From: Promethearchaeota archaeon
GTDB taxonomy: Archaea > Asgardarchaeota > Lokiarchaeia > Sigyniarchaeales > SOKP01
Direction: 5' to 3'
Length of the DNA: 64,000 nt
Assembly: GCA_016839705.1 (NCBI GenBank)
Contig: JAEOTR010000041.1
Location: 32,001-96,000 of the forward strand
The notes under the pieces were generated by a model. The model made no database searches, was not told where the DNA came from, and saw only the letters and a program-made list of their open reading frames with translations. The translations under genes were made by a program, and so were the position numbers. This document shows, piece after piece, positions 1 through 64,000 of the stretch. How positions within the stretch are numbered: the stretch's first letter is position 1; the number at the start of each line of letters is the position of its first letter.

Positions 1-791
1 AAATTCATTTTGCACCCTACGGTGAAATACTACTTTATCCTAAATTACTTAATTTAATAGAAAAACTATGGGGCATTGAGGGAATTGAAAGGGTTTCAAT
101 GCAAACTAACGGGTTACTCCTTAATCATGAAATAATTAGGCAATTGGAACACGTTAATCTTACTCGTATTAATATTAGCTTAAATTCTTTAAACCAAGAA
201 AAAGCGGGGTACTTAAGTGATTGTCAAGACTATACAATGAATTCATTGCTCAAAAACATTGAGGATCTTTTACACTCCAAGATAAACGTATTAATAGCAC
301 CTGTCTGGTTCCCTGGAGAAAATGATAACGATATTGAGGAAATTATTAATTATGTTATCGAGATGAGAAAACAAGGGTATACTGAAAAAGACCTTCAAAT
401 TGGAATTCAAAAATACTTGACGTATAAAACAGGAAGAAAGTTAAAAAAAATTAGACCAAAGAGTTGGGATTATTTTTACAAGCAATTATCTAGATTAGAA
501 AAGAAGTATGATATAAAATTAAAACTTGGACCAAAAGATTTCAATATTCACAAACGTAATAGTCTTAAATCTTTAGAATTTAATAAAAATGATATTATCA
601 GTCTAACAGTCATATCTCAGGGGCGTTGGGATAATGAATACATTGGCAGGATAAGTGAGAATTTAGGAATAAAATTATTAGTAAATAAGAAATTTTTTGA
701 TTTCAAAAATATCATCGGAAAGAATATTAAAGCAAAAATTATAAAGGCAAACTATAAAGATAATATTATGACCGCCATCTTTCCAATATAG
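1..791 (+). CDS. Radical SAM protein with probable C-terminal TRAM-like domain (5' partial)
   Basis: Frame is open from base 3 (IHFAPYGEILLYP...VSMQTNG); GE-x-L-L and QTNG motifs of radical SAM barrels; the CxxxCxxC motif would lie upstream of the window. Confidence 0.7.
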   Translation, partial: IHFAPYGEILLYPKLLNLIEKLWGIEGIERVSMQTNGLLLNHEIIRQLEHVNLTRINISLNSLNQEKAGYLSDCQDYTMNSLLKNIEDLLHSKINVLIAPVWFPGENDNDIEEIINYVIEMRKQGYTEKDLQIGIQKYLTYKTGRKLKKIRPKSWDYFYKQLSRLEKKYDIKLKLGPKDFNIHKRNSLKSLEFNKNDIISLTVISQGRWDNEYIGRISENLGIKLLVNKKFFDFKNIIGKNIKAKIIKANYKDNIMTAIFPI

Positions 792-998
792 ACTAGATCT
801 CTTTAAAAAGATTAAATCTTTGAGATAAAGAATATTTCTGGAATAATCCTATTAATTAAATACACCTAAAAATCCAGAAGACTCCAAGTTCTTTAAAATG
901 AATGATACTTATTTTGTTCCTTGAAATATTTTTCTTTTATAAGTGTATAATTATCATTTTTTTCAATTATTTAAAATTCAAAAAATTCAAACGAGAAA

Positions 999-2969
999 AT
1001 GAGCTTCAAATCGAAAGGTCCTAAATCACATCCCAACCACAGTCCTAAAGCTAATCCCGAACCCCCAAAACCCACCCCTGCAAAAGATTCAAAATCACCA
1101 AACCAAAAACCGAACCAAACGCCTAATCAAAACCCTAAACCCAAACCAAATGAAGAAACTAAAAATAATATTAACCCATCTCCACCAGACATTAATAAAG
1201 ATGCAAGAAATACCAACATTAACCTCATTTCTCAACCACATAAAGAATCTAGTAAACCCCTTACGAAATCCCCCCTCGAACCGAATAAGGAATCTAAAAA
1301 TAGAATTACACGACCTAAGTTCAAACCAAATCCAAATAATGGATCTAAAAATATCATTTCACGACTAATATTCGATCCAAATAAAGCATCCCCAAATAAA
1401 AATAAAATAAGAAGACCAAAATTTGGTCCGAATGATGAAGCTAAGAACAAAATAATAAAGTATAAACTTGAGCCAACAGAAAAACCTATAAATAGAATAA
1501 CAATACCAACATTCGATCCACATCAAAAAACTAAAAACAGAATTACACGATCAACATTCGATCCACATCAAAAAACTAATAACAAAATTACACGACCAGC
1601 ATTCAATCCAAATCAAATGGCTAATAATCGAATCACTAAAGCCAAATATTCTCCCATTACGAAAACAAAAAATGAACCTCAAAAACCTTCAATAAAAATA
1701 AATCCATATCAAACTAAAAGTCTGAATTTGGGTAAGAAGAGATATTCAGAAAAAGATGTTAGAAACTGGATAACACATTATAAGAAATGTAGAAATTATA
1801 AGAAAGTACAAAATCAATTACGAAAAAGTGGTCATAAAGTGCCTGCTATTTCAACTCTTAAAAATAGAATCAAGGAATTGATAGGGAAGGAGAAATACAA
1901 GGAACTCATGAAAAAATATACTTTCGATGATGCAATCAAAATTGCATATCAAGTTGGTATAAATAAAACTGGAGTACGTGGAAAAATTTTATCACGTCCT
2001 AATGAATTTAAAGGCGTTAAATCAAAATTATTATACCAATGTGGAAAATGCGACTCTTCACGGAAAACTACTTTAGATGCGATTATAAATAACAAAAGCT
2101 GGTGCCTAAAATGTGTAGCAAAAAGTCGAGTAGGTGCCCAGAGAGGTTCAATAGCAGAACATCAAAATATTATAACTCAAAAAGGTGGTAAATTAAAAGA
2201 AGTGATCTATGAAGATCCGAAAGAAAAACTTTTCAATCAAAGGGCAAGATTCAAAATTGAATGTGAAGCTGGTCATAAGTTTAATATTAATGCCCATAAT
2301 TTGAAACAAGGAAAATGGTGTAGGAAATGTAGTTACGAAGTTATAGGTGAAAAACTAAGAGGATCTTTCCAAGATATTCAAGCGCTTATTGAAAAAAGAG
2401 GTGGGAAATGTCTTTCTAAACCAGAAGACTACCAAAATCAACATGAAAAGTTAAAAATACTCTGTAGTGAAAACCATATATTTGAAAGCGCTCCAACAAA
2501 CTTTATAAGAGGTGATTGGTGTCCTCAATGTTCTCAAGGAAAATTTGAGAGTTTGTCGAGGAAGTTCTTCGAAGAAATTTTTCAAAAAGAATTTCCAAAG
2601 GAACGACCAAATTGGCTAGTAAATGCTCGGGGTAATCAAATGGAATTAGATGGTTATAATAAAGACTTAAAGCTGGCTTTTGAAGCACAAGGAGAACAAC
2701 ATTATCGTGCCGTAGCACACTTTAACCAGACTTTAAAGGATCTCAGACAAAGAAAAGAAGATGATTTGATGAAATTGGATCTATGTAAACAAAATGATGT
2801 TAGATTAATTCAAGTACCATATTATATACCTCCTAGTAAAATGCAACAGTATATAATTAATCAATACGAAAGCTTGTCAAATCAGAAATTACCAGATATT
2901 CCAGACGTAGACTATAATAATTTTTATGATACTAAAGATGATCAAAAAAAGATGGATAATTATTTATAA
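999..2969 (+). CDS. Low-complexity repeat N-terminus, repeated Zn-ribbon (CxxGH...WCxxC) modules and C-terminal PD-(D/E)xK/Vsr-like endonuclease domain
   Basis: P/K/N-rich N-terminus; CGKC..WCLKC, CEAGH..WCRKC, CSENH..WCPQC; ELDGY..LAFEAQGEQHY..DLMK..LC...IQVPY nuclease-like motif. Confidence 0.65.
   Translation: MSFKSKGPKSHPNHSPKANPEPPKPTPAKDSKSPNQKPNQTPNQNPKPKPNEETKNNINPSPPDINKDARNTNINLISQPHKESSKPLTKSPLEPNKESKNRITRPKFKPNPNNGSKNIISRLIFDPNKASPNKNKIRRPKFGPNDEAKNKIIKYKLEPTEKPINRITIPTFDPHQKTKNRITRSTFDPHQKTNNKITRPAFNPNQMANNRITKAKYSPITKTKNEPQKPSIKINPYQTKSLNLGKKRYSEKDVRNWITHYKKCRNYKKVQNQLRKSGHKVPAISTLKNRIKELIGKEKYKELMKKYTFDDAIKIAYQVGINKTGVRGKILSRPNEFKGVKSKLLYQCGKCDSSRKTTLDAIINNKSWCLKCVAKSRVGAQRGSIAEHQNIITQKGGKLKEVIYEDPKEKLFNQRARFKIECEAGHKFNINAHNLKQGKWCRKCSYEVIGEKLRGSFQDIQALIEKRGGKCLSKPEDYQNQHEKLKILCSENHIFESAPTNFIRGDWCPQCSQGKFESLSRKFFEEIFQKEFPKERPNWLVNARGNQMELDGYNKDLKLAFEAQGEQHYRAVAHFNQTLKDLRQRKEDDLMKLDLCKQNDVRLIQVPYYIPPSKMQQYIINQYESLSNQKLPDIPDVDYNNFYDTKDDQKKMDNYL
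1290..1660 (+). repeat. Intragenic degenerate ~45-48 nt tandem repeats (NRITRPxFDP units)
   Basis: 28-nt exact duplication caacattcgatccacatcaaaaaactaa at 1507-1534 and 1552-1579; repeated peptide units. Confidence 0.75.
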
Positions 2970-3058
2970 CTTGAATCTCCATTAATATTTTATCAGAAGG
3001 ATTTATATTAATCAATAGAATTAAAAAAAATTACATCATATAGGAGATCTAGAAAATT

Positions 3059-3682
3059 ATGAGCCCTATAATTACACATGAAGATGAATTAATGTTAGCA
3101 AAGTCTGAGAACGAATTAGTCTCGCAATTCAAAAAACTAGCAAGAGCTCAAAGTGCCTTGATCAGTTCTCAAAAAAAATATGCTGAAAATATCTCAAAGG
3201 CTAATATTACGCGAGAAATGTTAAACAGAATCTTCAGGGACGTATTAAAACAAATGCAAACTCTTGCTCGAGAGCATAGATCTAACATTAAGGATGAAGA
3301 AGTACAGTTGTATAAAGAGATAATTCAGCAAAATGATGAATATATTAAAGCAAATAATACATATTTGAATGCAATAAAAGATATAGCGATTCAAAAGGAA
3401 TATTTAGTAGCAAAGAAAGATGAGTTTGTGGAAGCGTTATCTGATCTCGCAGATAGAAGATCAACTGTAATTAAAAAAGCGTTAAATGTTGAAAAAGCAA
3501 AGAATAAACTAATAGATGGGGATAAATTAAATATTCTTGACCAAGAACTAAATGATGTTCAAAGAGATTTTGATAGAGCGCGTGATATTCTACTCAAGAA
3601 AATTCATCAATTTAAAGAAGTTCGAGAAGAAACTAATACCCTTTGGCTTAAATTAAAGGAAACTATAAGAGAATTTAGCTAG
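3059..3682 (+). CDS. All-helical coiled-coil protein, BAR-domain-like
   Basis: 207 aa of three long amphipathic helices; GGAGA RBS upstream; pattern resembles SNX/Vps5-type BAR domains by eye. Confidence 0.5.
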   Translation: MSPIITHEDELMLAKSENELVSQFKKLARAQSALISSQKKYAENISKANITREMLNRIFRDVLKQMQTLAREHRSNIKDEEVQLYKEIIQQNDEYIKANNTYLNAIKDIAIQKEYLVAKKDEFVEALSDLADRRSTVIKKALNVEKAKNKLIDGDKLNILDQELNDVQRDFDRARDILLKKIHQFKEVREETNTLWLKLKETIREFS

Positions 3683-3811
3683 TAAACCCAGTTCCTTCTT
3701 TTTTCTATATTTATAACACTCGACATATTATGTTTAGACTTAAGTTTATTAAATAGAAATATATATAATTAATAGAAAGATTTTAATTGAAATTATAAAA
3801 TTGTTAGAAAT

Positions 3812-4264
3812 ATGTGTGCAGAAGAATTTGCCTCTTTTTTAGATAATACAAGAAAAGCACCAATGGAAGAAAAATTAAGTGCCTTCGGTGACATAGTTGA
3901 AAAAATAATGCAAATCGTGCTAAAAATACCTGATTTAGTAGACCATAGTCTTCAAGATATCAATTCAAAGGTCTCAAATTTACAAAATCAATTGACTTCC
4001 ATAAATCGAGATATTTCATCACTAAAATCAAGATCTGGTGGTCCAACTGCTGCTATTCCTGCTGTTTCAAATGCACCTGGGGCTCTACCTGGAGGTCCAC
4101 CTGGAGGTCCACCAAGAAGTCCGCCACCACCGCCTGGTGCACCACCTGGGGGACCTGGTCCTGGTCCTGGTCCTGGTCGACCTGCACAACCAGTATCGCT
4201 AAGAGGTGCAATTATGGGTGAATTAAAAGAACTGTTTTCTCGTCGTAGACAGGCATCTGGCTAA
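3812..4264 (+). CDS. Coiled-coil, polyproline and C-terminal VASP-FAB/WH2-like helix protein
   Basis: Coiled coil, then PPGGPPRSPPPPPGAPPGGPGPGPGPG, then SLRGAIMGELKELFSRRR. Confidence 0.55.
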   Translation: MCAEEFASFLDNTRKAPMEEKLSAFGDIVEKIMQIVLKIPDLVDHSLQDINSKVSNLQNQLTSINRDISSLKSRSGGPTAAIPAVSNAPGALPGGPPGGPPRSPPPPPGAPPGGPGPGPGPGRPAQPVSLRGAIMGELKELFSRRRQASG

Positions 4265-4556
4265 ATTTTTGAGACTGAATGGGATGATAACAATCCTTTT
4301 TTAAATTTCAATATTCTCAGTAATTTTAGTATACTCTATAAATAAAAATTTGTCCCCTTTTGACCGAAGGATAGATACTCTTCACGTAAAAGGTAAGGAT
4401 TATGCCTAATTTGTTAAACAGGTAACCATTTTCAAATTTATTTATATTTAGGGCATTATTTTATGCGATAACCATGAATTAGTGTAATAAATAGTCAACT
4501 CTTAAGAAATTAGACTTAAAAACTACGAAATCAGGATTTAAAGTTGGATTAAGATT

Positions 4557-5135
4557 TCAAAACTCTAAAAATCCAGGATCATCAAAGATATCATCGATTT
4601 TTCTTTCCTTTTTTATTTTTGAATCACTTTCCGCAAATAAGGATTCCTCATCTGTTCGAACCCCTCGCTCTAATTCTTCAGTATCAAGTTTTAATATTGC
4701 ATCCTTTTCAAGTCGTTTATACTCTTCAGACTTCATCTTCCAATTACTAACTTCATCTAAATCTACATTATCTTCTTCTAAAAGTATTCCCGCCTTAACC
4801 TTACAGAGATCTGATAAAATAGAGTAAGATAAAGCCACGTCTCCCCATTCGTTATCTATTTTTAATTTTTGTACTCGTTTCTCTATTCTATAAAGCTCTT
4901 GATCAGCATAAAATATGTCTATAAAATCTCCAAATGCATCAACGGGTTCTGAAATTGAATTTACTAATACTTCCTTTGTCAATCCGCAATTTCCACATTT
5001 TACCGTAGCAAAGGCTCCTTTTTTCTTAATATCAGTGATTTTAACACTTTTTTCCCCACATTCTGGACAGGTAAAGATTTTAGGAACTCTTTTTACTCGT
5101 TTTGGTGAAACTTGCTTCCTTTTACGACGTCCCAT
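4557..5135 (-). CDS. elf1: Transcription elongation factor Elf1 with C-terminal extension
   Basis: MGRRKRK, FTCPECG...CGNCG, EPVDAFGDFID match Elf1; about 110 extra residues follow. Confidence 0.85.
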   Translation of the reverse strand: MGRRKRKQVSPKRVKRVPKIFTCPECGEKSVKITDIKKKGAFATVKCGNCGLTKEVLVNSISEPVDAFGDFIDIFYADQELYRIEKRVQKLKIDNEWGDVALSYSILSDLCKVKAGILLEEDNVDLDEVSNWKMKSEEYKRLEKDAILKLDTEELERGVRTDEESLFAESDSKIKKERKIDDIFDDPGFLEF

Positions 5136-5344
5136 TTTAATTATCTCCTAATACTGATATTTTCTATAAAAATGACTTTAAAATTTCTAATATATTAAAG
5201 AGAAACAAGAACTAAAAATTTTTGCTTTATCTTAAAGTATTTTAGTAGATATCGAAAAATTTTTTAGGAATGGATAATTAGTTAAAATACTCTTTTTTAC
5301 TGAAATGCTTTTACAGGTTAAAAAATAATGAGTGGATTTTAGGT

Positions 5345-6445
5345 ATGGAGCATAAAAACTTAACATTGGAAGATGATGAAAAGTTAATAGAGAATATTAT
5401 GAATGATCTGGAAATGAGATATATTGTTCTTTTTCTCTATGTAATAAGAAATGATTTACTTAAAGATTTGAGCGATAAAACTCTTATTGAATCCTATGAA
5501 AGAATTCTAGTATTAGATGAAATATATAAAAACAATATTGTTAACTTTTGGGAGGATGAATTTATTGATGTATATATTGATCTAGGATTAATAAAAAACA
5601 TTCGCAGTAAAAGAGAATTTGATCAAAAAGATGACGATTTTATGATTAAATTAGGGGAAGAAACAATAACTATTGAAGAGGATACGATTTCTGTTCCTGA
5701 TGATACATTATTTTTAATCATTAACAAAAAATTTAAGGATTTAACAAGGAGAAATTTTAATTTAGCTCTCACAAGATTAAAGGGAGTAAGGTGTGAAAAA
5801 AGCAGTGTTATACACTCATTAATATTTGAAATTGGCGAACATGATTACACACTTTCAAATGATTTGTATTATATTTTAGATCAATTTGGAAATATTTATC
5901 AAGCTATTAAAATAGAGATTACAATAGAAGGCTTTTATCAAAGATTTAAAGATATTGAGGAGAAAGTTAACGATTTCATTAAGATTTTTAATCCGGTGTT
6001 AAATACTAAACCCCTTTTAAAAAAAATAAATAGTGCTATTGCGGAAGATAAAGAAATTATAAATTACTTAAAGGATGAGAAGGTTGAACTCCCAGAAAAA
6101 TTTAATTTTGGGAAAATAAGTAGAGAAAATCCATTATTTAAGAATTGGAATTCACAATTAATCTCACTGCTTAAGTTAAGATATCAAATGATGCAAATTG
6201 AAGAAAGAATAGTGGGATTAAAAGGCAAGTATTCAGGTAAGGAAAAAGAATTTACATACCTTGAATTTGTTGAGCGGGTTACCTATAATGAAGATAATTT
6301 ATTAGATGATATTCAGAAATCATTAGTCGAGTATAGGAAAGAATTAGTTGAAATAAGTGAGCAAATTTCAAAAGTAACAAAGAAAGAAATAAAATTATTA
6401 AATTTAGATTATGAAAGGTTATTAATAACTAGTGATGATGACTAA
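5345..6445 (+). CDS. Hypothetical protein (possible winged helix plus coiled coil), first gene of 8-gene operon
   Basis: 366-aa ORF, 2-nt gap to next gene. Confidence 0.6.
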   Translation: MEHKNLTLEDDEKLIENIMNDLEMRYIVLFLYVIRNDLLKDLSDKTLIESYERILVLDEIYKNNIVNFWEDEFIDVYIDLGLIKNIRSKREFDQKDDDFMIKLGEETITIEEDTISVPDDTLFLIINKKFKDLTRRNFNLALTRLKGVRCEKSSVIHSLIFEIGEHDYTLSNDLYYILDQFGNIYQAIKIEITIEGFYQRFKDIEEKVNDFIKIFNPVLNTKPLLKKINSAIAEDKEIINYLKDEKVELPEKFNFGKISRENPLFKNWNSQLISLLKLRYQMMQIEERIVGLKGKYSGKEKEFTYLEFVERVTYNEDNLLDDIQKSLVEYRKELVEISEQISKVTKKEIKLLNLDYERLLITSDDD

Positions 6446-6447
6446 TA

Positions 6448-7416
6448 TTGAATTGCCCATCTTGTAATATTGAAATGAAGTCGTTAGTTGCTGGGATTTT
6501 TCAATGCCCGCAGTGTAAAAAAATTATTAAGGAGAAGGGAGAGGAAACTCAAGATCAAGAAAAGTCAAAAATTGAAATGGGAGATTTTTATGAAGGAGAA
6601 TATTTTCATAAAAATGCCAGTTTAAACAAACAATTTGAAATTTGCGAAAAAGGAATTATTATTGATAAAACAGGAAATCGCATATTTGCGGCATTAATTT
6701 GCCATAGTGCTTATTTTAAAGAGGAGAAATATGTTAGATTGTCTTGGTGGAAGAATTTTCAGCATGCGGGTATGTTTAAAATCTATGATAAAAATGTTCT
6801 TTCAAACACGATTAGTGCTTTAGAAAAAATCCAGGAAACTTTTAATGACATTTGGGATTGGAGTGGAAAATATGGGAAAAAAGAGCCTAAAACAGATGAA
6901 GAGCTGGAAAAAGAAAAGAATTTGGAAATCATCAAATATAGAATATTAGAGAACCGAACCTGTCCTAGATGCTTAAAAAAAATGGATAAAAAGAAATCTC
7001 ATTATGAATGTCAACATTGTGGTGAGATTGTTATTTTAGAAGGATATAATCAACCTATTTTTAATATTAGTCCTGAAGATCTTGATTTGCATTTTCATGG
7101 AAATTTTCCCATAAATTTTTATTTACCCGTTAGTGGAATAACCATTAAATGGCTAATGGGGGAATGGAAAGCCATAGTAGTTATATATTCAAAAGACAAC
7201 CCCAATAAAAAGTGGCTAAGGTTTTATTGGTGGGTAAGAGATCTGAGTAATATCTTAAAATATGGTCAAAGAGAAATGGGAGAAGGTACTCAAATGGGTT
7301 GGAAAGTTCAAAGAGGAATTTCATCACCAAATATTTATGATAAAAAACAAATTATGAAATTAATAAAAGCTCTTAGAAAAATATCAGCAGAATTGAATTG
7401 GGAAATCTCACAATAA
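6448..7416 (+). CDS. Hypothetical protein with duplicated Zn-ribbon plus PC4-like beta module
   Basis: CPSC..CPQC and CPRC..CQHC ribbons, each followed by YVRLSWWK or WLRFYWWV and IYDK motifs. Confidence 0.6.
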   Translation: MNCPSCNIEMKSLVAGIFQCPQCKKIIKEKGEETQDQEKSKIEMGDFYEGEYFHKNASLNKQFEICEKGIIIDKTGNRIFAALICHSAYFKEEKYVRLSWWKNFQHAGMFKIYDKNVLSNTISALEKIQETFNDIWDWSGKYGKKEPKTDEELEKEKNLEIIKYRILENRTCPRCLKKMDKKKSHYECQHCGEIVILEGYNQPIFNISPEDLDLHFHGNFPINFYLPVSGITIKWLMGEWKAIVVIYSKDNPNKKWLRFYWWVRDLSNILKYGQREMGEGTQMGWKVQRGISSPNIYDKKQIMKLIKALRKISAELNWEISQ

Positions 7417-7442
7417 TAATTATGTAAATTGGAGTTGCTATT

Positions 7443-8582
7443 ATGGAGGAAATTCAGGACACAACATGGAAAACATTAATGAAGGATTTTGAGAATGGCC
7501 TTGAAGTAGCTACAGCGGAATTGCAAAAACGAGATGTAGAAAATATTCCTGGAGCAAAGGAAGCATTAATTCAAAGGTTATCTAATATGAAACTTCATTT
7601 TCCCAAAAATAATGGAGAAATTTTTTTGAAATCGATAAATGAAACAATCCAAAACGCATTTTTCCCCAATACAAAAAACTTTACTGAGGCTTTTGAAAAG
7701 ATCTTGAAATCAAGAACTCATGAGCAAGATTTCATAATTAATGAATTACTAAATGGATTTGTGGCATCAAAAGCAAAGGCAATTGCTTCTGGTACGCAAG
7801 GACCAATTATAGATAGAATGGTTGAAGCTTTTAGTAAAAGAAGTGATTTTCATATTGTTGATTATCAATTTTTTGCGATGTTCGGGGATCCGAATAAACC
7901 TCGCCATTATATAAAAAAACAACTTGAAGAATTGGTGAATATGTTTGGACTCGTTTCAAAAGAACTTGTCATAGAGAAAGACGTGAGAAGGAGCGAGGAA
8001 AAGATATACACTTTTTATACTTTTCCCGATGATATCATAGGAATACTTGAAGAAAAATATTTAACAATCGATCCTGATTTGGGATATGCTTATGTATCTG
8101 AGGGATTTGATAGGAATGTCTTTATTTGTATGTTTCTTGCTAATATTACCATAAATAGAGATGATCTGGATAAAATTGGAGGGTCTTTTACTATTAATGG
8201 AATTTCTGCTATTTTTGCATTAATTTTATTATTAAGTTTTATGCCTAAACTATCAGTCGATGAAACAAATCCCATTTTGAATGATCCTAGTTTTGATGCA
8301 AATAACATGAGTGTTATTCCAAAATCTTGGATGATGAAACAAGTGTTGGAACCCTTATTTGACCCACTGATCAAAATCATCGCATATAGAGTGGGAGGAG
8401 GCCTTTGGTTATCAAAAATTATAGATTCTGAGATTAACAAAAAAATTCATCAACAAATAAGATTTCTTATTAAAGATGTAAATAAGTGGATCTTAGGAAA
8501 TTTATGTAGAGTCGAGATACCTATTTTTGTCGAAATCTCAAATATATTTACTGAAATTTTAGTAGGATATGATGAAGAATAA
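7443..8582 (+). CDS. Hypothetical protein
   Basis: 379-aa ORF with GGAG RBS, inside operon. Confidence 0.6.
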   Translation: MEEIQDTTWKTLMKDFENGLEVATAELQKRDVENIPGAKEALIQRLSNMKLHFPKNNGEIFLKSINETIQNAFFPNTKNFTEAFEKILKSRTHEQDFIINELLNGFVASKAKAIASGTQGPIIDRMVEAFSKRSDFHIVDYQFFAMFGDPNKPRHYIKKQLEELVNMFGLVSKELVIEKDVRRSEEKIYTFYTFPDDIIGILEEKYLTIDPDLGYAYVSEGFDRNVFICMFLANITINRDDLDKIGGSFTINGISAIFALILLLSFMPKLSVDETNPILNDPSFDANNMSVIPKSWMMKQVLEPLFDPLIKIIAYRVGGGLWLSKIIDSEINKKIHQQIRFLIKDVNKWILGNLCRVEIPIFVEISNIFTEILVGYDEE

Positions 8583-8608
8583 GATTATGAGGAGTGCCTA
8601 GTTTATAG

Positions 8609-9913
8609 ATGAGTTACCAAAAAAAAAGTAGTAGAACCATTAAACCTGGAAGGAAGAGAGAAAAGTGGACAGATATTCTTCCGAGATATCTAACATTCAT
8701 TAGCCATATGCGTCCTATATTAAGAGAAACTCGAAGAATCATAATTGAACTAGATGCTGATTTGTTATTCGATACAGAAATTTTAGATAAAATTCGTCAA
8801 GAGGAGGAAAAAAGAAATATTCGCAAAGTAAGAGCACTTTCCGAATTTTCAGCTATGTATAGATCAAATGTGTATGATATTATTAAAGATTTCATCATTA
8901 AATATCGAGAAGAAATTCAAATAATAGATATTAAAGATTATATTATAGAGTTTCTACATGAGTCTGTTAATGCTTTAAATGTCTTACAACACATAACTAA
9001 CCCTGATGAACGTGACATAGAGAATACGTATCTATATCAATTAGTAAAATTTATCGAAGAGATCATATTTCCCAGAGGTTCAAACTTAAAAATCATTTAT
9101 GAAAAGTTATTAGAAAATTCATTAAATTATTATGAATGTCAAAGACATATTTTACAACCCCATACTTATTATAGGGAAAAATTAGAGAGTCTTGATTATT
9201 TTGAAATTCCGGGAATATCACCAAAAGTATATCAAATTATTAATAACATTACCTCCCTTTACAATTTAGATCCTAATTTTGGGGAATTTCCTGAGAGGGA
9301 AAACCATGAAATCCCTATGATTTTAAAAAATGACGTCTTCTTGCCATATATTGATTCTATTGCCAATGCTGAGGAAGAAGCCATAGAAAGAATTGCTGAG
9401 CGATTAGGATTAAGATTAGTAGATGGTATATTTCTTGCACCACATGAGGATTTTGTAAATATTCTCCTTGAAAATAATTATCTACGTGAAAATAAGCAAT
9501 CAGATGGAAAAATAAGGTTGCTACCTCAATTCAGTAATGAAACACTGATAATTTATTATTTAGCTTTCTCATCACAGCGAAGAGGGTTTTTATCCAAAGA
9601 GTTGGTAAATTGGATTTCAATGAATTTTGCCTTTCTTGTTTATATGGGTATTCTGAAGTGGAAATTATCAGACGAGAATATTTTTTATACTATTTTTAAA
9701 GATTTACAAACAAATGAAAAGATATTACCATATTTAATGAAGCTTATATGTTTTCCTAATTATTTAGGAGTAGATAAGATGAAGATCAGAGATTCAGTTC
9801 AATATCGTAAAGAAATTTTTAATTTCATTGGATCTCAGATTGATAACCTTAAAGATTTTATAAATGAAATTGCTAATTTCTGTATGAAATTTGATAAAAG
9901 AAATAACGAATAA
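8609..9913 (+). CDS. Hypothetical helical protein
   Basis: 434-aa ORF with GAGGAGTG upstream, inside operon. Confidence 0.6.
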   Translation: MSYQKKSSRTIKPGRKREKWTDILPRYLTFISHMRPILRETRRIIIELDADLLFDTEILDKIRQEEEKRNIRKVRALSEFSAMYRSNVYDIIKDFIIKYREEIQIIDIKDYIIEFLHESVNALNVLQHITNPDERDIENTYLYQLVKFIEEIIFPRGSNLKIIYEKLLENSLNYYECQRHILQPHTYYREKLESLDYFEIPGISPKVYQIINNITSLYNLDPNFGEFPERENHEIPMILKNDVFLPYIDSIANAEEEAIERIAERLGLRLVDGIFLAPHEDFVNILLENNYLRENKQSDGKIRLLPQFSNETLIIYYLAFSSQRRGFLSKELVNWISMNFAFLVYMGILKWKLSDENIFYTIFKDLQTNEKILPYLMKLICFPNYLGVDKMKIRDSVQYRKEIFNFIGSQIDNLKDFINEIANFCMKFDKRNNE

Positions 9914-9936
9914 ATTATAATAAGAGTGGAGTAAAA

Positions 9937-11046
9937 ATGAGTAAAAAAAAAGAGGATAATGGCGTAATCATTACCTATACGGATGATGTTATTAAGGAAC
10001 GTCTAGGTAAATATGGGGCAGTTTATTTTTCTGCAGATATCAAAGAATCTGTAGAAGATATTTTAGGGAATGAAGTTAAGAAGGAATTACTAGACGATTT
10101 CTTTAAAGCTTTAATGAAGTATGACGAATTTATGGAACAATTAAAAAATACAAAATTAAATCCTAATTTAACAGTACTTTTATATGGTCCTCCAGGTACT
10201 GGTAAAACATCATTAACAAGAGGATTTGCTAAGAAATATAATATTCCCTTATGTGTTGTAGAATCTGATAGACTTGTATCTCCATTACTCGGAGATACGA
10301 TAAAAAATATAAGAGGTGTTGTTGAACTTGCATCAGAAATTTCAAAGGATAGAGGAGCTTTTATTCTTTTTTTTGATGAAATTGATGCTATTGGTTCTGA
10401 AAGATCTAATATTCACGAAGTTGGAGAAATTAAACGCGCGGTAATATCTTTTCTACAAGTTATTGACAGAGTTAATTATGAGGGTGTACCATTAGCGATA
10501 TTTGGAGCAACTAACCATCAACATCAACTTGATTCTGCGATATGGCGTCGTTTCACCTTCCATTTCAGATTTGACTTCCCTAATTACCAATTGCGAAAAA
10601 AGATAATTGAATCTTTTCTCGATAAGATAAAAGATGCAAAAATAGGCATCGATAATTCCATATTTACAAATTTGAATTCCGAATATGATGAAATACAAAC
10701 AATACATAAAAATTTAGAAAATAAACTAGGGCATAAAATTTCTGAGTTTGATGATGATATGTTATGGGATGAGATCACCAAAAAACATAAGAGGGAGGGT
10801 CTGTTAAAATTGACTTATGGTTATTCTGGGTCTGATATTGAAAGAGGAACAAGAGTGGCATTATTTAAGGCAATTAATGCGGAACTTCTTACCCATGATA
10901 TTTTCTATAACTCCCTAAGACTAGTTGGAGGCACTGCTATTCATGTTCAAAGACAAGACATACTGAGTAGTGATAGAAATTTAGCAAGAGGAACCAGAAA
11001 TTCTAAGGAAGAACGAAAAGATTTACCCTCTCCCCCCGAAATTTAG
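9937..11046 (+). CDS. Classical-clade AAA+ ATPase (single AAA module)
   Basis: Walker A GPPGTGKT, Walker B ILFFDEID, sensor ATN, SRH LDSAIWRRF, lid GYSGSDI. Confidence 0.9.
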   Translation: MSKKKEDNGVIITYTDDVIKERLGKYGAVYFSADIKESVEDILGNEVKKELLDDFFKALMKYDEFMEQLKNTKLNPNLTVLLYGPPGTGKTSLTRGFAKKYNIPLCVVESDRLVSPLLGDTIKNIRGVVELASEISKDRGAFILFFDEIDAIGSERSNIHEVGEIKRAVISFLQVIDRVNYEGVPLAIFGATNHQHQLDSAIWRRFTFHFRFDFPNYQLRKKIIESFLDKIKDAKIGIDNSIFTNLNSEYDEIQTIHKNLENKLGHKISEFDDDMLWDEITKKHKREGLLKLTYGYSGSDIERGTRVALFKAINAELLTHDIFYNSLRLVGGTAIHVQRQDILSSDRNLARGTRNSKEERKDLPSPPEI

Positions 11047-11070
11047 TGATATTAAATATATTGACTTGCT

Positions 11071-12111
11071 ATGAAAGAAAATCAAGTATTTAATCTTGAA
11101 AAGATTAAGGACCTCACCGCTTCTATTGATGTGCTCCAAGCTAGAGTTCATCAATTAACAGAAAAATCGTTGAAAGCTGAAACCTGGAAAAAATTATTGA
11201 TAGAAAGTTTTTCAGGAGAAAATAATCTTTCTCAAACTGATATTATCTCAGATTTATTAGTAAATATAAGCAAAAAGTTACAAAAAATTGCGAGGGAAAA
11301 TATTGGTCAATTTTTAAACTTTCAAGAAGGATTAATAAGAAAATATAAAGAAATCAACCAGCAGAAATTAAAGAAAATAAAACTAGATGAAGATTCATTG
11401 AGAAGAATAGGTTTATTTCTAATTGAAAATAGAAATATAAGCAAGTTAATTCATCAAATTTCCTACACTCCTTCTTTAGAAGTTTCTTTATGGATAGAAA
11501 TCTTAGACTCGCTCCAACAAAACTCTTTGTTTTTAAAAATAATGAAAAGAATCGCACTATATAGAGAAAATTTAATACACGATAAACTCAAAATAGAAAT
11601 CAAAAAAATTCCTAAAGATACGGAAACATCTTTAGTAAATGAATATGAAAAAGCTTTTTTAGAAGATCCTGAGTTGTCTTTTAAGGAATTTCTTCAAATC
11701 ATCGAGAACAATTTAACTCAACAAGAATTAAAAGAAAAAAGAATATTTTTAAAAGAAGCAAAAGAAAAAGAAGAATTAGAAAATTTGAAAAAAAATCAAG
11801 AGGAACACAAAGAAACTTATAATGATTATCTCAAATTATCTGATAGTGAATTCAAGAGAAAAAGGCGTAAGAAATCTAGAGAAAAATTAAAATCCATAAC
11901 AATAGATACCAAAGAAATAAAAGAAATAGAGATTAGTGATGAAATCACTGAAAAAATTGAAAAATTTAAATCTAAGTTTGACAAAACTTTCGAAGAAAAA
12001 TATTTAATTCAAAAAGATGATGAAAAAGATCCTCTTGATCTAGTAAGGGAAAGAAAAAGAAAAAAGGAAAGTGAATACAAGCAGTATAAAGATCATTTTG
12101 AAGAAAACTAA
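11071..12111 (+). CDS. Hypothetical charged coiled-coil protein
   Basis: 346-aa K/E-rich ORF in operon. Confidence 0.6.
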   Translation: MKENQVFNLEKIKDLTASIDVLQARVHQLTEKSLKAETWKKLLIESFSGENNLSQTDIISDLLVNISKKLQKIARENIGQFLNFQEGLIRKYKEINQQKLKKIKLDEDSLRRIGLFLIENRNISKLIHQISYTPSLEVSLWIEILDSLQQNSLFLKIMKRIALYRENLIHDKLKIEIKKIPKDTETSLVNEYEKAFLEDPELSFKEFLQIIENNLTQQELKEKRIFLKEAKEKEELENLKKNQEEHKETYNDYLKLSDSEFKRKRRKKSREKLKSITIDTKEIKEIEISDEITEKIEKFKSKFDKTFEEKYLIQKDDEKDPLDLVRERKRKKESEYKQYKDHFEEN

Positions 12112-12135
12112 TTAATAATTTAGAAGTGTTGTAAG

Positions 12136-13752
12136 ATCCAGACGAAAAATTTCAAAATTTCTATTGGTTCGAAAGAGATATCAATTCAAGAAAGATACAC
12201 TCTAATTAAAGGAATAATTAAAAGAAACCAAATTGAAAATTTAAAAAATGAAGCTTTCACTGGAGTTCTAAAAGAATTAAATATAATTTCTCTTGACAAA
12301 TTCATTAATCTCTATCAAGGTCGATCTGATAAATTCAACAAACTAGAGAAATCTCTTGAAATATTGAATCTATTTGAAGAATTTAATAATATTCTGGAAA
12401 AAAATATTGAAACTATTTCTCAATATTTCGAATTTATCCAATCTATGATTCTGATATTAAGATCGAAGATACTCCTAAAAAATAGAGAACAATTATTAAA
12501 AGAATTAGAAATTACAGAAAGGTTTAAACAATCTAGCGACGTTAAAGCCATTACAAATCTTTTGCAAAAATTAAACGAGTCTATGGATGATAATAAGAAG
12601 AAAATAAAATATTTAGAAGAAGATTACTTACAACGAAAAAACCAAAATAACCAGTTTATAAAGCAAAAAACTGATTTTATCTCAAGGATACAAGAACTAA
12701 CTCAACTAAAAAAAAGTTGTTTTAGTCAAATTAATAAAATCACTCGAGAGATGTCGGGGAATTCTATAGACAAGAAAGAGAAATTAAATGGAATAATTGA
12801 AATTGATAATAATATGACTAATGCTCAAAAAATAAGAGCTCTCCAAACGAAGGCAAAAGAAGTACAAATTGAGATTAGGGAACTCAATTCAAATCTAGGT
12901 GACTTGAATTTAAGATATGAAGAGTTTAATCCGATTTATCAGACTTATAAACAGGACTACAATAATCTTATTGAAATTATTAATAATGATGCAAATAAAA
13001 TTGAGGAATTGCAATTTAAGCTTAGAGAGGAGGTTAAAGAAAGTGAAAACGATAGTTCCCAGACCTATGATGACCTTGATTTGAAGTCAATACGATCAAA
13101 ACAAGAAATTGAAGAAGCTATTAAAAATACGACTTCTGAGATAAAATCACTATCAATTCCCAATAATTTAATTAACTCTAAAAACCCAGAAGATTTATCA
13201 CTTGTAATAGAAAAGTTAAATCATTTTAATGATACAGCAAGCACTTTGGAGAAAGATGTTAGAATAAGTAAGGAAGAAGCTGAACTTGAGGAGATTTTTG
13301 AATCTTTTCAAAAGTTAGAGATGGTTATTTCTGATCTTGAACATCTTATTAATATCTTTTTATCGAAAATTAATCTAGAATCACATTTCCAAATTCTATT
13401 AAATGATAATAATAAGATGTTTTATATTCAATCATCTTTTACTCGGAATAATAAAGAAAAACTTATTTTCGATAAATTAACTACCCCAGAGAAGATATTT
13501 TTTATTATTATCTATTTTATTTCAATCGAAATCCAACTTAAAAATAACAATATAGTTTTTTCAAATCAATTTATACCAAGTAATTATAATAAAGCAGGTT
13601 CCATTTATAGAACAATTAGAAAAATAATCCCTCTTTTTGAAAGTGAGGATTTTTCAGAATTTAACTTAATATTTATTCTATCAAATTTAGAAATGAAAAA
13701 AGAAATTAAAAATTTAAAAATAATAACGATTCAAGAAAGTAGTGAAACTTAG
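12136..13752 (+). CDS. SMC-like long coiled-coil protein with degenerate ABC head (ORF-track start 12364; frame open from 12124)
   Basis: N-terminal IQTKNFKISIGSKEISI..YTLIKG resembles the SMC first strands without a P-loop; C-terminal FDKLTTPEKIFFII resembles a degenerate LSGGEK signature. Confidence 0.5.
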   Translation: MQTKNFKISIGSKEISIQERYTLIKGIIKRNQIENLKNEAFTGVLKELNIISLDKFINLYQGRSDKFNKLEKSLEILNLFEEFNNILEKNIETISQYFEFIQSMILILRSKILLKNREQLLKELEITERFKQSSDVKAITNLLQKLNESMDDNKKKIKYLEEDYLQRKNQNNQFIKQKTDFISRIQELTQLKKSCFSQINKITREMSGNSIDKKEKLNGIIEIDNNMTNAQKIRALQTKAKEVQIEIRELNSNLGDLNLRYEEFNPIYQTYKQDYNNLIEIINNDANKIEELQFKLREEVKESENDSSQTYDDLDLKSIRSKQEIEEAIKNTTSEIKSLSIPNNLINSKNPEDLSLVIEKLNHFNDTASTLEKDVRISKEEAELEEIFESFQKLEMVISDLEHLINIFLSKINLESHFQILLNDNNKMFYIQSSFTRNNKEKLIFDKLTTPEKIFFIIIYFISIEIQLKNNNIVFSNQFIPSNYNKAGSIYRTIRKIIPLFESEDFSEFNLIFILSNLEMKKEIKNLKIITIQESSET

Positions 13753-14263
13753 AATGGAATTGGAAAATGTTGAAGAAGTAATAAGGAATGTTACTAAAAT
13801 TATCTTAACTAATCCCCAAAAAATGATAAGAGAAGAAGATTTGAAAAATTTGAGCAGAGATTTTAACTTTGATTTTGTAATGAGTCAAATTTATGTAAAA
13901 TTACAAGATATTGGTTTTGAATTAATCAAAACAACATTTCTTGAACAAAAATTTTATATTTTAACCTCTGAGGGTAAGGATGATAATGTTACACCATCGC
14001 AATACGGTACTTTAGCTTTAATAGTTGCTCTAAGCAAAGAAGTTGATGAGAATATAAAAATTGAGGATTTAAAAGAGATTTTTGCTGAAACATGGGATAG
14101 TGACATTCAATTTTTAATTGATAATGATTATCTTAGAAAATTTGAAGAACTAGGGATAATAAAAGTGGCACCATTGGGGAAAGCTATCATGAAAAATATC
14201 ATTGGCGATATCCAATTAAAGAATTTACTAGAGTTGTTTAAGGAAGACCATCAAAATGAATAA
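13742..14263 (+). CDS. Tandem winged-helix protein, ScpB/MksE/Nse3 (kite)-like
   Basis: 173 aa overlapping the SMC-like gene; LQDIGFELI..FYIL and VTPSQYGTLALIV..LIDNDYL..IKVAPLG look like two wHTH units. Confidence 0.5.
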   Translation: MKLRMELENVEEVIRNVTKIILTNPQKMIREEDLKNLSRDFNFDFVMSQIYVKLQDIGFELIKTTFLEQKFYILTSEGKDDNVTPSQYGTLALIVALSKEVDENIKIEDLKEIFAETWDSDIQFLIDNDYLRKFEELGIIKVAPLGKAIMKNIIGDIQLKNLLELFKEDHQNE

Positions 14264-15640
14264 AATTATACTCATTTTATTTCAAATAATAATATCAACG
14301 ATGTTTTGTTGTAGTATTTGTGGCATTAGTCCGAATGCCTCTATCCCATCAACCGAAATGGCATTTGGGAATGCTTTTTTCATTATATTATATGCTCCAT
14401 TCACGTCAGCATTGAGTAGAACACCTTTGGAGGTTTTGAACAGACCTCTGGAAATTCTTTTTCCTACATAGGTTTCATGTTTTCCAATCGGTTCATTATC
14501 CAAGAAAGAGCATTTAGAAGTATGATTTTCATTAACAGTTAAAACATGAATTCCTTTTAATTGAGCTTTATATTCGATTTGTTTTACTAATTTCAAGAAA
14601 GGGATTTGCACAAATTTCTGATTATTTTTTTTTCCAATATTAATCTTCTGCTTCCATCCATGATTATAACCTATTATAATTGTTCCAATGTTATGTAAAG
14701 TGCAATATTCAATTATACTCTTAGAGATTCGATGAAATAATGTAGTAAGTTTATTGTTTCGAGTTAAATGGAGTTTTTGAATCCGTTTTGTATCATTAAA
14801 ATTGCCTTTCTTACTTTCAATACTCCTATAATATGCTAATTGCTTGTTATAATATTGATTTATAGATTTTATCATCCCACCCTTAATAATAAATGGTTTA
14901 CATCCATTATTATTTACAGCAGTTATGAGATTATTTAATCCTAAATCAATGCTTAGCAAATGATCTTTATCTAATCTTAAATCATTCTCTTTTTTTTCAT
15001 AAACAAGCTCAACTTTATATTTTACTCCTAAAGGGATTATCCTTACTTCTTTTAATCTTTCTGTAATTCTTGTTTTAATTGGGTTAATATTTACTCTTTT
15101 TGGAAAGTGTATATATCCTTGTTTTATCGTGCATTGCTGATTGGTGAAAATTACTACAGATTCCCCCTTTTTCTTTTTATATCCTGGAATTTTAGGTCTT
15201 CTTTTAAATTTCCTAAAATCAAGCCTATACTCCTTGAGACCTTTAAAATATGATTTCCAATTTCTGTTCACGTATTTGAGGATTTGCTGTGATGTCTGAG
15301 AAGGAAGACTTTGGTAAGCTTGTTTGTTTTTAAGAATGAAATCTAAGTCATAATAAGTTAAAAGATTATTGAGATTAAAAAAATCTTGTCTAACATACCA
15401 ATTAGCTAAATTGTAAAGGTTTTTAGCTAAATGACATATTGTTGATAATTCTAATGAATATTCTACTTGGATAACTTCAGTTAATCTCATTTTAATACTA
15501 GTGAAAAACCATTGCTATTTAATGAAATATAGTATCCATAATAACTGATTTTTCCAATAATAATATCAAATGAATACAAAAGATATAACTTATGGAAAAT
15601 ATATTTACTATAAAATAAATTAAAAAATTTGAAAATAAAT
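14264..15640 (-). mobile_element. TnpB-only (IS1341-like) insertion sequence; ends approximate
   Basis: tnpB without tnpA, located between convergent host genes. Confidence 0.6.
14282..15490 (-). CDS. tnpB: IS200/IS605-family RNA-guided endonuclease TnpB
   Basis: AKNLYNLA, LPSQTSQQ, RuvC-I SIDLGLNN, VNENHTSKCS, RuvC-III NADVNGAYNI. Confidence 0.92.
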   Translation of the reverse strand: MRLTEVIQVEYSLELSTICHLAKNLYNLANWYVRQDFFNLNNLLTYYDLDFILKNKQAYQSLPSQTSQQILKYVNRNWKSYFKGLKEYRLDFRKFKRRPKIPGYKKKKGESVVIFTNQQCTIKQGYIHFPKRVNINPIKTRITERLKEVRIIPLGVKYKVELVYEKKENDLRLDKDHLLSIDLGLNNLITAVNNNGCKPFIIKGGMIKSINQYYNKQLAYYRSIESKKGNFNDTKRIQKLHLTRNNKLTTLFHRISKSIIEYCTLHNIGTIIIGYNHGWKQKINIGKKNNQKFVQIPFLKLVKQIEYKAQLKGIHVLTVNENHTSKCSFLDNEPIGKHETYVGKRISRGLFKTSKGVLLNADVNGAYNIMKKAFPNAISVDGIEAFGLMPQILQQNIVDIII

Positions 15641-15642
15641 TG

Positions 15643-16059
15643 TTAGTCTTCAAGATCCATTTTAAATTGCTCGTAAATTTTTCTAACTCTGTCTGCCGAA
15701 GGCCCTTCTCCACGTACGCCTGATTCATCGACTATAATTTTCCCACTCAATATTGAGATTATGTTTTGATCTTCAATATAATTCACATGTCCTTTCGAGA
15801 AAATAGTGGCTATCCGTTCGCTAAGCGCAACCATAGGAAAGGGTTCTTCTTCTAAACTCACAAAATTATAAAAATTACTCCTTATAAACAATTTTGGGAA
15901 TGTTTTATTTTTTTCATTTTTCACATTAATAAGGATAAGGTTTGAATCTTCTGAGATTCCTTTTAATTGGCCAACAAAAAATTTATCCTTATCAATGTAT
16001 ACTTTAACGATTTTATCAATAAGCGTTGCTAACTCAGTATTATATTGTCTAAATGACAT
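15643..16059 (-). CDS. Lsm/SmAP family RNA-binding protein with C-terminal domain (SmAP3-like)
   Basis: Sm1/Sm2 pattern IDKIVKVYI..GQLKGI..NLILINV..LFIRSN plus C-terminal domain GEGPSADRV. Confidence 0.75.
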   Translation of the reverse strand: MSFRQYNTELATLIDKIVKVYIDKDKFFVGQLKGISEDSNLILINVKNEKNKTFPKLFIRSNFYNFVSLEEEPFPMVALSERIATIFSKGHVNYIEDQNIISILSGKIIVDESGVRGEGPSADRVRKIYEQFKMDLED

Positions 16060-16122
16060 AATTCATACAACAGAACATTTTTACTTATTATAATATTATT
16101 TTCTTTCGTTTTTATTCTTAAT

Positions 16123-16785
16123 TTAAATAAATAACTCATTTATTAGTTTCTCAATATTTTCTTCAGTTAAAGCACTTGTTGTAATAATCTTAAGGTTTGG
16201 ATTGATTTTTTCTGCATCTTTTATCATTTCTTCTATGTTTACATCCATTACATCTCTTAAATCTATTTTATTAATTACTGCTATATCCGAAGACTTGAAC
16301 AACATTGGATGTTTGCGTATAACCCATGGACCTTCTGTTATAGAAACTATAACTACTCTCTTATCAGCACCTAGTATAAAATCTGATGGGCAGATTAAAT
16401 TCCCAACATTCTCAATAAAAAGAATATCAATCTGCTGTAAATCATGATTTTTTATTACCTGCGAAATATGATACGAATTTAACGAACACTCTCTACCGGT
16501 GTTAATTTGAATTGAGGTAACTCCATGTTTACTAATTCTATCGGCATCAATTCTTGTAGTTACATCACCATTAATAACAAGAATTCGATATTCCTTGGAG
16601 ACCCTCCTTATTATCGCTTCGATTAGTGCTGTTTTTCCTGCACCAATTGCTCCTACGAAATCAATAGATTTTATTTTAAGTTCGTTTAAAACCTTCCTAT
16701 TTTTTTCAGCTAATCTATCATTATTAGCAAGTAAATCCTCATTTAACTCAATTACTTTGGAGATCTCCTTGTCAGACATTATCAA
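16123..16785 (-). CDS. hypB: Hydrogenase nickel incorporation GTPase HypB
   Basis: GAIGAGKT, INGD..DADRI, INTGRECSL, IENVGNLICP, NKID. Confidence 0.88.
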   Translation of the reverse strand: MIMSDKEISKVIELNEDLLANNDRLAEKNRKVLNELKIKSIDFVGAIGAGKTALIEAIIRRVSKEYRILVINGDVTTRIDADRISKHGVTSIQINTGRECSLNSYHISQVIKNHDLQQIDILFIENVGNLICPSDFILGADKRVVIVSITEGPWVIRKHPMLFKSSDIAVINKIDLRDVMDVNIEEMIKDAEKINPNLKIITTSALTEENIEKLINELFI

Positions 16786-16880
16786 ATTTTTATATATGAG
16801 TTGAAATCAAATAAATTACGAAAATAAAATCATTGTCATTGATATTTTTTATGGATATAAAAGAAAAGTTACAAAATCTT

Positions 16881-17834
16881 TTATCTCCCTAATTGGATTC
16901 TATATACAATGTATGCTCCCAAAATCCCACCTAGATCCGGTAAATAAAACAAAATATATATAGGATCACTAAGCGCAAGTAATAACCCCGGCAATAATCT
17001 GAACAGGATTATTATATATAAAAATGTTCTTCCTTTCAATCTAATTGGAAGAAAATACATCATTGCAGTAATCTGTTGATTCATAATAGGAAAAAGTGAA
17101 TAAGACAATATTCCTAATATTCCACCCCACGCAAATCCAACAAATATTGAATTCTCAATCCTATCTATTGGTATATAAAAATGCAAAGATAATCTCATTA
17201 TAATATAAAACAACGCAGAAAATAAGCTACTTATGATATACAACTTAAATAAAAATTTAGGGCCTTTTCTTGCTTCAATATTTCTTGCCATAAAATAAAG
17301 AAACATTAACATTATAATCAATAAGAAAAATCCAAAAAAATCAATTTCACTTATAAAAAGACTTGTAATAAATGTATGGTAAGTAAAATCAAAGATTAGA
17401 CCGTATAAACTCAAATAAATATATTGAGGAAGCCCATAAAGACCAAAAATTATCCCAACAATTGAAAAAACGATAATCATTACAAATAATGTCTTTGTGC
17501 CTGAAAATTGAGTAGACTTTTTATAAAGTTGTTGGCTACTCTCATAAGTCTTTAAGGTTTTCTTTCTTTCTCGATCCTGTCTTTTTAGATATTTTTTTAA
17601 TGCCTTTGGGCCTTGATCTAAATATTCTTGAGATTTAGGTTTTTGTAAATCTACATCTGGATAGCGTTTCTTTGTGCTTTTTGGAGTGGTGGGTGCAACT
17701 GATACATGCTTTAATTCAAATGTACATTCATGATTTTCAGGCAATCTATGTTTCTTACAAAAAGTTCCACCACAATATTTACAAGTAAAAGGTAGATATC
17801 CAATCTGTTCACCACAAAACTCACAATACGTCAA
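16881..17834 (-). CDS. AN1 zinc finger fused to rhomboid-like membrane domain (apparently catalytically inactive)
   Basis: [28 protein letters not shown]; about 6 TM segments with IEARKGP, GFAWGG in place of GxSG and PDLGG in place of AHLGG. Confidence 0.7.
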
Positions 17835-18013
17835 TATGAATCACAGTAGAATTTTTCAATCGTTTACCTTTTGGTTTGATAAAAAAGTACCCATAATATA
17901 ATTTTAAAAAATTATTATCCTTGATAATTTTTTAGGTTTTTTTTGTTATTTTAAATTATTATTTGAATTTCTAAGTCTTCAAAAAGAAATTCAGATTGTA
18001 AATCAACTGAAGA

Positions 18014-18979
18014 TTAAAGTGTTATACCACCTTGAGTTAGAACTAAAGTTACAATCAACATTCCCACCAGAGATACGGCTAAGAATATGTAGACTTTTTT
18101 GTTCCACTTCCAAATATTTTGACCATCCAAAATCCCAATGGGGATCATATTAAACGAACCTAACATGAAATTTAAATAAGCAGAAACTACAAATAGGGGA
18201 CCTAATGGGTTAAGGCTTGAAGGGATTAAAAAAGCTATAATAAATAGAATAATCCCATAAACAAGGTTTACAGATGGTCCCGCTGCTTTACATAAACCTG
18301 TTTTTTTACTCACCTTTTCTAGCCCTAAAACTACAACTGCACCTGGTAAAGCTAAAGAAGGTATTGGTATATTTAATAGTCCAGCAACTAGTGAAATAAC
18401 AGTCAATAGCATACCGAATGTAAGAAGTCGAAATTTTGTCTGCAATTTAAAACGTAAAGCTACTTGTCGATGACCGAATTCATGGAAAAGAAAAGCTGTC
18501 ATGTAGATACCTGCTAGCATAAATGTTGTCCAACCATAACCTATGGCAAATAGAACTGGATCATAAAAGATCATAACTCCTATAACGAAAATCAAAACTG
18601 AGGCTATTACAAAATGTATTAACTCTGATAAATGTGGAAATAAGATTCCCTTAAACTTTATCCCGGAATCGGGTTCAAAAGCATTTGCAGGAACGTGAGT
18701 TTCTTGACGAAACCATGTATAAGTCCCGTCTGTTGTCCCACGAGCTACACCCGGAGGTGATTGTTGATACTCCTGTACATGGTGAGTGGGTGAAATTTGA
18801 GTAGATTCAGTATAAGAACTCGTAGGAGGTTGCACTTGTGGAATATTCAGAGCCTCCCTGACAATATTACATTCATGATCTATTGGATCTTTATGAAAAG
18901 AACAATAATCTTGACTACAATTGCTACAAAAAAAAGGTTCTCCCATAATTTCATTTCCACAGTGAGCACATCTTACCAT
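18014..18979 (-). CDS. AN1 zinc finger fused to M50 (site-2 protease family) metalloprotease
   Basis: CAHC..CSNC..YCSFH..HEC; HEFGH, AAGPSVN, FNMIPIGILDG. Confidence 0.85.
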   Translation of the reverse strand: MVRCAHCGNEIMGEPFFCSNCSQDYCSFHKDPIDHECNIVREALNIPQVQPPTSSYTESTQISPTHHVQEYQQSPPGVARGTTDGTYTWFRQETHVPANAFEPDSGIKFKGILFPHLSELIHFVIASVLIFVIGVMIFYDPVLFAIGYGWTTFMLAGIYMTAFLFHEFGHRQVALRFKLQTKFRLLTFGMLLTVISLVAGLLNIPIPSLALPGAVVVLGLEKVSKKTGLCKAAGPSVNLVYGIILFIIAFLIPSSLNPLGPLFVVSAYLNFMLGSFNMIPIGILDGQNIWKWNKKVYIFLAVSLVGMLIVTLVLTQGGITL

Positions 18980-19172
18980 TATTATAACCTAATATTATGA
19001 AATTTTTTTTGTGTTATTTTTTAATTAATTTATTATTAAATTCCAAATTTAAAACTTTATTTAGATAGTTAGAGACACTTTTCTTCTGTGCTTATTAACC
19101 TTGTTTTTGCTAAATTTTATTAATGTAAAGTTTACTATTTTAGTAGAGTTAAAGGATTTATAAGTGAGTGTG

Positions 19173-19325
19173 ATGAGTGAGGAAGAAGAACAAGATGAAA
19201 AATCTCTAGAAGAGGAACGACAAAAACTAGCTGAATTAGGTGTGGATAACACTTGGGGATTACTGACATCTGGTGAAAAAAAGAAAGAAGAACCGGAAAA
19301 GAAACCTTTTAGAGGTTTCAAATAA
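19173..19325 (+). CDS. Small charged protein (50 aa), absent from ORF track
   Basis: GTGAGTG RBS, ATG 19173, MSEEEEQDEKSLEEERQKLAELGVDNTWGLLTSGEKKKEEPEKKPFRGFK. Confidence 0.65.
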   Translation: MSEEEEQDEKSLEEERQKLAELGVDNTWGLLTSGEKKKEEPEKKPFRGFK

Positions 19326-19416
19326 AAATATAAAACTTTCCTATTTTTACAGAAACAGAATGTAATTATATTTCTAATTACTTAGTATAATTATTATAAC
19401 TTATATAGAAGTCGGG

Positions 19417-19671
19417 TTGATACATACGAAAAAATCAAAAAGAACAGTGTATTGCCCAACCTGTGAGTGTGAAGTTGTATTACGCAGAAAGAATTTTGAA
19501 CACCAATATCATGAGTTACTTTGCTTTCTTGTAATCCTTACAATGGGTATTGGATTTATTATTTATTATCTGTTAAAACATAGCAAAAAACCTAATACAT
19601 GTCCTAATTGTGAAACTGAATTTGACTTGGAAACCCATAAAGAGATTATTATTAAAGAAAGAGATTTTTAA
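19417..19671 (+). CDS. LITAF-like zinc ribbon membrane protein
   Basis: CPTC, hydrophobic helix, CPNC arrangement. Confidence 0.6.
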   Translation: MIHTKKSKRTVYCPTCECEVVLRRKNFEHQYHELLCFLVILTMGIGFIIYYLLKHSKKPNTCPNCETEFDLETHKEIIIKERDF

Positions 19672-19714
19672 ATTCACTACATGACGAAATTGGTAATAAT
19701 TAGACAAAAGAACT

Positions 19715-19975
19715 CTATTTTATTTTCATTTCCTTTTTGCATCTTGGACAAATTTTATCATCTTCAGATAACTGCTTTTTCATAATTATCTTTTGATATT
19801 TGCATTTCGAATTAGGACATGTAAGAGTATATTTTGATAACTTAATATTTGATTTTTCAGGGACTTTAGCGTTATTAGTTTTACTCTCGATTTTTTTCTT
19901 TAGACTTGGAATTGGTGTCTTTCCTTTTGGCTTTAATTCTTCATCCTCTGGTTTAAGCCACTTGTCTAATCCCAC
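19715..19975 (-). CDS. Small Zn-ribbon protein with N-terminal GLDKWL motif
   Basis: CPNSKC..CPRC; AGTGAG RBS. Confidence 0.6.
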   Translation of the reverse strand: MGLDKWLKPEDEELKPKGKTPIPSLKKKIESKTNNAKVPEKSNIKLSKYTLTCPNSKCKYQKIIMKKQLSEDDKICPRCKKEMKIK

Positions 19976-20085
19976 TTGATACTCACTTTAAAAATGCTCT
20001 CTATCAGTAATAAGGAAAAATAGAGCTTTAATATATTTTATAAAAAAGAGAAAAAAATAAAAATTTGTTTATCAAAATTTTCGAA

Positions 20086-21330
20086 TTAGAAGACTTGTAC
20101 CTTTCCTGCTATTAAACGTCTTCTTAAGTCAAGAAAACTATCCTTGCTCATTTTTTCCTCAAAAACTTCATTCGCAATCTTTCTTACCGACTCAAAATTA
20201 ACATTTTCCGCTTCGATTAATTCTATACTCGCGATCCAAGGATCCGTAATAGGCCTTCCTATCTGAGAGAGCAATTTTACATGAGCTTCTGCTATGTCAC
20301 CTTGACCTAGTTGAAAAATTTCTCTTGCGATTTCCGTACTCAATACATTATAAAGTTTTCCCACATGATTAACTGGGTTTTTTCCACAAACCGCTTCTAA
20401 ACTCATAGTTCGGCAAGGAGTAATAAGGCCATTAGACCTATTGCCACGTCCTACTTCTCCATCATCTCCTGCTTCTGCTGAAGTGCCCGTAATTGTAAGA
20501 TACATGATTCCTTTCTCAATATTATCTGCGACATTAACCTGACAAGTAACATCGCGTTCTGGAATGATATCTGAAGCTAAATCTAAAACAGCGTCTTTAA
20601 TTTGATTTGTGTAACTCATATATTCACTTGCGTCTTCTATATATTTACTTACCATTGCTGCTGCTACGGTTATCCCAACTTCATCTCCAATTCTCTCCAC
20701 CATTATTTTAATATCCTCACCAGAACCTTTGCACTTCTTTTTGAATTTATTTGAATTAATCATCCTTTCAGCTTCTAAAGCAATTTTTTCAACATCAGAA
20801 TATGGGGCATAGCCCACTCCGAAACTAGTATCATTAGCAAGTGGAATATCCTCAGTATGATGTGATTCATCAAAAACTCCGGTTAAATCTATCGACCCGG
20901 GTCTAACCGCATAATCAAACTGAATATCTCGGTTTAAATCAAGGTTTCTAAATATTTCAGATAGTACTTTACGTTGTGTTTCAATACAGATAGTTGCGAC
21001 AGGAATATAATCGAGTTTATTAGACCCATCAGAACATTCTGTAAGAATTTGGTGTATTGCCCTTCCAACAATCAAGAAATATTGTGGTTGGATGATTAAG
21101 CCTCCACCAAATTCTGGTTTTGCAGTTCCTCCAACAAGAGCCGCTTTATCAACATTATGGTGGTACACACGATCGTAATTTTCAAGATAATAAGCACACA
21201 AGGCTCTTGAGCAGGCATCAGCAACTGCATCGCAAACCGTATCAGGATGTCCAATACCTTTCCTTTCAACAAGCTCCGGAAATTCGCTTTTTTCTATTGG
21301 TAAAAAACCGGCTTTCGTTACCTTTAACAC
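20086..21330 (-). CDS. mat: Archaeal-type S-adenosylmethionine synthetase
   Basis: [53 protein letters not shown]. Confidence 0.95.
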
Positions 21331-21544
21331 AAAATATCAACTTTTACTTAGTTCGTTTTTTAAAATTATTTATTAAAAAGGTCCTTATTGTAAATATTTT
21401 ATCTTTATTAAATGAAAAATGCTGTTATTGCATTTTATATAACTGCTAAATATTGCATGATTTATATATTTTGTAACTATAATATGCATAATTGATATAT
21501 TTTTTATAATTATAAAACTAAGAAAGATTTTTGAGTCAAATAGA

Positions 21545-22117
21545 ATGCAGAAATTTCCATCTTTAAGCGAAATAAAACCTTTAAGGAAAAAATTAAATAT
21601 AAGCCAAAAAGAACTTGCTTTTGAAATGAAATTAACTCAGTCCACTATCTCAAGAATTGAAAGTGGTACAGTTGATCCTCCATATTCTAAAGTTAAAAAC
21701 ATATTTGAATATTTAGAGAGTGAACGCATAGCTCGTAAGAAATCAAAAAAGCAAGCTAAAGATATAATGACTCGTACAATCATTTCTATCAAGCCTAATT
21801 CATCAATAAGAGATGCTGTAGAATTAATGAATCAACATGGATATTCTCAACTCCCCTTATTAGAGCAAAATGATAATTTTGGAAGCATTACATCGAAAAA
21901 AATTCAGAAATATATAACTGACAACCCTGAGATTCTTGGCGCTGATGTGTCCCTTATAAAAGAATTACCATTTCCTGAAGTTGATGAGAATTGGAATGTA
22001 AAGGATATTTCAGATTTACTTGTGAAATATTCCGCTGTATTGGTAAAAAATGAAACACATAATATTGTTGGAATAATTACAGATGCTGATTTTCTCAAAC
22101 TTTCTGGTAACTTTTAA
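21545..22117 (+). CDS. XRE-HTH plus CBS-pair transcriptional regulator
   Basis: ISQKELA..QSTISRIESG..DP followed by two CBS domains. Confidence 0.88.
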   Translation: MQKFPSLSEIKPLRKKLNISQKELAFEMKLTQSTISRIESGTVDPPYSKVKNIFEYLESERIARKKSKKQAKDIMTRTIISIKPNSSIRDAVELMNQHGYSQLPLLEQNDNFGSITSKKIQKYITDNPEILGADVSLIKELPFPEVDENWNVKDISDLLVKYSAVLVKNETHNIVGIITDADFLKLSGNF

Positions 22118-22232
22118 TACATCACATGAAACCGTGCGAAAGATACGAAAATAGAATTGATTTAAAAATATAATACAACATTAACAACATAAAAAAAATT
22201 TATTTATAACTTACCATTTAAGTAAACGGGAA

Positions 22233-23237
22233 TTGATGACTAGCACTGTAATTGAAAAAGTTAACAACTTGTTAAAAAAGGCTAATTTTGAAACCTTTGT
22301 TTTAGGAAATTTTGCCACAAAGACGAGTAAATTTTGTTTTGATTTATTAGGAAAAAAGGATGATGTAGTGTTTAGTGTTAAAGTTTTTTCTAACATAGAT
22401 AACATAAATCCCGAAGTAATTCAAGATATCAAATCACTTTCTCTGATATTAAAGTCTAAACCATTATTGATAGGATTGAAGAACCGATATCAAAAATTAG
22501 AAGATAATACAATATACGTAAGAGATGGATTACCTTTCATAACCGTTAACACGTTCGAGAATATTCTAAATAACAATATCTTTCCATATGTTTTAGCTCG
22601 GAGAGGTGGCGGCGTAATATTTCTGAATGGATTTTTGATGAAAAAAATAAGAGAAGAACATTCAATAACAAGAAAAGAGTTATCAGAACAATTAGGAGTA
22701 GCTAAGAGAACTATTAGTGCCTATGAAAATGAAAGTATGCGTCCATCGGAGGAAATGGCAGAAAAAATTCTAAGCATCTTAGAAAATAATGAAATTTTCA
22801 AAAAAATAAACATTTTCAAATGGAAAATTAAATACGACATGGATGCCCAAGAAATTTCTGAAGAAAAAGAGTTAAGTGAATTTGAATCGCATATAAAAAC
22901 AATTATTGATGATATAGGATTATCGTCTTATTGGTATAAAAAAGCTACAGTTCCGTTCAAATTATCATTATTTTCCTCACTTAATCAAACAAAGAATGAT
23001 GGTTTTTATCCTCTCTTTTCTAACATCTCTGAAGATCAGAATAATGTTAATGAGATGAATTTTAACAGTTTGAAAATGTTCAATGATTTATTTCATAAAA
23101 CAGCGTTATATATTATCGATAATAATGTAAGAATACCCGGAGCTACTAAAAGAAAAGATATCCATGTTGTAAAAATAAAAAATCTGGAAGAAGTTAATGA
23201 TGAAGAAGAATTCATCGATCTCATTCAAGATTCATAA
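22233..23237 (+). CDS. Conserved archaeal HTH transcriptional regulator
   Basis: CFDL..VKVFSNID, ARRGGG, central HTH TRKELSEQLGVAKRTISAYE. Confidence 0.8.
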   Translation: MMTSTVIEKVNNLLKKANFETFVLGNFATKTSKFCFDLLGKKDDVVFSVKVFSNIDNINPEVIQDIKSLSLILKSKPLLIGLKNRYQKLEDNTIYVRDGLPFITVNTFENILNNNIFPYVLARRGGGVIFLNGFLMKKIREEHSITRKELSEQLGVAKRTISAYENESMRPSEEMAEKILSILENNEIFKKINIFKWKIKYDMDAQEISEEKELSEFESHIKTIIDDIGLSSYWYKKATVPFKLSLFSSLNQTKNDGFYPLFSNISEDQNNVNEMNFNSLKMFNDLFHKTALYIIDNNVRIPGATKRKDIHVVKIKNLEEVNDEEEFIDLIQDS

Positions 23238-23250
23238 GGAGAAATAAAAT

Positions 23251-23940
23251 TTGATCTGCGGTATTGACGAGGCTGGTAGAATATAATCTATCTCGGATTA
23301 TATACCAAAAGGCCCCGTAATTGGTCCTCTTGTGTTATGTGGAGTTTGCTATAAAGAATCCAATTTATCCTATTTAGAGCGGATTGGCGTAAAAGACTCT
23401 AAAAAATTAACTGCCAAAAGGAGGAGAATTTTAGCTAAATTAATAAAGGAATCGTGCCATTCATTTAAAATAATTGTCGTTCCTCCCCGAGAAATTGATG
23501 AAAGGGAAGAAAAAAGAATTACTCTGAATAAACTCGAGGAATTAAAAATGGCTGAAATTATTAGAGAATTAAAACCTGATACTATCTATATTGACGCAGT
23601 TGATGTAAATGAAGAAAGATTTACCCAATCAATCCTAGACCTCTTAAATTATAGCCCAAAAGAAATTATTTCAAAACATAAAGCTGATGACCTATTCCCT
23701 ATTGTATCTGCGGCTTCAATTATAGCAAAAGATAAAAGAGATGCATTAATTGAGGAATTAAAGGAAAAATATGGAGATTTCGGCTCTGGATATCCCTCAG
23801 ATTTAAGAACCACAGATTTTCTTCGGGAATATATAAAGAAAAAACAAAAAATACCCCCCTACGCGAGAAAAACATGGGATACAATAAAGAAAATAGTGGA
23901 TGAAGAATTAGGAAACAAAAAAATAACCGATTTTTTCTAA
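23251..23940 (+). CDS. rnhB: Ribonuclease HII, join(23251..23279,23310..23940), interrupted by a 30-nt intron
   Basis: AAGGAG RBS, TTG 23251; spliced product MICGIDEAGRGPVIGPLV..VKDSKKL..KADDLFPIVSAASIIAK..GSGYPSD; C-terminal PIP box NKKITDFF; 219 aa. Confidence 0.93.
23280..23309 (+). other. Putative bulge-helix-bulge (tRNA-type) intron in rnhB mRNA
   Basis: UGGU/ACCA 4-bp helix, 3-nt bulges AGA and AAA, inner stem AUAUAAUC/GAUUAUAU; in-frame TAA at 23284-23286. Confidence 0.85.
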
Positions 23941-23942
23941 GT

Positions 23943-24635
23943 TTATCGTTTTTTCACTAATAAAACAATATGATTTGCTGCGTATTTATGAATGTTAATG
24001 CTTTCAATAATTTTATATCCCCTGTTTTCAAGAATTTTCTTTTCTTGGGCATAGATATATTCAGATTTTTGGACACTATCAATAGATTGAGATTTGACTG
24101 CTAAAACTAATAATCCTTTCTCGTTTAGATAATAATTACTATTATCTATAGCTATTTCTGCTTGGTTAGGTTGAGAAACATCCTGATAAATTAAATCTAT
24201 TTTTGAAAATATTGATTTTGCATATTCATCTGGATATCGAGCATCAGCAAAAATGGGAATAACATTTTTCCTTCGAGAGGTATTTTGTATTAACTGCCGA
24301 ATGCTTCTTTCTGCAAATTCAACACCATAAATTATACCGTTCGTCAGTATATCAGAAAGATGAGAAATAGTAGTGCCAGAAGAAGCTCCTAAATATAAAC
24401 AGCTTAAATCGTCGGATAGAAAATTATTAATTGGATTTTCCAATATTAGAGCTGCCAGTTTACTCCGAAATGGGTCCCATTCCCTATATTCATTTTCTTT
24501 ATATTCGAGCAACCGTTCTCCATAAACTCTATTTCCTTTATCTCTGTTTCTTGTATAAAGTCTCAATTTTTCTTTGGATCCAGATGTGAAAACATTGCAA
24601 AATTTAGGATGATTTTTTATTTCAATTTGTGACAT
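23943..24635 (-). CDS. flpA: Fibrillarin-like rRNA/tRNA 2'-O-methyltransferase
   Basis: VYGE, YREWDPFRSKLAA, LYLGASSGTTISHLSD, DARYP, YQDVSQPNQ. Confidence 0.96.
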   Translation of the reverse strand: MSQIEIKNHPKFCNVFTSGSKEKLRLYTRNRDKGNRVYGERLLEYKENEYREWDPFRSKLAALILENPINNFLSDDLSCLYLGASSGTTISHLSDILTNGIIYGVEFAERSIRQLIQNTSRRKNVIPIFADARYPDEYAKSIFSKIDLIYQDVSQPNQAEIAIDNSNYYLNEKGLLVLAVKSQSIDSVQKSEYIYAQEKKILENRGYKIIESINIHKYAANHIVLLVKKR

Positions 24636-24646
24636 GCTTTATCACC

Positions 24647-25849
24647 TTATCTTCTCTTTTTTGGCTTCTTTTTCTTTCCTTTAACAGGCTCTTCCTTTTT
24701 AGGTGGATTTGGATATTTAATTTCGATTTCGTTTATTTTAGATTCAATTTCTTTTGCTAGCTTATCTCCTATGAATTCACCGTTAAAATAATCGAGTTTA
24801 GCAGCAACTCCAATTTTCCCTGCGACTATTCGAGCAATTTTTCCACGATGATATGATTTTGCTGACCTTATTTGATTCCATTGGAATATTAAACCATGTT
24901 TTGGGCGTTTCTCTCCCGTTTTGAGAAAACGATAAAGAGCTTTTTCAGCCCCTAACAATTGTATTCTTGATGCTGGCATAAAAGCCAGTTTTTTCATACT
25001 ACCTGCTTTGGCGATAAGTTTAGCTCCGATTAATGCTCCGATAATAGCATTTATGTTGGGGGCAATCTTTTCCATTATATCTGCTAGATTAATTTCTAAA
25101 TCTTGTCTATACGAGTCTATAGAGATTATTTGATTTGCATAATCTTTAACCATTCCTAAATCAAAATCCGCTCCCATTGAATCTGAAGCAAATTTCTGCA
25201 AAATTCGAATTTTTTTCTCTCCAAGTTCAAAATGTTTTATTAGATTTTCGTAAGTATATCTCTCCCTTGCTCCTAAAGTAGAAACCATTTTTGCTAAAAG
25301 AATGTTATCTTCAATAATCTTATCGGTTAATTCTGGAAAATATAAACCATACCATTCTCTGAGTTGACTTGAAAATAAACTTATAGATTTTTTAAGTATA
25401 TCTAGAGTACCAATGATCTGAATAATTAAATTATCAGAATGACCACTTTCTTCTCTTACTTTTTTCTTGGTTAATTCCTCGTTGATTATTTTATATTGTG
25501 CGAGAATTTCATCTTTCCTTTTAATTATTCCTATGTTTTTTAATTGAGTTTCTAAATTGAGACGAAAATTTTTAAGTTCAAGTGAATCACTTTCTAAAAG
25601 TATACCATATCCTAATTGTTTTGTTAGTGTATGTAATTGTTTATTATCAAATACAAACTCTTCAAATCCAGAATTCTTCAATTCAGATAAAAACTCTTTG
25701 TATTTACTCTGAATGATACCTTTATCAATATCAATATAGAATTGAATAATTTTCTGGGTATCATTTTCAAAATCAATAAAATTCAAAATGGTTCCAGTTT
25801 CATCAAAAGCGAAAATCCCAACTAAAGTATCTGCTATATATGACTTCAT
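24647..25849 (-). CDS. nop5: C/D box sRNP protein Nop5 (Nop56/58)
   Basis: LREWYGLYFPEL, IAPN, PASRIQLLGAEKAL, PKHGLIFQ, basic tail. Confidence 0.95.
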   Translation of the reverse strand: MKSYIADTLVGIFAFDETGTILNFIDFENDTQKIIQFYIDIDKGIIQSKYKEFLSELKNSGFEEFVFDNKQLHTLTKQLGYGILLESDSLELKNFRLNLETQLKNIGIIKRKDEILAQYKIINEELTKKKVREESGHSDNLIIQIIGTLDILKKSISLFSSQLREWYGLYFPELTDKIIEDNILLAKMVSTLGARERYTYENLIKHFELGEKKIRILQKFASDSMGADFDLGMVKDYANQIISIDSYRQDLEINLADIMEKIAPNINAIIGALIGAKLIAKAGSMKKLAFMPASRIQLLGAEKALYRFLKTGEKRPKHGLIFQWNQIRSAKSYHRGKIARIVAGKIGVAAKLDYFNGEFIGDKLAKEIESKINEIEIKYPNPPKKEEPVKGKKKKPKKRR

Positions 25850-25924
25850 TTTTATGAGAAAAACAGAGATATTTTTTCGTCATTAATAATTATTATAAAA
25901 TTATAATCATTATTTTCTTAAAAA

Positions 25925-26851
25925 ATGCTTGAAATAAATCTCTCTGGGTTAAAGCTAAAATCTCCTCTTATTTTAGCTTCTGGAATTCTAGGTGTATCCT
26001 ATTCTTCAATGAAGAGAATATTCAATGCCGGGGCTGGGGCAGTAACTTCTAAATCGATTGGACCTAGAGCAAGAAAAGGTTATAAAAACCCTTCTATCTT
26101 AGAGATTTATCCCGGTACTTTTATAAATGCTGTTGGTCTTGGAAATCCTGGAATTGATAATTTCTTATCTGAAATTAAAGAAATAAAAGAAAATAAAATC
26201 CCCCTTATAGTTAGTGTGTTTGGAGATACAAACCAATCATATTTAAATGTTGCTACTAAAGCAGAACAGGCAGGTGCCGATGCTATTGAGATTAATATAT
26301 CTTGTCCACACGCAGAGGTATCATCGATAGGAATAGACAAAGATCTAACTTATTCCCTAGTTAAAACTCTAAAAGAAAAATTAGAAGTCCCGCTTTTTGT
26401 TAAGTTAAACCCTAACGTTACAAGTATAGGGGAAATAGCTTTAGCAGCGGAAAAGGGTGGTGCTGATGGAGTCGTTGCGATAAATACTCTAAGTGCTATG
26501 GTAATTGATATAAACACTAAAAGACCAATATTAGCTCATGGAAGTGGGGGTCTATCTGGAAGGGCGATTCATCCAATTGCCATTAAAAAAGTATATGATC
26601 TTTATCAATTATTAAAAATTCCAATTATTGGATGCGGAGGCATCTCTACTTGGAAAGAAGTAGTCGAATTTATATTGGCGGGTGCTTCTGCTGTTCAAAT
26701 TGGGACTGCACTTTATAGGGGTGTCGAGATCATTACTGAAATTAATAATTCCTTACTCAATTTTCTAAAGATTAACGGATATAAATCTATATCTGAATTA
26801 ATTGGATTATCACATGAATTTAAAACTCAGGAGGTACCTGATTTTGACTGA
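25925..26851 (+). CDS. pyrD: Dihydroorotate dehydrogenase 1B catalytic subunit
   Basis: ILASG, NAVGLGNPG, EINISCPH, VKLNPN, AINT, GGLSG, AVQIGT. Confidence 0.93.
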   Translation: MLEINLSGLKLKSPLILASGILGVSYSSMKRIFNAGAGAVTSKSIGPRARKGYKNPSILEIYPGTFINAVGLGNPGIDNFLSEIKEIKENKIPLIVSVFGDTNQSYLNVATKAEQAGADAIEINISCPHAEVSSIGIDKDLTYSLVKTLKEKLEVPLFVKLNPNVTSIGEIALAAEKGGADGVVAINTLSAMVIDINTKRPILAHGSGGLSGRAIHPIAIKKVYDLYQLLKIPIIGCGGISTWKEVVEFILAGASAVQIGTALYRGVEIITEINNSLLNFLKINGYKSISELIGLSHEFKTQEVPDFD

Positions 26852-27692
26852 AAACATAATAAGAACAGTCATTATAACAAAATCAACAGATGAATGTAAA
26901 GACATTAAAACATTATCATTCAATATGAAAGAGGAGAACACAAACTACATTCCACCAAAACCTGGGCAATTTGTTATGATTTGGGTTCCTGGTGTTGATG
27001 AAATCCCTATGTCTATATCTGATTGTGATATAAATGGAAATTGGAGTATTACAGTAAAAAATATTGGTGAATGTACCAATGCGATTTATAACCTAAAAGA
27101 GGGTGATTTTATTGGCGTCAGAGGACCTTTAGGTAATTGGTTTGAACTTCCGGAAGAAAAATCTAAAAACATATTTTTAATCGGGGGAGGAATAGGTATG
27201 GCTCCTCTTCGTTTTCTTACCCAAGAGTTGTATAAACATAAATTTTCCTTTATTCTAATTCAAGGTGCAAAAATCAAAAGCGAATTAATGTTTACAACTC
27301 AATTTCAAATGTTAGACAAGAATTCTACCGATATTTTTTATTGTACTGAAGATGGGAGTTATGGAACCGAAGGCATTGTAACTCTAGCTTTTGAAAGAAT
27401 TTTGGAAACTTACTCAAAAAGGCTACATTCAAATGCAATAACTTATACTTGTGGTCCTGAAAAAATGATATATTCTATCTACGAAATATGTGAGAAATGG
27501 AATATAGAACTTCATGCTAGTCTGGAGCGAATAATGAGATGTGGGTGTGGGCTGTGTGGATTGTGTGCAATCGATCCTTTAGGTTTATTAGTTTGTAAAG
27601 ACGGACCTGTATTTAAGACTGAATCCTTAAAGAAGATGGAAGATTTTGGAAAATATAAAAGAGATTTTACCGGTAGGAAAGTAAAATTGTAA
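26844..27692 (+). CDS. pyrK: Dihydroorotate dehydrogenase electron transfer subunit (TTG start after GGAGG)
   Basis: PGQFVMIWVPG, RGPLGN, GGGIGMAP, CGPE, CGCGLCGLC..VCKDGPVF. Confidence 0.92.
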   Translation: MTENIIRTVIITKSTDECKDIKTLSFNMKEENTNYIPPKPGQFVMIWVPGVDEIPMSISDCDINGNWSITVKNIGECTNAIYNLKEGDFIGVRGPLGNWFELPEEKSKNIFLIGGGIGMAPLRFLTQELYKHKFSFILIQGAKIKSELMFTTQFQMLDKNSTDIFYCTEDGSYGTEGIVTLAFERILETYSKRLHSNAITYTCGPEKMIYSIYEICEKWNIELHASLERIMRCGCGLCGLCAIDPLGLLVCKDGPVFKTESLKKMEDFGKYKRDFTGRKVKL

Positions 27693-27723
27693 AAACCTAA
27701 TTATTTTTTGAATATCACTTGAC

Positions 27724-29355
27724 ATGGCTTCTGAAAAAACTGAATTTCCTGAAAAAATTGAAAAAATCTCTAGGGAAATAATCAAATTCCTAATTCAGAA
27801 TCCACAGACTTCTCGGAAAAGAATTACTAATATAAAAGGTAAAATAGGAAAAAAATTCAACTTTAAAAAAGTTATTAAGAATGCTACAATCTTAGATTAT
27901 GCTACTCCAGATGAGAAAGAAATTATTCTTCCAATCCTGAAAAGGAGATCTACTAGAACCTTATCAGGTGTCTCTGTTATAGCTATAATGACGAAACCAC
28001 TTCCATGTCCAGGAACATGCATTTACTGTCCCGGACAGAATTCACAACCCGGTGAAAAGGTAGCCCAATCTTACACTGGTCGAGAACCCGCAGCCATGAG
28101 ATCTATCCATAATAATTATGACCCTTATCAACAAGTACAGAGCAGAATCAGAGATTTGGAGGTCATCGGTCATACTGTAGACAAAATTGAGCTTATTTGT
28201 ATGGGAGGTACCTTTTTATCTACAGATCTCAATTATCAACAAGAATTCATTAAGGGTGCTCTTGAAGGGATTATTGAACAGAGAGTTAAGAGCTTAGAGG
28301 AAGCTAAAAAGCTTGCTGAAACTTCTAAAAGAAGAGTTATAGGAATTACTGTTGAAACTAGACCAGATTATTGTAAAGAGGAACATGTAGACAGAATGCT
28401 TAAATATGGAACAACTCGAGTTGAACTTGGCATACAAACAGTCTATGATGATGTTTATGATTTGGTTAAAAGAGGTCATACCTCTATTGATAGCATTGAA
28501 GCAATTAGAATTGCTAAAGATGCGGGTTTAAAAATAAATGCTCATATAATGCCCAATCTGCCTGGTTCTGATTATTCTAAAGATTTAGAATTATTTGATA
28601 CATTATTTTCTAACTCCAATTATCGGCCAGATATGCTAAAGATTTATCCAACTTTAGTAATACATGGGACAGAATTGTATAATTGGTGGAAAGAAGGCAA
28701 ATATTCTCCTTACTTAGATGAAGAATTAATAGATTTAATCGCAAAGGTTAAAACTAATCTTCCACCTTATGTTAGGATTCAAAGAATTATGAGAGATATT
28801 CCCGCAACTTTAATTGAAGCTGGTTGCAAAAACAGCAATTTAAGGCAAATAGTGCAAGAAAGATTAAGAGAAATAGAAGATACATGTAAATGTATAAGAT
28901 GTAGGGAGTATGGGATCAGGAAGAAAAAGGAAATTATCGATGAGCGCTCTCTCGACGAAATTAAATTATATCGACTAGATTATGAAGCATCCGAAGGACA
29001 AGAAATTTTCTTGTCTTACGAGAATCAGAAAGAAGGATATTTGGTAGGTTATTTACGCTTACGACAACCCTCTGAATCTGCTCATAGACCTGAATTAAAT
29101 GATGGAAGGACCTTGATCGTAAGGGAAATTAAAGTTGTTGGCGAATTAGTACCAAGGGATATGAAGCCAAATCGATTTTCTCAAATCCAGCATCGAGGAT
29201 TTGGAAAGATGTTAATGCAAAATGCTGAGAAAATCTCATTCGAAGAATTCAATGCAAAAAAATTAGCCGTGATTAGCGGTATAGGTGCTAGAGATTGGTT
29301 CTATGAAATGGGATATAATTTAGATGGGGTATATGTTTCTAAATCTTTTGAATAA
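27724..29355 (+). CDS. elp3: Elongator complex protein 3 (tRNA U34 carboxymethyltransferase; radical SAM plus KAT)
   Basis: RTLSGV, CPGTCIYCPG, QSYTGREP, ETRPD, LKIYPTLV, RIQRIMRDIP, QHRGFG, VISGIG. Confidence 0.95.
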   Translation: MASEKTEFPEKIEKISREIIKFLIQNPQTSRKRITNIKGKIGKKFNFKKVIKNATILDYATPDEKEIILPILKRRSTRTLSGVSVIAIMTKPLPCPGTCIYCPGQNSQPGEKVAQSYTGREPAAMRSIHNNYDPYQQVQSRIRDLEVIGHTVDKIELICMGGTFLSTDLNYQQEFIKGALEGIIEQRVKSLEEAKKLAETSKRRVIGITVETRPDYCKEEHVDRMLKYGTTRVELGIQTVYDDVYDLVKRGHTSIDSIEAIRIAKDAGLKINAHIMPNLPGSDYSKDLELFDTLFSNSNYRPDMLKIYPTLVIHGTELYNWWKEGKYSPYLDEELIDLIAKVKTNLPPYVRIQRIMRDIPATLIEAGCKNSNLRQIVQERLREIEDTCKCIRCREYGIRKKKEIIDERSLDEIKLYRLDYEASEGQEIFLSYENQKEGYLVGYLRLRQPSESAHRPELNDGRTLIVREIKVVGELVPRDMKPNRFSQIQHRGFGKMLMQNAEKISFEEFNAKKLAVISGIGARDWFYEMGYNLDGVYVSKSFE

Positions 29356-29502
29356 TTAAGATTTCTAAATTCCTAGAGTATTGAATAGTCTGAACTTGAA
29401 AAGTTATTAACTTACATTTAAAAAATTATGTTTTTTTATAAGTTAATATACAAAAAGTTACATTATATTTTTGTGTCTAAAAAATAGGGTTATGGGTAAA
29501 AA

Positions 29503-30573
29503 ATGACATCAACAACAAAAAAAACTTCTCAACAAACAATTTCGATAAGTCCTAAACTTAAAGAACGAATTGAAAAATATGTCACGGCAAACCAACAGAA
29601 ATTTCCAAAAGATAATAGGTTTAAAAGTATTTCTGCTTTTTATACCAGCGTGATGGAAAAGGTATTGGATAGTTTTGAAAAAGGTAAAACTCTTGATGAT
29701 TTTGAAAGCTTTGTGGATAGTGATATTAAAGATTTTTTCGAGAAAATCTCCTTTAATGGGCTTATTCCGTATTACGAGGATGCAATTATAGCCAATAGAT
29801 ACCAAACTACTACTCTTGAAAGAAATCCTTTTTTCTACTTCACACTGAGAAGGTTCTATACATCAAGAATGGACCCCTATGATATTAAGAGCATACAATC
29901 CGTGTTCGATAGAGTTAGAAATTATATTCTTTCAAATAATCTTACTAAAGAATTCAGGTTAGATATTTTCTCTGGAAAAGGTGAAAAAAATCTAACGGCG
30001 GTTTTTGAACAAGCAGGTTTACATCAAAATTTATGTTTTGAGAATTTCAAATTTTCGGCAGCACTTTTCGGCTTATTAGGCGCAAAAATTACTAATTATC
30101 TATATTCCAGAAAAAATAATTATTGTAGATTTGATCTAAAAACTACAGATTTATTTTATCGAAAAGAGCTTTTAAAAAGAGAAAGGATCAAGCTAATGGA
30201 AGATAACTTATCCCATTTTATAAATTATAATAGAATAGTAGAAGATAAAGACTTTTTCCTATGGATGAAGATAGCGAGAGATAAGAATGCTTTCATATCG
30301 TTTACTAATGATGAAACTAAACAAGAATGGGTAAACTTAATAGAAAGCGAAATTGAACAATTTGGGGATGAAGATGATTATCATCTTAATATACTAAGGC
30401 TTTTTCAGAGACTTCATTGGATCGAAATTGAAAATGAGAAAGAATTGTTATTCCGAATTATACTACCCACATCTACAGACCAAAGTAATATCGATTATTT
30501 ATTAGAAACCCTTTCAAAAAAGGTAGAAATTATAATAAACAATGGTAAATATCAATTAAAAAAAAGGAAATGA
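29503..30573 (+). CDS. Hypothetical regulator with N-terminal ribbon-helix-helix-like domain (paralog 1)
   Basis: QQTISISPKLKERI..FKSISAFY; full-length similarity to 30913..32001. Confidence 0.55.
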   Translation: MTSTTKKTSQQTISISPKLKERIEKYVTANQQKFPKDNRFKSISAFYTSVMEKVLDSFEKGKTLDDFESFVDSDIKDFFEKISFNGLIPYYEDAIIANRYQTTTLERNPFFYFTLRRFYTSRMDPYDIKSIQSVFDRVRNYILSNNLTKEFRLDIFSGKGEKNLTAVFEQAGLHQNLCFENFKFSAALFGLLGAKITNYLYSRKNNYCRFDLKTTDLFYRKELLKRERIKLMEDNLSHFINYNRIVEDKDFFLWMKIARDKNAFISFTNDETKQEWVNLIESEIEQFGDEDDYHLNILRLFQRLHWIEIENEKELLFRIILPTSTDQSNIDYLLETLSKKVEIIINNGKYQLKKRK

Positions 30574-30912
30574 AAGGCTAAAAAGATTAGATCTCATCCC
30601 TCAATTATCCTGTTTTGTTAATACCTGGTTTTTGCCTTTATGTCCTTAAAGATTCCCGTCTTTCCCCTTGATTTTATTGTCTAAATATAATTCATGACTA
30701 TGAATATTTAAAGTAATATATTAGTCATTAAAAACATGAAATTTTAAAAATGTACACTAAAAAAAGATTTTTAAAGAAAATTAGAATAGAAACATAATAT
30801 TGGATAATATGTATTTTGTAAAGTAAATAATATTAAAGAAAATTTATATTTAGCTTATGTGAATTAAAAACATGGTAGATTTTATCTACTAAATATTTAA
30901 TAATTAAGTAAA

Positions 30913-32001
30913 ATGTTTATAATTATGTCATCAAAGAAGTTCCTGTCAACAAAAAAAACAGCACAACAAACTATTTCTATTAGTCCTGCGCTTAAAGATT
31001 GGATAACAAGGTATGTCCGAGTAAATCACCAAAAAAATCAGAAAGATGATCGATATAAAAGTGTTTCAGCTTTCTATAATTATGTCATGGAAAAAACCCT
31101 GAGTCTATATAAAAAGGGAAAGACTCTGGACGATATTGAAAGAATTGAGGATAAAAAAATTAAAGATTTCTTTGATCGTTTTACATTTAAAGCTACAATT
31201 CCACTTTATGAAATGGTAATAGAGGATCACAAGTATTCGCCCTTTTCATTTGAATTTAATACCCGTTTTCTATTATTGTATTTAGATATGTTTAGGAGAG
31301 AAGTAAAATCACATAATTTTGAAGATGTCGACATTTTCTTCGAAAGGATAAGAAGTCGATATGCAAAGACTACAGTATCAAAAGAAATGAGATTAGACTT
31401 GTCTCTAGGTAATGATAGAGAACCTGCCAGGGGAATTTTAGAGTTTATCGGAAAATACAAGAATCTCCATTTTGAAAATTGTAAGTTTTTCGCTGCGGTT
31501 TTCGGTATCCTTGGAGTGCGAATTACTGATTTCATTTATTCACCAGATGATTATTATTGTCGATTAGAACTCCTTGAAACTGATCTTTTGTTTAACAGAG
31601 AAGATCTTGCAAAGAAAGAGAGACTGAAACTAATAGAAGAGAATGTAGAGTACATAATTAATTACGATAGGTTGCTCGAAGAAAAGGATATGTACCTGTG
31701 GGTGAAATTAGCTGACGATAATGAAGTATTTCTATCTTTCAAAAATCAAACCGCATTTAATAAATGGATTAAAACTATCGAGGTTCAATTGCAAAAATTT
31801 GGGAAGAAAGAAGAATTTTTAGAAAAAATATTATTATTCTTTAATAAACTTCATTGGATTGGAATTGAGAATAGGAAACACCTTTCTTTTCGAATTGAAC
31901 AAGTAATAGAAGAAACTAAAGAACAGAAACAGTATCTAATTAATTATCTTTCAAAATTTTCAAAAATCTCAGAAATGGAGGGAATTTATTACTTGAAATA
32001 G
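30913..32001 (+). CDS. Hypothetical regulator with N-terminal ribbon-helix-helix-like domain (paralog 2)
   Basis: QQTISISPALKDWI..YKSVSAFY; shared FENxKFxAAxFGxLG motif. Confidence 0.55.
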   Translation: MFIIMSSKKFLSTKKTAQQTISISPALKDWITRYVRVNHQKNQKDDRYKSVSAFYNYVMEKTLSLYKKGKTLDDIERIEDKKIKDFFDRFTFKATIPLYEMVIEDHKYSPFSFEFNTRFLLLYLDMFRREVKSHNFEDVDIFFERIRSRYAKTTVSKEMRLDLSLGNDREPARGILEFIGKYKNLHFENCKFFAAVFGILGVRITDFIYSPDDYYCRLELLETDLLFNREDLAKKERLKLIEENVEYIINYDRLLEEKDMYLWVKLADDNEVFLSFKNQTAFNKWIKTIEVQLQKFGKKEEFLEKILLFFNKLHWIGIENRKHLSFRIEQVIEETKEQKQYLINYLSKFSKISEMEGIYYLK

Positions 32002-32130
32002 AATTTATTTATAGGTAACTTAAATTAGGATAAAATAGATCTGTATTTCCACTTAACATTATACCCCAAACTTTTTTTAAAAATGATTATATCTAAAATT
32101 CTTGAGAAATTACTTTTTATGTGATTTATT

Positions 32131-34044
32131 ATGGAAGAGTTTGATTATGAAAAGCTGGGGCTCAAATGCGGATTAGAGATTCATCAGCAACTTGATACAG
32201 ATACTAAATTGTTTTGTCGGTGTCCTTCAAAGCTTCAAGGTACAAGAGAACCAGATTTTACTGTAAATCGGAAAATGCGCCCTGTACTCTCAGAACTTGG
32301 TGTTTATGATGAAGCAATGATTACAGAATACCAGAAAGGAATGGGAATTACATATGAAGGTTACAATGATGTCGTTTGTACATACGAGCTAGATGATACG
32401 CCCCCGTTTTCCTGCAACGATGAGGCCAGAAGGGTTGCTCTACAAATTGCACTGCTCCTTAATGCTAATATCATCGAAGAAATGCATGTAGTTAGAAAAA
32501 ATTACCTAGACGGAAGTGTTCCTTGTGGTTTTCAACGCACTATGATTCTAGGCACAGATGGTTTTATCACCTTAGACAGCGGAAAAAAGATTCGAATCGA
32601 TATATTAAGTTTAGAAGAAGAAGCAGCCAGAAGAATTAAAACAGAGAATAAAACAAACTTTTTCCGGTTAGACAGATTAGGAATACCTTTAGTTGAAGTT
32701 ACCACTAAACCCGATATTAGCACACCTGATGAATGTCGAGAATGTGCAGAAAGAATAGGTTTGTTATTGTGGTCAACTAACGTAAAGAAAATACTTGGCT
32801 CTGTTAGACAAGATATTAATGTAAGTATTAAATCAGGAACGAGAATTGAAATAAAAGGAGTGCAGAAACTTGGATGGATTCCTGTTTTAATTAATCATGA
32901 GATTTCTAGACAACTTAAACTCCTTGAATTAAAAGGGGAACTTGAAAAGAGAAAGCTGGATGAAAAAAATGCTAATCAGAAGCCAATTGATTTAACTCAA
33001 ACTTTATCTAAAACTAAATCGAAGTTTTTAACCAAAGGTATTAAATCAGGAAAAAAATTATACGGTATTACCTTCAGTGGTTTTAAGGGTATCTTTGGAA
33101 AAGTATTAATGGAGGATTATAGGTTTGGTACGGAAGTGAGTAGTAAAGTAAAATTAATTTCTGGATTAAAAGGAATAATTCATTCTGATGAGGATCTAAA
33201 CAATTACAATTTTTCTAATGAAGATATTAAGAAAATAGAAGAAAAACTGGATGCAAAAGAAGAAGATTGCTTTGTTTTAGTTTTAGGCTCCATGATAGAA
33301 GTAAATAAAGCAATGGATGTCATTACGAAAAGAGTAAAATATGCCTTTAAGGGTGTTCCTCCTGAAACTAGAAAAGCTCTTGAAAATGGAAATACAGAAT
33401 TTTTACGAGAACTACACGGGGGAGCAAGATTGTATCCTGACACCGATACGGAAGCGATTTTCAATCCTGAAGAAGATATTGCTGAAATAAAAAATAATCT
33501 TCCAGAATATCCATGGATTGTTATAAAGCAGTATTCTAAGAAATATAAAACCGAAGAAAGATTAATAAAAGATCTTATTTTTACTGGAAGGTTAAAATTA
33601 TTTGACGATTTGATAAAATTACATCCAGAGAATTCCTCATTGATCCTTAACACATTATTAGAAACTACAACCGCTCTTAGAAGAGAAGGGAAGAACATCG
33701 ATAACATAGCTGATAAAGATTTTATTGAGATATTTGATCTATTGAAAAAAAAGGAAATCAGTAAAGAAGCAATCGAAGATATTATGAACCTTAAGGCAGA
33801 TTATACAGATCTTTCTATTAACCAAATAAGAAAGAAGCTAAATATTGAAAGTATCTCCGTTGATGACCTTAAAAATTTGATTATTGAAATTGTAAATAAG
33901 AATTCTACTTTAATAAAAGAAAAAGGAATTAGAGCAAAAGGACCATTAATGGGAGAAATTATGAAAAAAGTGCGAGGTAAAATAGATGGTGCCATTGTTT
34001 CTAAGGAAATAGATAATGCTTTAAAAGAAATAATAGGGAAGTGA
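32131..34044 (+). CDS. gatE: Glu-tRNA(Gln) amidotransferase subunit E
   Basis: DYEKLGLKCGLEIHQQL, DGSVPCGFQRT, LDRLGIPLVE, RQDINVSI, GVPPETR, GARLYPDTD. Confidence 0.96.
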   Translation: MEEFDYEKLGLKCGLEIHQQLDTDTKLFCRCPSKLQGTREPDFTVNRKMRPVLSELGVYDEAMITEYQKGMGITYEGYNDVVCTYELDDTPPFSCNDEARRVALQIALLLNANIIEEMHVVRKNYLDGSVPCGFQRTMILGTDGFITLDSGKKIRIDILSLEEEAARRIKTENKTNFFRLDRLGIPLVEVTTKPDISTPDECRECAERIGLLLWSTNVKKILGSVRQDINVSIKSGTRIEIKGVQKLGWIPVLINHEISRQLKLLELKGELEKRKLDEKNANQKPIDLTQTLSKTKSKFLTKGIKSGKKLYGITFSGFKGIFGKVLMEDYRFGTEVSSKVKLISGLKGIIHSDEDLNNYNFSNEDIKKIEEKLDAKEEDCFVLVLGSMIEVNKAMDVITKRVKYAFKGVPPETRKALENGNTEFLRELHGGARLYPDTDTEAIFNPEEDIAEIKNNLPEYPWIVIKQYSKKYKTEERLIKDLIFTGRLKLFDDLIKLHPENSSLILNTLLETTTALRREGKNIDNIADKDFIEIFDLLKKKEISKEAIEDIMNLKADYTDLSINQIRKKLNIESISVDDLKNLIIEIVNKNSTLIKEKGIRAKGPLMGEIMKKVRGKIDGAIVSKEIDNALKEIIGK

Positions 34045-34049
34045 AATGA

Positions 34050-35408
34050 ATGAGTGAAAATTTAAAGGGATATAAAGGAGAGGGGAAAGAACTTTTAGAA
34101 AAGTATAAAGTAAATATTTGGGATATAATTCAAATTAAAACCGCAAAAACCAGTTATGAAGGGATAATTTTACCCAGAAGTGAATATTCTGTTGCGAATT
34201 ATATAAACCTTAAGTTAGAAAATAATTATAATGTTGGAATTAAAGTTACCGAAATCAAGGAAATAAAAAAGATTGGAAAAAGAGAAGCTTCATATAAAAT
34301 TCCTGAGAAAGAATTTCCAAAAAATAAGGCTCTTCCTAATGTAACTCTTTTAGGAACTGGTGGAACTGTTGCTTCACGATTAGATTATACCACTGGGGGA
34401 GTAATCCCATCCTTTACACCTGGAGAATTATTTAGTTCTGTTCCAGAGTTGGCTGAAATATGCAACCTTGATTGTGAAATGGTATTTGAAATCTTATCCG
34501 AAAATATGAAACATGAATACTGGCAGAAATTGGCCAAAAAAGTCGAGGAAGCAGCTAATTCCGGCATTGAGGGGATTATGATTGGTCATGGTACAGACAC
34601 TATGTCTTTTACTAGCGCAGCTTTGTCCTTCATGCTCAAAGATTTATCAATTCCCGTAGTGTTGGTAGGGAGTCAAAGAAGCTCTGACAGGCCTTCTTCC
34701 GATGCTGCTTTAAACTTAATTAACGCAGCTGTCGTAGCTAGCTCTGATATCGCTGAAGTAGTGGTTTCAATGATGGGATCATCTTCTCATACCTATGCTT
34801 TAATTCATCGAGGAACATTAGTAAGAAAAATGCATTCTTCTGTTAGACACACATTCAGAACCATAGATAGCATTCCTTTAGGAATGGTTCGAAATAGAAA
34901 AACCAAAATGTTTACCCAAGATTATAGAAAAAGATCAAAATCAGAAACGAAGGCAATTACAGAATTCGAAAATAAAATCACTCTAATCTATTCATATCCT
35001 GAAATAGATAATGAATTGATCGATTTTTTCATTGATAAAGGGTATAAAGGGATAGTTCTAGCCGGAACGGGATTAGGACATGTACCTACAACTCTTTATG
35101 ATTCAATAAAAAGAGCAATTCAGGAAGGAATAACCATTCTTATGACTACTCAAACTCTACATGGTTATGTGGGTATGAATGTGTATTCGACTGGAAGAGA
35201 ACTACAAAACATGGGTGTTATACCCGGTAGAAACCTGTTACCGGAAGTTGGTTATGTTAAATTAGGTTGGGTATTAGGACAGACAAGCAATCCTGAAGAA
35301 ATTAAAAAATTACTTCTACAAAATATCGCAGGTGAATTTGTAGCTAGAGAACTACCTATTGCTTTTAATTATAATATTGATGAACTTCTCAAAAATAAAA
35401 AACTCTAA
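34050..35408 (+). CDS. gatD: Glu-tRNA(Gln) amidotransferase subunit D
   Basis: KLENNYNVG, GTGGTVASRLDY, HGTDTM, GSQRSSDRPSSD, RKMHSS. Confidence 0.96.
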   Translation: MSENLKGYKGEGKELLEKYKVNIWDIIQIKTAKTSYEGIILPRSEYSVANYINLKLENNYNVGIKVTEIKEIKKIGKREASYKIPEKEFPKNKALPNVTLLGTGGTVASRLDYTTGGVIPSFTPGELFSSVPELAEICNLDCEMVFEILSENMKHEYWQKLAKKVEEAANSGIEGIMIGHGTDTMSFTSAALSFMLKDLSIPVVLVGSQRSSDRPSSDAALNLINAAVVASSDIAEVVVSMMGSSSHTYALIHRGTLVRKMHSSVRHTFRTIDSIPLGMVRNRKTKMFTQDYRKRSKSETKAITEFENKITLIYSYPEIDNELIDFFIDKGYKGIVLAGTGLGHVPTTLYDSIKRAIQEGITILMTTQTLHGYVGMNVYSTGRELQNMGVIPGRNLLPEVGYVKLGWVLGQTSNPEEIKKLLLQNIAGEFVARELPIAFNYNIDELLKNKKL

Positions 35409-35539
35409 AATCTCTTCTCTTAATAGATACAACAGTAAAACCTTTATTCATATCCTTTACATCACTTCTTAGCGAAAATGATAAAAAATTTATAGTTAAA
35501 ATAATTTAAAATTATATCCACAAAATATCGTGAAGTTTT

Positions 35540-36262
35540 ATGGGAAAACGAATACTTGCTCAGCGAAAAGGTCGAGGATCTTTACCATTTCGATCACCCT
35601 CACATCGCCATATAGGTGCTGTAAAATATCGTCCATTTTTAGAAGGACAAAATGAATTCACATTTAAAGTAATTGAATTACTGCACTCTCCTGGTAGAGG
35701 TGCGCCTGTGGCATTAATAAAATACAATGATGATAAAAAATCTCTATGGCTTCCTCCCGAAGGTATTTTTGAAGGTGAAGAATTCATCCAATCTAATTCC
35801 CAAACTGAGATTAAAGTAGGGAATATCTTACCCTTAAAAGATATACCACTTGGAACTTTAGTATTTAATGTTGAATCAGCTCCTCAAGATGGAGGAAAAT
35901 TCGCGAGATCCTCTGGAGTTTCGGCAATTGTAAGAAATAGAACCGGAAATAAAGTAGAACTTCTATTCCGTTCGAAAAGAACAAAATGGATCCATGAAAA
36001 ATGCTTAGCAACTATCGGTGTGGTCGCTGGTGGAGGTCGTACAGATAAACCTTTCCTTAAAGCGGGGAACAAGTATCATTACAATAAATCCAAAGCAAAG
36101 AAATGGCCCGTCGTTCGCGGTGTTGCTATGAATGCTGTATCTCATCCTTATGGAGGCGGCGCAAAACAAAGTCCACATAAATCAACCACAACTTCAAGAA
36201 ATAGACCTCCTGGACGTAAAGTAGGACAAATTGCGGCTAGGAGAACAGGACATCAAAATTAA
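35540..36262 (+). CDS. rpl2: 50S ribosomal protein L2
   Basis: MGKRILAQRKGRG, PGRGAP, WPVVRGVAMNAVSHPYGGG, PPGRKVGQIAARRTG. Confidence 0.97.
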   Translation: MGKRILAQRKGRGSLPFRSPSHRHIGAVKYRPFLEGQNEFTFKVIELLHSPGRGAPVALIKYNDDKKSLWLPPEGIFEGEEFIQSNSQTEIKVGNILPLKDIPLGTLVFNVESAPQDGGKFARSSGVSAIVRNRTGNKVELLFRSKRTKWIHEKCLATIGVVAGGGRTDKPFLKAGNKYHYNKSKAKKWPVVRGVAMNAVSHPYGGGAKQSPHKSTTTSRNRPPGRKVGQIAARRTGHQN

Positions 36263-36429
36263 AATCTCTATTCTAAATTTAATACAACAATCTATTGAAG
36301 CTTTAATTCATTTTAGTGCGAAAAATAGAGCATCTAAGATCTTATAAAGCTAAATCTAAAAGTTATTTAAAAATTAGAAAATATTACTTTTTAGCCCTAA
36401 TCTTATTTAAAAAAAGAATAACAGAATAA

Positions 36430-37320
36430 TTAGTTTGCATTAAAATTGAAACTAATATGTTGTAAAAACTCCTTATATCTTGAGCGAAGTGTTACTTCTG
36501 TCACCCCGATAACTCTTGAAATGTCCTTCTGGCTTATTTTTTGGTTTTTTAGCTTGGAAATCAAATAAATCGATCCTGCACACAAACCTTTTGGATCCTT
36601 GCCGCAAATTGATGTATTTGCTATGAAGTTCTTTAAAACTTTAATTGCCTCCTTCTCTATCTGAATATCAAGCCCTAAATCTGCACAATACCTTGGAATT
36701 AACGCAACCGGATCGATATGTGGTGATTTTAAGTTGAGCTCACGTACTAAAATTTTATAGCACTTCTTCACAATGTTATCATTAATCGATGCCTCGTCTA
36801 ATATCTCCTGCAAGGTTATTGGAACTCTCTCCTGCTTGCATACATAATACGCGCACGCTGCAATCATCCCATTAATAGACCTTCCCCGTAAAAGGTTTTT
36901 CTTAAATACCTCTTTATAAAGACGGACTGCTGCCTTCTTCACACGCTCAGGAAAATTTAAATTGCCACCAATTCTCTTTAACTCAGTTATGGCTATAAGC
37001 ATATTTCTTTTTTCCCATGATAAATGCGTGTTCCATTTAGCTGCCCTCCTTAAATCAGGATTCTTGATCATCTTCCTATCAATGATAGTACTCAACCCAA
37101 TATCCGGCATTAAAATAGAAATAGGACAGCCTGTCCGTTCTTTTTTATCCTTCTCCGACTTTGAATAGGCTCTTATACCACTATGAGAAATATCTACTTC
37201 TTTCTCACCTACAACTAAACCACACTGCTGACACACTGTCTCCCCTCTCTGGTGGATAGAGATTGTACCCCCGCCACATTCCGGACAAAAATTCGATTGT
37301 GGAATTACCTCAACGACCAT
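36430..37320 (-). CDS. tfb: Transcription initiation factor IIB
   Basis: CPECG..VCQQCG Zn ribbon, two cyclin repeats, GKDPKG, GVTEVTLRSRYKE. Confidence 0.95.
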   Translation of the reverse strand: MVVEVIPQSNFCPECGGGTISIHQRGETVCQQCGLVVGEKEVDISHSGIRAYSKSEKDKKERTGCPISILMPDIGLSTIIDRKMIKNPDLRRAAKWNTHLSWEKRNMLIAITELKRIGGNLNFPERVKKAAVRLYKEVFKKNLLRGRSINGMIAACAYYVCKQERVPITLQEILDEASINDNIVKKCYKILVRELNLKSPHIDPVALIPRYCADLGLDIQIEKEAIKVLKNFIANTSICGKDPKGLCAGSIYLISKLKNQKISQKDISRVIGVTEVTLRSRYKEFLQHISFNFNAN

Positions 37321-38131
37321 GTCTTTTTACCTTTTCCCAAATCTTATGTTTAATTTGTATTTTTGTTAATTTTTTACACACACTTTCAATGAAAAATCCT
37401 TTTGTACTCATAAAGGTGTAAAAAGTTATTCTTTGTTATAACAATAGATCCCTAATTCATATATAAATCTTTTCGTTATAAAAATTCCTTTATATATGCA
37501 AATTTTTCAAAATTTTTGTTCAAATTTGTTATAATATTTATATGGGTTATAATGTAAAAAAGTATGAAATATCTTTTATTGAAATGACATAATATCAGCA
37601 TAATACATATTTTGGGTAAAAATCCATAATAAGAAAGAATTGAAGTACGATTTGGGGGTACAAATGAGGTATAGCTAATTTTTTATTACAAAAATGTAAA
37701 AGAGAGAGTTATTTTTCGGATACAATTAACGACAAAAAACGACGTAAATCAAATATTCCGCAATTTTGACAAAAATATGGTTTGTGGTAAAAAAATATAA
37801 ATACGAATTTTTTGTGAAAATTTGTAATCAATGGAAGTTAAACCAGTTTAGATCTTTATATAATCAATTTATTTTTTATATCATCCTTATAACAGCACAA
37901 TTGATATTAGAAAATACATGAATCAAAGATATTATGAGAAAATCGATTTAAACATAATTTCGCATTGAAATCCACATTCTTATACATTACATCTAAAAAA
38001 AATTTAGTTAACTATTATTTTTATCCATAATGACATCTCGCAAATATTATCTAATAAAAAAACATTAAATACAAGTTCTTTTATTAAGTTTTCAACAAAA
38101 ACTAACACATTCATTTAGTGGTCAAAAAACT

Positions 38132-39082
38132 TTGAAGCCAGAGGAGCCAGAGAACCCATCTGATAAAATTATTGGTAATCCAGATGACATGGATTTAATT
38201 AAAATTGATTATAATTCCTTTGAGAAGACGGAAGATATGAAAAGATATGAGGATGAAACTGGCAAATACTCGGTATGGCGGGGCATTGTAACGGAAGGAT
38301 TTAAAAAGTGGCAACGAGGAGAAAAAATCTATCATCGAGAAAAAGAACGAATTTCACTCTATGTTTCCGATGAAACCAAAGCAAAATGGATAGAATATAC
38401 CAAAAGTGATGGCACTACCATTTCGAAGTTGATAAGGGAAGCGGTTGAGTCATTTATTGAAAATCAAGAGAATCATAGTAATCATAATTTATCGATGTTC
38501 GATCCTCAAACGATTTCCACTATTTCTCATACATTAAAAGAACCGTTAACTTCAATTAAAGGTTATTCGCAATTGCTTATTGAAAATTACCGAGAAAAAT
38601 TGAATGATCAAGTTTTAGAGACGGTAAAAAATATATTTGAGCAGAGTATTCTTCTCGAAAAGAAAATTATTAACATATTAGATAATATTAAAGTAGAACC
38701 TGAGCATGAAGTTTTACTAATTGAAGATGACCTTGCAACTATTCGACTTATTAAAAACTATTTTGAAAGTAAAGGCTATAAATGTAAAGGAGTTGTTAGT
38801 GGTTCGAAAGGATTGGAAGAATTAGGAAATGCTATTCCAAAACTGATATTATTAGATATAATTTTACCAGATTTGAGTGGATACGATATCTGTATAAATA
38901 TAAAATCTGATAATGAATATAAAAATATCCCTGTTTTTTTCTTAACTGCTATAGCGGGTTCTGAAGTACAGAAAAACTTAGAGGAAACTAAAGCCGATGG
39001 GTATATCTTAAAACCTTTTAATTTTTCTGACTTCGAAGTTATCTTCGATATTTTAAAAAAGAAGAGAAAAAAAGAAAAATAA
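38132..39082 (+). CDS. RHH plus HisKA (H-box) plus receiver-domain protein, paralog 1
   Basis: RISLYVSDETK..TISKLIREAVE; ISHTLKEPLTSIKGY; LLIEDD..LILLDIILPD..LTA..KPF; no HATPase domain. Confidence 0.8.
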   Translation: MKPEEPENPSDKIIGNPDDMDLIKIDYNSFEKTEDMKRYEDETGKYSVWRGIVTEGFKKWQRGEKIYHREKERISLYVSDETKAKWIEYTKSDGTTISKLIREAVESFIENQENHSNHNLSMFDPQTISTISHTLKEPLTSIKGYSQLLIENYREKLNDQVLETVKNIFEQSILLEKKIINILDNIKVEPEHEVLLIEDDLATIRLIKNYFESKGYKCKGVVSGSKGLEELGNAIPKLILLDIILPDLSGYDICINIKSDNEYKNIPVFFLTAIAGSEVQKNLEETKADGYILKPFNFSDFEVIFDILKKKRKKEK

Positions 39083-39382
39083 ATTTCTAGATATTTGAAG
39101 ACTCATACTAAATTCTCGAATATTCACCATTTCACTAACATATATAGGCTATTTTAGGGATAACACAATAATATAAATATTCTTGAGTAAGATATATAAA
39201 ATGATAAAAAACTACACAATATTGTAAACAACTATTTAATGAACTGCAAATTTTATAAAAAAAGGAATTATCTACAACAATGGTTATCAATTTTAAATAA
39301 ATAGTATACAAAAATATTAATAACAGAAATTTTACCTAATTATATAGAAATATTACTCAAAGAAGAAAGAGGGGGAAAGGAT

Positions 39383-40345
39383 ATTTCAAAAGAGAAAAAA
39401 AACTCCAATAACAATGATTCTAAAGATCTAGAAAATGATTATGAAAAATTAAGTTTCACCGATGAAGAAATAACGAACTTAAAGGTGGGGAGCAAACAAT
39501 TTGAGGAGTTAAGGAAATTATACGAAGATCAGACTCATAAATACGCCGAATGGCGTGGTACTATAACCGAAGGGTTTAAAAAGTGGTTAAAAGGAGAAAA
39601 AATCTATGACAGAGATAAAGAACGAATCTCTCTCTATGTATCAGAAGATACTAAAACAAAATGGGAAGATTTTAAGGATTCAAATAAATATTCGACAATA
39701 TCCGCATTAATCAGAGATAGTGTTGATTATTACATTGAACAAAAATCCGATTTTTTAAGTGGAGGATTACAGGGGATGCCTGAAAAGACCATCTCCAACA
39801 TATCTCATGCCTTAAAGGAGCCGTTGACAACTATAAAAGGCTTCAGTCAACTTCTTCTGGAGAATTACAAAGATGAATTAGATTCTGAAGTATTATCGAC
39901 AATAAAGAACATTTTTGATCAGTCTATGTTGCTTGAGAATAAAATTATTAATATTCTTGATAACATTAAAACAGAAGACGTTGAACATCAGTATGATATC
40001 CTCCTGATTGAAGATGACCTTGTCACGATTAGGTTATTAACGAGTTACTTCGAAAGTAAGGGCATTAAATGTAAGGGAGTGGTTAGTGGTACCAAAGGTT
40101 TAGAGGAAATAAGAGGTGGTGCCCCCAAATTAATACTTTTAGACATAATTCTACCTGATATATCCGGATATGAAATCTGTAAAATGATAAAAGATCATAG
40201 TAAATATAAAGAAGTGCCTGTATTCTTGTTGACAGCTATTCCTGGTTCTGAAGTTGAAAAGAAAATTGCTGAAACGAAAGCAGATGGTTACATCTTAAAA
40301 CCATTTGATTTTTCAGATTTCGAAATATTATTCCAATACATTTAG
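39383..40345 (+). CDS. RHH plus HisKA plus receiver-domain protein, paralog 2 (ORF-track start 39485)
   Basis: Same architecture, ISHALKEPLTTIKGF; frame open upstream to ATT 39383 after GAGGGGG. Confidence 0.8.
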   Translation: MSKEKKNSNNNDSKDLENDYEKLSFTDEEITNLKVGSKQFEELRKLYEDQTHKYAEWRGTITEGFKKWLKGEKIYDRDKERISLYVSEDTKTKWEDFKDSNKYSTISALIRDSVDYYIEQKSDFLSGGLQGMPEKTISNISHALKEPLTTIKGFSQLLLENYKDELDSEVLSTIKNIFDQSMLLENKIINILDNIKTEDVEHQYDILLIEDDLVTIRLLTSYFESKGIKCKGVVSGTKGLEEIRGGAPKLILLDIILPDISGYEICKMIKDHSKYKEVPVFLLTAIPGSEVEKKIAETKADGYILKPFDFSDFEILFQYI

Positions 40346-40365
40346 GATCCCAAGTTAAAACTTTT

Positions 40366-40809
40366 TTATTTAATTGACCCTAAATAAACATAGGTTTTTT
40401 TCTGTCGGTTTTTTTTAAGAATCTTATAACGGGTATATCCATCCAACAATTCCATTCCATTATTATTAACTATTAAAGGTTCGATGGAACTCCCTCGTAA
40501 TACCGATTCTTCCATCTCTTCAGCCCTCAAAGTTAATTCTTCTAAAAAATTATAACCATCTTTTTGATAATTCATTAAGTTAGATCTAAGTTTAATATCA
40601 TCCAAATTTATGATTACTAATTTAAATTTCATATTGGGTACGAGATTTAACCATTCAGTAGTCCATGTTTGGTCGGGAAATTCCTCATGATCACGTTGCC
40701 ATTCTTTTCCAATCCATTTTAACAAAAATGGCTTCAAATTGTTTTTGTTTTTTACTAAGTAATATGTGAAGTTGCCGAGTTTTTTATATATAAATATCTT
40801 TCTCATCAA
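40366..40809 (-). CDS. ParB/sulfiredoxin-like N-terminal domain protein
   Basis: IEPLIV...ELLDGYTRY motif. Confidence 0.55.
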   Translation of the reverse strand: MMRKIFIYKKLGNFTYYLVKNKNNLKPFLLKWIGKEWQRDHEEFPDQTWTTEWLNLVPNMKFKLVIINLDDIKLRSNLMNYQKDGYNFLEELTLRAEEMEESVLRGSSIEPLIVNNNGMELLDGYTRYKILKKNRQKKTYVYLGSIK

Positions 40810-40819
40810 GGAATAATAA

Positions 40820-40893
40820 CGGGCTATGAGGGAATCGAACCCCCGACCGTCAGGTTAAGAGCCTGCTGCGCTACCTGCCTGCGCTAATAGCCC
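40820..40893 (-). tRNA. tRNA-Lys(CTT), intronless
   Basis: Reverse complement GGGCTAT...CAGG CT CTT AA CCTG...GGGGG TTCGATT CCCTC ATAGCCC G forms a cloverleaf. Confidence 0.93.
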
Positions 40894-40916
40894 AAATAAT
40901 ATGTCCAATGAAAATG

Positions 40917-41018
40917 CGCAGATGGAGGGACTCGAACCCCCGAGCGCTCCCGCGCACTGGCTTGCTTGAATGCATTAGATACTCAAGGCCAGCGTCTTAC
41001 CAGCTAGGCTACATCTGC
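40917..41018 (-). tRNA. tRNA-Ser(TGA) with 19-nt canonical 37/38 intron (40963-40981)
   Basis: GCAGATG/CATCTGC acceptor, CTGGC/GCCAG anticodon stem, long variable arm, BHB helix CTTG/CAAG. Confidence 0.9.
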
Positions 41019-41195
41019 TGATTTAAAATTATTTTGTATTTTTATTTTAAAATATTGTAGTTCTATTAAAATAGATTATATACAGCAAAATAAATGTTTT
41101 TTCATTTTTTTCTTTATATCTTTAGAGCTCTCCCGTCGTTTTAAGAAAAATATAAATTTTATGATACATTGAATCCTACTTGAGATGATAAAAAT

Positions 41196-41684
41196 ATGAG
41201 TGGATCAAAAGATTTTCGTTATCTGATACCTGAAAGTTTATTTCAAGAAATTACCCAAAAGAGCGCAGAAGAGCATCCTATGATTTGTCACGGGTGGCTC
41301 TTTGCAGAGCGTAAAGAAAACTTCGGTATTTGCACTAAATTTATTATGAATACAGATTTACGTAAGACTAAAGCTCACGTTAAGCCAAGAAGCTGGATGA
41401 GATATAAAAAATCAAAGATTTATAATATGCGGAAATTTAAAGAGGAGCTTGGTGTGGACATTGTGTGGCAATGGCACTCTCATCCTAGTGGTAATGAGAA
41501 GCTACACGCTATTGACAAGAGGATATTGAAGTATTTATCAAACGGGGTTATGATAATCGTGATCCCATCAGTTCCAGGGAAAGAACCAGAACAAAAAGCA
41601 CATCTGGTTGGGTGGTACTATGACAAACGGTATACCAAAAAGCCAATCATAGAAAAAATGGTTTTTGAAATAATTTCCGAATAA
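41196..41684 (+). CDS. JAB/MPN (JAMM)-domain protein, atypical
   Basis: WQWHSHP...LHAID; P-x-x-C-x-G-x-L strand lacks the usual Glu. Confidence 0.7.
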   Translation: MSGSKDFRYLIPESLFQEITQKSAEEHPMICHGWLFAERKENFGICTKFIMNTDLRKTKAHVKPRSWMRYKKSKIYNMRKFKEELGVDIVWQWHSHPSGNEKLHAIDKRILKYLSNGVMIIVIPSVPGKEPEQKAHLVGWYYDKRYTKKPIIEKMVFEIISE

Positions 41685-41805
41685 ACAATATTCTTTTTCT
41701 TTTATTTTTTTTGATAAGATGCATGAAATCATATTTTATAATAAAATATTAAAATTTTAAATCGTTATATATACTTACAACTCTACGCTCGGGAAATTAA
41801 ACGAA

Positions 41806-41947
41806 GCTCAGATCATCAATCCTTTAGATTGCTGAAAGAAAGTCGCTTAGCCTGGTAGAGCGCTGGATTGCTAATCCAGTGTCCATCGGATACGTGGGTT
41901 CGAAAAGAAACGCATTTCGCATATTCTTGAAATTCCCACCCTGAGCG
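41806..41947 (+). tRNA. tRNA-Ser(GCT) with two non-canonical introns: 6/7 (41812-41841) and 59/60 (41905-41933)
   Basis: Spliced: GCTCAG|G TC GCTT AGCCTGGTA GAGC G CTGGA TT GCT AA TCCAG, long V arm, GTGGG TTCGAA|T CCCAC CCTGAGC G; TATA-like TTATATA at about 41765. Confidence 0.85.
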
Positions 41948-42148
41948 CTTAAATATTTCGATATATTCAAATCTTCAAGATCAATTTGAAAAATCATCTA
42001 ACCTTCTTTCTTTACGTTTAATAGAATTTGTTAAAAGATCATAAAATAAATTATACTTTTGTGGTAATTTTATGCCTAAATTTTGGAAAAACTCAGTAGC
42101 AAATAAGTCCGACATCAAACGATATTCTAAATAAAAATAACTCAAAGG

Positions 42149-42385
42149 ATGTGGACAAACAAAATTACTGGTAAAACGTCAATTTCATATAAAACTGCTG
42201 TTGCATCAAAAAGTCAGATTTCAAAATTCCTTTCTATAGTGAAGCCCAAAAAGTGGCAATTTAATTGGGAAAGAATAGGTCATAGACTGAAATTAGTCGG
42301 TTCAAATTTTAAAGAAGCACTCAAATATAATAAAGAGAAAACCCTAAGCAATTTTGCTAAAGATGCCTTAAAGGACTTAGAATAG
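42149..42385 (+). pseudogene. Possible C-terminal relic of a LAGLIDADG-type endonuclease
   Basis: YKTAVASKSQISKFLSIVKPKKW resembles the LAGLIDADG C-terminal strand/helix; no intact upstream frame. Confidence 0.35.
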
Positions 42386-42478
42386 TTATATATCATCTAA
42401 ATTCTATATTTAAAAAAATATTAAAATATTGAATGATTATATTATTTCTCTGTGTATTGAGTATATGAGTGTTAACAT

Positions 42479-42614
42479 GGGCCAGTGGTCTAGCGGTTAT
42501 AACAGTAGTTAATTTCTAAAATGTAACAAAGACGTCTCGCTTACACCGAGAAGGTCGGGAGTTCAAAAAGAAATAATAATTCATTATTTCTTGAGAACCT
42601 CTCCTGGCCCACCA
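42479..42614 (+). tRNA. tRNA-Val(TAC) with two non-canonical introns: D-arm (about 42501-42530) and 59/60 (42568-42597); CCA encoded
   Basis: GGGCCAG/CTGGCCC acceptor, TCTCG CT TAC AC CGAGA, GGGAG TTCAAA|C CTCTC; both introns fold with BHB-like geometry. Confidence 0.9.
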
Positions 42615-42624
42615 TTACACTTCT

Positions 42625-43419
42625 CTAATTGAATAATTGTCTAATTCTTTTGGGCCGTAAAGCACTAAATTTACAATTTTCTAGATATGTTCCAATATGA
42701 GAAATTATACCTGGGGCGTTAGAATCCTCCTTTAGTAATACCATATTTTCTAAAAATCCGAATCTTTTAACCGTTATAATGTCTCGGAAGTGACCTTTTC
42801 TAGTTATTGCTTTTTTAAATTGCCCTTTTGTCTCTCCGCTTAAAAAAACAGCTTCAAGGTTTTCGTCTAAAATCTTTTTAAATAAGTCTAGGGTAATTGG
42901 AGCGAGCTCTCCTTGCACTTTTAAGTTTTCTTTGTCGGTTTTAAGAATCTTTACATAAACAGGAAAATGATCTATAAAATCATAAGCTTCAATTATTTGC
43001 TTTAAAGATTTTTCCTTTCCGTGGCATAACTGTTCTCTAAGTGTATGTAAATTTAATAAAACTTCAACTTTGGGGTTCATAAAAGCACAATCGACAAATA
43101 ATCCAAAACCAACTTTCCCTACATCAGTAAAATTACCCTGATAAATTGCACCTTCATCAATGTCTTTAAACTCCTTAATGTTCCCTATTTCTTTTTTCAA
43201 GATATTATACATGAAAACTTCTTCAGGACCACTGATTGAAACTTCGAATCTTTTATCGAAATCTCGTAATTTTTTTATTTCTAAAGAGGTATCAGGAAAT
43301 CCTTTAACACGTTCTTTTAGATATTTTAAATACCTCAGATACACGTCTTCTTTCCGCCCAGCCTTAGGGATATTATAAATTTGGTCAAATAGAACAAGCG
43401 TTTTTACCATGATGAACAC
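42625..43419 (-). CDS. Conserved archaeal protein, DUF2110-like (OB/S1 fold)
   Basis: VSISGPEE, YQGNFTDVGKVGFGLFVD, GHFRDII, APGIISHIG. Confidence 0.7.
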   Translation of the reverse strand: MFIMVKTLVLFDQIYNIPKAGRKEDVYLRYLKYLKERVKGFPDTSLEIKKLRDFDKRFEVSISGPEEVFMYNILKKEIGNIKEFKDIDEGAIYQGNFTDVGKVGFGLFVDCAFMNPKVEVLLNLHTLREQLCHGKEKSLKQIIEAYDFIDHFPVYVKILKTDKENLKVQGELAPITLDLFKKILDENLEAVFLSGETKGQFKKAITRKGHFRDIITVKRFGFLENMVLLKEDSNAPGIISHIGTYLENCKFSALRPKRIRQLFN

Positions 43420-43567
43420 AAAATAGTTGGAAACATATGGAATTTAAGTATTTTAATATATGAGAAGTAAAATACTTTTCTCATCTCATTCAGATTCAGT
43501 TTTTTTGTTTCTAAAAAGACTTAAATTCTAATATTATTATTTTTCAATGTAACCAAAAACAGATTAA

Positions 43568-43957
43568 TTGAAAGATGAAAAAAGTATGGAAGAACAAAGA
43601 TTTCACTCATTAGTCGAAGCTCTAAGAGAGCAGGAAGGAGTTGAAGAAATTTTCCTTTTAAATAGTGAAGGTGAAATAGTTCACAAGTCAGGGGATTTTC
43701 AATTAACTAGTGAAGAAGCAAAACTGATTCTTACTGCCTGGAAGACAAAAGAACCCGCTCTTATATTTCAGGGTCATCGATTCGCAGTTTTAAAAAATGA
43801 CGATATCCAACTTGCTGCTAGAAATGTAGTTGGGGGAAAAGGAAATATTGTGGGTTCAATTACGAGGGAAGGAGATTATCTCGTCGCTCACACTAGAGAT
43901 GAAGGATTGATAATTTTAGAATGGTCAATTTTCATTAATAAAGTCGCTTGGTCATAA
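43568..43957 (+). CDS. Profilin (Asgard-type)
   Basis: About 125 aa: N-terminal helix, IFLLNSEGEI, FQLTSEEAKLI, LIFQGHRFAVLK, GGKGNIV, C-terminal helix, matching the profilin pattern. Confidence 0.75.
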   Translation: MKDEKSMEEQRFHSLVEALREQEGVEEIFLLNSEGEIVHKSGDFQLTSEEAKLILTAWKTKEPALIFQGHRFAVLKNDDIQLAARNVVGGKGNIVGSITREGDYLVAHTRDEGLIILEWSIFINKVAWS

Positions 43958-44194
43958 TTTCCCTAAAAAATAGGATAGATTATTTAAACCTATTCTATAA
44001 TGTTTTTTCATTAAAATTTTCCCCTTTTTTTAAATTATTTGAACAAAATATTTATGGCATAATTTATTACTACTTGTTAACTAAGTAAGTTAAAAAAATA
44101 AAAAAATAATATAAATACAACAAAGTAGTTAGATAAATAAAATCTTTCAGGATTTTATTTGAATATTTAAATGCGTAAAGGAGGTTAAAGAAAA

Positions 44195-44917
44195 ATGTTT
44201 CAACAAGCAGGACGGGGATATGATATGGCTATTACCCAGTTTTCACCTGAAGGGAGACTTTTCCAAGTTGAATATGCCATAGAAGCAGTTCGTCGTGGGA
44301 CAACTGCTGTCGTATGTAGGAATAATCAATCTGTTGCGTTTGCCGTTGAGAAAAAAAGTTCTGAGCTTCAAGAAGTTATTGGCTCGGAAAAAATTTTTAA
44401 GATTGACGACCATATTGGAGTCGCAATCTCAGGGTTGACAGCTGACGCTCGTGTGTTAATCGACCGAGCCAGAATACAAGCCCAGGTTAATCTGTTAAAT
44501 TATGATGAAAAAATATCTGTGAAGGATAGCACGCTAAATATTTGCGAGTATAAACAAGTATTTACCCAGAATGCAGGAGTGCGTCCATTCGGAGTTTCAT
44601 TTCTAATTGCAGGTATTGACGCAGACGGGCCTAAACTTTACTTAACGGATCCCAGTGGTGCTTTTTGGAACTACTTCGCGTTTGCAATTGGTGCTAACGC
44701 AACTGAAGCAAGAGCTTATCTTGAAGAACATTATAATGAAGATATGAGCGATGAAGAATTGAAATTATTGCCCTTAAAAACTTTAAGTGAATTAATGGGC
44801 GATACCTTAAATAAGACCACGTGTGATGTAGCTTTTATATTAAAAGAAGATATGACTTTTAAGTTATTAAGTTTGGATGAAAAGGAAGAGTTGTTAAATA
44901 AGATTTCAACTTCCTAA
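44195..44917 (+). CDS. psmA: Proteasome alpha subunit
   Basis: GYDMAITQFSPEGRLFQVEYA, RPFGVS, TDPSG. Confidence 0.97.
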   Translation: MFQQAGRGYDMAITQFSPEGRLFQVEYAIEAVRRGTTAVVCRNNQSVAFAVEKKSSELQEVIGSEKIFKIDDHIGVAISGLTADARVLIDRARIQAQVNLLNYDEKISVKDSTLNICEYKQVFTQNAGVRPFGVSFLIAGIDADGPKLYLTDPSGAFWNYFAFAIGANATEARAYLEEHYNEDMSDEELKLLPLKTLSELMGDTLNKTTCDVAFILKEDMTFKLLSLDEKEELLNKISTS

Positions 44918-45034
44918 AATTAAATATCAAAATCAAGGTTATAGCTCTTTATATTTATCAATTATCGCAAAGGCAAAAGAAAGAATAGGGTAGAAATCAA
45001 GGATAATTAAGTTATCGTTAAAGGGAGTTATATT

Positions 45035-45838
45035 ATGATCGATCGACCAACTGACCGAGCAAGAATTGATTTAGGCGGGTATATCATCGGAAAGATTGAG
45101 AAATCTGGTAGACGTTTTGAAATGTTATTGGATCCAGAGAAAGCTTGGGAAGCCAAGAAATTAATTCGGGAAGAAATCGAAAATCGTCTAAAAGAGGGAA
45201 AGGATAAATCAAGATTAAGCGTTGACGAAATATTGAACAGTAATAAGATCGATCTGGAACTAATTTTTGAAAGTTTTACGGTATTTGAAGACTTACGGAG
45301 AGGAAAAAAAGCAACAGATGGTGATATGGAAGTTGTTTTTGATACAACAGATGGTAGAAGAATCGCGGGACATATCTTAATCGATGGAGAAATGCATTGG
45401 ACTCAAACTCAAAGAGAAGAGGAGAGAAGTAAGAAATTGAAGCAAATTATTACGATTATTAGTAAAAATGCGATTAATCCTCAGAATAAGAAACCTCATC
45501 CCTATCAAAGAATAGAAAAGGCAATCGAAGAAGGTAATGTTAAAATTGATTTAATGAGGAACGCTGAAGAACAAGTTGATGATGTACTCAAAAGTATTCG
45601 ATCTATCATTCCTATTCGCATGGAACAAGTGGAGATGGCAATAAAACTACCTTCAGCTTTTACCGCAAAGGGTTATAATATCGTAGCTCAATTAGCCCAA
45701 ATTAAGAAAGAAGAATGGCAATCAGATGGCTCTTGGGTTTCTGTTGTTAGTTTACCTGCAGGACTTCAAATGGAATTAATTGATAAATTAAATAAACTCA
45801 CGCATGGGAGAGTTCAAACCAAATTTTTAAAATCCTGA
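45035..45838 (+). CDS. Ribosome maturation protein SBDS/Sdo1
   Basis: GRRFEMLLDP, NAINPQNKKPHPYQRIEKA, KEEWQSDGSW, LNKLTHG. Confidence 0.93.
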   Translation: MIDRPTDRARIDLGGYIIGKIEKSGRRFEMLLDPEKAWEAKKLIREEIENRLKEGKDKSRLSVDEILNSNKIDLELIFESFTVFEDLRRGKKATDGDMEVVFDTTDGRRIAGHILIDGEMHWTQTQREEERSKKLKQIITIISKNAINPQNKKPHPYQRIEKAIEEGNVKIDLMRNAEEQVDDVLKSIRSIIPIRMEQVEMAIKLPSAFTAKGYNIVAQLAQIKKEEWQSDGSWVSVVSLPAGLQMELIDKLNKLTHGRVQTKFLKS

Positions 45839-45922
45839 CCTAAAAACATCTAATTACTTCTCATTATGTTATTTTTTTGCAACAGTTAGGTAAAATAAAG
45901 TAAAAAAAGAGTGTGAGTAATA

Positions 45923-46765
45923 ATGGAGAATGAAACAGATAATGAATCAGATAATGAATCCATCGAATTAGACTCAGAAGATGAGGAATATGAAGAATTT
46001 GCTGACGATGAAGGTTCAAGAGAGGTTGTTGTACCTGGTGAAATCTTGACAGAAGATACAAAAACCTATTTACCGGGAAGAGGAACAATATATAATAATG
46101 ATAGAACGAAAATTATGTCATTAAATATTGGTTTAAAACAAATCACCAAGAACTATATTAATGTAATACCTCTAAGGGGTTTTTACACCCCTAGACCAGG
46201 TGATAAAGTTATAGCTCTTGTGGTAGATAAAAATCCTGTGAAATACAAGTGTGATATCAACGCAAAAGATTTTGGGACTCTTAAACCCAAAAACACAATA
46301 AAGAAAGATAAATCAAGATCTTTCAGAGGAAGTGGAGGGAGTAGAGGAAGAGGAGGCGGAGGCGGCTATAGTCAAGAAGAAGTAAATACTAGTAAATACA
46401 AAATAGGAGATATCTTAATAGTAAAAATCCTATCAGCTGATCGAATCAACAAGCCTGAACTAACAACAGTCGGAAAATACTTAGGGATAAGGAATAATGG
46501 GATTGTGATTTCAATTGATCCACCAAAGATCCCGAGAGTTATTGGTCGTAGTGGTTCGATGATTAAAATGTTAAAGAATTTAACGAAAACTAATATATTT
46601 GTTACCCAAAATGGACGTATTTGGATCAAAGGGGAAGACCTTGCTCATGAAAGACTTTTGATAGAATCAATACATAAGATAGAAGATGAAGCGCACACTG
46701 TGGGTTTAACAGATCGAATAAAAGAATTTATTATGAATGAAAAAAAAATTAGAGGTTTAGAATAA
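45923..46765 (+). CDS. rrp4: Exosome RNA-binding subunit Rrp4
   Basis: VVVPGE, YTPRPGDKVIA, KH motif PRVIGRSGSMI, QNGRIWI, AHTVGLTD. Confidence 0.93.
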   Translation: MENETDNESDNESIELDSEDEEYEEFADDEGSREVVVPGEILTEDTKTYLPGRGTIYNNDRTKIMSLNIGLKQITKNYINVIPLRGFYTPRPGDKVIALVVDKNPVKYKCDINAKDFGTLKPKNTIKKDKSRSFRGSGGSRGRGGGGGYSQEEVNTSKYKIGDILIVKILSADRINKPELTTVGKYLGIRNNGIVISIDPPKIPRVIGRSGSMIKMLKNLTKTNIFVTQNGRIWIKGEDLAHERLLIESIHKIEDEAHTVGLTDRIKEFIMNEKKIRGLE

Positions 46766-47542
46766 ATGCCATTAGTAATAAAAGATGAATATCCTGAGAA
46801 ACTCTTCCGTAAAGATGGAAAAAGGCTCGATGGGAGAGACTTAGACGAATTAAGACCCATCAAGATGGAAGTTGGTGTAATTAAAAATGCAGATGGTTCT
46901 GCGTATTTAGAATGGGGGAATAACAAAGTTTATGCAGCAGTTTATGGACCAAGAGAAGTCCATCCTCATCACTTATCTAAACCAGATCGAGGGATTCTAA
47001 GAGTATTTTATAGGATGGCTACTTTTTCCGTTTTTGACCGAAAAAGACCAGCTCCTGGACGTAGAGAGAAAGAAATATCTATGATTGTATCAGATTGCTT
47101 AGAACCAATTCTATTTCTCGAACTATATCCGGGTACCAGCTTTGAAGTTTTCATTGAAGTAATGGATGCGGATGGCGGAACTAGATGTGCAAGCACTACC
47201 GTAGCAGCCTTAGCTTTAGCTGATGCGGGAATACCCATGAAAAGTTTGGTCTCAGCAATAGCTGTAGGTAAGATTGATGGAAAAAGAGTGGTGGATCTTT
47301 CTGGAATTGAGGATAAAGCCGGTGAAGCAGATTTTCCAATCGCTATTACATGGTATAACGAAGAAATTTCGCTATTACAATTTGATGGGGATATGGATTT
47401 AGATGAAATGAATGATTTCTTAGAAAAAGCAAAGGTAGCCTTAAGTAAAATACATCAAATACAATTGGACACACTAAAAAGTAAATATCTTCTCGCGCAA
47501 GGAGAATTAACAAATGAAAAAGAAATAGAGGGTGAGAACTAA
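46766..47542 (+). CDS. rrp41: Exosome exonuclease Rrp41
   Basis: RLDGRDLDELRP, ADGSAYLEWG, VYGPRE, ADGGTRCA. Confidence 0.96.
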   Translation: MPLVIKDEYPEKLFRKDGKRLDGRDLDELRPIKMEVGVIKNADGSAYLEWGNNKVYAAVYGPREVHPHHLSKPDRGILRVFYRMATFSVFDRKRPAPGRREKEISMIVSDCLEPILFLELYPGTSFEVFIEVMDADGGTRCASTTVAALALADAGIPMKSLVSAIAVGKIDGKRVVDLSGIEDKAGEADFPIAITWYNEEISLLQFDGDMDLDEMNDFLEKAKVALSKIHQIQLDTLKSKYLLAQGELTNEKEIEGEN

Positions 47543-47544
47543 TA

Positions 47545-48372
47545 ATGATGGATGTCAAACGTATTGTCTCGAGAATTGAAAAAAATTATATTACTTCGAA
47601 CTTGAGAAAAGAAGAACGGATTGATGGACGAGGACTCTGGGAGTACCGAAAGTTTGAAGTTAAAAGTGATATTATTGCCTCAGCTGAAGGTTCTGCTGAT
47701 GTGACATTAGGAGATACAAGGATAATTACCGGTTTAAAATACGAAGTCGGTGAACCTTTTCCAGATCTTCCAAATGAAGGTGTTTGCACTATAATGGCGG
47801 AGTTACTTCCATTAGCATCCCCATTGTTTGAAAGAGGACCTCCAGATGAACAATCAATAGAATTAGCACGAGTTGTTGATCGAGGAATCAGGCATGCAGA
47901 TTGTGTTCAAACTAAAAAACTTTGTATTAAAGAGAAGGAAGCAGTTTATATACTTTTTGTTGATATGTACGTATTAAATCATAACGGGAATTTAATTGAT
48001 GCTGGAGCTGTAAGTGCGTTGACTACATTACTTTCTGCACACATTCCTGAAGGGATAATTGGGGATAATGGTCTAGAATGGACAGGTAAATATCTAAAAG
48101 GAAAGGATATAGTTAATGAGTTGCCATTAGCATTAACTTATGGAAAAATTGATGATATAATTTTTCTCGATCCTATGTTACCTGAAGAATTAGTATGTGA
48201 CGGGAGAATGTCAATATCGGTCACAAAAGATAAAATAACTTCAATTCAAAAGAGTGGAACTGCTACATTTTCAATTGATGAGATTAAAATGCTCGGTAAA
48301 AAATCAATTGAAATTGGCCAACAATTAAGAAAACAGTTAAATCTATCCCAGTATCAATCTTCTAATAAATAA
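47545..48372 (+). CDS. rrp42: Exosome subunit Rrp42
   Basis: RIDGRG, AEGSA, GEPFPDLPNEG, ELARVVDRGIR, GNLIDA. Confidence 0.96.
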   Translation: MMDVKRIVSRIEKNYITSNLRKEERIDGRGLWEYRKFEVKSDIIASAEGSADVTLGDTRIITGLKYEVGEPFPDLPNEGVCTIMAELLPLASPLFERGPPDEQSIELARVVDRGIRHADCVQTKKLCIKEKEAVYILFVDMYVLNHNGNLIDAGAVSALTTLLSAHIPEGIIGDNGLEWTGKYLKGKDIVNELPLALTYGKIDDIIFLDPMLPEELVCDGRMSISVTKDKITSIQKSGTATFSIDEIKMLGKKSIEIGQQLRKQLNLSQYQSSNK

Positions 48373-48732
48373 AATAATTTTATTCCTATTTTTTTGTATT
48401 TTTTTTTTGGAAATAATTTTTTTAAGAAAGTTGTTTCGAATTAATATAGTCAGATTAAATGCTTTATTATCAACTTCTAAATAATCATCAATAATCTGGT
48501 TTCAATCTATAAGGAATGACATCTTACTCGACATTTAAGTCAACAAGAATTTAGTTTGATCTTTTAGATCTTTAATATAATTGTTTAATTTGTGTTTATT
48601 TATAAATTTCCTTTAAATGAGATGATTCTTTAAGGTAGAATATATAAAATATCTTGGAAACATATTAAACTGTTTAGAAAAATTTATAGTTTATTCAATA
48701 TTTAAAATTACATCAATTATTAAAAATAAACT

Positions 48733-49029
48733 TTGATTAAATTGGGAAAAACAAAAAAAGTCGGTCCAACGGGAAAGTACGGGGCACGATTTGGGAGCAC
48801 TTTGCGTAAAAGAACTCGCTTAATTTTAGAAAAGATGAAAGGCGATTCTAGATGTCCTAAATGTCTGACTAAAGGAACCACACATAGAATTTCAACAGGA
48901 ATTTGGCATTGTAAAAAATGCGATGCACGATTCACTGGTGGAGCCTATTACATTGAAACCCCTCGTGGTGCTGAATCTTTCCGAATCAGTAAACGCAGGC
49001 AAAGAGAATTAGAAGCAATTGAAGAATAA
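48733..49029 (+). CDS. rpl37ae: 50S ribosomal protein L37Ae (eL43)
   Basis: TKKVGPTGKYGARFG, CPKC, TGIWHCKKC, FTGGAY. Confidence 0.95.
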   Translation: MIKLGKTKKVGPTGKYGARFGSTLRKRTRLILEKMKGDSRCPKCLTKGTTHRISTGIWHCKKCDARFTGGAYYIETPRGAESFRISKRRQRELEAIEE

Positions 49030-49301
49030 TGAGTCAAAACAGAATTTTTTCAATTTCATCATCTATAGAGTTAAAATTTAATAATTCTGAGACACGAGAT
49101 AGATCTTATAACTCATTTATTCCAGATATAAAAAAATTACAAACTAATCGTTCTAAAGTTTTGATGGAGAAAAAAAATTCTAAAATTCTTATTTTTAAGA
49201 TTGAGAGTAATGACATCACAGCTTTTAGAGCATCAGTTAATGAGGTTATAAACTTTGGGAAAATAGTTGATAATGTTGTAAGAATATCAGAAATTTCTTA
49301 A
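49029..49301 (+). CDS. pcc1: KEOPS subunit Pcc1
   Basis: RSKV..IESNDITAFRASVN; conserved operon position. Confidence 0.85.
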   Translation: MSQNRIFSISSSIELKFNNSETRDRSYNSFIPDIKKLQTNRSKVLMEKKNSKILIFKIESNDITAFRASVNEVINFGKIVDNVVRISEIS

Positions 49302-49358
49302 GAAAATAAATACTATCTACAATAATATAATAAATACTGAAAATAGGGAAAAGAAAAT

Positions 49359-49724
49359 ATGACAATTAATCTTGATGATTTAGATGAAGAACAGAAAAAT
49401 AAAATCCAAAATCTGGCTAATTTACAACAAACTTATGAAATTATTGAAACCCAGCGAAGGCAAACAGAATCTCATCTAAGAGAAACAGAATTTGCTATTG
49501 AAGAATTGGAAAAAGTGACTTCTGAGGATACAACAGTATATAAATCCTTAGGTGGAATTCTTGTATTGAGTGATAAGAATAAGTTACTTGATGAGAAAAA
49601 AAGTCTTAAAGTAACTCTTGAAATGAGATTGAAAACATTAGACCAGAAAAAATCAAGATTGGAAAATCAAATAAAAACATTAACTAGTTCAATTCAGAGT
49701 GATCTTCAAAATAAAGACGACTAG
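49359..49724 (+). CDS. pfdB: Prefoldin beta subunit
   Basis: Coiled coil, VYKSLGGILV hairpin, coiled coil. Confidence 0.92.
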   Translation: MTINLDDLDEEQKNKIQNLANLQQTYEIIETQRRQTESHLRETEFAIEELEKVTSEDTTVYKSLGGILVLSDKNKLLDEKKSLKVTLEMRLKTLDQKKSRLENQIKTLTSSIQSDLQNKDD

Positions 49725-49732
49725 CCAACTTT

Positions 49733-50755
49733 ATGTTAAATTTCAAATATGAAGATTTTTTATCCTATTTGAAAGGTAAAAAGATCCTCATTACAACTCA
49801 TGATCTAGTAGATATTGACGGTCTTGCTTCATGTTTTGCATTAAAGTTTTTTTTAACTGAGTATTTTTACAAACCAACTATCTCTATATTTTTTTCAGAA
49901 TTATCGAAACCTACTAGAAACTACATGGTTAAATTTTCTGAGAAATTCCCTGAATTTATTTTTACCTACAGCAATAATGTTAAACTGTCTAATTATGATG
50001 TGTGTTTAATAATTGATGCAAATGAAGTTAACCAAATAGGATTAACCACGAAAAATAATACTTCACAATTAAGTATACCTTATATTATTATAGATCATCA
50101 TCACTTCAATAAAGATAACTTGAATAATGAAAATTTGGGATTGTTAAATTTAATTAATGATAATTTTTCTTCCACTGCTGAAATAATTTTGAATTTATGT
50201 CAGCAATATTCTCAAAAATTACCTACCCCTTATAAATATCTAATTACCACCGCAATTTTAACTGATTCTGGCTTTTTTAATTATGGAAACAATAATACCA
50301 TAAAAAATGTAAGTGATTTATTAGATAAAGATTTAGATATTCAAGACGTTAGATTATTATTGAATAAAGAAATCGATATTTCTGAAAGAATAGCACAGAT
50401 TAAAGGATTACAGAGAGTAGAATTAATCCGAGAAGGAAATTATTTAATTGGGATTTCAAATGTCAGTAGTTTTGGGGCAAAGGTTGCAAGTACTCTCCTT
50501 AAAATTGGTTTTGATATCAGTATTATCCATTCAATAGAAAAAGAACAGAAAATAATTAATGGTAGAGTTAAAAAAACTATATGTATTAAAACGGGGTTAC
50601 ACATTGGGAAAATATTTGAAGAAATATCCAAGAAATTTGGGGGAAGTGGGGGCGGACATGATGGTGCTGCCGCATTAACCGTTGATATGGATTCAGAAGT
50701 GATACTGAAAAAAATTATTGAAAAAATAATAGAAGTGTTACGATCTAAAATTTAA
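49733..50755 (+). CDS. DHH family phosphoesterase
   Basis: THDLVDIDG, IIDHH, ILTDSG, GGGHDGAA. Confidence 0.9.
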   Translation: MLNFKYEDFLSYLKGKKILITTHDLVDIDGLASCFALKFFLTEYFYKPTISIFFSELSKPTRNYMVKFSEKFPEFIFTYSNNVKLSNYDVCLIIDANEVNQIGLTTKNNTSQLSIPYIIIDHHHFNKDNLNNENLGLLNLINDNFSSTAEIILNLCQQYSQKLPTPYKYLITTAILTDSGFFNYGNNNTIKNVSDLLDKDLDIQDVRLLLNKEIDISERIAQIKGLQRVELIREGNYLIGISNVSSFGAKVASTLLKIGFDISIIHSIEKEQKIINGRVKKTICIKTGLHIGKIFEEISKKFGGSGGGHDGAAALTVDMDSEVILKKIIEKIIEVLRSKI

Positions 50756-50806
50756 TTTAATAAAAGATTATTATAATTCAAAATTTAAAATCGATTTACT
50801 TTAAGC

Positions 50807-51652
50807 ATGGATTTAATAAGATTCGAAAATTTCTTTTACCGTTATAAAGGAAATGAGGAATATGCCTTAAATAATATTAATTTAAAAATAGAAAAAGAAG
50901 ATAATTTCATATTACTCTGTGGAGAAACAGGATCTGGAAAAACAACATTAATTAAATGCATGAACGGGTTAATCCCGCAATTTTATTCGGGTTTTTATAA
51001 AGGGAGTGTGTTTATAAATGAAAAAAACACAGTTGATACATCAATTGCTAATTTATCGACGGAAGTTGGTATAGTTTTTCAAAATCCGGAGAACCAGTTA
51101 ATTGCTATGAATGTAGAACACGAAATCGCATTTGGGTTAGAAAATCTTGGCATACCTCGCAAAGAAATAGCTCAAAAAATAGAAGAAAGTGCTTCATTAA
51201 CTGAAATTGAACATCTCCTTGATAAAGCACCATTTGAATTAAGTGGTGGGGAACAACAACGTGTAGCAATTGCTTCAATATTAGTACTAGAACCAAAAAT
51301 ATTGATCTTAGATGAACCCACAGCATTATTAGATCCCAAAATGGCAAGGAAGATTATTCGTCTCTTAAAAGAGATTCAATTAGAAAGAAAAATTACAATT
51401 TTGATAAGCGAACATCGACTAGATTTGTTACTCCCGTTCGCTGATCAAATGATCTTGATGAAAAATGGGAGAGTTATTGAACATAATTCTCTTGAAATGG
51501 TTATTAATGGAGAAAACTTCCAGAATTTAAATCTTAACAAACCAATAATTTATTCCATTTTCATGAAATTAAAGGAAGAAAATTTGTTTGAAGGAAAGAT
51601 TCCCACCTCTATTCCAGAGGCGGTGAATTCCTTAAAAAGTGTATTAAAATAA
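50807..51652 (+). CDS. ecfA: ECF transporter ATPase A
   Basis: GETGSGKT, FQNPENQ, LSGGEQQ, LDEPT. Confidence 0.9.
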   Translation: MDLIRFENFFYRYKGNEEYALNNINLKIEKEDNFILLCGETGSGKTTLIKCMNGLIPQFYSGFYKGSVFINEKNTVDTSIANLSTEVGIVFQNPENQLIAMNVEHEIAFGLENLGIPRKEIAQKIEESASLTEIEHLLDKAPFELSGGEQQRVAIASILVLEPKILILDEPTALLDPKMARKIIRLLKEIQLERKITILISEHRLDLLLPFADQMILMKNGRVIEHNSLEMVINGENFQNLNLNKPIIYSIFMKLKEENLFEGKIPTSIPEAVNSLKSVLK

Positions 51653-51664
51653 TTGGTGAGATAG

Positions 51665-52528
51665 ATAAGTCCTGAATTACCCTTGATAATGATTAAAGAT
51701 GTAGTGTATACTTACCCAAATGGCACTACGGCATTGAAAGAAATTAATTTAAACATTTATCAAGGAGAATTAGTTGGTATAATGGGTAAAAACGGAGCAG
51801 GTAAGACAACCCTTATTCGAACTTTAAATGGATTAATAAGACCAACGCAAGGTAATATCTATATTAATAACAACAATATTAAGAACACTACTATTGCATC
51901 ATTATCAAAAGAGGTAGGACTTATATTTCAGAATGCTTCTCATCAACTTTTTGCAAACACTTTAGAGGACGAAATTAAATTTTCCTTGAAAAGTTTTAAT
52001 TTAAGTAAGGAAGAGAGTCAAAAAAAAACAAATGAGATTTTACACCAGTTTAATCTTGAGAAATATAAAAATAGATCTCCCCTGAATCTATCTGGAGGGG
52101 AATCAAAAAAATTAGCTATTGCATCGATATTTTGTAGAGATCCAGATATTTTAATATTTGATGAACCGACTTTAGGTCAAGATGCTAAAGAAATTGATTT
52201 CTTTTTAAGATTAATCAAAAAAGAAAGAGAGTATAACAAAACTATAATAATTATCACCCACAATGTTGAATTTGCGTTTGAATATATACCTAGGACAATT
52301 TTAATGGCAGAGGGGAAAATAATTGCTGATGGACCGACACAAAAAGTATTAAAAAATAAGAAGTTAGTGGAGGATTCTTCATTAGTATTGCCCCAATCCC
52401 AACAACTATCCTTAGCATTAGAATCAGAGGGATTTCAAAACACGGATACTTTACTTTCTAAGTCTGATGCAACACTATATTTAATGCAATTTTTTAAGAA
52501 CGCTATTAGGAGGAATCAGGGGGAATAA
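51665..52528 (+). CDS. ecfA: ECF transporter ATPase A' (ORF-track start 51683)
   Basis: GKNGAGKT, LSGGE, FDEPTLGQD. Confidence 0.9.
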   Translation: MSPELPLIMIKDVVYTYPNGTTALKEINLNIYQGELVGIMGKNGAGKTTLIRTLNGLIRPTQGNIYINNNNIKNTTIASLSKEVGLIFQNASHQLFANTLEDEIKFSLKSFNLSKEESQKKTNEILHQFNLEKYKNRSPLNLSGGESKKLAIASIFCRDPDILIFDEPTLGQDAKEIDFFLRLIKKEREYNKTIIIITHNVEFAFEYIPRTILMAEGKIIADGPTQKVLKNKKLVEDSSLVLPQSQQLSLALESEGFQNTDTLLSKSDATLYLMQFFKNAIRRNQGE

Positions 52529-52533
52529 ATAGT

Positions 52534-53301
52534 ATGTCTTTAGAATTTCTTAACGCCTTTAAATTTATGAGAAAAGAATCATTTTTACATAATTTAGATC
52601 CTCGGGCTAAATTAATTCTTGCGATAACTTATACAATTATAGCATTATTATTCAATCAAATCATTCCATTATTCTTAATTTTCTTAAGCTTAATTCCACT
52701 CATAATCATTGGAAAGATTTTTAGACAGTGGATTAAAAGTATTCGAGGATTATCCTTTTTGGTCATTTTTATAGTAGTTTTAAATACGTTGTTTATTTCG
52801 TTATCTTTTGCAATTGCGATGATACTGAGAATTTTCATTATGATTTCAGCATTTTCAATCTTTTTCTTAACAGTAGATCCAAATAATTTAGCTCTTTCTT
52901 TAATATCTATGAAATTGCCTTATGAATTTGCCTTCTCTTTTTCCTTAGCCTTTAGATTTGTTCCAACCATCGCAAAAGAAGCCCAAAATATAATGGATGC
53001 TCAACAAAGTAGAGGGTACGAAATGCAAGAAAAAGGACTTATTAACCAAATTAAAAATCTTTTTCCATTATTAATTCCATTAATCATATGCTCAATTAGA
53101 AGAGCCTTTAACGTAGCTGAAGCTCTAGAATCAAGAGCATTTGGAAGTAAAAAAGAACGTTCATATTATTACACAATTAAATATTCTGTCAAAGACTGGA
53201 TTTTTACGCTCTATTTGTTATTATTTCTTACATTTTTTATTATATTAAAAATTCAATTTAATTTAATGCCTGAATTCTTTTCATGGAGTTTACCGTTGTG
53301 A
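52534..53301 (+). CDS. ecfT: ECF transporter transmembrane component T
   Basis: LDPRAK, RFVPT, AQQSRG, ALESRAF. Confidence 0.92.
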   Translation: MSLEFLNAFKFMRKESFLHNLDPRAKLILAITYTIIALLFNQIIPLFLIFLSLIPLIIIGKIFRQWIKSIRGLSFLVIFIVVLNTLFISLSFAIAMILRIFIMISAFSIFFLTVDPNNLALSLISMKLPYEFAFSFSLAFRFVPTIAKEAQNIMDAQQSRGYEMQEKGLINQIKNLFPLLIPLIICSIRRAFNVAEALESRAFGSKKERSYYYTIKYSVKDWIFTLYLLLFLTFFIILKIQFNLMPEFFSWSLPL

Positions 53302-53978
53302 TTGTAAAAGATTTTAACATTGAACACATAGGTTTAAAATATTATGTTGGGATTTCTCAAATAAGAATCGAATTAAATCAATTTTTAAAATCTTATAACT
53401 TACCTAATGAAGAAGAAGCGCTAAATTATTTGTTTAAAATAATAGAGGACGTTCAAAATAAAAATAAAGAATTGATAATACAAGTTTTCAAGGATAAATA
53501 TGTTTTAAACCAAGATCATATTTTTATCGCATGTTATTATCTACAAAAAGCAATATTTCATGAAACCCTAATATCTAAAAAGAAAAATATTGAATTACTA
53601 TTATATTTATCAACATATAGGCAAATAGGTAAGGGTATAAAATCGTTTGGTGTTGATACTTCTGACTTAAAGAAGGGCACATTTCTAATCTGTATTATCT
53701 CACCGATTAACAACCTCACCAAGATTAATAATGATATTTTAGAAATTCTTAATGCAACAGAGTTAGACATATCTATCAATGATTTAACAGATGAGAAGAT
53801 CAAAGAAATACTAAAGTTTTATGAGATGTCTAAACCACAAATCAAATCTGTATTAAATTCTTATGGGATTAAAAATATCAATATAGAAAATCCAAATAAC
53901 AACTTAAATGATATATCAGTGGCAATATTTGACTTAATATGTGAGAAAATGGCGCTGTTGAGTTTGGAAAAAATATAA
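53283..53978 (+). CDS. cgi121: KEOPS subunit Cgi121
   Basis: NIELLLYLSTYRQIGKGIKSFGV, CEKMAL. Confidence 0.8.
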   Translation: MEFTVVIVKDFNIEHIGLKYYVGISQIRIELNQFLKSYNLPNEEEALNYLFKIIEDVQNKNKELIIQVFKDKYVLNQDHIFIACYYLQKAIFHETLISKKKNIELLLYLSTYRQIGKGIKSFGVDTSDLKKGTFLICIISPINNLTKINNDILEILNATELDISINDLTDEKIKEILKFYEMSKPQIKSVLNSYGIKNINIENPNNNLNDISVAIFDLICEKMALLSLEKI

Positions 53979-53993
53979 TTAGGCATATCAAAC

Positions 53994-54509
53994 TTAATCT
54001 ACTTTATGGACAATATCATTCTTTTGCAAAAAAGATACACTACTAAAATTACCTAAAATTTCTATCCTAATTACTTTATCGGGATTCTCAAGATCAACTT
54101 TATTATGTATTCCCGCAGCAATTCGTTCGATAAGAGTATCTCTTTCTATTTTCTCATGCTTTCTCCGCTTTAATTCAATTTTAAAAGAATCTTGTTCTTT
54201 GATAAATGTGTTACAATGATGATGTATCAAATTTACCAATATTTTGGTATTTGTTTCACATACAAAATCTATAGGGATAATTTTCAGTATATATTGGAAA
54301 AAGTGGGATTTTTCTTTCAATAGCTTTCGAATTTTTCGAGTAACTAATTTGGCATTTATCTCAGTTAACGCAGTTAATAACCCGGGAAATGTCAATGTTG
54401 AGATTATTGGATAGGTATCACCACATATTAATAGAGTAAACCATAACTCTGTACTGGCATTTGTCTCATTATATCTTGACGTAGAAATTAATAAATTGAA
54501 ATTTTTTAT
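53994..54509 (-). CDS. THUMP-domain protein (Tan1-like); probable ATA start at 54509 (ORF-track start 54395)
   Basis: FNLLISTSRYNE N-terminus, ILKIIPID, SFKIELKRR, KVDLENPDKVIRIEILG. Confidence 0.85.
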   Translation of the reverse strand: MKNFNLLISTSRYNETNASTELWFTLLICGDTYPIISTLTFPGLLTALTEINAKLVTRKIRKLLKEKSHFFQYILKIIPIDFVCETNTKILVNLIHHHCNTFIKEQDSFKIELKRRKHEKIERDTLIERIAAGIHNKVDLENPDKVIRIEILGNFSSVSFLQKNDIVHKVD

Positions 54510-54523
54510 TTATATCACTTTCT

Positions 54524-55183
54524 TTATTTTGACAAAAACTCTAAAATCTCTTCTTTAGGGATCTTCCCAATTCTTAAAAACTTTGGTACAGGTGTTGAAC
54601 AGTCAATAATGGTAGTTGAAAGTTGAGATTGAGACTTACCCCCATCAATAATTAAATCAATTGGACTTAGTATTTTCTTTGCTACTTCGTCCCCACTAAT
54701 ACAGGGAGGTTCCCCTGAATAGTTTGCTGAAGTTCCTATTATAATCCCTAAGAAGCCTTGAGATTTTAAAATATTTAATATTTCCGCAATAATTTCATTC
54801 TCAGGAACTCGCAATCCAATTGTATCTTTGTATGCAGTAACTTCGGGTGGTATTATACATTGGTCTTTCTTTCTTAATATTAGTGTCAATTGACCTGGCC
54901 AATATTTTTTTGCCAATCTAAGAGCTAAATCGTTAAATTCAGCAATCTTTAAAGCCTCTTCAATATCGGAAGCTAAAAGTAAGAATCCTTTAGATTTATC
55001 TCGAAACTTTATATCATACAATCTGTTGATAACATTTAAATTTAACGGGTTACCTCCAATACCATAAACGGAATTAGTAGGGAAGGCAATTATTTTCCCC
55101 TCTATTATATTTTCAACAGCAACCTCTAAATAGAAGGCTACTTCTCTCAAATCTTTCCCAGCAAGCTTTACTAAAAATCCCAT
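54524..55183 (-). CDS. sua5: Threonylcarbamoyl-AMP synthase (YrdC/Sua5 domain)
   Basis: AFPTNSVYG, KFR, WPGQLT, LRVP, TSANYSG, STTIID. Confidence 0.9.
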   Translation of the reverse strand: MGFLVKLAGKDLREVAFYLEVAVENIIEGKIIAFPTNSVYGIGGNPLNLNVINRLYDIKFRDKSKGFLLLASDIEEALKIAEFNDLALRLAKKYWPGQLTLILRKKDQCIIPPEVTAYKDTIGLRVPENEIIAEILNILKSQGFLGIIIGTSANYSGEPPCISGDEVAKKILSPIDLIIDGGKSQSQLSTTIIDCSTPVPKFLRIGKIPKEEILEFLSK

Positions 55184-55355
55184 GAATATTAGCTAAGTTT
55201 GTTCAATATTTAAATTCATTAAATTGAAAAAAATCAATATTAATTATAAATTTGTTTTATTAGACTATAATTTGCGATAACAAACCACTCAGAAATCAAT
55301 TTTTAAATTGATAATATTTATTTACAATAATAAGTGTAGTTTAAAAGATTTGTAA

Positions 55356-56297
55356 TTATTTTGGATATTGGTCTTGACAACTTAATTCTACGGTTATTCG
55401 TTCCCAATTATGATCCAATTGTTCTTGAAGTTCTATCAAATCTTTTTCAGAAATTTGTGAGAATCGTTTCTGTTTGGAAAGATAATCGATTAATGGAGCT
55501 CTCCTAGAAGCATCTGTCAACGATTTACTTTTTTTCGATAATGTCATTATACCATTTTCAACCTCAAACAATATCCACGAACCTGATTTTACTGCCAATC
55601 GTGCAACTTCAATTGCATTTTCAGAATTGAATCCCCATCCCGGAGGGCAAGGAGCTAAAATATGAATATATTTACAGCCTTTAATTGATTTTGCTTTTTT
55701 AAATTTATCATATAAATCAAGTGGTTCGCTAATACTGCAGGTTGCAACATAAGGTATCTCATGGGCTGCTAAAATAGCTGGAAGGTTCTTCTTAAACCTA
55801 TCTTTTCCAAGAGTTGTAGTTGTAGTAATTGCTCCGTGAGGTGTGCTTGAAGACCGCTGAATTCCAGTGTTCATATATGCCTCGTTATCATAACAGCAAT
55901 AAATTATATTTGTATTTCTTTCTGCTGCTCCGCTTAGACCTTGAATACCTATGTCTGCTGTGCCTCCATCTCCCGCAAATACTAATGTAGTTATTTCTTC
56001 CCATCCTCTATTTGGGAACTTATATGCTTTCGCATCGAATGCAGCTTTCATTCCAGTAGCTGCAGCTGCCCCTGCCGCAAATGCCATATTGGTAAATGGG
56101 AAATTTGGAGCTGTTTTAGGCCATAACCCAATAACAACATTTAAGCATGACGCAGGGGTTACAAGAGCGGTATTAGGACCTAAAGCTTTCATTGCCCATC
56201 TAAGTGCAATCTCAAGACCACAACCCGCACAGCAAGAGTTACCCGGGAGAAAAAACTCCTCTTGACATGAATCTAACGCTTCTTTTAATTTTACCAT
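55356..56297 (-). CDS. porB: 2-oxoacid (pyruvate-type):ferredoxin oxidoreductase beta subunit
   Basis: CAGCG, GDGGTADIG, YDNEAYMNTGIQRS, PCPPGW. Confidence 0.92.
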   Translation of the reverse strand: MVKLKEALDSCQEEFFLPGNSCCAGCGLEIALRWAMKALGPNTALVTPASCLNVVIGLWPKTAPNFPFTNMAFAAGAAAATGMKAAFDAKAYKFPNRGWEEITTLVFAGDGGTADIGIQGLSGAAERNTNIIYCCYDNEAYMNTGIQRSSSTPHGAITTTTTLGKDRFKKNLPAILAAHEIPYVATCSISEPLDLYDKFKKAKSIKGCKYIHILAPCPPGWGFNSENAIEVARLAVKSGSWILFEVENGIMTLSKKSKSLTDASRRAPLIDYLSKQKRFSQISEKDLIELQEQLDHNWERITVELSCQDQYPK

Positions 56298-56300
56298 CTT

Positions 56301-57557
56301 TTACTCAACCTCCAATAATCCATCCCAGAGAGTTCCATGAAGTATATCTTTCGGAAGCTCTCCGGTTTCATTTAATTTAACTAACATTTTTAATTGGTTT
56401 TTTTGGTGCTCCACGGAAACCTCTCTTCCACCTAATCCATTAATGATTGGCAATACCTTCGCAGTTTCCTTAATACCATGTAAAGCAGCTTTGACTTCAC
56501 AACTAACTGGACCTCCTGTTTGAGATCCAAATGCAGTTGCTCTATCAATAATCCCTATTAAATCAACCTTTTTAACAACATTTATGATGTCTTCAACAGG
56601 AAAAGGACGAAAATGTCTCAACTTTACCATCCCTACCTTGTAACCTTCTTCTCGTACTTCATCAATAGCTTGTTCCATTTGTAATGCGAGATCACCATAA
56701 GCCATAACCGCTACATCAGCGTCATTTATTTTATACTCTTGAATTAATCCATTCCCATAATTTCTCCCAAAAACTTTTTCAAACTCTTTAGTGGCATTTC
56801 TAATTTTTTCTTTTGCTTGAATGTGAGCATCATGAATTTTCATTCTAAATTCATAATAAAAGCCTGAGGGCATAATCAAATTTCCGAACATCATTGGTCT
56901 TTTAGGATCCATCCATATATGAGGCCATCCCTCTTCCGCTGGTAAGGAAGGCAAATATTCATTAACAAGATCTTGGTCTTCTATGATTACTGGTTTTGAA
57001 GTGTGAGACAGAATAAAACCCCCATAGGCAATAAATTTTGGAAGCAATATCTCGTGATCTTCACACACTTTGTACGACATCAATATTTCATCATAAATTT
57101 CTTGATGAGAGGCACAAAATGAACTCATCCATCCTGTGTCTCGTTGACTTAATACATCAGTAAAATCCGCCCAAATGTTCCAAGGAGGTGCTGGACCTCT
57201 TGAAGCAATCGCAACAACAATTGGAAGTCTCGCTCCAGCAGCCCAGTGAATCATTTCATGGGCATAAAATATACCTTGACCAGAGGTAGCAGTGAATGTT
57301 CTCGTCCCCGCTTTACTAGCACCTATAACCGCGGCAAAAACGCTATGCTCGGATTCGACCTTAATAAATTGAGTTCCCGGCATTTCTCTATTATCCGCAA
57401 ATTCAGATAATTTTTCTACAACAGTTGTTTGAGGGGTTATTGGATATGCACTGATTACTTGAACTCGTGCTGATTTTGCAGCATAAGCTGCCGCTACATT
57501 TCCTTTAATTATTTTAGTTTCTCTTTCTTGAATAAAATCTTGTTGGGTTTCAACCAT
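56301..57557 (-). CDS. porA: 2-oxoacid:ferredoxin oxidoreductase alpha subunit
   Basis: AYPITPQT, VESEHS, TATSGQG, RPFP, GLGGR. Confidence 0.92.
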   Translation of the reverse strand: MVETQQDFIQERETKIIKGNVAAAYAAKSARVQVISAYPITPQTTVVEKLSEFADNREMPGTQFIKVESEHSVFAAVIGASKAGTRTFTATSGQGIFYAHEMIHWAAGARLPIVVAIASRGPAPPWNIWADFTDVLSQRDTGWMSSFCASHQEIYDEILMSYKVCEDHEILLPKFIAYGGFILSHTSKPVIIEDQDLVNEYLPSLPAEEGWPHIWMDPKRPMMFGNLIMPSGFYYEFRMKIHDAHIQAKEKIRNATKEFEKVFGRNYGNGLIQEYKINDADVAVMAYGDLALQMEQAIDEVREEGYKVGMVKLRHFRPFPVEDIINVVKKVDLIGIIDRATAFGSQTGGPVSCEVKAALHGIKETAKVLPIINGLGGREVSVEHQKNQLKMLVKLNETGELPKDILHGTLWDGLLEVE

Positions 57558-57903
57558 CGTTTAAATCACACTCTCTAATCATTTCAATTGAATTTGATGG
57601 ACATTCTTTAGCACAGATTCCGCAACCTTTACAGTATTCAAGCTCAATTTCAAATGTACCATCTTCTTTCCTTTTAACAACCCCTTCAGGGCAATACATC
57701 CAACAAATACCACATTGATTACATCCTTCCTTGATTATGGGTCTAAAAGTTCTCCAATCACCTGTTGAGCCGATACTCCCTTCTATAGGTAATGAAATGG
57801 GGATTGGGGGTAATTCTTTCCAATTTTTATATTCTTGAACTTTAGGACGTTCCTTTACTGATTTATTAATTTTTTTCCAATTTTTTGATTTAGATTTTGA
57901 CAT
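57550..57903 (-). CDS. porD: 2-oxoacid:ferredoxin oxidoreductase delta subunit
   Basis: TGDWRTFRP, CNQCGICWMYCP, CKGCGICAKECP. Confidence 0.92.
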   Translation of the reverse strand: MSKSKSKNWKKINKSVKERPKVQEYKNWKELPPIPISLPIEGSIGSTGDWRTFRPIIKEGCNQCGICWMYCPEGVVKRKEDGTFEIELEYCKGCGICAKECPSNSIEMIRECDLNDG

Positions 57904-57904
57904 A

Positions 57905-58483
57905 TTAACTCTCTCTAACTGTCTCATAAGCATCTTTAGCGACGCTCATATTCTTTTCTACTCTACTATCTCCAAATTCTTTTTTGATAACTTTTTCCAT
58001 AATTTTTAAATCATAATACCCAGTGACTTTACCGAAAGCCCCTAACATAGGAATGTTTAAAATAGGACCACTAGAATGCATAAATTCTCTTTTAATGCAA
58101 ATACCTGTAGCATCAACAATAAAAATCTTTATATTTTTTGGTAATCCATTAGTATCTATTGGATTAGGGCTATTTACAATGAGTGTAACTCCCTCCTTTA
58201 TAGTGTCCTTAATTCTTGGTACATCCAATAGTGATACATCAAATAATAGAAAGTAATCAGGATTTACTACACTATCATAAGTTTTAATTGGTTTTTTCAT
58301 TGAAATTTTTGCAAATGCTTGTATTGGGGCACCTCTTCTTTCTGCTCCGATGATGGGAATAGCTATTGTATCTTTAAAACCTTTTTCAAATGCCATTTCT
58401 GCCAATAATTGACTTGCTGTTATACAAGTTTGACCCCCTCTACAATGCATTGAAATTTCCACAATTTTTTCATCGTTCGACAA
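57905..58483 (-). CDS. porG: 2-oxoacid:ferredoxin oxidoreductase gamma subunit
   Basis: HCRGGQ, GAERRGAP, VDAT, NIPMLGA. Confidence 0.9.
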   Translation of the reverse strand: MSNDEKIVEISMHCRGGQTCITASQLLAEMAFEKGFKDTIAIPIIGAERRGAPIQAFAKISMKKPIKTYDSVVNPDYFLLFDVSLLDVPRIKDTIKEGVTLIVNSPNPIDTNGLPKNIKIFIVDATGICIKREFMHSSGPILNIPMLGAFGKVTGYYDLKIMEKVIKKEFGDSRVEKNMSVAKDAYETVRES

Positions 58484-58713
58484 TTTTTTTTCAGCTTCCT
58501 ACGGTTTTTCTGGAGTAAACTATACTTATTTCATTATTTCTTTAAAAATAGAGATCAATAAAAAATTTTCGAAATAAATTTATAATCTGTAGGGTTTTTA
58601 TGGTAATATTTCATTTACCCGAATATTTTAACCCAAAAGGAACAAAAATGATGGTAATTTTATTTAATAATCAGACTAACTTTTAACTTATAGATACATC
58701 AGAAGTAGTCACT

Positions 58714-59265
58714 ATGACACAAGAAGAATTTTCAATCAAATGTCCTGCTTGTGAACAAGGAATTATTGTTATCAGCAAAACTATGTATGATTTGCCGGAT
58801 AAGGACAAAATGCTCATTTTGAAATTTGAATGTGATAAATGTAGTTTTTTCAAAAATGATATTATCCCTCTTACGACAAATATGGATTCTGGGGTAATGA
58901 CTCTTGAAATTACAAATGAAGCAGATCTCAAATCAAAAATATACCGCTCTCCTATGGGGAAATTGGAAATCCCTGAGCTTGAGCTAGAGGTAGAACCAGG
59001 TCCGAGAGCAGATTTCTACTACACTAATGTAGAAGGCATACTACTTCGTTTTGAAAATGCAGTTTCAATTTATAGGAACAATCTCGAGGAAGATGATCAA
59101 CAAATTGTTGAAATTGAGAAACTTCAAAATGATCTGAAAAAGGCAATGAAAGGAAAATTAAAATTTACTTTAATAATTACTGATACTCAAGGAGGGAGTT
59201 ATATAATTCCACAGGATAAATCAAAATACACATTTGAAAAATTAATGAAAAACGATTTAGAATAA
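58714..59265 (+). CDS. ZPR1 zinc finger protein
   Basis: CPAC..CDKC, IPELELEVEPG, TNVEGIL, DTQGGSYI. Confidence 0.9.
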   Translation: MTQEEFSIKCPACEQGIIVISKTMYDLPDKDKMLILKFECDKCSFFKNDIIPLTTNMDSGVMTLEITNEADLKSKIYRSPMGKLEIPELELEVEPGPRADFYYTNVEGILLRFENAVSIYRNNLEEDDQQIVEIEKLQNDLKKAMKGKLKFTLIITDTQGGSYIIPQDKSKYTFEKLMKNDLE

Positions 59266-59322
59266 ATATAAAAAATGATTTTATCATAATGTTTTATTAA
59301 ATTAAATCAACTCTGAAATATT

Positions 59323-60486
59323 GTGAAAGTGATGGGAGATCAAATAAAAAGAATTGGAATCTTAACCGGTGGTGGGGATTGTCCAGGTTTGAATTCAGTA
59401 ATCTATGGAATTATGCTCAAAGCTTATGACGCGGGTATTGAATGTATTGGGATTTTAAAAGGTTGGAAAGGTTTTATTGAAAACCTTACCATACCCTTGA
59501 ACATAGCTGACCATGATGACCTACATACTGTGGGTGGGACCATTCTATATACAAGTAGAACAAATCCTTTCAAAACAAATTCATCAAAAGAACAGGTCGC
59601 CAAGGATCTAGCTAGTAAATTTGAAGAACTTGGAATTGATGCTTTAGTTGCAATAGGGGGCGATGACACACTCGGGGTTGCTGATGCTTTATATAAATAT
59701 GCCGATGCAAAAGTGGTAGGCGTGCCAAAAACCATTGATAATGACTTAAAAGGAACACATTATACGTTTGGATTTTGGAGTGCTGTTCAATTGGCATCAA
59801 ATTCAATGGATAATTTAACAACAACAGCAAGATCTCACCAAAGAGTCTTTGTTGTGGAAATTATGGGTCGAGATGCAGGATTTCTTACAATGTATAGTGG
59901 TATATCTGCTGGAGCCGATATTATTTTGATCCCTGAAACTCCATTTGACTTAGAGAAAGATATTATTGAAGTGTTAAAAAATCGAGTAAAATCAGGTTAT
60001 AAACACCATATAATTGCAGTTTCAGAGGGTGCTTATCCCGAAGCTGAATCGTTAAAAAACGATTTTAAAACGATTTCACAAGATACTATTAATAAATTAC
60101 CCAAAGATACGTTTGGAAATCCTTTACTTACTCATTTGAAAATCTCGCAAATAATTGTAGAAGAATTGAATTTAAGAGATGACCTAAAACAAGAATTCAA
60201 TAAGAATGGAGTAGATTATGAGTGTAGAAGTGTTATTCTTGGTCATACTATGAGAGCTGGAACACCAAACTCATTCGATAGAATTTTAGGATTAAGATTT
60301 GGATTAGCAGCTATGAAGTTAATAATAGAATCTAAATTTGGGAATATGGTCTCACTTCAAGGCAATAAAATGGAAACAGTTCCTCTCTCAGAAGGAGTAA
60401 AAAAGAAATATATTACCCCCGATAATGATAAAATGGAATTAAGAGATTTGCTAGTGAAAATTAGGTATCTCTCTAAACAAAAGTAA
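59323..60486 (+). CDS. pfk: 6-phosphofructokinase (PfkA family, ATP/PPi group III)
   Basis: GILTGGGDCPGLN, GGTILYTSR, GGDDT, PKTIDND, EIMGR. Confidence 0.92.
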   Translation: MKVMGDQIKRIGILTGGGDCPGLNSVIYGIMLKAYDAGIECIGILKGWKGFIENLTIPLNIADHDDLHTVGGTILYTSRTNPFKTNSSKEQVAKDLASKFEELGIDALVAIGGDDTLGVADALYKYADAKVVGVPKTIDNDLKGTHYTFGFWSAVQLASNSMDNLTTTARSHQRVFVVEIMGRDAGFLTMYSGISAGADIILIPETPFDLEKDIIEVLKNRVKSGYKHHIIAVSEGAYPEAESLKNDFKTISQDTINKLPKDTFGNPLLTHLKISQIIVEELNLRDDLKQEFNKNGVDYECRSVILGHTMRAGTPNSFDRILGLRFGLAAMKLIIESKFGNMVSLQGNKMETVPLSEGVKKKYITPDNDKMELRDLLVKIRYLSKQK

Positions 60487-60504
60487 GACTAATCTTCTCA
60501 CACT

Positions 60505-61758
60505 CTAGCCAAAATGTTTTTCTTCTTCGGCATCTGAGTCTAATGCATCTTGCTCTACGTCACGACCTAACCATTTATCACTTAAAATCTCTTTATAATA
60601 CTCATGCTGGATTATCAAATTCATGATTTCAGTTGTACCCGTCCATATTTCACCTAATCTCGCATCTCGTAATAACCGTTCAATTGGATAGACCGTAGTA
60701 TAACCGATACCCCCCATGATCTGCATAGCATTATTAATAACTTTCCAGCAAGCTTTTGTTGAAAACTTCTTTGATTCGGAAACCAATCTTCTCTGTAGAG
60801 ATGCTGGAGCCTCAGCATCAATACTCTTTGCAGTATTGTAAACCATCGCTCTAACAGCATCTAAAAGTGTAATGCTATCAGAAATTTTAAAGCTGACTCC
60901 TTGAAAATTTTTAATAGTTTGCCCAAAAGCTTTTCTTTTAGTGCTATATTTAGTAGCAATCCTAAGACAAGCTCTAGCAAGTCCAATAAAACCAGAAGCG
61001 GTAGTTAACCTTTCTGGGACCATCATTTGATAGAAAATCTGTCCTCCCGCACCTTCTTTAAGAAGAATATTCTCTTGGGGGACTTCCACATCCTTAAATC
61101 GTATACGTCCCGCTCCTCCCCCACGAGTGCCTAGCAATCCAAAGAGATATTCTACTTTGATATCCTCATTTCTATCTACGATAAATAAACTTAGGGAGTT
61201 TCGTGGATCTATATCTGGATTTAAAATTGTTTTTGCATAAACCAATAAGAAATCAGCGCCTTCTGCTCCTACCACAAACCGTTTTTCCCCGTTTAAGATA
61301 TAATTGTCTCCCTTCTTTTCCGCTGTACAAGTGGCTCCAAAAAAATCAGAACCACCTCTTGGCTCAGTTAAAGCTTCAGCGGTACACTTTTTCCCTTCAC
61401 ACATTGGTTTGAGATATTTTCGTTTCTGGTCTTCTGTCCCAAATTTATTAAGAGCTTCTCCACAAATACTTGGTAATGAAAATAAACATGCCAGAGAACT
61501 CCCTAATTCCCCAATTTCTTCTAGAGCAATAACTTCACTCTCCCAATTTAATCCACGACCTCCATATTCTTTGGGGAATCTTACTCCTATTAAATTTTGC
61601 TTTGCTAAAGCCTTTAAATACTCAGTAGGGTATTGGATCTCATCTTTATCTAATTTTTTTAATAGTGAGGGAGGAACAGCATTTTTTACAAATTCACGAA
61701 CCTCTTCTCTAAATTTTCTATTTTCTTCACTCAATAAGTAGTCATACATGTTCTTCAC
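60505..61758 (-). CDS. Acyl-CoA dehydrogenase
   Basis: [46 protein letters not shown]. Confidence 0.93.
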
Positions 61759-61814
61759 TATTTAGGAATTTAACAAATATACTAAGGTTTGGTAGTATTA
61801 ATTTTTTTTACAAC

Positions 61815-61838
61815 TTCGTGAAATCTATCTTTCACGAA
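61815..61838. promoter_or_regulatory. Perfect 9-bp inverted repeat in divergent intergenic region (possible operator)
   Basis: TTCGTGAAA-tctatc-TTTCACGAA. Confidence 0.35.
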
Positions 61839-62005
61839 AATTTTTTTAAAAAAATTTTCTAAAAATTCCCGTTTATTCAAACTTCAATTATAGTTCAACA
61901 ATTTAATCTATAAATAGTAAAAATCATTATTTAAAACACATTAAAAACCTAAAAATATTATTATATAAAGACAATCTGTTTTAAGGGTTCACAGGTGACT
62001 TTATT

Positions 62006-63277
62006 ATACTCACAAAAATTAAACATATATATAATAGCTATCCTAATGCTTTTAAAGTGCTGACTCTTGCCACGTTCATTGACATGCTTGGATCTTTTTT
62101 ATTATATCCTTTTTATGCACTGTATGTAACCGAGCATTTTGGGGTGGGTATGACTCATGTAGGAATTTTATTTTCAATTTTCTCGGTAGGAAATATATTT
62201 GGCGGTATAATCGGAGGTGCATTAGCCGACAAATATGGACGTCGTTTGATGGTCCTGATAGGGTTGATTACAAGCGGAGTTGGAAGTATTTTTCTAGGAT
62301 TCATCAATGAACTGAATTTATTTTTTATTTTTTCCGCATTATTAGGTTTGGTTGGCGCCTTTGGACGTCCTGCTCGACAAGCGATGGTGGCTGATCTACT
62401 TCCTGAGGGAAAACAAGCAGAAGGATTTGGAATACTACGTGTAGCTTTCAATATTTCAGCTACAATCGGACCTATCCTTGGTGGATTTTTAGCCACCCAA
62501 TCTTATATGTCTTTATTTATCGCAGATGCAGTGAGTAGTATAATTACGGCTATAATCGTATATCTCGTCATTCCGGAAACAAAACCTCAAACACATGATG
62601 ATAAATCTGAAGAAACAGTAATGAAAACAATTATTGGATACAAAGAGGTGTTAAAGGACGGAACTTTTATTGTATTTATCTCTGTGTCTGCTCTTATGGT
62701 ATTAGTATATATGCAAATGAATAGTACTTTGTCAGTATTCTTGCGGGATGTTCATGAATTTCCCGTGCAGAATTTTAGCTTATTATTAAGTATGAATGCG
62801 CTTATGGTGGTAGTATTTCAATTCTGGATAGCCAGAAAGATTTCAAAATATGCTCCTATGAAGATGATGGCTTTTGGGACTCTTTTTTATATGGTTGGTT
62901 TTGGTATGTATGGTTTTGTTGCTGAGTCATATCTGTTTTTCATCGCTATGGCGATTATCACCATAGGCGAGATGATTGTGACACCTGTTGGACAAGCTGC
63001 GGCAGCTTCTTTTGCTCCTGAAGATAAACGAGGACGATACATGGCGGTTTACAGTTTCCAGTGGACGATTCCTAATCTTTTTGGGATTCTAGTCGCTGGA
63101 TTAGTTATGGAAAATCTTGGACCAAACTGGGTGTGGTATTTGGCGGGGATCCTGAGTCTAATTTCAGTTGTAGGTTTTTGGTTACTTAATGTTGCTACAA
63201 AAAATCGCTTATTAAAAGAAGAGAAATCTTTGGATGAAGAAGACAAACTAACTACTCTACCTCAAATACAATCTTAA
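62006..63277 (+). CDS. MFS transporter (drug:H+ antiporter-like); ORF-track start 62057
   Basis: GALADKYGRR motif A, about 12 TM segments, PEDKRGRY. Confidence 0.92.
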   Translation: MLTKIKHIYNSYPNAFKVLTLATFIDMLGSFLLYPFYALYVTEHFGVGMTHVGILFSIFSVGNIFGGIIGGALADKYGRRLMVLIGLITSGVGSIFLGFINELNLFFIFSALLGLVGAFGRPARQAMVADLLPEGKQAEGFGILRVAFNISATIGPILGGFLATQSYMSLFIADAVSSIITAIIVYLVIPETKPQTHDDKSEETVMKTIIGYKEVLKDGTFIVFISVSALMVLVYMQMNSTLSVFLRDVHEFPVQNFSLLLSMNALMVVVFQFWIARKISKYAPMKMMAFGTLFYMVGFGMYGFVAESYLFFIAMAIITIGEMIVTPVGQAAAASFAPEDKRGRYMAVYSFQWTIPNLFGILVAGLVMENLGPNWVWYLAGILSLISVVGFWLLNVATKNRLLKEEKSLDEEDKLTTLPQIQS

Positions 63278-64000
63278 GATATTCATATTTAGAATTAAGT
63301 AATTTCAGAACATTTCCTGCAAATAACCTTAAATTTCGGACATGAAGAGGTTTTTCATCTTTTTGTTCTAGGAAGAATTCATGTAGCATATTTCTGGTTG
63401 CATCTGGACCATTTTTTTCGAGATATTGCATCCAGTGGATTGAGGTTCTACAGATTTTTTCTAATTCTTCATCAGGATATTCATTTTTATCAAGAATTTT
63501 ATTATGATACTTATCTAAAGCATTGTTTATCCGTTCTAAGTGATCAGCAATACCTAATGAATAGCGACATAAACTAATTAAATTGGAAGTAATTCTAGAG
63601 TTTCTTGTGTTAGTGGCTGCTTCAAATGATTCCCAGACATCATTCCACTCATCTTTATTTCTACCATTTAAACCATTATTAAAGAGCGCAACATTAATTA
63701 TATCACTTAAATCAACATCATGCCCTCTTTTTAACTTCTTATTAAAAATCTCTTTTAATCTTGTTCCTTCCAGATAGCTTCCAGCACCAAAATCAAGTAA
63801 TTGATTTAAATTATTTGCAGCACAAAGTGCTTCATATCTAGTTTCCCCTGTATCTGGGTTAACCCATGAAACCCTCTTCTCGAATTCTCCCGTTTCTTTG
63901 TTTTTAATCCAACCGCATTCTTTTAGCGCATGGTCTAAAACACTTATCTGAAAGCACCAAAAGTCGATATCATCAGTAAAGCGTTTTCTTCTCCAATCTC
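63252..64000 (-). CDS. Nucleotidyltransferase-fold-like protein (5' partial, absent from ORF track)
   Basis: Minus frame read from 63998 in phase with TAG at 63252-63254; RKRFTDDIDFW and KRGHDVDLSDI resemble Pol-beta-superfamily motifs. Confidence 0.5.
   Translation of the reverse strand, partial: DWRRKRFTDDIDFWCFQISVLDHALKECGWIKNKETGEFEKRVSWVNPDTGETRYEALCAANNLNQLLDFGAGSYLEGTRLKEIFNKKLKRGHDVDLSDIINVALFNNGLNGRNKDEWNDVWESFEAATNTRNSRITSNLISLCRYSLGIADHLERINNALDKYHNKILDKNEYPDEELEKICRTSIHWMQYLEKNGPDATRNMLHEFFLEQKDEKPLHVRNLRLFAGNVLKLLNSKYEYLKIVFEVE

Follow-up and report, generated by a model that had tools for sequence, protein, structure and literature searches.

An AN1-finger site-2 protease gene and a neighbouring gene for a predicted AN1-finger rhomboid pseudoprotease form a conserved pair in Sigyniarchaeales

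Membrane-protein quality control and trafficking in eukaryotes make use of rhomboid pseudoproteases, the Derlins and iRhoms, which are known as inventions of that lineage. Derlins carry a p97/Cdc48-binding SHP box on their cytosolic C-terminal tail, iRhom serves ADAM17 in a partner role comparable to that of Derlin-1 described below, and the AN1 proteins Cuz1 and ZFAND5 have proteasome and p97 links. In the available portion of a preprint, Derlin-1 is presented as a substrate receptor for signal peptide peptidase (SPP) (bioRxiv 10.1101/322107), and the accessible part of another report traces Der1/Dfm1 to a bacterial symbiont (PMC2691004). In Haloferax, deletion of RhoII resulted in more of the site-2 protease (S2P) homologue HVO_1870, according to an excerpt of PMC9263693. 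Our literature searches found no paper describing the gene pair analysed here, in which an AN1-finger S2P is joined by an AN1-finger rhomboid with replaced catalytic residues.

The pair is located on the minus strand of contig JAEOTR010000041.1 from a Promethearchaeota archaeon (Sigyniarchaeales; SOKP01; assembly GCA_016839705.1). A stretch of 64,000 nt was analysed (contig positions 32,001–96,000), referred to as the window, and all coordinates are counted within it (Table 1). The S2P gene lies upstream and the rhomboid gene downstream, in the same orientation. The initial annotation had described tandem, co-oriented genes for AN1-finger membrane proteins; both were recovered at the same coordinates and the pairing proved to be conserved. 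In the spacer between them a T-run (tttcttttt) is found about 20 nt past the S2P stop codon and an A/T-rich, TATA-like stretch (aaaattatatta) about 60 nt ahead of the rhomboid start codon, both recorded without statistics in DNA of 28% GC. The corresponding spacer spans 64–230 nt in 35 measured relatives, with a median of 157 nt. Given the spacer length, the T-run and the TATA-like stretch, separate transcription of the two genes is possible.

Table 1. Coordinates of the gene pair and its features within the window
Feature	Position	Strand	Basis
AN1-finger site-2 protease gene; 321 aa, ATG start, six predicted TM helices	18014..18979	-	ORF + Pfam
Divergent AN1 zinc finger of the S2P, residues 4-38	18866..18970	-	invariant ligands, Foldseek
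Cytosolic juxtamembrane segment of the S2P, residues 80-112, RGTTDGTYTWFRQE...FKGI	18644..18742	-	column conservation
HEFGH zinc-binding/catalytic motif of the S2P, residues 166-170	18470..18484	-	translation checked
NMIPIGILDG of the S2P, residues 277-286, third zinc ligand Asp285	18122..18151	-	translation checked
Intergenic spacer, 179 nt	17835..18013	.	sequence
AN1-finger rhomboid-fold pseudoprotease gene; 317 aa, TTG start	16881..17834	-	ORF
Canonical AN1 zinc finger of the pseudoprotease, residues 4-40	17715..17825	-	zf-AN1 profile
Six-TM rhomboid-fold domain, residues 106-317	16884..17519	-	fold + hhalign
W236 codon, catalytic-Ser position (AWGG vs ASGA)	17127..17129	-	alignment
D300 codon, catalytic-His position (PDLGG vs AHVGG)	16935..16937	-	alignment

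The upstream product matched Pfam Peptidase_M50 with 33.6 bits (E 3.3e-8; gathering cut-off 27.2). Its motifs HE[LF]GH and N..P...LDG were each present in 71/71 orthologues; the remaining four of 75 had been dropped because no start codon was located for trimming. In an alignment of 53 orthologues N277, P280, D285 and G286 were invariant, as was HExxH, and mean column identity amounted to 67%. When the AF2 model (pLDDT 70.6) was searched with Foldseek, M. jannaschii S2P 3b4r_A came first (E 0.016, probability 1.00), and chain B of the same structure and SpoIVFB 8vjm and 8vjl completed the top four; these E-values are weak, as they are for both protein models, none being at or below 0.001. On this model, the S2P core fold is present in the product. 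Motifs and predicted fold mark it as an intact site-2 (M50) intramembrane metalloprotease whose activity is predicted, and the proposed intact active site (HExxH...NxxPxxxLDG) was thus confirmed as HEFGH and NMIPIGILDG in a protein that scores above the Pfam cut-off.

The zinc finger of the S2P is divergent. It reached 20.2 bits against zf-AN1 (E 6.4e-4), under the cut-off of 27.9, and was not picked up by the genome-wide AN1 profile scan. All of its ligands (C4, C7, C18, C21, C26, H29, H35 and C37) are invariant in the 53 orthologues, and the modelled finger resembles the Cuz1 AN1 structure 5ij4 (Foldseek probability 0.99, 40% identity). Compared with the fingers of AN1-S2Ps in other Asgard families, it averages only 41% identity. 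Many invariant or near-invariant columns are also found in the juxtamembrane segment (R80, G81, T82, D84, G85, W89 ... F109, K110, G111, I112), and a juxtamembrane motif of this S2P type is carried by a chimeric rhomboid-like paralogue, L212, in another genome.

The finger of the downstream protein is canonical, with 44.8 bits and an E-value of 1.3e-11 against the same zf-AN1 profile (cut-off 27.9). Its ligands are all invariant or nearly so in 25 homologues, C4 being found in 90% of rows or more. Among PDB sequences this AN1 is closest to eukaryotic AN1 domains, namely 1wg2 (1.8e-9), Cuz1 5ij4 (3.5e-7) and ZFAND5 7qxw_v (0.0028). Members of the family share 86% identity in this finger, and the AN1-S2P fingers of other families are 58% identical to it; the protein keeps the HRLPENH-type finger of ancestral AN1-S2Ps, and the finger of the neighbouring S2P has drifted. 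That AN1 was kept in the rhomboid (58%) and drifted in the S2P (41%) would fit a division of labour within the pair. A total of 403 homologues of the downstream protein were found, and all of those with a source name carry an Asgard-lineage label.

The membrane domain of the downstream protein was assigned by fold and by profile–profile comparison. The AF2 model (pLDDT 71.4 overall, 75–93 in the TM blocks) has helices at residues 111–132, 166–190, 192–216, 235–250, 268–287 and 291–315, with short L1 helices at 143–158. In VIA-align it matched human Derlin-1 7czb_A at Z 14.8 (180 aligned residues, 3.2 Å) and GlpG 2xow at Z 14.7 (170 aligned residues, 3.2 Å), values to be read in the light of helical bundles being able to score around 14 by arrangement alone; the model is rhomboid in fold and equally close to the two references. 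Rhomboid-superfamily members account for all 42 chains (42/42) at Z of at least 8, below which the score drops to 5.3. This gap to unrelated chains, together with coverage of the full domain, argues for a true match to the rhomboid fold. In sequence, the protein reached 17.8 bits against Pfam Rhomboid (E 0.0039), under the cut-off of 22.6, and 38/52 members of the wider family matched this profile. An hhalign comparison with an alignment of 21 active Asgard rhomboids gave a probability of 98.8% (E 5.1e-17, 162 columns), and with a single rhomboid sequence a probability of only 1.3%. When the protein or the family profile was searched against PDB sequences, only AN1 domains came back and no rhomboid or Derlin chain, so fold and profile–profile methods were required. 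Taken from model and profiles, the domain belongs to the rhomboid-like superfamily, and by sequence the family groups with active archaeal rhomboids, from which it probably descends.

The residues required for catalysis have been replaced. Five conserved rhomboid positions are filled by W236, D300, L171, M175 and S162. At the position of the catalytic Ser, which active rhomboids (MEROPS S54) have in GxSG on TM4, the 80 loci carry W (71), S (3), T (2), Y (2), F (1) or a gap (1), and at that of the catalytic His, in AHxGG on TM6, E (48), D (29), A (1) or a gap (2), with His in none. Of the TM2 HxxxN residues that stabilise the oxyanion, the His position (L171) is F, L or I and the Asn position (M175) is M, I or L in 80/80 loci. 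In the alignment with the canonical rhomboid of the genome, H153-T154 stand opposite its L1 'WR'. The relatives P0125, P0130, P0131, P0135, P0139 and P0140 retain the catalytic Ser as well. The initial annotation had called the protein a rhomboid-like pseudoprotease, and this call stands on the fold scores given above, the hhalign probability of 98.8% and the replaced residues. It had read the two sites as GFAWG and PDLGG; both motifs are right, but it is Trp (W236) and not Ala that aligns with the catalytic Ser, and D300 stands in place of His. No Ser–His dyad thus appears on proper alignment, and the loss is conserved, with His in 0/80 loci and Ser in 3/80.

The same genome encodes a separate canonical rhomboid with WR, HxxxN, GASGA and AHIFG, so the copy discussed here is an extra gene and not a decayed sole copy. 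The mean column identity of its family (59%) and the acidic residue at the His position in 77/78 loci together point to purifying selection on a non-catalytic role. Judged from the aligned residues, the protein should be unable to cleave by the rhomboid mechanism. Databases name it either 'AN1-type zinc finger domain-containing protein' or 'rhomboid family serine protease'. The latter label is wrong for this protein.

Conservation of the pair was evaluated across loci and genomes. An AN1-S2P gene is found directly upstream on the same strand in 75/75 loci with at least 1.2 kb of upstream DNA, 74 of them by scripted count and L059 by eye. The pseudoprotease family is present in 40/43 sampled genomes of the host's own order (family f1 37/40, family f2 3/3) and in 0/157 genomes across 25 other Asgard families, and is confined to genomes bearing the host-order S2P subtype. 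The order is inverted in one genus of the sister family f2: in genome G089 the pseudoprotease gene comes ahead of the S2P gene, 43 nt apart and among other flanking genes. Genome G165 of f2 keeps the order of the pair with the MAT gene on the opposite strand; adjacency therefore outlived rearrangements. Most of the 80 loci share a syntenic block of seven genes (MAT, zinc ribbon, LITAF-like, S2P, pseudoprotease, HypB and LSm). As these loci stem from essentially one order, the 75/75 adjacency may largely reflect inherited gene order. Divergent AN1-rhomboid-like paralogues occur in four f1 genomes with no S2P neighbour within about 3–4 kb (less at contig ends). The paralogue L212 consists of an S2P-type N-terminus fused to a rhomboid-like membrane domain, which shows that parts were exchanged between the S2P and rhomboid-like families. 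Second AN1 membrane proteins in f5 (L084, L090, L094) and f27 (L102–L104) were considered as counterparts of the pseudoprotease and rejected, having M50-like cores instead. Some of these M50-like proteins lack HExxH and the LDG Asp.

The neighbourhood of AN1-S2P genes was also inspected for Cdc48. In the Asgard family f15 Cdc48 adjoins the AN1-S2P gene in 4/4 loci, 43–90 nt apart, and in f7 it lies within about 0.6–2.7 kb in 8/11 loci, the three exceptions being short or truncated contigs; for the two families together this amounts to 12/15 loci. Cdc48 was beside AN1-S2P in 0/13 loci of f5, f13, f19 and f27. The host genome has four Cdc48 genes, none of them adjacent to the pair, the closest lying about 52 kb away. 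Among metagenome AN1-S2P loci Cdc48 was nearby in 1/80, and it was absent in 21/22 of those flanked by 3 kb or more on each side. Adjacency to Cdc48 as a general trait of AN1-S2Ps is ruled out by the 1/80 metagenome loci, and the genomic link between AN1 and Cdc48 is lineage-restricted.

The joining of an AN1 finger to a membrane-protease fold in both neighbours indicates that the two proteins probably act together on membrane proteins. Our preferred reading, which we hold to be evenly balanced between right and wrong, is that the two genes form a working pair in which the pseudoprotease is the non-catalytic partner of the S2P. Both polytopic proteins would bear their AN1 finger at a cytosolic N-terminus. 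The pseudoprotease would recognise or destabilise TM segments of client proteins and present these to the S2P, or would gate the S2P, and its conserved canonical AN1 may dock the pair to a cytosolic factor, with an AAA+ unfoldase, Cdc48 for instance, as the foremost candidate.

The pair had been labelled ERAD-like in the initial annotation. Such an extraction route would rely on Derlin-like membrane thinning by the pseudoprotease and on Cdc48, or PAN plus 20S, recruited by AN1; clients would be drawn out of the membrane and degraded, with the S2P clipping them first or clearing remnants. We consider this rather doubtful. The AN1 fingers of the pair do resemble Cuz1 and ZFAND5, the AN1-Ubl protein Ynl155w is placed in an ERAD subnetwork in the accessible part of PMC2691004, and archaea including Asgard have Cdc48 and 20S, Cdc48–20S complexes being known as far as the available text of PMC13328587 goes. 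Proximity of Cdc48 to AN1-S2P in f15 (4/4 loci) and f7 (8/11) is set against its lack in all 13 of the 13 loci from f5, f13, f19 and f27, the distance of about 52 kb in the host genome and absence in 79/80 metagenome loci. Likewise, the fold of the pseudoprotease is as near to Derlin-1 as to GlpG, but DER1 was found in 0/52 wider-family members, WR is missing and there is no C-terminal tail to hold a p97-binding box. The label is at best tentative, given the tie in fold between Derlin-1 and GlpG, the 0/52 for DER1 and the lineage-restricted link to Cdc48.

In a different reading, regulated intramembrane proteolysis, the S2P would cut a membrane-tethered regulator and the pseudoprotease would inhibit or gate it as BofA/SpoIVFA do SpoIVFB, so that the pair would serve signalling and not quality control. 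The part of PMC9263693 that was available has bacterial S2Ps acting mostly in signalling cascades, SpoIVFB is among the best fold matches of the S2P, and the pair is tightly conserved. We judge such a switch unlikely all the same: no conserved substrate or regulator candidate adjoins the pair, which is flanked by HypB, LSm, MAT and small zinc-ribbon proteins, and the AN1 finger on both proteins is left unexplained. Functional independence of the two proteins, in which adjacency is mere inherited synteny in one archaeal order, seems to us quite improbable. It agrees with the synteny of the whole block, the limitation of the pseudoprotease family to f1 and f2 of one order, the long spacer with its possible terminator and promoter elements and the existence of paralogues without an S2P neighbour, but it does not account for adjacency being kept despite changed order and flanks in G089 and G165, for a rare N-terminal domain common to both proteins, or for L212, which joins an S2P-type N-terminus to a rhomboid-like membrane domain. 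That the pseudoprotease is still a protease by way of other residues, for example the conserved TM6 Asp/Glu, is hardly credible. The position of the catalytic Ser is occupied by Trp in the host protein, as in 71/80 relatives, the TM2 His and Asn positions are hydrophobic throughout and the residues present fit no known protease mechanism; these points outweigh the acidic residue at the His position (77/78 loci) and the Ser kept in 3/80 loci and in P0125, P0130, P0131, P0135, P0139 and P0140.

What the locus offers is a conserved non-catalytic rhomboid with a eukaryote-like AN1, beside an AN1-tagged S2P, in Loki-type Asgard archaea. If the two proteins cooperate, as in our preferred reading of a working pair, the two genes would make a compact system for studying how a dead rhomboid aids another intramembrane protease, and would let one test whether recruitment of Cdc48 or the proteasome to membranes by AN1 predates eukaryotes. 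A further and unlikely conjecture is that the pair represents, in a prokaryote, the equivalent of ERAD-type membrane-protein disposal, where the pseudoprotease thins the membrane and selects clients, the S2P clips and AN1 tethers Cdc48/PAN plus 20S, and that it arose in the archaeal lineage nearest eukaryotes. Were this true, the logic of dead rhomboid, intramembrane protease and AN1/Cdc48 would be older than the endoplasmic reticulum.

Among known systems, the Derlins (Der1/Dfm1/Derlin-1) have in common with the pseudoprotease a rhomboid fold without catalytic residues and a cytosolic element potentially recruiting an unfoldase, and the partnering with an intramembrane protease has its precedent in Derlin-1 with SPP. 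They differ in that the fold scores of the pseudoprotease tie between Derlin-1 (14.8) and GlpG (14.7), with yeast Der1 at 9.7, and in that Pfam DER1 (PF04511) gave no match at E≤0.1 for the pseudoprotease or for any wider-family member (0/52) and was absent among the 24 families matched by these. The pseudoprotease has H-T where WR is expected and ends at TM6, two residues past the 291–315 helix, with no C-terminal tail; its cytosolic module is the N-terminal AN1 finger instead. With iRhom1/2–ADAM17 the pair has in common that a dead rhomboid is combined with a zinc metalloprotease, and there is a cytosolic N-terminal regulatory region on both sides. iRhom chains match the pseudoprotease model at Z 11–12.7, the iRhom–ADAM17 complexes 8snl and 9xy4 being among the matches. 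However, ADAM17 is a single-pass ectodomain sheddase and not an intramembrane S2P, and the pseudoprotease has neither the iRhom homology domain nor a sequence-level link to iRhoms. The eukaryotic, rhomboid-like Golgi protein TMEM115 (DUF1751, PF08551) is matched by 16/52 wider-family members (best E 2e-8, five above the 22-bit cut-off), and DUF1751 outscores Rhomboid in the members P0173 and P0177. The pseudoprotease itself gave no DUF1751 match at E≤0.1. Weak DUF1751 matches were likewise obtained for the active rhomboids P0181 and P0182, so similarity to this profile may be a general rhomboid property.

The closest architectures are archaeal. In AN1-rhomboids, as in the pseudoprotease, a six-TM rhomboid domain comes after an AN1 finger at the N-terminus. 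In the ESM Atlas a cluster of 76 archaeal proteins carries Rhomboid in 100% and zf-AN1 in 92%, with Methanobacteriota as the commonest phylum. We take Haloferax volcanii RhoII to be an active representative of this architecture; the AN1 profile also matches in the H. volcanii control genome, and our literature searches found no text stating that RhoII carries AN1. The pseudoprotease differs from the active AN1-rhomboids in having lost Ser, His and the TM2 His/Asn and in being paired with an AN1-S2P. Other archaeal AN1-S2Ps have the same architecture as the upstream protein of the pair, and AN1-S2P alone is widespread in archaea without any dead rhomboid: 1741 proteins matched at E≤1e-5, 118/120 of those listed have PF02163 and PF01428, and source names among the matches listed include Bathyarchaeia, Baldrarchaeia and Korarchaeota. 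Databases name these proteins 'AN1-type zinc finger domain-containing protein' or 'Zn-dependent protease'. The S2P of the host order is set apart from the other archaeal AN1-S2Ps by its diverged AN1, the RGTTDGTYTW juxtamembrane motif and the added pseudoprotease neighbour.

The host assembly is Asgard archaeal, 3.36 Mb in size and 93% complete, and the window (GC ~30%) is located on its contig C25. The interval 16881..18979, marked in the initial annotation, spans exactly the AN1-finger M50/site-2 protease gene (AN1-S2P) and the AN1-rhomboid-like gene, hereafter the dead rhomboid, in the middle of a seven-gene block running from the S-adenosylmethionine synthetase gene (MAT) to LSm. The 86-aa zinc-ribbon gene is kept beside MAT in related loci. 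Synteny of the LITAF-like gene, whose domain is mainly familiar from endosomal proteins of eukaryotes, was retained in nearly all related loci and that of HypB and LSm in most of 80 loci; no functional link of HypB or LSm to the AN1-S2P/dead-rhomboid pair was evident.

Features of the window around the AN1 gene pair, and AN1-S2P loci of other Asgard families with a Cdc48 gene near
Feature	Position	Strand	Remarks
S-adenosylmethionine synthetase (MAT)	20086-21330	-	
Small zinc-ribbon protein, 86 aa	19715-19975	-	lysine-rich, C-terminal CxxC...CxxC; weak IBR (half-RING) match, E 0.0087
LITAF-like zinc-ribbon membrane protein, 84 aa	19417-19671	+	26.5 bits, Pfam cut-off 23.8, E 7.2e-6
AN1-S2P, 321 aa	18014-18979	-	
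AN1-rhomboid-like (dead rhomboid), 317 aa	16881-17834	-	
HypB (nickel-chaperone GTPase, cobW family)	16123-16785	-	start 95 nt past dead-rhomboid gene
LSm protein with Lsm_C domain	15643-16059	-	downstream of HypB
402-aa ORF	14282-15490	-	looks like a TnpB/OrfB-type transposon-associated nuclease (sequence inspection alone)
AN1-S2P loci with Cdc48 near (families f15 and f7)	L087:6076-9159, L096-L098, L088, L089, L091-L093, L106-L108		

The AN1 finger of the dead rhomboid was recognized by Pfam (44.8 bits, E 1.3e-11) and the match to the Rhomboid family was sub-threshold (17.8 bits, cut-off 22.6). Sequence searches of the PDB matched AN1 domains and no other chain, the best matches including Cuz1 and proteasome-bound ZFAND5. 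An AF2 model built from 25 homologues (mean pLDDT 71.4, membrane blocks 75-93) has six long helices as well as short helices within the TM1-TM2 loop, and the top ranks of a Foldseek search with it were all rhomboid-superfamily chains at marginal E-values. In the VIA re-alignment the model matched human Derlin-1 (7czb_A) with Z 14.8 over 180 residues and GlpG (2xow) with Z 14.7 over 170 residues, both at 3.2 A, followed by iRhom1/2 (Z 11-12.7) and yeast Der1 (Z 9.7). All 42 chains at Z>=8 belonged to the rhomboid superfamily and the next chain scored Z 5.3. The comparison with GlpG and Derlin suggested initially thus upheld a rhomboid fold, and a non-rhomboid fold was not borne out. The family alignment was also compared with active rhomboids, comprising 18 of 20 fetched from other Asgard genomes, the genome's own and two database matches, resulting in a profile-profile probability of 98.8% (E 5.1e-17, 162 columns). 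GASG and HxxxN were present in all 20 fetched sequences and an AHxGG-type His motif in 19.

Both the profile-profile and the MAFFT alignment placed W236 at the catalytic Ser position and D300 at that of the catalytic His; the TM2 His and Asn corresponded to L171 and M175, and the upstream conserved His to S162. H153-T154 aligned to the WR of the genome's own rhomboid. Across 80 related loci the Ser position was occupied by W in 71, S in 3, T and Y in 2 each and F in 1 (one gap), and the His position by E in 48, D in 29 and A in 1 (two gaps), never by His, while the TM2 His/Asn positions were hydrophobic in all. The rhomboid pseudoprotease proposed in the initial annotation from GFAWG and PDLGG was thereby confirmed, in that no Ser-His dyad appeared on alignment and its loss is kept across the 80 loci. 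As this catalytic loss is conserved and the same genome encodes a separate canonical rhomboid without AN1, the dead rhomboid is, judging from these alignments, a conserved pseudoprotease and not a decaying gene. Where the His once stood, buried in TM6, there is an almost invariant acidic residue, which may, speculatively, serve to bind polar or charged groups of clients or partners. In a minority of the family Ser is retained within GLASGA, with Asp/Glu in place of His (P0125, P0130, P0131, P0135, P0139, P0140, L078, L080 and L081), and these may represent an intermediate state toward the Trp-bearing form.

When the membrane domain alone was used as query, 62 cluster representatives of 1.84 billion were matched at E<=0.001, the two weakest being active rhomboids. 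In a genome survey with a close-family profile (E<=1e-20), 37 of the 40 genomes belonging to the window's GTDB family (f1) and all 3 of a sister family (f2) had a match, against 0 of 157 genomes representing 25 other families of Asgard archaea. Since the dead rhomboid was found in f1 and f2 alone, the Thor-, Hod-, Hermod- and Odinarchaeota labels on some NCBI records are probably no sign of a wide range. Among 52 wider-family members, Pfam Rhomboid matched 38, AN1 38, DUF1751 (TMEM115) 16 and DER1 none. The DUF1751 score exceeded that of Rhomboid in two; active rhomboids match DUF1751 too, weakly.

The intact M50 protease claimed for the neighbouring gene was corroborated. AN1-S2P scored above the gathering score of Peptidase_M50 (33.6 bits against 27.2) and carries HEFGH (residues 166-170) and NMIPIGILDG (residues 277-286), and the best fold matches of its model were M. 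jannaschii S2P and SpoIVFB, at weak E-values. Of the orthologues, 71 allowed trimming to a start codon, and every one of them had both motifs intact. With 20.2 bits (cut-off 27.9) the AN1 finger of the protease is divergent and sub-threshold; the eight Cys/His ligands were invariant across 53 orthologues and the modelled finger matched the Cuz1 AN1 structure (match prob 0.99). The architecture is broad in archaea, with 1741 database proteins at E<=1e-5; among the matches listed, 118 of 120 had both Pfam domains and source names included Bathyarchaeia, Baldrarchaeia and Korarchaeota.

Pairing was counted in 80 loci from species-representative genomes, five of which were cut at a contig end. AN1-S2P was directly upstream of the dead rhomboid on the same strand in all 75 loci whose upstream DNA extended 1.2 kb or more (74 by script, plus L059, with overlapping stop-to-stop frames, by inspection), extending the co-oriented adjacency first noted in the window. 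This count should not be over-read, since most of the 80 loci, all from one order, share the synteny of the whole seven-gene block, the spacer is long (64-230 nt, median 157) and, in the DNA fetched for f1 genomes, four AN1-rhomboid-like paralogues of divergent sequence stood without an S2P neighbour. In the window a T-run follows closely on the S2P stop, and ~60 nt ahead of the TTG start the spacer has a TATA-like stretch; together with the length of the spacer these make separate transcription of the two genes plausible. More telling than the block-wide synteny are two sister-family genomes. In G089 the order is inverted, the dead rhomboid preceding S2P by 43 nt among other neighbours, and in G165 the order is kept with MAT on the opposite strand; adjacency of the pair has thus outlived local rearrangement. 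One paralogue (L212:3915-4847, genome G177, contig C28) has an S2P-type N-terminus, with a divergent AN1 and the RGRTDGTYTWYR motif, fused to a rhomboid-like membrane domain with W at the Ser and E at the His position. The DNA fetched around it, ~3.9 kb in one direction and the ~0.8 kb left before the contig end in the other, contained no S2P neighbour. In its domain make-up this chimera shows that parts have been exchanged between the S2P and dead-rhomboid families.

The dead-rhomboid AN1 finger is 86% identical within its own family and 58% identical to AN1-S2P fingers of other Asgard families, to which the finger of the neighbouring S2P is no more than 41% identical. From this difference we infer that in this order the dead rhomboid may have taken over, or come to share, canonical AN1 function as the S2P finger diverged. 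In eukaryotes, the proteasome and p97 have AN1 proteins among their associated factors. All 4 loci of Asgard family f15 have a convergent Cdc48 gene 43-90 nt from AN1-S2P, and in f7 it lies ~0.6-2.7 kb away in 8 of 11, the three exceptions being short or truncated contigs. Cdc48 was near AN1-S2P in none of 13 loci from f5, f13, f19 and f27, and in the window's genome the nearest of four Cdc48 genes is ~52 kb from the pair. Among metagenome AN1-S2P loci it was nearby in only 1 of 80 (1 of 22 when 3 kb or more of flanking DNA was required on each side), and this protein is a close relative of that of f15. Cdc48 linkage is hence not general, and the support that gene neighbourhoods lend to a putative AN1-Cdc48 connection is suggestive but weak. 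An excerpt from one study places the AN1-Ubl protein Ynl155w within an ERAD subnetwork (PMC2691004).

The genome also encodes a third AN1 protein (L002:1123-1620, minus strand, contig C18), which is soluble, 165 aa long, with a canonical finger and a helical C-terminal part, and could, in the cytosol, compete or cooperate with the membrane-bound AN1 proteins. In f5 and f27, AN1-finger proteins with an M50-like core lacking HExxH and the LDG Asp (L094:5730-6644, L102:2128-3078, L103:2366-3358 and L104:5495-6466) may be 'pseudo-S2Ps', which if true would add a second example of dead intramembrane proteases tagged with AN1.

An intact S2P, a strongly conserved rhomboid-fold protein without catalytic residues and their conserved adjacency form the basis of a possible mechanism. 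The dead rhomboid would assist S2P without catalysis of its own, either by selecting or destabilising TM segments for it or by gating it. The AN1 finger of the dead rhomboid, and perhaps that of S2P, would dock to a cytosolic factor. As precedents, iRhom-ADAM17 structures, in which a dead rhomboid accompanies a metalloprotease, were among the fold matches of the model; Derlin-1 is described as a substrate receptor for signal peptide peptidase in a passage of a preprint (bioRxiv 10.1101/322107), and membrane thinning by the rhomboid fold in a section of a review (PMC12615303).

A search of one literature library found nothing on the dead-rhomboid family or its S2P pairing. The likeness to Derlins and iRhoms drawn in the initial annotation holds in part. 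Like them the window protein is a dead rhomboid, and its fold matches Derlin-1 and GlpG equally (Z 14.8 and 14.7); unlike Derlins it lacks a WR motif and a C-terminal tail and is not matched by the DER1 profile. In sequence it comes closest to active archaeal rhomboids. The AN1-rhomboid architecture occurs elsewhere in archaea, reportedly in Haloferax RhoII, and in an Atlas cluster of 76 proteins (Rhomboid 100%, AN1 92%) whose commonest phylum is Methanobacteriota.

Follow-up and report, generated by a model that had tools for sequence, protein, structure and literature searches.

The window analysed here, a 64,000-nucleotide stretch of a Promethearchaeota archaeon genome, contains a gene for RNase HII (rnhB) whose N-terminal catalytic motif is interrupted by 30 nt. 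The parts of the locus, in window coordinates, are as follows.

23236-23241, plus strand: Shine-Dalgarno-like AAGGAG of rnhB, 9 nt 5' of the TTG, overlapping the stop codon of the upstream HTH regulator
23251-23279, plus strand: rnhB exon 1, from the TTG start codon through the second base of the Arg10 codon, encoding catalytic D6 and E7
23280-23309, plus strand: putative bulge-helix-bulge (BHB) intron of 30 nt, with an in-frame TAA inside, predicted to be removed
23274-23277, plus strand: 5' exon strand of the central helix, UGGU, 4 bp, pair probabilities 0.44-0.90
23278-23280, plus strand: 5' bulge AGA, predicted cut 23279/23280 by the register test below
23281-23303, plus strand: intron hairpin, with a 9-bp stem (23281-89 with 23295-303) and a 5-nt loop
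23284-23286, plus strand: in-frame TAA, terminating the 11-aa peptide of unspliced rnhB
23304-23307, plus strand: 3' intron strand of the central helix, ACCA; the 4-mers are diverse in relatives, with pairing preserved
23308-23310, plus strand: 3' bulge AAA, predicted cut 23309/23310
23269-23315, plus strand: weak exon-exon outer helix, 23269-73 with 23311-15, containing one G-G and one A-C mismatch
23310-23940, plus strand: rnhB exon 2, encoding D105 and D136; public gene calls begin within it or within the intron

An earlier, sequence-only reading of this DNA had placed the AAGGAG element, the TTG at 23251, the TAA at 23284, the UGGU/ACCA helix and the two bulges, and all of these coordinates were confirmed. 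Without splicing, the frame from TTG 23251 reads MICGIDEAGRI and then meets the TAA, giving 11 aa. Deletion of 23280-23309 yields a protein of 219 aa in which the universal DEAGRGP motif is whole, restoring G-R-G-P just as had been proposed, and this read-through covers positions 1-198 of 199 in Pfam RNase_HII and 1-206 of 207 in TIGR00729. Deletion of 23281-23310 gives the identical product in this genome, where both end bases are A; excision registers one and two bases further 5' place Lys at the junction. The 202-aa open reading frame call for rnhB begins at profile position 19 and omits D6 and E7, in agreement with the earlier remark that it lacks the catalytic D and E. The assignment of TTG 23251 as the start codon is supported by ATG at the same codon in two relatives of the same clade (L033 and L041), where a context comparable to AAGGAG precedes the ATG.

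In most relatives of the genus an open frame extends 17-24 codons further upstream (window 23200-23250), overlapping the HTH regulator gene, and they have no start at the position of the TTG; this genome and a few clade members have a stop upstream, and their rnhB begins at a TTG, ATG or GTG adjoining the motif. Fibrillarin and nop5 (23943-25849, minus strand) lie tail to tail with rnhB, a convergence kept in relatives both with and without the intron, and elp3 (window 27724-29355) is uninterrupted here (positions 3-521 of 522 in TIGR01211). A promoter scan with a sigma-70 model was uninformative for this archaeal host. A search for direct repeats flanking the rnhB insert found none. Rfam gave no match at the insert site, and a group I or group II self-splicing intron was ruled out on that result and on size, a ribozyme core alone needing hundreds of bases against the 30 nt here.

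Pattern matching across 400 Asgard genomes (this genome, 134 family relatives and 265 genomes outside the family) found an insert of 28-31 nt at exactly the same rnhB site in this genome and in 80 of the 134 family relatives, across eight genera, and a clean DEAGRG site without insert in 37 family genomes. The relatives carrying the insert are Promethearchaeota (Lokiarchaeia) assemblies. Because the insert occupies the same site in 80 relatives, an assembly artefact, the first objection raised in the sequence-only reading, is excluded. The pattern was found in none of the 265 genomes outside the family, with the qualification that it requires G-[PSACT-like]-V downstream and that variants, such as those of genus g12, escape it; nor did the pattern find the insert in 21 distant archaeal loci. 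Genome G083 has a second rnhB start, insert-free (G083:C7:390-418), on a 2.7-kb contig beside its intron-bearing copy, possibly through bin contamination.

Folding energy was rejected as evidence for a BHB motif, the 81-nt region of the rnhB insert having a folding z of -0.41 against shuffles. In the minimum-energy fold the second bulge has 4 nt and the outer helix is a different one (-13.1 kcal/mol, vs -9.5 for the strict BHB); prediction is good for the inner hairpin and the central helix. The modelled motif is relaxed, strict on its inner side and weak or 4-nt on its outer side, which bears out the earlier description of a relaxed BHB with a weak outer helix. Because the region does not surpass shuffled sequences in stability and the motif is relaxed, the case for a BHB rests on comparison and not on folding energy.

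Structure and cut register were compared among 78 distinct insert-bearing rnhB copies, whose pairing counts are not independent events. The central helix is paired in 292 of 312 cells, always with at least three of its four pairs, around an intron strand that is highly variable. At the 5' bulge-adjacent pair, an exon-side G faces C in 12 of 13 copies and the other 65 copies have no C there; T stands opposite A or G, and C opposite G only. In the 23 copies of the genus, 92% of central-helix cells are paired, with four pairs changed on both sides, vs 23-46% in slid registers of the same copies; in the intron hairpin the figure is 90%, and three pairs have changed on both strands. In the alignment of Asgard rnhB genes that the sequence-only reading had pointed to, different sequences thus keep the pairing. 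On the tree, G-to-C covariation offers three independent well-supported pairs, two concordant and one uninformative, which is too few for a test, and many of the helix substitutions are transitions that preserve G-U/G-C pairing and could be partly neutral.

The register is a sharper test than the pairing counts. Archaeal EndA cuts after the second nucleotide of each 3-nt bulge, and joining after base 2 gives Arg in all 78 copies, as no other register does; a junction after base 3 yields Ser in two copies, and one after base 1 yields Lys, Thr or Ile in 77. The third base of the 5' bulge is T in two copies and G in one, and the discriminating AGT bulge occurs a third time, in G149. At the 3' bulge the second base is free (54 A, 12 C, 11 T, 1 G) and the third is A or G only, as expected if the exon starts at base 3. 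From these comparisons we infer that the rnhB junctions lie after the second bulge base, following the EndA rule. The Glu codon is GAG in 77 of 78 insert-bearing and 20 of 32 insert-free copies, which are not phylogenetically independent. About 35 intron-bearing copies (L005-L023 and others), and one of 32 insert-free copies, have Gly-Ser rather than Gly-Pro after the junction; the codon change in these intron-bearing copies gives the outer helix an additional A-U pair, and RNA structure may have driven the replacement of the residue.

On the exon-2 tree the presence of the insert changes at least 12 times, and several insert-free rnhB genes are sisters of insert-bearing ones; a single clade of intron-bearing genes was rejected (AU p 2e-8, with groups defined by the trait). 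In the favoured reading the intron is old within a single Lokiarchaeia family, where its losses or regains number at least 12. L194 (insert-free, from a genome assembly; 314-1030) and its intron-bearing sister L195 differ at 5% of synonymous codons in exon 2, vs 11 of 12 from about -26 to +10 of the junction (binomial p 3e-14), and the L194 patch is two bases away from that of a more distant insert-free relative. More generally, the insert-free alleles of one subclade carry a recoded patch of ~36 nt at the intron site, with Arg as CGN (comparison of L194, L195, L121, L008, L162, L197, L198 and L200). Because a cDNA copied from the gene's own transcript would bring no change to the flanks, the L194/L195 switch is best read as a short (~36-nt) conversion tract from a diverged allele, in either direction; the patch comes from one MAG contig, which could be chimeric. 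Among closely related pairs, the site shows a synonymous divergence of 0.61-0.66 between alleles with and without the insert, 0.19-0.24 between two with it and 0.43-0.48 between two without, against backgrounds of 0.27-0.35 and with pairs that are not independent; the low divergence between insert-bearing alleles fits either pairing constraint or co-conversion. In homing introns and inteins, which occupy conserved catalytic motifs, a short flanking exon tract co-converts with the filled or empty allele. The rnhB case resembles these elements in its flanking tract and its position in a conserved catalytic motif, but the rnhB intron has 30 nt and encodes no endonuclease.

Spliced-junction patterns sought in JGI contigs matched only two long DNA contigs of distant insert-free genes. 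Protein P0159, the intact protein closest to the intron-bearing genes, was ruled out as a spliced copy, its source being a genome assembly and not a transcript. The other intact proteins looked up were likewise ruled out as spliced copies of known intron-bearing genes, having recoded flanks.

The host appears equipped for BHB splicing. An EndA gene is present, its best solved relatives being the catalytic subunits 3p1z/3ajv and 2cv8 (Aeropyrum, Sulfolobus), and it retains a Lys and an Arg at the positions that align to K44 and R46 in the Aeropyrum loop, the element that lets the enzyme cut relaxed motifs (PMC3241643). By this alignment the host EndA would be of the broad-specificity type with the crenarchaeal-specific loop. 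Most relatives have two EndA paralogues, and one subunit gene was found in this 93%-complete assembly. The genes for RtcB and archease are neighbours ~34 kb upstream of rnhB, on the contig that carries it. Several tRNA genes escape recognition until BHB inserts of 26-38 nt are taken out by the same register, so the cell already requires a BHB-splicing activity. These include a tRNA-Leu, two tRNA-Glu and a tRNA-Arg (C25 near 8819, C76 near 33607, C49 near 6190, C92 near 68324), and one of the genes holds two 30-nt inserts. ARAGORN calls only 18 tRNAs in the genome, several of them doubtful, and a tRNA-Sec at G000:C18:39386-39471.

The rnhB insert may have company in this genome. A genome-wide scan for BHB motifs joining two coding frames, with a mirrored-geometry control, provides a lower bound and not a census. 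The strictest filter passed two sites, rnhB among them, and four in the mirrored control, and is not discriminating alone; at loose settings the control matched as often as the real geometry. Strong sites with inserts of 26-34 nt numbered 11, vs one in the control. Removal of a BHB insert restored five coding genes besides rnhB to known proteins, judged within this genome, in line with the earlier suggestion that such motifs be sought in apparently broken reading frames.

G000:C85:74326 (L186), plus strand: iscU, with a strict 27-nt candidate BHB insert just 5' of the first cysteine motif; Pfam profile 2-30 then 32-125, exons abutting
G000:C56:55470 (L189), plus strand: CoA-substrate-specific activase, with a frameshifting 32-nt candidate BHB insert; TIGR00241 3-120 then 122-248
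G000:C29:8703 (L190), plus strand: mevalonate kinase, with a frameshifting 31-nt candidate BHB insert in the N-terminal motif; exon 2 from profile position 11
G000:C82:11187 (L187), plus strand: EF-2 paralogue, with a 29-30-nt candidate BHB insert near the 5' end; exon 2 from profile position 49
G000:C82:13897 (L188), minus strand: Rab-like GTPase, with a 29-30-nt candidate BHB insert near the 5' end; exon 2 from profile position 5

For the last three genes the basis of the join is the restored motif and not abutting profile matches. Counting rnhB, the genome has at least six candidates for coding introns. Three further strong BHB candidates (C56:61216, minus strand; C52:9978, plus strand; C23:4256, plus strand) were not validated by family profiles, and a search elsewhere in the genome for a donor of the rnhB intron gave no significant sequence match. 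The EF-2 paralogue and the Rab-like GTPase are neighbours on C82.

Explanations other than splicing were weighed against the behaviour of the exons and of the insert. That rnhB is a pseudogene, or the source of an N-terminally truncated dead protein made from a downstream start, would suit the public calls for insert-bearing genes, which have 198-216 aa, lack DEAG and start inside or after the insert. It is nonetheless highly improbable, given an exon 1 in which D, E, A and G change only synonymously and an in-frame start precedes the motif in all 78 copies. D6, E7, R10, D105 and D136 are invariant, with D and E present in 76 of 76 full-length insert-bearing copies; these copies contain no internal stops, and exon 2 dN/dS is about equal in insert-bearing and insert-free pairs (0.20 vs 0.18; 0.12-0.16 between the gene here and its nearest relatives). 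The pseudogene-like decay that the sequence-only reading had kept in view is not what these values describe. A second RNase HII to take over the function is also lacking: the genome has a single match to this family and, in an assembly 93% complete, none to the RNase HI-type RVT_3. We have equally little faith in translational recoding, by which the ribosome would read through the stop or hop over 30 nt, as in T4 gene 60-like bypass, with no cutting of RNA. A hairpin does follow the last exon-1 codon and 75 of 78 inserts are multiples of three, but three copies and a fourth relative have frame-shifting inserts of 28, 29 or 31 nt. Each of the 75 in-frame inserts holds at least one stop and 15 hold two, with TAA, TAG and TGA all represented, and every one of the 78 inserts contains a stop or a frameshift. 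Variation in the insert is without codon periodicity (0.82/1.03/0.79 bits, vs 0.68/0.34/1.25 in exon 2), and ten added residues would fall in the active-site motif. A hop would take off from an Arg codon and land mostly on a Lys, Thr or Ile codon, so that neither the matched take-off and landing codons of bypass nor the single conserved stop and protein-like insert of read-through was found, and recoding leaves the exon-intron helix unexplained. Taken at the codon level, these comparisons show exons under purifying selection and an insert that is not coding.

The chance is slimmer still that the insert is excised from the DNA of some members of the population, or that another enzyme takes the place of EndA. 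Insert-free alleles do occur among close relatives, yet the closest of them has recoded flanks and not a clean excision, no flanking direct repeat was found around the insert, and both geometry and register are those of EndA. A different proposal accepts splicing and adds that the intron is retained as a regulatory switch coupling RNase HII output to EndA/RtcB, in the manner of HAC1/XBP1. Long retention, tight length (30 nt in 75 of 78 copies) and a stop or frameshift in every copy would fit, as would the six lineages that have the stop at another codon, which is suggestive only, a shuffled insert having a stop 66% of the time. We nevertheless find a switch unlikely in view of the at least 12 presence/absence changes, the 37 relatives that live without the intron at similar dN/dS, the same kind of insert in unrelated genes and the constitutive need for EndA in processing intron-bearing tRNAs. 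In HAC1/XBP1 splicing, IRE1 cuts at stem-loops under stress, and RtcB ligates XBP1 in animals. This system also cuts and ligates mRNA with proteins only, but the cut is made by IRE1 and not by a tRNA endonuclease at a BHB, leaving only the ligation step in common with our proposal for rnhB. The dependence of RNase HII on EndA/RtcB, as the sequence-only reading had it, would follow from the splicing that we infer; a regulated switch does not, and the HAC1/XBP1 likeness drawn there is loose, with no sign of regulation for rnhB.

We consider it very probable that the rnhB insert is a BHB intron of the pre-mRNA, excised by EndA and joined by RtcB to give the 219-aa RNase HII. This is in substance what the sequence-only reading had proposed, and site presence/absence, pairing, register, selection and the machinery genes all lend it support at the level of genomes. 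The transcript would fold locally into the relaxed BHB, whose fold is predicted and conserved; the broad-specificity EndA would cut after base 2 of each bulge, consistent with the register test and known EndA chemistry; and RtcB with archease would ligate the exons, restoring Arg10. Circularisation after release is established for BHB introns, and the released 30-mer is probably circularised as well. Unspliced RNA would give the 11-aa peptide, and a downstream restart a protein without D6/E7. Most likely, the rnhB intron is a tolerated passenger and not a regulatory switch.

The closest known system is the BHB intron that interrupts the cbf5 pre-mRNA of Desulfurococcales and Sulfolobales (PMC2738675, citing Watanabe 2002 and Yoshinari 2006), in the papers searched the one confirmed coding BHB intron, with other genes 'predicted' only (PMC2738675). 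The rnhB insert has the features of such an intron, namely a 4-bp exon-intron helix, two bulges in a relaxed motif, the register, precise absence in relatives and a host with EndA and RtcB genes, and its translated frame is unusable unless the insert is removed. On these DNA-level grounds it would work like a cbf5-type pre-mRNA intron. Both introns are short, lie in coding sequence within a relaxed BHB, interrupt a catalytic motif such that removal is necessary, and have been gained and lost patchily. The cbf5 cut falls between the second and third bulge base (PMC2738675), the position predicted for rnhB, and both hosts have a loop-bearing EndA, hetero-oligomeric in the cbf5 case and possibly so here. 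The rnhB intron differs in phylum and gene, in being one of the at least six candidates in its genome, and in lying in the Arg codon of DEAGRG, where it severs D6/E7, whereas the cbf5 intron splits a catalytic Asp codon. In addition, cbf5 splicing was shown by cDNA and that of rnhB is deduced from genomes; loss of the cbf5 intron through reverse-transcribed mRNA has been suggested (PMC2738675), whereas the closest rnhB pair points to conversion with a diverged allele. A BHB intron also occurs in the 5' UTR of HVO_1309 in Haloferax volcanii (PMC7714728), with spliced reads noted in PMC10485636. Like rnhB in our proposal, this mRNA is a substrate of the archaeal splicing endonuclease, but its intron lies in an untranslated leader with the reading frame unbroken and is cut by an EndA of other architecture, whereas the rnhB intron breaks the frame.

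Non-canonical BHB introns are known from Asgard tRNA genes (PMC11291895; bioRxiv 10.64898/2026.10.13.758758). Both papers concern tRNA genes only, with Jordiarchaeia and Atabeyarchaeia as the intron-rich classes, and the word 'mRNA' is absent from the text of the preprint (10.64898/2026.10.13.758758). These introns and that of rnhB are alike in motif, in size (26-38 nt in the tRNAs here) and in repeated gains. Literature searches covering mainly open-access papers turned up neither an rnhB intron nor any mRNA intron from Asgard archaea. The rnhB case differs from known systems in its lineage, in number per genome and in what appears to be short-tract exchange.

Reviews up to 2023 count two archaeal mRNAs spliced by EndA, cbf5 and the Haloferax leader, and expect more (PMC10485636). 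We offer tentatively, at somewhat less than even odds, the broader proposal that splicing of many housekeeping mRNAs by the tRNA machinery is routine in this Lokiarchaeia family, and that the ~30-nt introns, encoding no nuclease, are mobile as DNA, spreading and disappearing through short conversion tracts at conserved catalytic motifs. If this is true, a coding intron in 80 Asgard species and several per genome would make spliceosome-independent mRNA splicing normal in close prokaryotic kin of eukaryotes. Split protein-coding genes would then be an ordinary feature of an Asgard lineage and offer a handle on the arrival of BHB introns, which a 2026 preprint describes as the central open problem (10.64898/2026.10.13.758758). 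A near-identical pair of alleles with and without the intron would give direct entry to that question.

There are also implications for annotation. Public annotations of the intron-bearing genes are truncated and lack the catalytic residues, which affects inferences of gene content. The 'Loki_b32' protein TKJ16838.1, at 213 aa, has the length of the truncated class, and KKK43184.1 of Lokiarchaeum GC14_75, at 231 aa, is a member of an intact cluster.

Follow-up and report, generated by a model that had tools for sequence, protein, structure and literature searches.

Predicted bulge-helix-bulge introns of about 30 nucleotides in tRNA and protein-coding genes of a lokiarchaeal genus

The DNA analyzed here, referred to as the window, is a 64,000-nucleotide stretch from the genome of a Promethearchaeota archaeon. 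Five inserts interrupt its rnhB, tRNA-Ser(GCU) and tRNA-Val(UAC) genes, and the tRNA-Ser(UGA) gene carries a canonical intron at 37/38 (Table 1). The initial annotation had located the five inserts and given their lengths as 30, 30, 29, 30 and 30 nt, with 19 nt for the canonical intron. These values were confirmed, with the proviso that the Val D-arm insert is 30 nt by homology and 28 nt in an alternative register (42502-42529) that provides a stricter motif. The upstream copy of the tRNA-Ser(GCU) acceptor strand is probably not the exon used. The same duplication is found in genomes G005 and G010, and in G011, G015 and G016 the gene has no intron, with GCTCAGG running straight into the tRNA body.

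Table 1. Interrupted genes, inserts and neighboring features in the window.
Feature	Position	Strand	Remarks
rnhB exon 1	23251..23279	+	TTG start; stops inside the Arg codon of the DEAGR motif
rnhB insert	23280..23309	+	30 nt, bulge-helix-bulge, within coding sequence
rnhB exon 2	23310..23940	+	
tRNA-Ser(UGA) gene	40917..41018	-	canonical 37/38 intron 40963-40981, 19 nt
tRNA-Ser(GCU) 5' acceptor strand, second copy upstream	41787..41793	+	
tRNA-Ser(GCU) gene	41806..41948	+	two inserts
Ser 6/7 insert	41812..41841	+	30 nt, acceptor stem after nt 6; relaxed motif
Ser T-loop (59/60) insert	41905..41933	+	29 nt; strict hBHBh' motif
tRNA-Val(UAC) gene	42479..42614	+	two inserts; CCA encoded
Val D-arm insert	42501..42530	+	30 nt; register from the mature D-arm of intron-less orthologues
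Val T-loop (59/60) insert	42568..42597	+	30 nt; strict motif, 10-bp hairpin

All five inserts begin with A, contain 17-31% G+C and have an A-rich 3' end. The rnhB insert contains an in-frame TAA at 23284 and a 9-bp hairpin, and its central helix (TGGT/ACCA) is flanked by AGA and AAA bulges. Central pairing is complete (4/4) in rnhB and in the Ser and Val T-loop inserts, as it is in the canonical tRNA-Ser(UGA) intron, which has an outer helix of 6. The Val D-arm insert forms three or four of these pairs, depending on the register. Only two of four form at Ser 6/7, and this motif is therefore relaxed. The intron-internal helix (h') spans 3-10 bp in every case. The exon-exon helix (h) measures 5 bp at each T-loop site and 0-1 bp in the other three inserts (rnhB, Ser 6/7 and Val D-arm), which are therefore relaxed motifs of the HBh' type. 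When the fold of each insert was compared with 200 dinucleotide shuffles, the Val T-loop insert (z -4.35; 0/200 shuffles as good), the rnhB insert (z -3.1; 2/200) and the Ser T-loop insert (z -1.56; 11/200) ranked highest. The Ser 6/7 (z +0.42; 129/200) and Val D-arm (z -0.34; 76/200) inserts folded no better than their shuffles. The first base and the A-rich end that the initial annotation ascribed to all five inserts were borne out.

Neither ARAGORN nor Rfam detected tRNA-Ser(GCU) or tRNA-Val(UAC) with the inserts in place. After removal of the inserts in silico, ARAGORN reported an 84-nt tRNA-Ser(gct) and a 76-nt tRNA-Val(tac), compared to no tRNA in the two unspliced sequences. Removal also yields an intact RNase HII, and in the read-through translation the Pfam RNase_HII match runs from residue 3 to residue 211, across the insert.

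We then catalogued inserts across the genome. Intergenic G+C-rich segments were combined with ARAGORN, Rfam and T-arm flags to give 72 loci; G+C islands as a tRNA finder were far too unspecific (2,512 islands) and were dropped. The resulting catalogue is incomplete, with approximately 37 tRNA genes resolved, some 12 of them without introns, and some insert boundaries are ambiguous by 1-3 nt. It holds 44 inserts, 16 of which are exactly 30 nt long and 26 of which fall at 28-32 nt, so the size class that had been proposed for non-canonical tRNA and mRNA sites holds genome-wide. Non-canonical tRNA sites account for 31 of the inserts; 12 of these have a length of exactly 30 nt and 19 fall within 28-32 nt, and seven tRNAs have a 29-31-nt insert at T-loop positions 58-61. 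The six canonical (37/38) introns are 19, 22, 22, 49, 31 and 29 nt long, with no peak at 30 nt. In this one genome, inserts interrupt about 25 tRNA genes and five or more protein genes. Two genes were read by eye only: tRNA-Cys (C36:385-492, insert of ~36 nt) and tRNA-Ala(CGC) (C49:68927-69030, insert of 30 nt). The SeC-like loci on C16 and C87 and tRNA-Arg(UCG) at C73:57561-57848 were omitted from the counts as uncertain, and a candidate at C3:36192 is probably not a tRNA. Genome G026, from another family, gave 26 tRNA matches, and the seven single-insert genes that could be resolved, a small and biased sample, have inserts of ~16-19, 36, 28, 26, 25, 28 and 32 nt.

Inserts in protein genes were sought with three scans. 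A general ORF-fusion scan returned 125,285 matches with no excess at 27-33 nt; it was swamped by junctions between adjacent genes and was therefore unusable for counting mRNA introns. An in-frame scan for lengths of 27, 30 or 33 nt with a strong hairpin gave 63 matches, from which rnhB (the control), an EF-2-like GTPase gene, IscU and thioredoxin were accepted. Other matches, judged by eye, were gene junctions or ORF starts inside the supposed intron, such as that in a small GTPase gene at C97:90052-90084. A frame-shifting scan produced 270 matches, and at least one case, mevalonate kinase, was recognized among them. The search for further mRNA cases suggested by the initial annotation thus added four, with inserts of 30 nt (EF-2-like), 27 nt (IscU), 30 nt (thioredoxin) and 31 nt (mevalonate kinase). 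All four in-frame inserts, including that of rnhB, contain a stop codon, and the 31-nt insert shifts the frame. Removal in silico gives unbroken Pfam matches to the GTP_EFTU domain in the EF-2-like protein and to NifU_N in IscU. The thioredoxin match begins just 3' of the insert, and support for the mevalonate kinase insert consists of motif continuity only. No convincing start codon or intron emerged from a search upstream of the EF-2-like insert. RNA contigs from three metatranscriptome runs (word shares 0.05-0.09) covered only parts of positions 1661-2808 of the EF-2-like locus (L075) and missed the junction at 788-817, so splicing was not directly seen.

In this genus, most non-canonical tRNA introns, together with the mRNA introns, have a common build, in which 1 nt is followed by an A+T-rich hairpin of ~23 nt, 4 nt of central helix and 2 nt, giving a total of ~30 nt. 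The rnhB insert occupies the same codon in every genus genome with this gene (18 of 18) and is present in none of 10 genomes from other genera. Across the genus, 92.5% of its cells are paired, compared to 28-41% for slid partners; both sides have changed in three pairs, and the covariation score was reached by 0/500 shuffles. Other inserts are patchier. The EF-2-like insert is present in 6 of 18 species and differs within the sister pairs G001/G003, G015/G013 and G000/G004, the thioredoxin insert is found in three species, and the IscU insert in this genome alone. The Ser T-loop insert is shared with G010 and missing from the 15 other congeners compared, and 30-nt inserts at the Val T-loop site also occur in G001 and G017. 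Length stays constant at 30 nt while sequence drifts, in 18/18 rnhB, 6/6 EF-2-like and 3/3 thioredoxin copies. Sister species thus show exact presence or absence of inserts against intron-less orthologues, in both tRNA and protein genes, and predicted exon junctions are identical to those orthologues. (Junction views were made without the G029 rnhB copy, L032, and the G018 EF-2-like copy, both of which lie at contig cuts.) Species-specific inserts are 27-30 nt long with near-perfect palindromic stems (29 and 30 nt in G011 tRNA-Val, 30 nt in G001/G017 tRNA-Val and 27 nt in IscU). Judged from these alignments, the set of inserts changes within the genus through gain, precise loss or both, in tRNA and protein genes alike.

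We next considered whether the inserts are related to one another. Of 703 pairs among 38 introns, 7 scored above the 99th percentile of shuffled controls, where 7.03 are expected, and none exceeded the 99.9th. When searched against their own genome with blastn-short, these 38 introns had best non-self matches of 13-19 nt and four more mRNA introns had best matches of 12-16 nt; no second copy was found for any of them. Nor does G011 contain another copy of either of its two young tRNA-Val introns. The tRNA-Val D-arm inserts of G000 and G011 lie one base apart and are unrelated in sequence, which points to independent origins. By this measure of kinship, the inserts are not recent copies of each other.

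The genome encodes RtcB and a catalytic EndA alpha subunit, whose best-matching solved relatives come from A. pernix, S. tokodaii and P. aerophilum. Its alignment with the Aeropyrum pernix alpha subunit is free of gaps across the Crenarchaea-specific loop region. Of 18 congeners, 15 have a second EndA paralogue, and no such beta paralogue was found in this assembly (93% complete). Asgard archaea have been assigned a broad-specificity (alpha-beta)2 EndA with an L1 loop (Kaneta et al. 2018, PMC5829648). The loop region and the two paralogues of most congeners fit that type. Accommodation of varied sites by a relaxed EndA, as the initial annotation supposed, would agree with this architecture, and we infer that the enzyme has broad specificity.

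These observations probably have a joint explanation, namely that the inserts are bulge-helix-bulge (tRNA-type) introns, cut by EndA and joined by RtcB, that share one ~30-nt build and turn over without recent copying. The transcript would fold so that exon bases pair with the 3' end of the insert in a 4-bp helix between two 3-nt bulges. EndA would cut both bulges and RtcB would ligate the exons, restoring the tRNA cloverleaf or the reading frame. Cleavage and ligation presumably take place in vivo. It could be argued that the inserts are never removed and that the genes are pseudogenes, assembly errors or read through, given that the RNA contigs provide no junction coverage and that the Ser 6/7 and Val D-arm motifs are weak. 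This is very improbable, because 18 genomes, each assembled independently, have the rnhB insert at one and the same codon and show compensatory changes, the codons flanking the insert are conserved, the catalogue has a single tRNA-Ser(GCU) gene, and the protein-gene inserts carry stops or break the frame.

If the inserts are indeed spliced, their shared length still requires explanation. The initial annotation had suggested a mobile micro-intron family, in which one 30-nt intron spreads by copy-and-paste to new RNA sites, for example through reverse splicing of the excised intron, then reverse transcription and recombination, or through gene conversion between conserved T-arms, and shared length reflects shared ancestry. 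The uniform length, its persistence despite sequence drift, the seven T-loop inserts and the presence/absence differences between sister species all speak for such a family, and turnover between species was indeed found. Nonetheless, we regard copying as quite unlikely, because similarity among the 38 introns is at the level of shuffled controls, second copies are lacking even for the young G011 introns, and the G000 and G011 D-arm inserts are unrelated. Alternatively, hairpin cassettes of ~30 bp could be inserted de novo into DNA without a reusable donor, and those that complete a cleavable motif with the exon would survive. The sharp length peak, the palindromic species-specific inserts and the failure to find donors are consistent with this proposal. 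However, no enzyme could be linked to it here, and the 19-49 nt tails together with the 27-nt IscU insert indicate that length is not strictly fixed. To our knowledge, no mechanism inserts fixed-length hairpin cassettes at the DNA level, and we consider the proposal unlikely as a whole. We favor the view that 30 nt may represent a narrow optimum, at which the A+T-rich hairpin is as short as it can be while still keeping the motif together, with a fixed-length insertion process as a possible source of the size. More tentatively, and on balance somewhat doubtfully, the bulge-helix-bulge introns may stem from an active process in the genus that keeps making ~30-nt hairpin cassettes wherever exon bases complete a cleavable motif, in tRNA and protein genes. 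If so, the genus would provide a living prokaryotic case of ongoing gain of protein-spliced introns in mRNAs, in an Asgard archaeon. Young inserts for which a sister species has an allele without the intron are material that has hitherto been lacking for the question of how such introns arrive. On the practical side, interrupted genes are truncated or overlooked by standard gene and tRNA callers.

The tRNA introns described in a 2026 preprint resemble those reported here in occurring several per gene, at D-arm, T-loop, acceptor and variable-loop positions, in being overlooked by standard scanners, in their BHB-compatible sites, and in having been gained repeatedly with no evidence of tRNA-to-tRNA copying. 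Median lengths there are 22-23 nt and the word mRNA does not occur in the available text, whereas our inserts have a sharp 30-nt mode and the same build within coding sequences. Our literature search, which did not extend to the supplementary intron and length tables of that preprint, found no mention of a 30-nt size class, nor of such introns in the protein genes of Asgard archaea. The Thermoproteales (Sugahara 2008 and Fujishima 2010, as cited in the preprint) also have many non-canonical introns, with one position reused in different tRNAs. Presence/absence polymorphism among close relatives, as expected of mobile tRNA introns of that type, is seen in our genus. In the Thermoproteales, related intron sequences recur, and the preprint places 28.3% of introns in families with an identity of 80% or more; in our genome, none are related above chance. 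Protein-spliced introns in archaeal coding sequences have been published for essentially one gene, cbf5, whose pre-mRNA in Crenarchaeota contains a BHB intron (Yokobori 2009, PMC2738675). As in our cases, this intron was gained and lost between lineages. Removal of a cbf5-type insert is expected to rejoin a conserved motif, as it does in silico for rnhB, the EF-2-like gene and IscU. In contrast to cbf5, the introns predicted here interrupt rnhB, an EF-2-like GTPase gene, iscU, trx and the mevalonate kinase gene, several in a single genome, with a uniform size and turnover inside one genus.

ARAGORN finds one tRNA in the window (G+C ~30%) and Rfam finds two; another two tRNA genes, legible by eye, escape both programs. 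ARAGORN called no tRNA in the two unspliced sequences, tRNA-Ser(GCU) and tRNA-Val(UAC); after scripted removal of the inserts, it called a tRNA-Ser(GCU) of 84 nt and a tRNA-Val(UAC) of 76 nt, the latter with CCA encoded in the gene. The rnhB gene starts with TTG at 23251 and is open as far as the Arg in the DEAGR motif, where 30 nt with an in-frame TAA intervene before the same frame resumes. Its read-through translation gives one unbroken match to Pfam RNase_HII (residues 3-211). The five inserts thus lie where the initial annotation put them, by their coordinates and by in-silico removal that restores tRNA-Ser(GCU), tRNA-Val(UAC) and RNase HII.

We scored each insert as a bulge-helix-bulge motif, with the end of exon 1 at p and the end of the insert at q, for its 4-bp central helix, insert hairpin (h') and outer helix (h). 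Based on these scores and the free-energy z-scores, three motifs are good (rnhB and the two T-loop inserts) and two are relaxed (Val D-arm and Ser 6/7).

Inserts and associated features. Positions without a contig are those of the window; C numbers are contigs of the source genome, G000. Central helix, h' and h in bp; z, free energy against 200 shuffles.
Feature	Position	Length (nt)	Central pairs	h'	h	z	Remarks
rnhB insert	23280-23309	30	4/4	9	1	-3.1	
tRNA-Ser(GCU) acceptor-stem (6/7) insert	41812-41841	30	2/4	3	1	+0.42	after nt 6
tRNA-Ser(GCU) T-loop insert	41905-41933	29	4/4	4	5	-1.56	
tRNA-Val(UAC) D-arm insert	42501-42530	30	3-4/4	2-3	0	-0.34	register giving D-arm of intron-less orthologues (11 congeners)
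D-arm insert, alternative register	42502-42529	28					best motif
tRNA-Val(UAC) T-loop insert	42568-42597	30	4/4	8	5	-4.35	
tRNA-Ser(UGA) canonical intron	40963-40981	19					minus strand
EF-2-like GTPase insert	C82:11187-11216	30					GTP_EFTU match (27-277) spans insert
IscU insert	C85:74326-74352	27					NifU_N match (1-129) spans insert
Thioredoxin insert	C49:124158-124187	30					immediately 5' of WCGPC; Thioredoxin match (38-96) begins just past insert
Mevalonate kinase insert	C29:8703-8733	31					frame-shifting scan; basis is motif continuity only
RtcB gene	C25:19832-21139						

The rnhB insert occurs at the same codon, with 30 nt, in 18/18 genomes of the genus that have the gene, and the gene is contiguous at this site in 10/10 copies from other genera of the order. 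In the ungapped alignment (n = 18), 92.5% of cells are paired, compared with 28-41% when the partners are slid; three pairs have changes on both sides, and none of 500 shuffles reached the covariation score. The codon at the start position (window 23251-23253; loci L004-L021) is TTG or GTG in 7/18 genomes and CTA, TTA or ATA in 11/18, and the congener G009 has an in-frame TTG 13 codons upstream, within the 3' end of the preceding gene. Because of these codons, the start site seems to differ among species.

Further mRNA cases were found, as the initial annotation had anticipated, in the genes for an EF-2-like GTPase, IscU, thioredoxin and mevalonate kinase. A scan of G000 admitted frame-preserving inserts (27, 30 or 33 nt) with an internal stop and a strong hairpin, preceded by a start codon and followed by ≥80 codons of open frame. 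This gave 63 matches, with rnhB recovered as a control, and conserved motifs were rejoined at the first three of these genes. In the EF-2-like gene, an in-frame TAA lies at 581-583 of locus L075 (C82, L075 581-720). Because no ATG, GTG or TTG follows from there to the P-loop (AHIDHGKTT), this gene presumably has an unusual start codon or another exon upstream.

The thioredoxin insert is carried by G000, G002 and G018; in another 15 congeners the frame is open over 118-125 aa, and 11/11 of those listed are contiguous. The IscU insert is present in G000 only (11/11 congeners listed are contiguous). A homologous 30-nt insert in the EF-2-like gene occurs in G000, G001, G007, G015, G016 and G017, and is exactly missing from 12 congeners and 4 other-family copies listed. 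Because carriers and non-carriers are sisters in the gene tree (G001/G003, G015/G013 and G000/G004), the EF-2-like insert would have undergone either several precise losses or movement between species. In the exons beside the insert site (L078-L096), alleles with this insert share synonymous variants, GCTCC upstream and GGAGC downstream, whose pairing could form an additional outer helix; alleles that lack it mostly have A+T-richer synonymous codons at the flanks.

In most congeners the tRNA-Ser/tRNA-Val pair lies ~10 nt apart, without inserts. The Ser 6/7 insert is found in G000, G005 and G010, the Ser T-loop insert in G000 and G010, and the Val T-loop insert in G000, G001 and G017 (30 nt each). 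The Val D-arm insert is found in G000; G011 has a 29-nt insert of unrelated sequence one base further on, and a further 30-nt insert at 33/34. Both tRNA and protein genes thus show turnover of the inserts within this genus.

The tRNA pair is pushed apart in G000 and G010, with a gap of 627 nt in G000 that includes a 78-aa ORF (42149-42385). Upstream of the pair, all congeners conserve an A+T-rich motif (ATAATAAAATATTAAAATTTT..; window 41730-41775; L034-L049) that looks like a promoter. In G016, the tRNA-Val beside tRNA-Ser (L042/L054/L069) has unrelated sequence after the D-arm, and Val-like pieces lie ~1.4 kb further on. The insertion in the tRNA-Ser(GCU) of G012 (L049) is a different one, ~20 nt long, richer in G+C and close to the anticodon stem.

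An extra copy of the tRNA-Ser 5' acceptor strand lies ~16 nt upstream (window 41787-41811; L035 in G005, L034 in G010). The doubled strand is common to the three genomes with the 6/7 insert, and there are hints that this insert may have arisen together with a local duplication. Positions 41787-41793 are the less likely 5' exon, because the intron-less orthologues of G011, G015 and G016 join the second copy's sequence straight to the tRNA body.

Across the G000 assembly (3.36 Mb, 97 contigs), 72 loci were flagged by ARAGORN with introns (31 calls), Rfam tRNA (39 matches, E ≤10) or T-arm half-motifs within intergenic segments rich in G+C. Between one and three candidate inserts were removed per locus before an ARAGORN cloverleaf was sought; at failing loci, every possible single stretch was removed irrespective of motif. 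The resulting catalogue, which is incomplete, holds 44 inserts: 37 tRNA inserts with coordinates, rnhB, two found by eye and the four later mRNA inserts. About 12 tRNA genes lack an insert. Near-duplicate tRNA-like loci at contig ends (C16:22854-23079 and C87:137320-137555), SeC(tca)-like to ARAGORN once a 37-nt insert is removed, stand outside these counts.

Insert lengths (nt:count) were 19:2, 22:2, 25:2, 26:1, 27:2, 28:1, 29:4, 30:16, 31:4, 32:1, 33:1, 34:1, 36:1, 40:1, 41:1, 44:1, 47:1 and 49:2, so that 26/44 fall at 28-32 nt. The proposed ~30-nt length common to tRNA and mRNA sites therefore holds genome-wide, with 16/44 at exactly 30 nt, protein genes included. Among non-canonical tRNA inserts, 12/31 are exactly 30 nt and 19/31 fall at 28-32 nt; canonical introns, six in all, measure 19, 22, 22, 49, 31 and 29 nt. 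A T-loop insert of 29-31 nt occurs in seven tRNAs (Asp, Asn, Ser, Val-UAC, Val-CAC, His and Thr-GGU). The first base is A in 29/42 inserts and the second-last in 29/38 (genome A ~35%). The peak is not an artefact of the motif filter, because the motif-blind excess in gene length is also 30 nt for tRNA-Ala(UGC) and tRNA-Pro(GGG). The mode at exactly 30 nt may reflect either a narrow structural optimum or an origin at fixed length.

The initial annotation had proposed a mobile family; turnover among congeners speaks for mobility, but sequence kinship does not. All-against-all local alignment of 38 inserts gave a mean score of 10.34, compared with 10.31 for dinucleotide shuffles; seven pairs exceeded the 99th percentile of the null (7.03 expected) and none the 99.9th. 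Searched against G000 with blastn-short, the 38 inserts had best non-self matches of only 13-19 nt, with E ≤0.01 for two, both 16-nt A+T-rich words, and the four extra mRNA inserts had no non-self match better than E 0.18. The G011 tRNA-Val gene, with its two young inserts, matched nothing in G011 besides itself and short words rich in A+T (best 26 nt, 88%, E 0.02). By these comparisons, the inserts are neither a sequence family nor recent copies of each other.

G000 has RtcB and one EndA gene, of 197 aa with N- and C-terminal domains. This EndA has its best solved relatives among crenarchaeal alpha subunits (3p1z_B, E 1.3e-34) and aligns gap-free across the loop region, with Lys-Pro-Arg kept there. 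The supposed relaxed specificity of EndA would fit an alpha subunit with the crenarchaeal loop region. A second paralogue was not found in the G000 assembly at E ≤10, although 15/18 congeners have a second match (~72 bits) besides the alpha-like one (~100 bits). Judged from sequence, the inserts behave like introns spliced by EndA/RtcB and share one lineage-specific build.

A 2026 preprint on tRNA genes with several introns (section 2.5) agrees with the missing sequence kinship among the inserts here. In the literature searched, which took in the preprint without its supplements, cbf5 was the sole case found for coding sequences and the 30-nt class was unmentioned.
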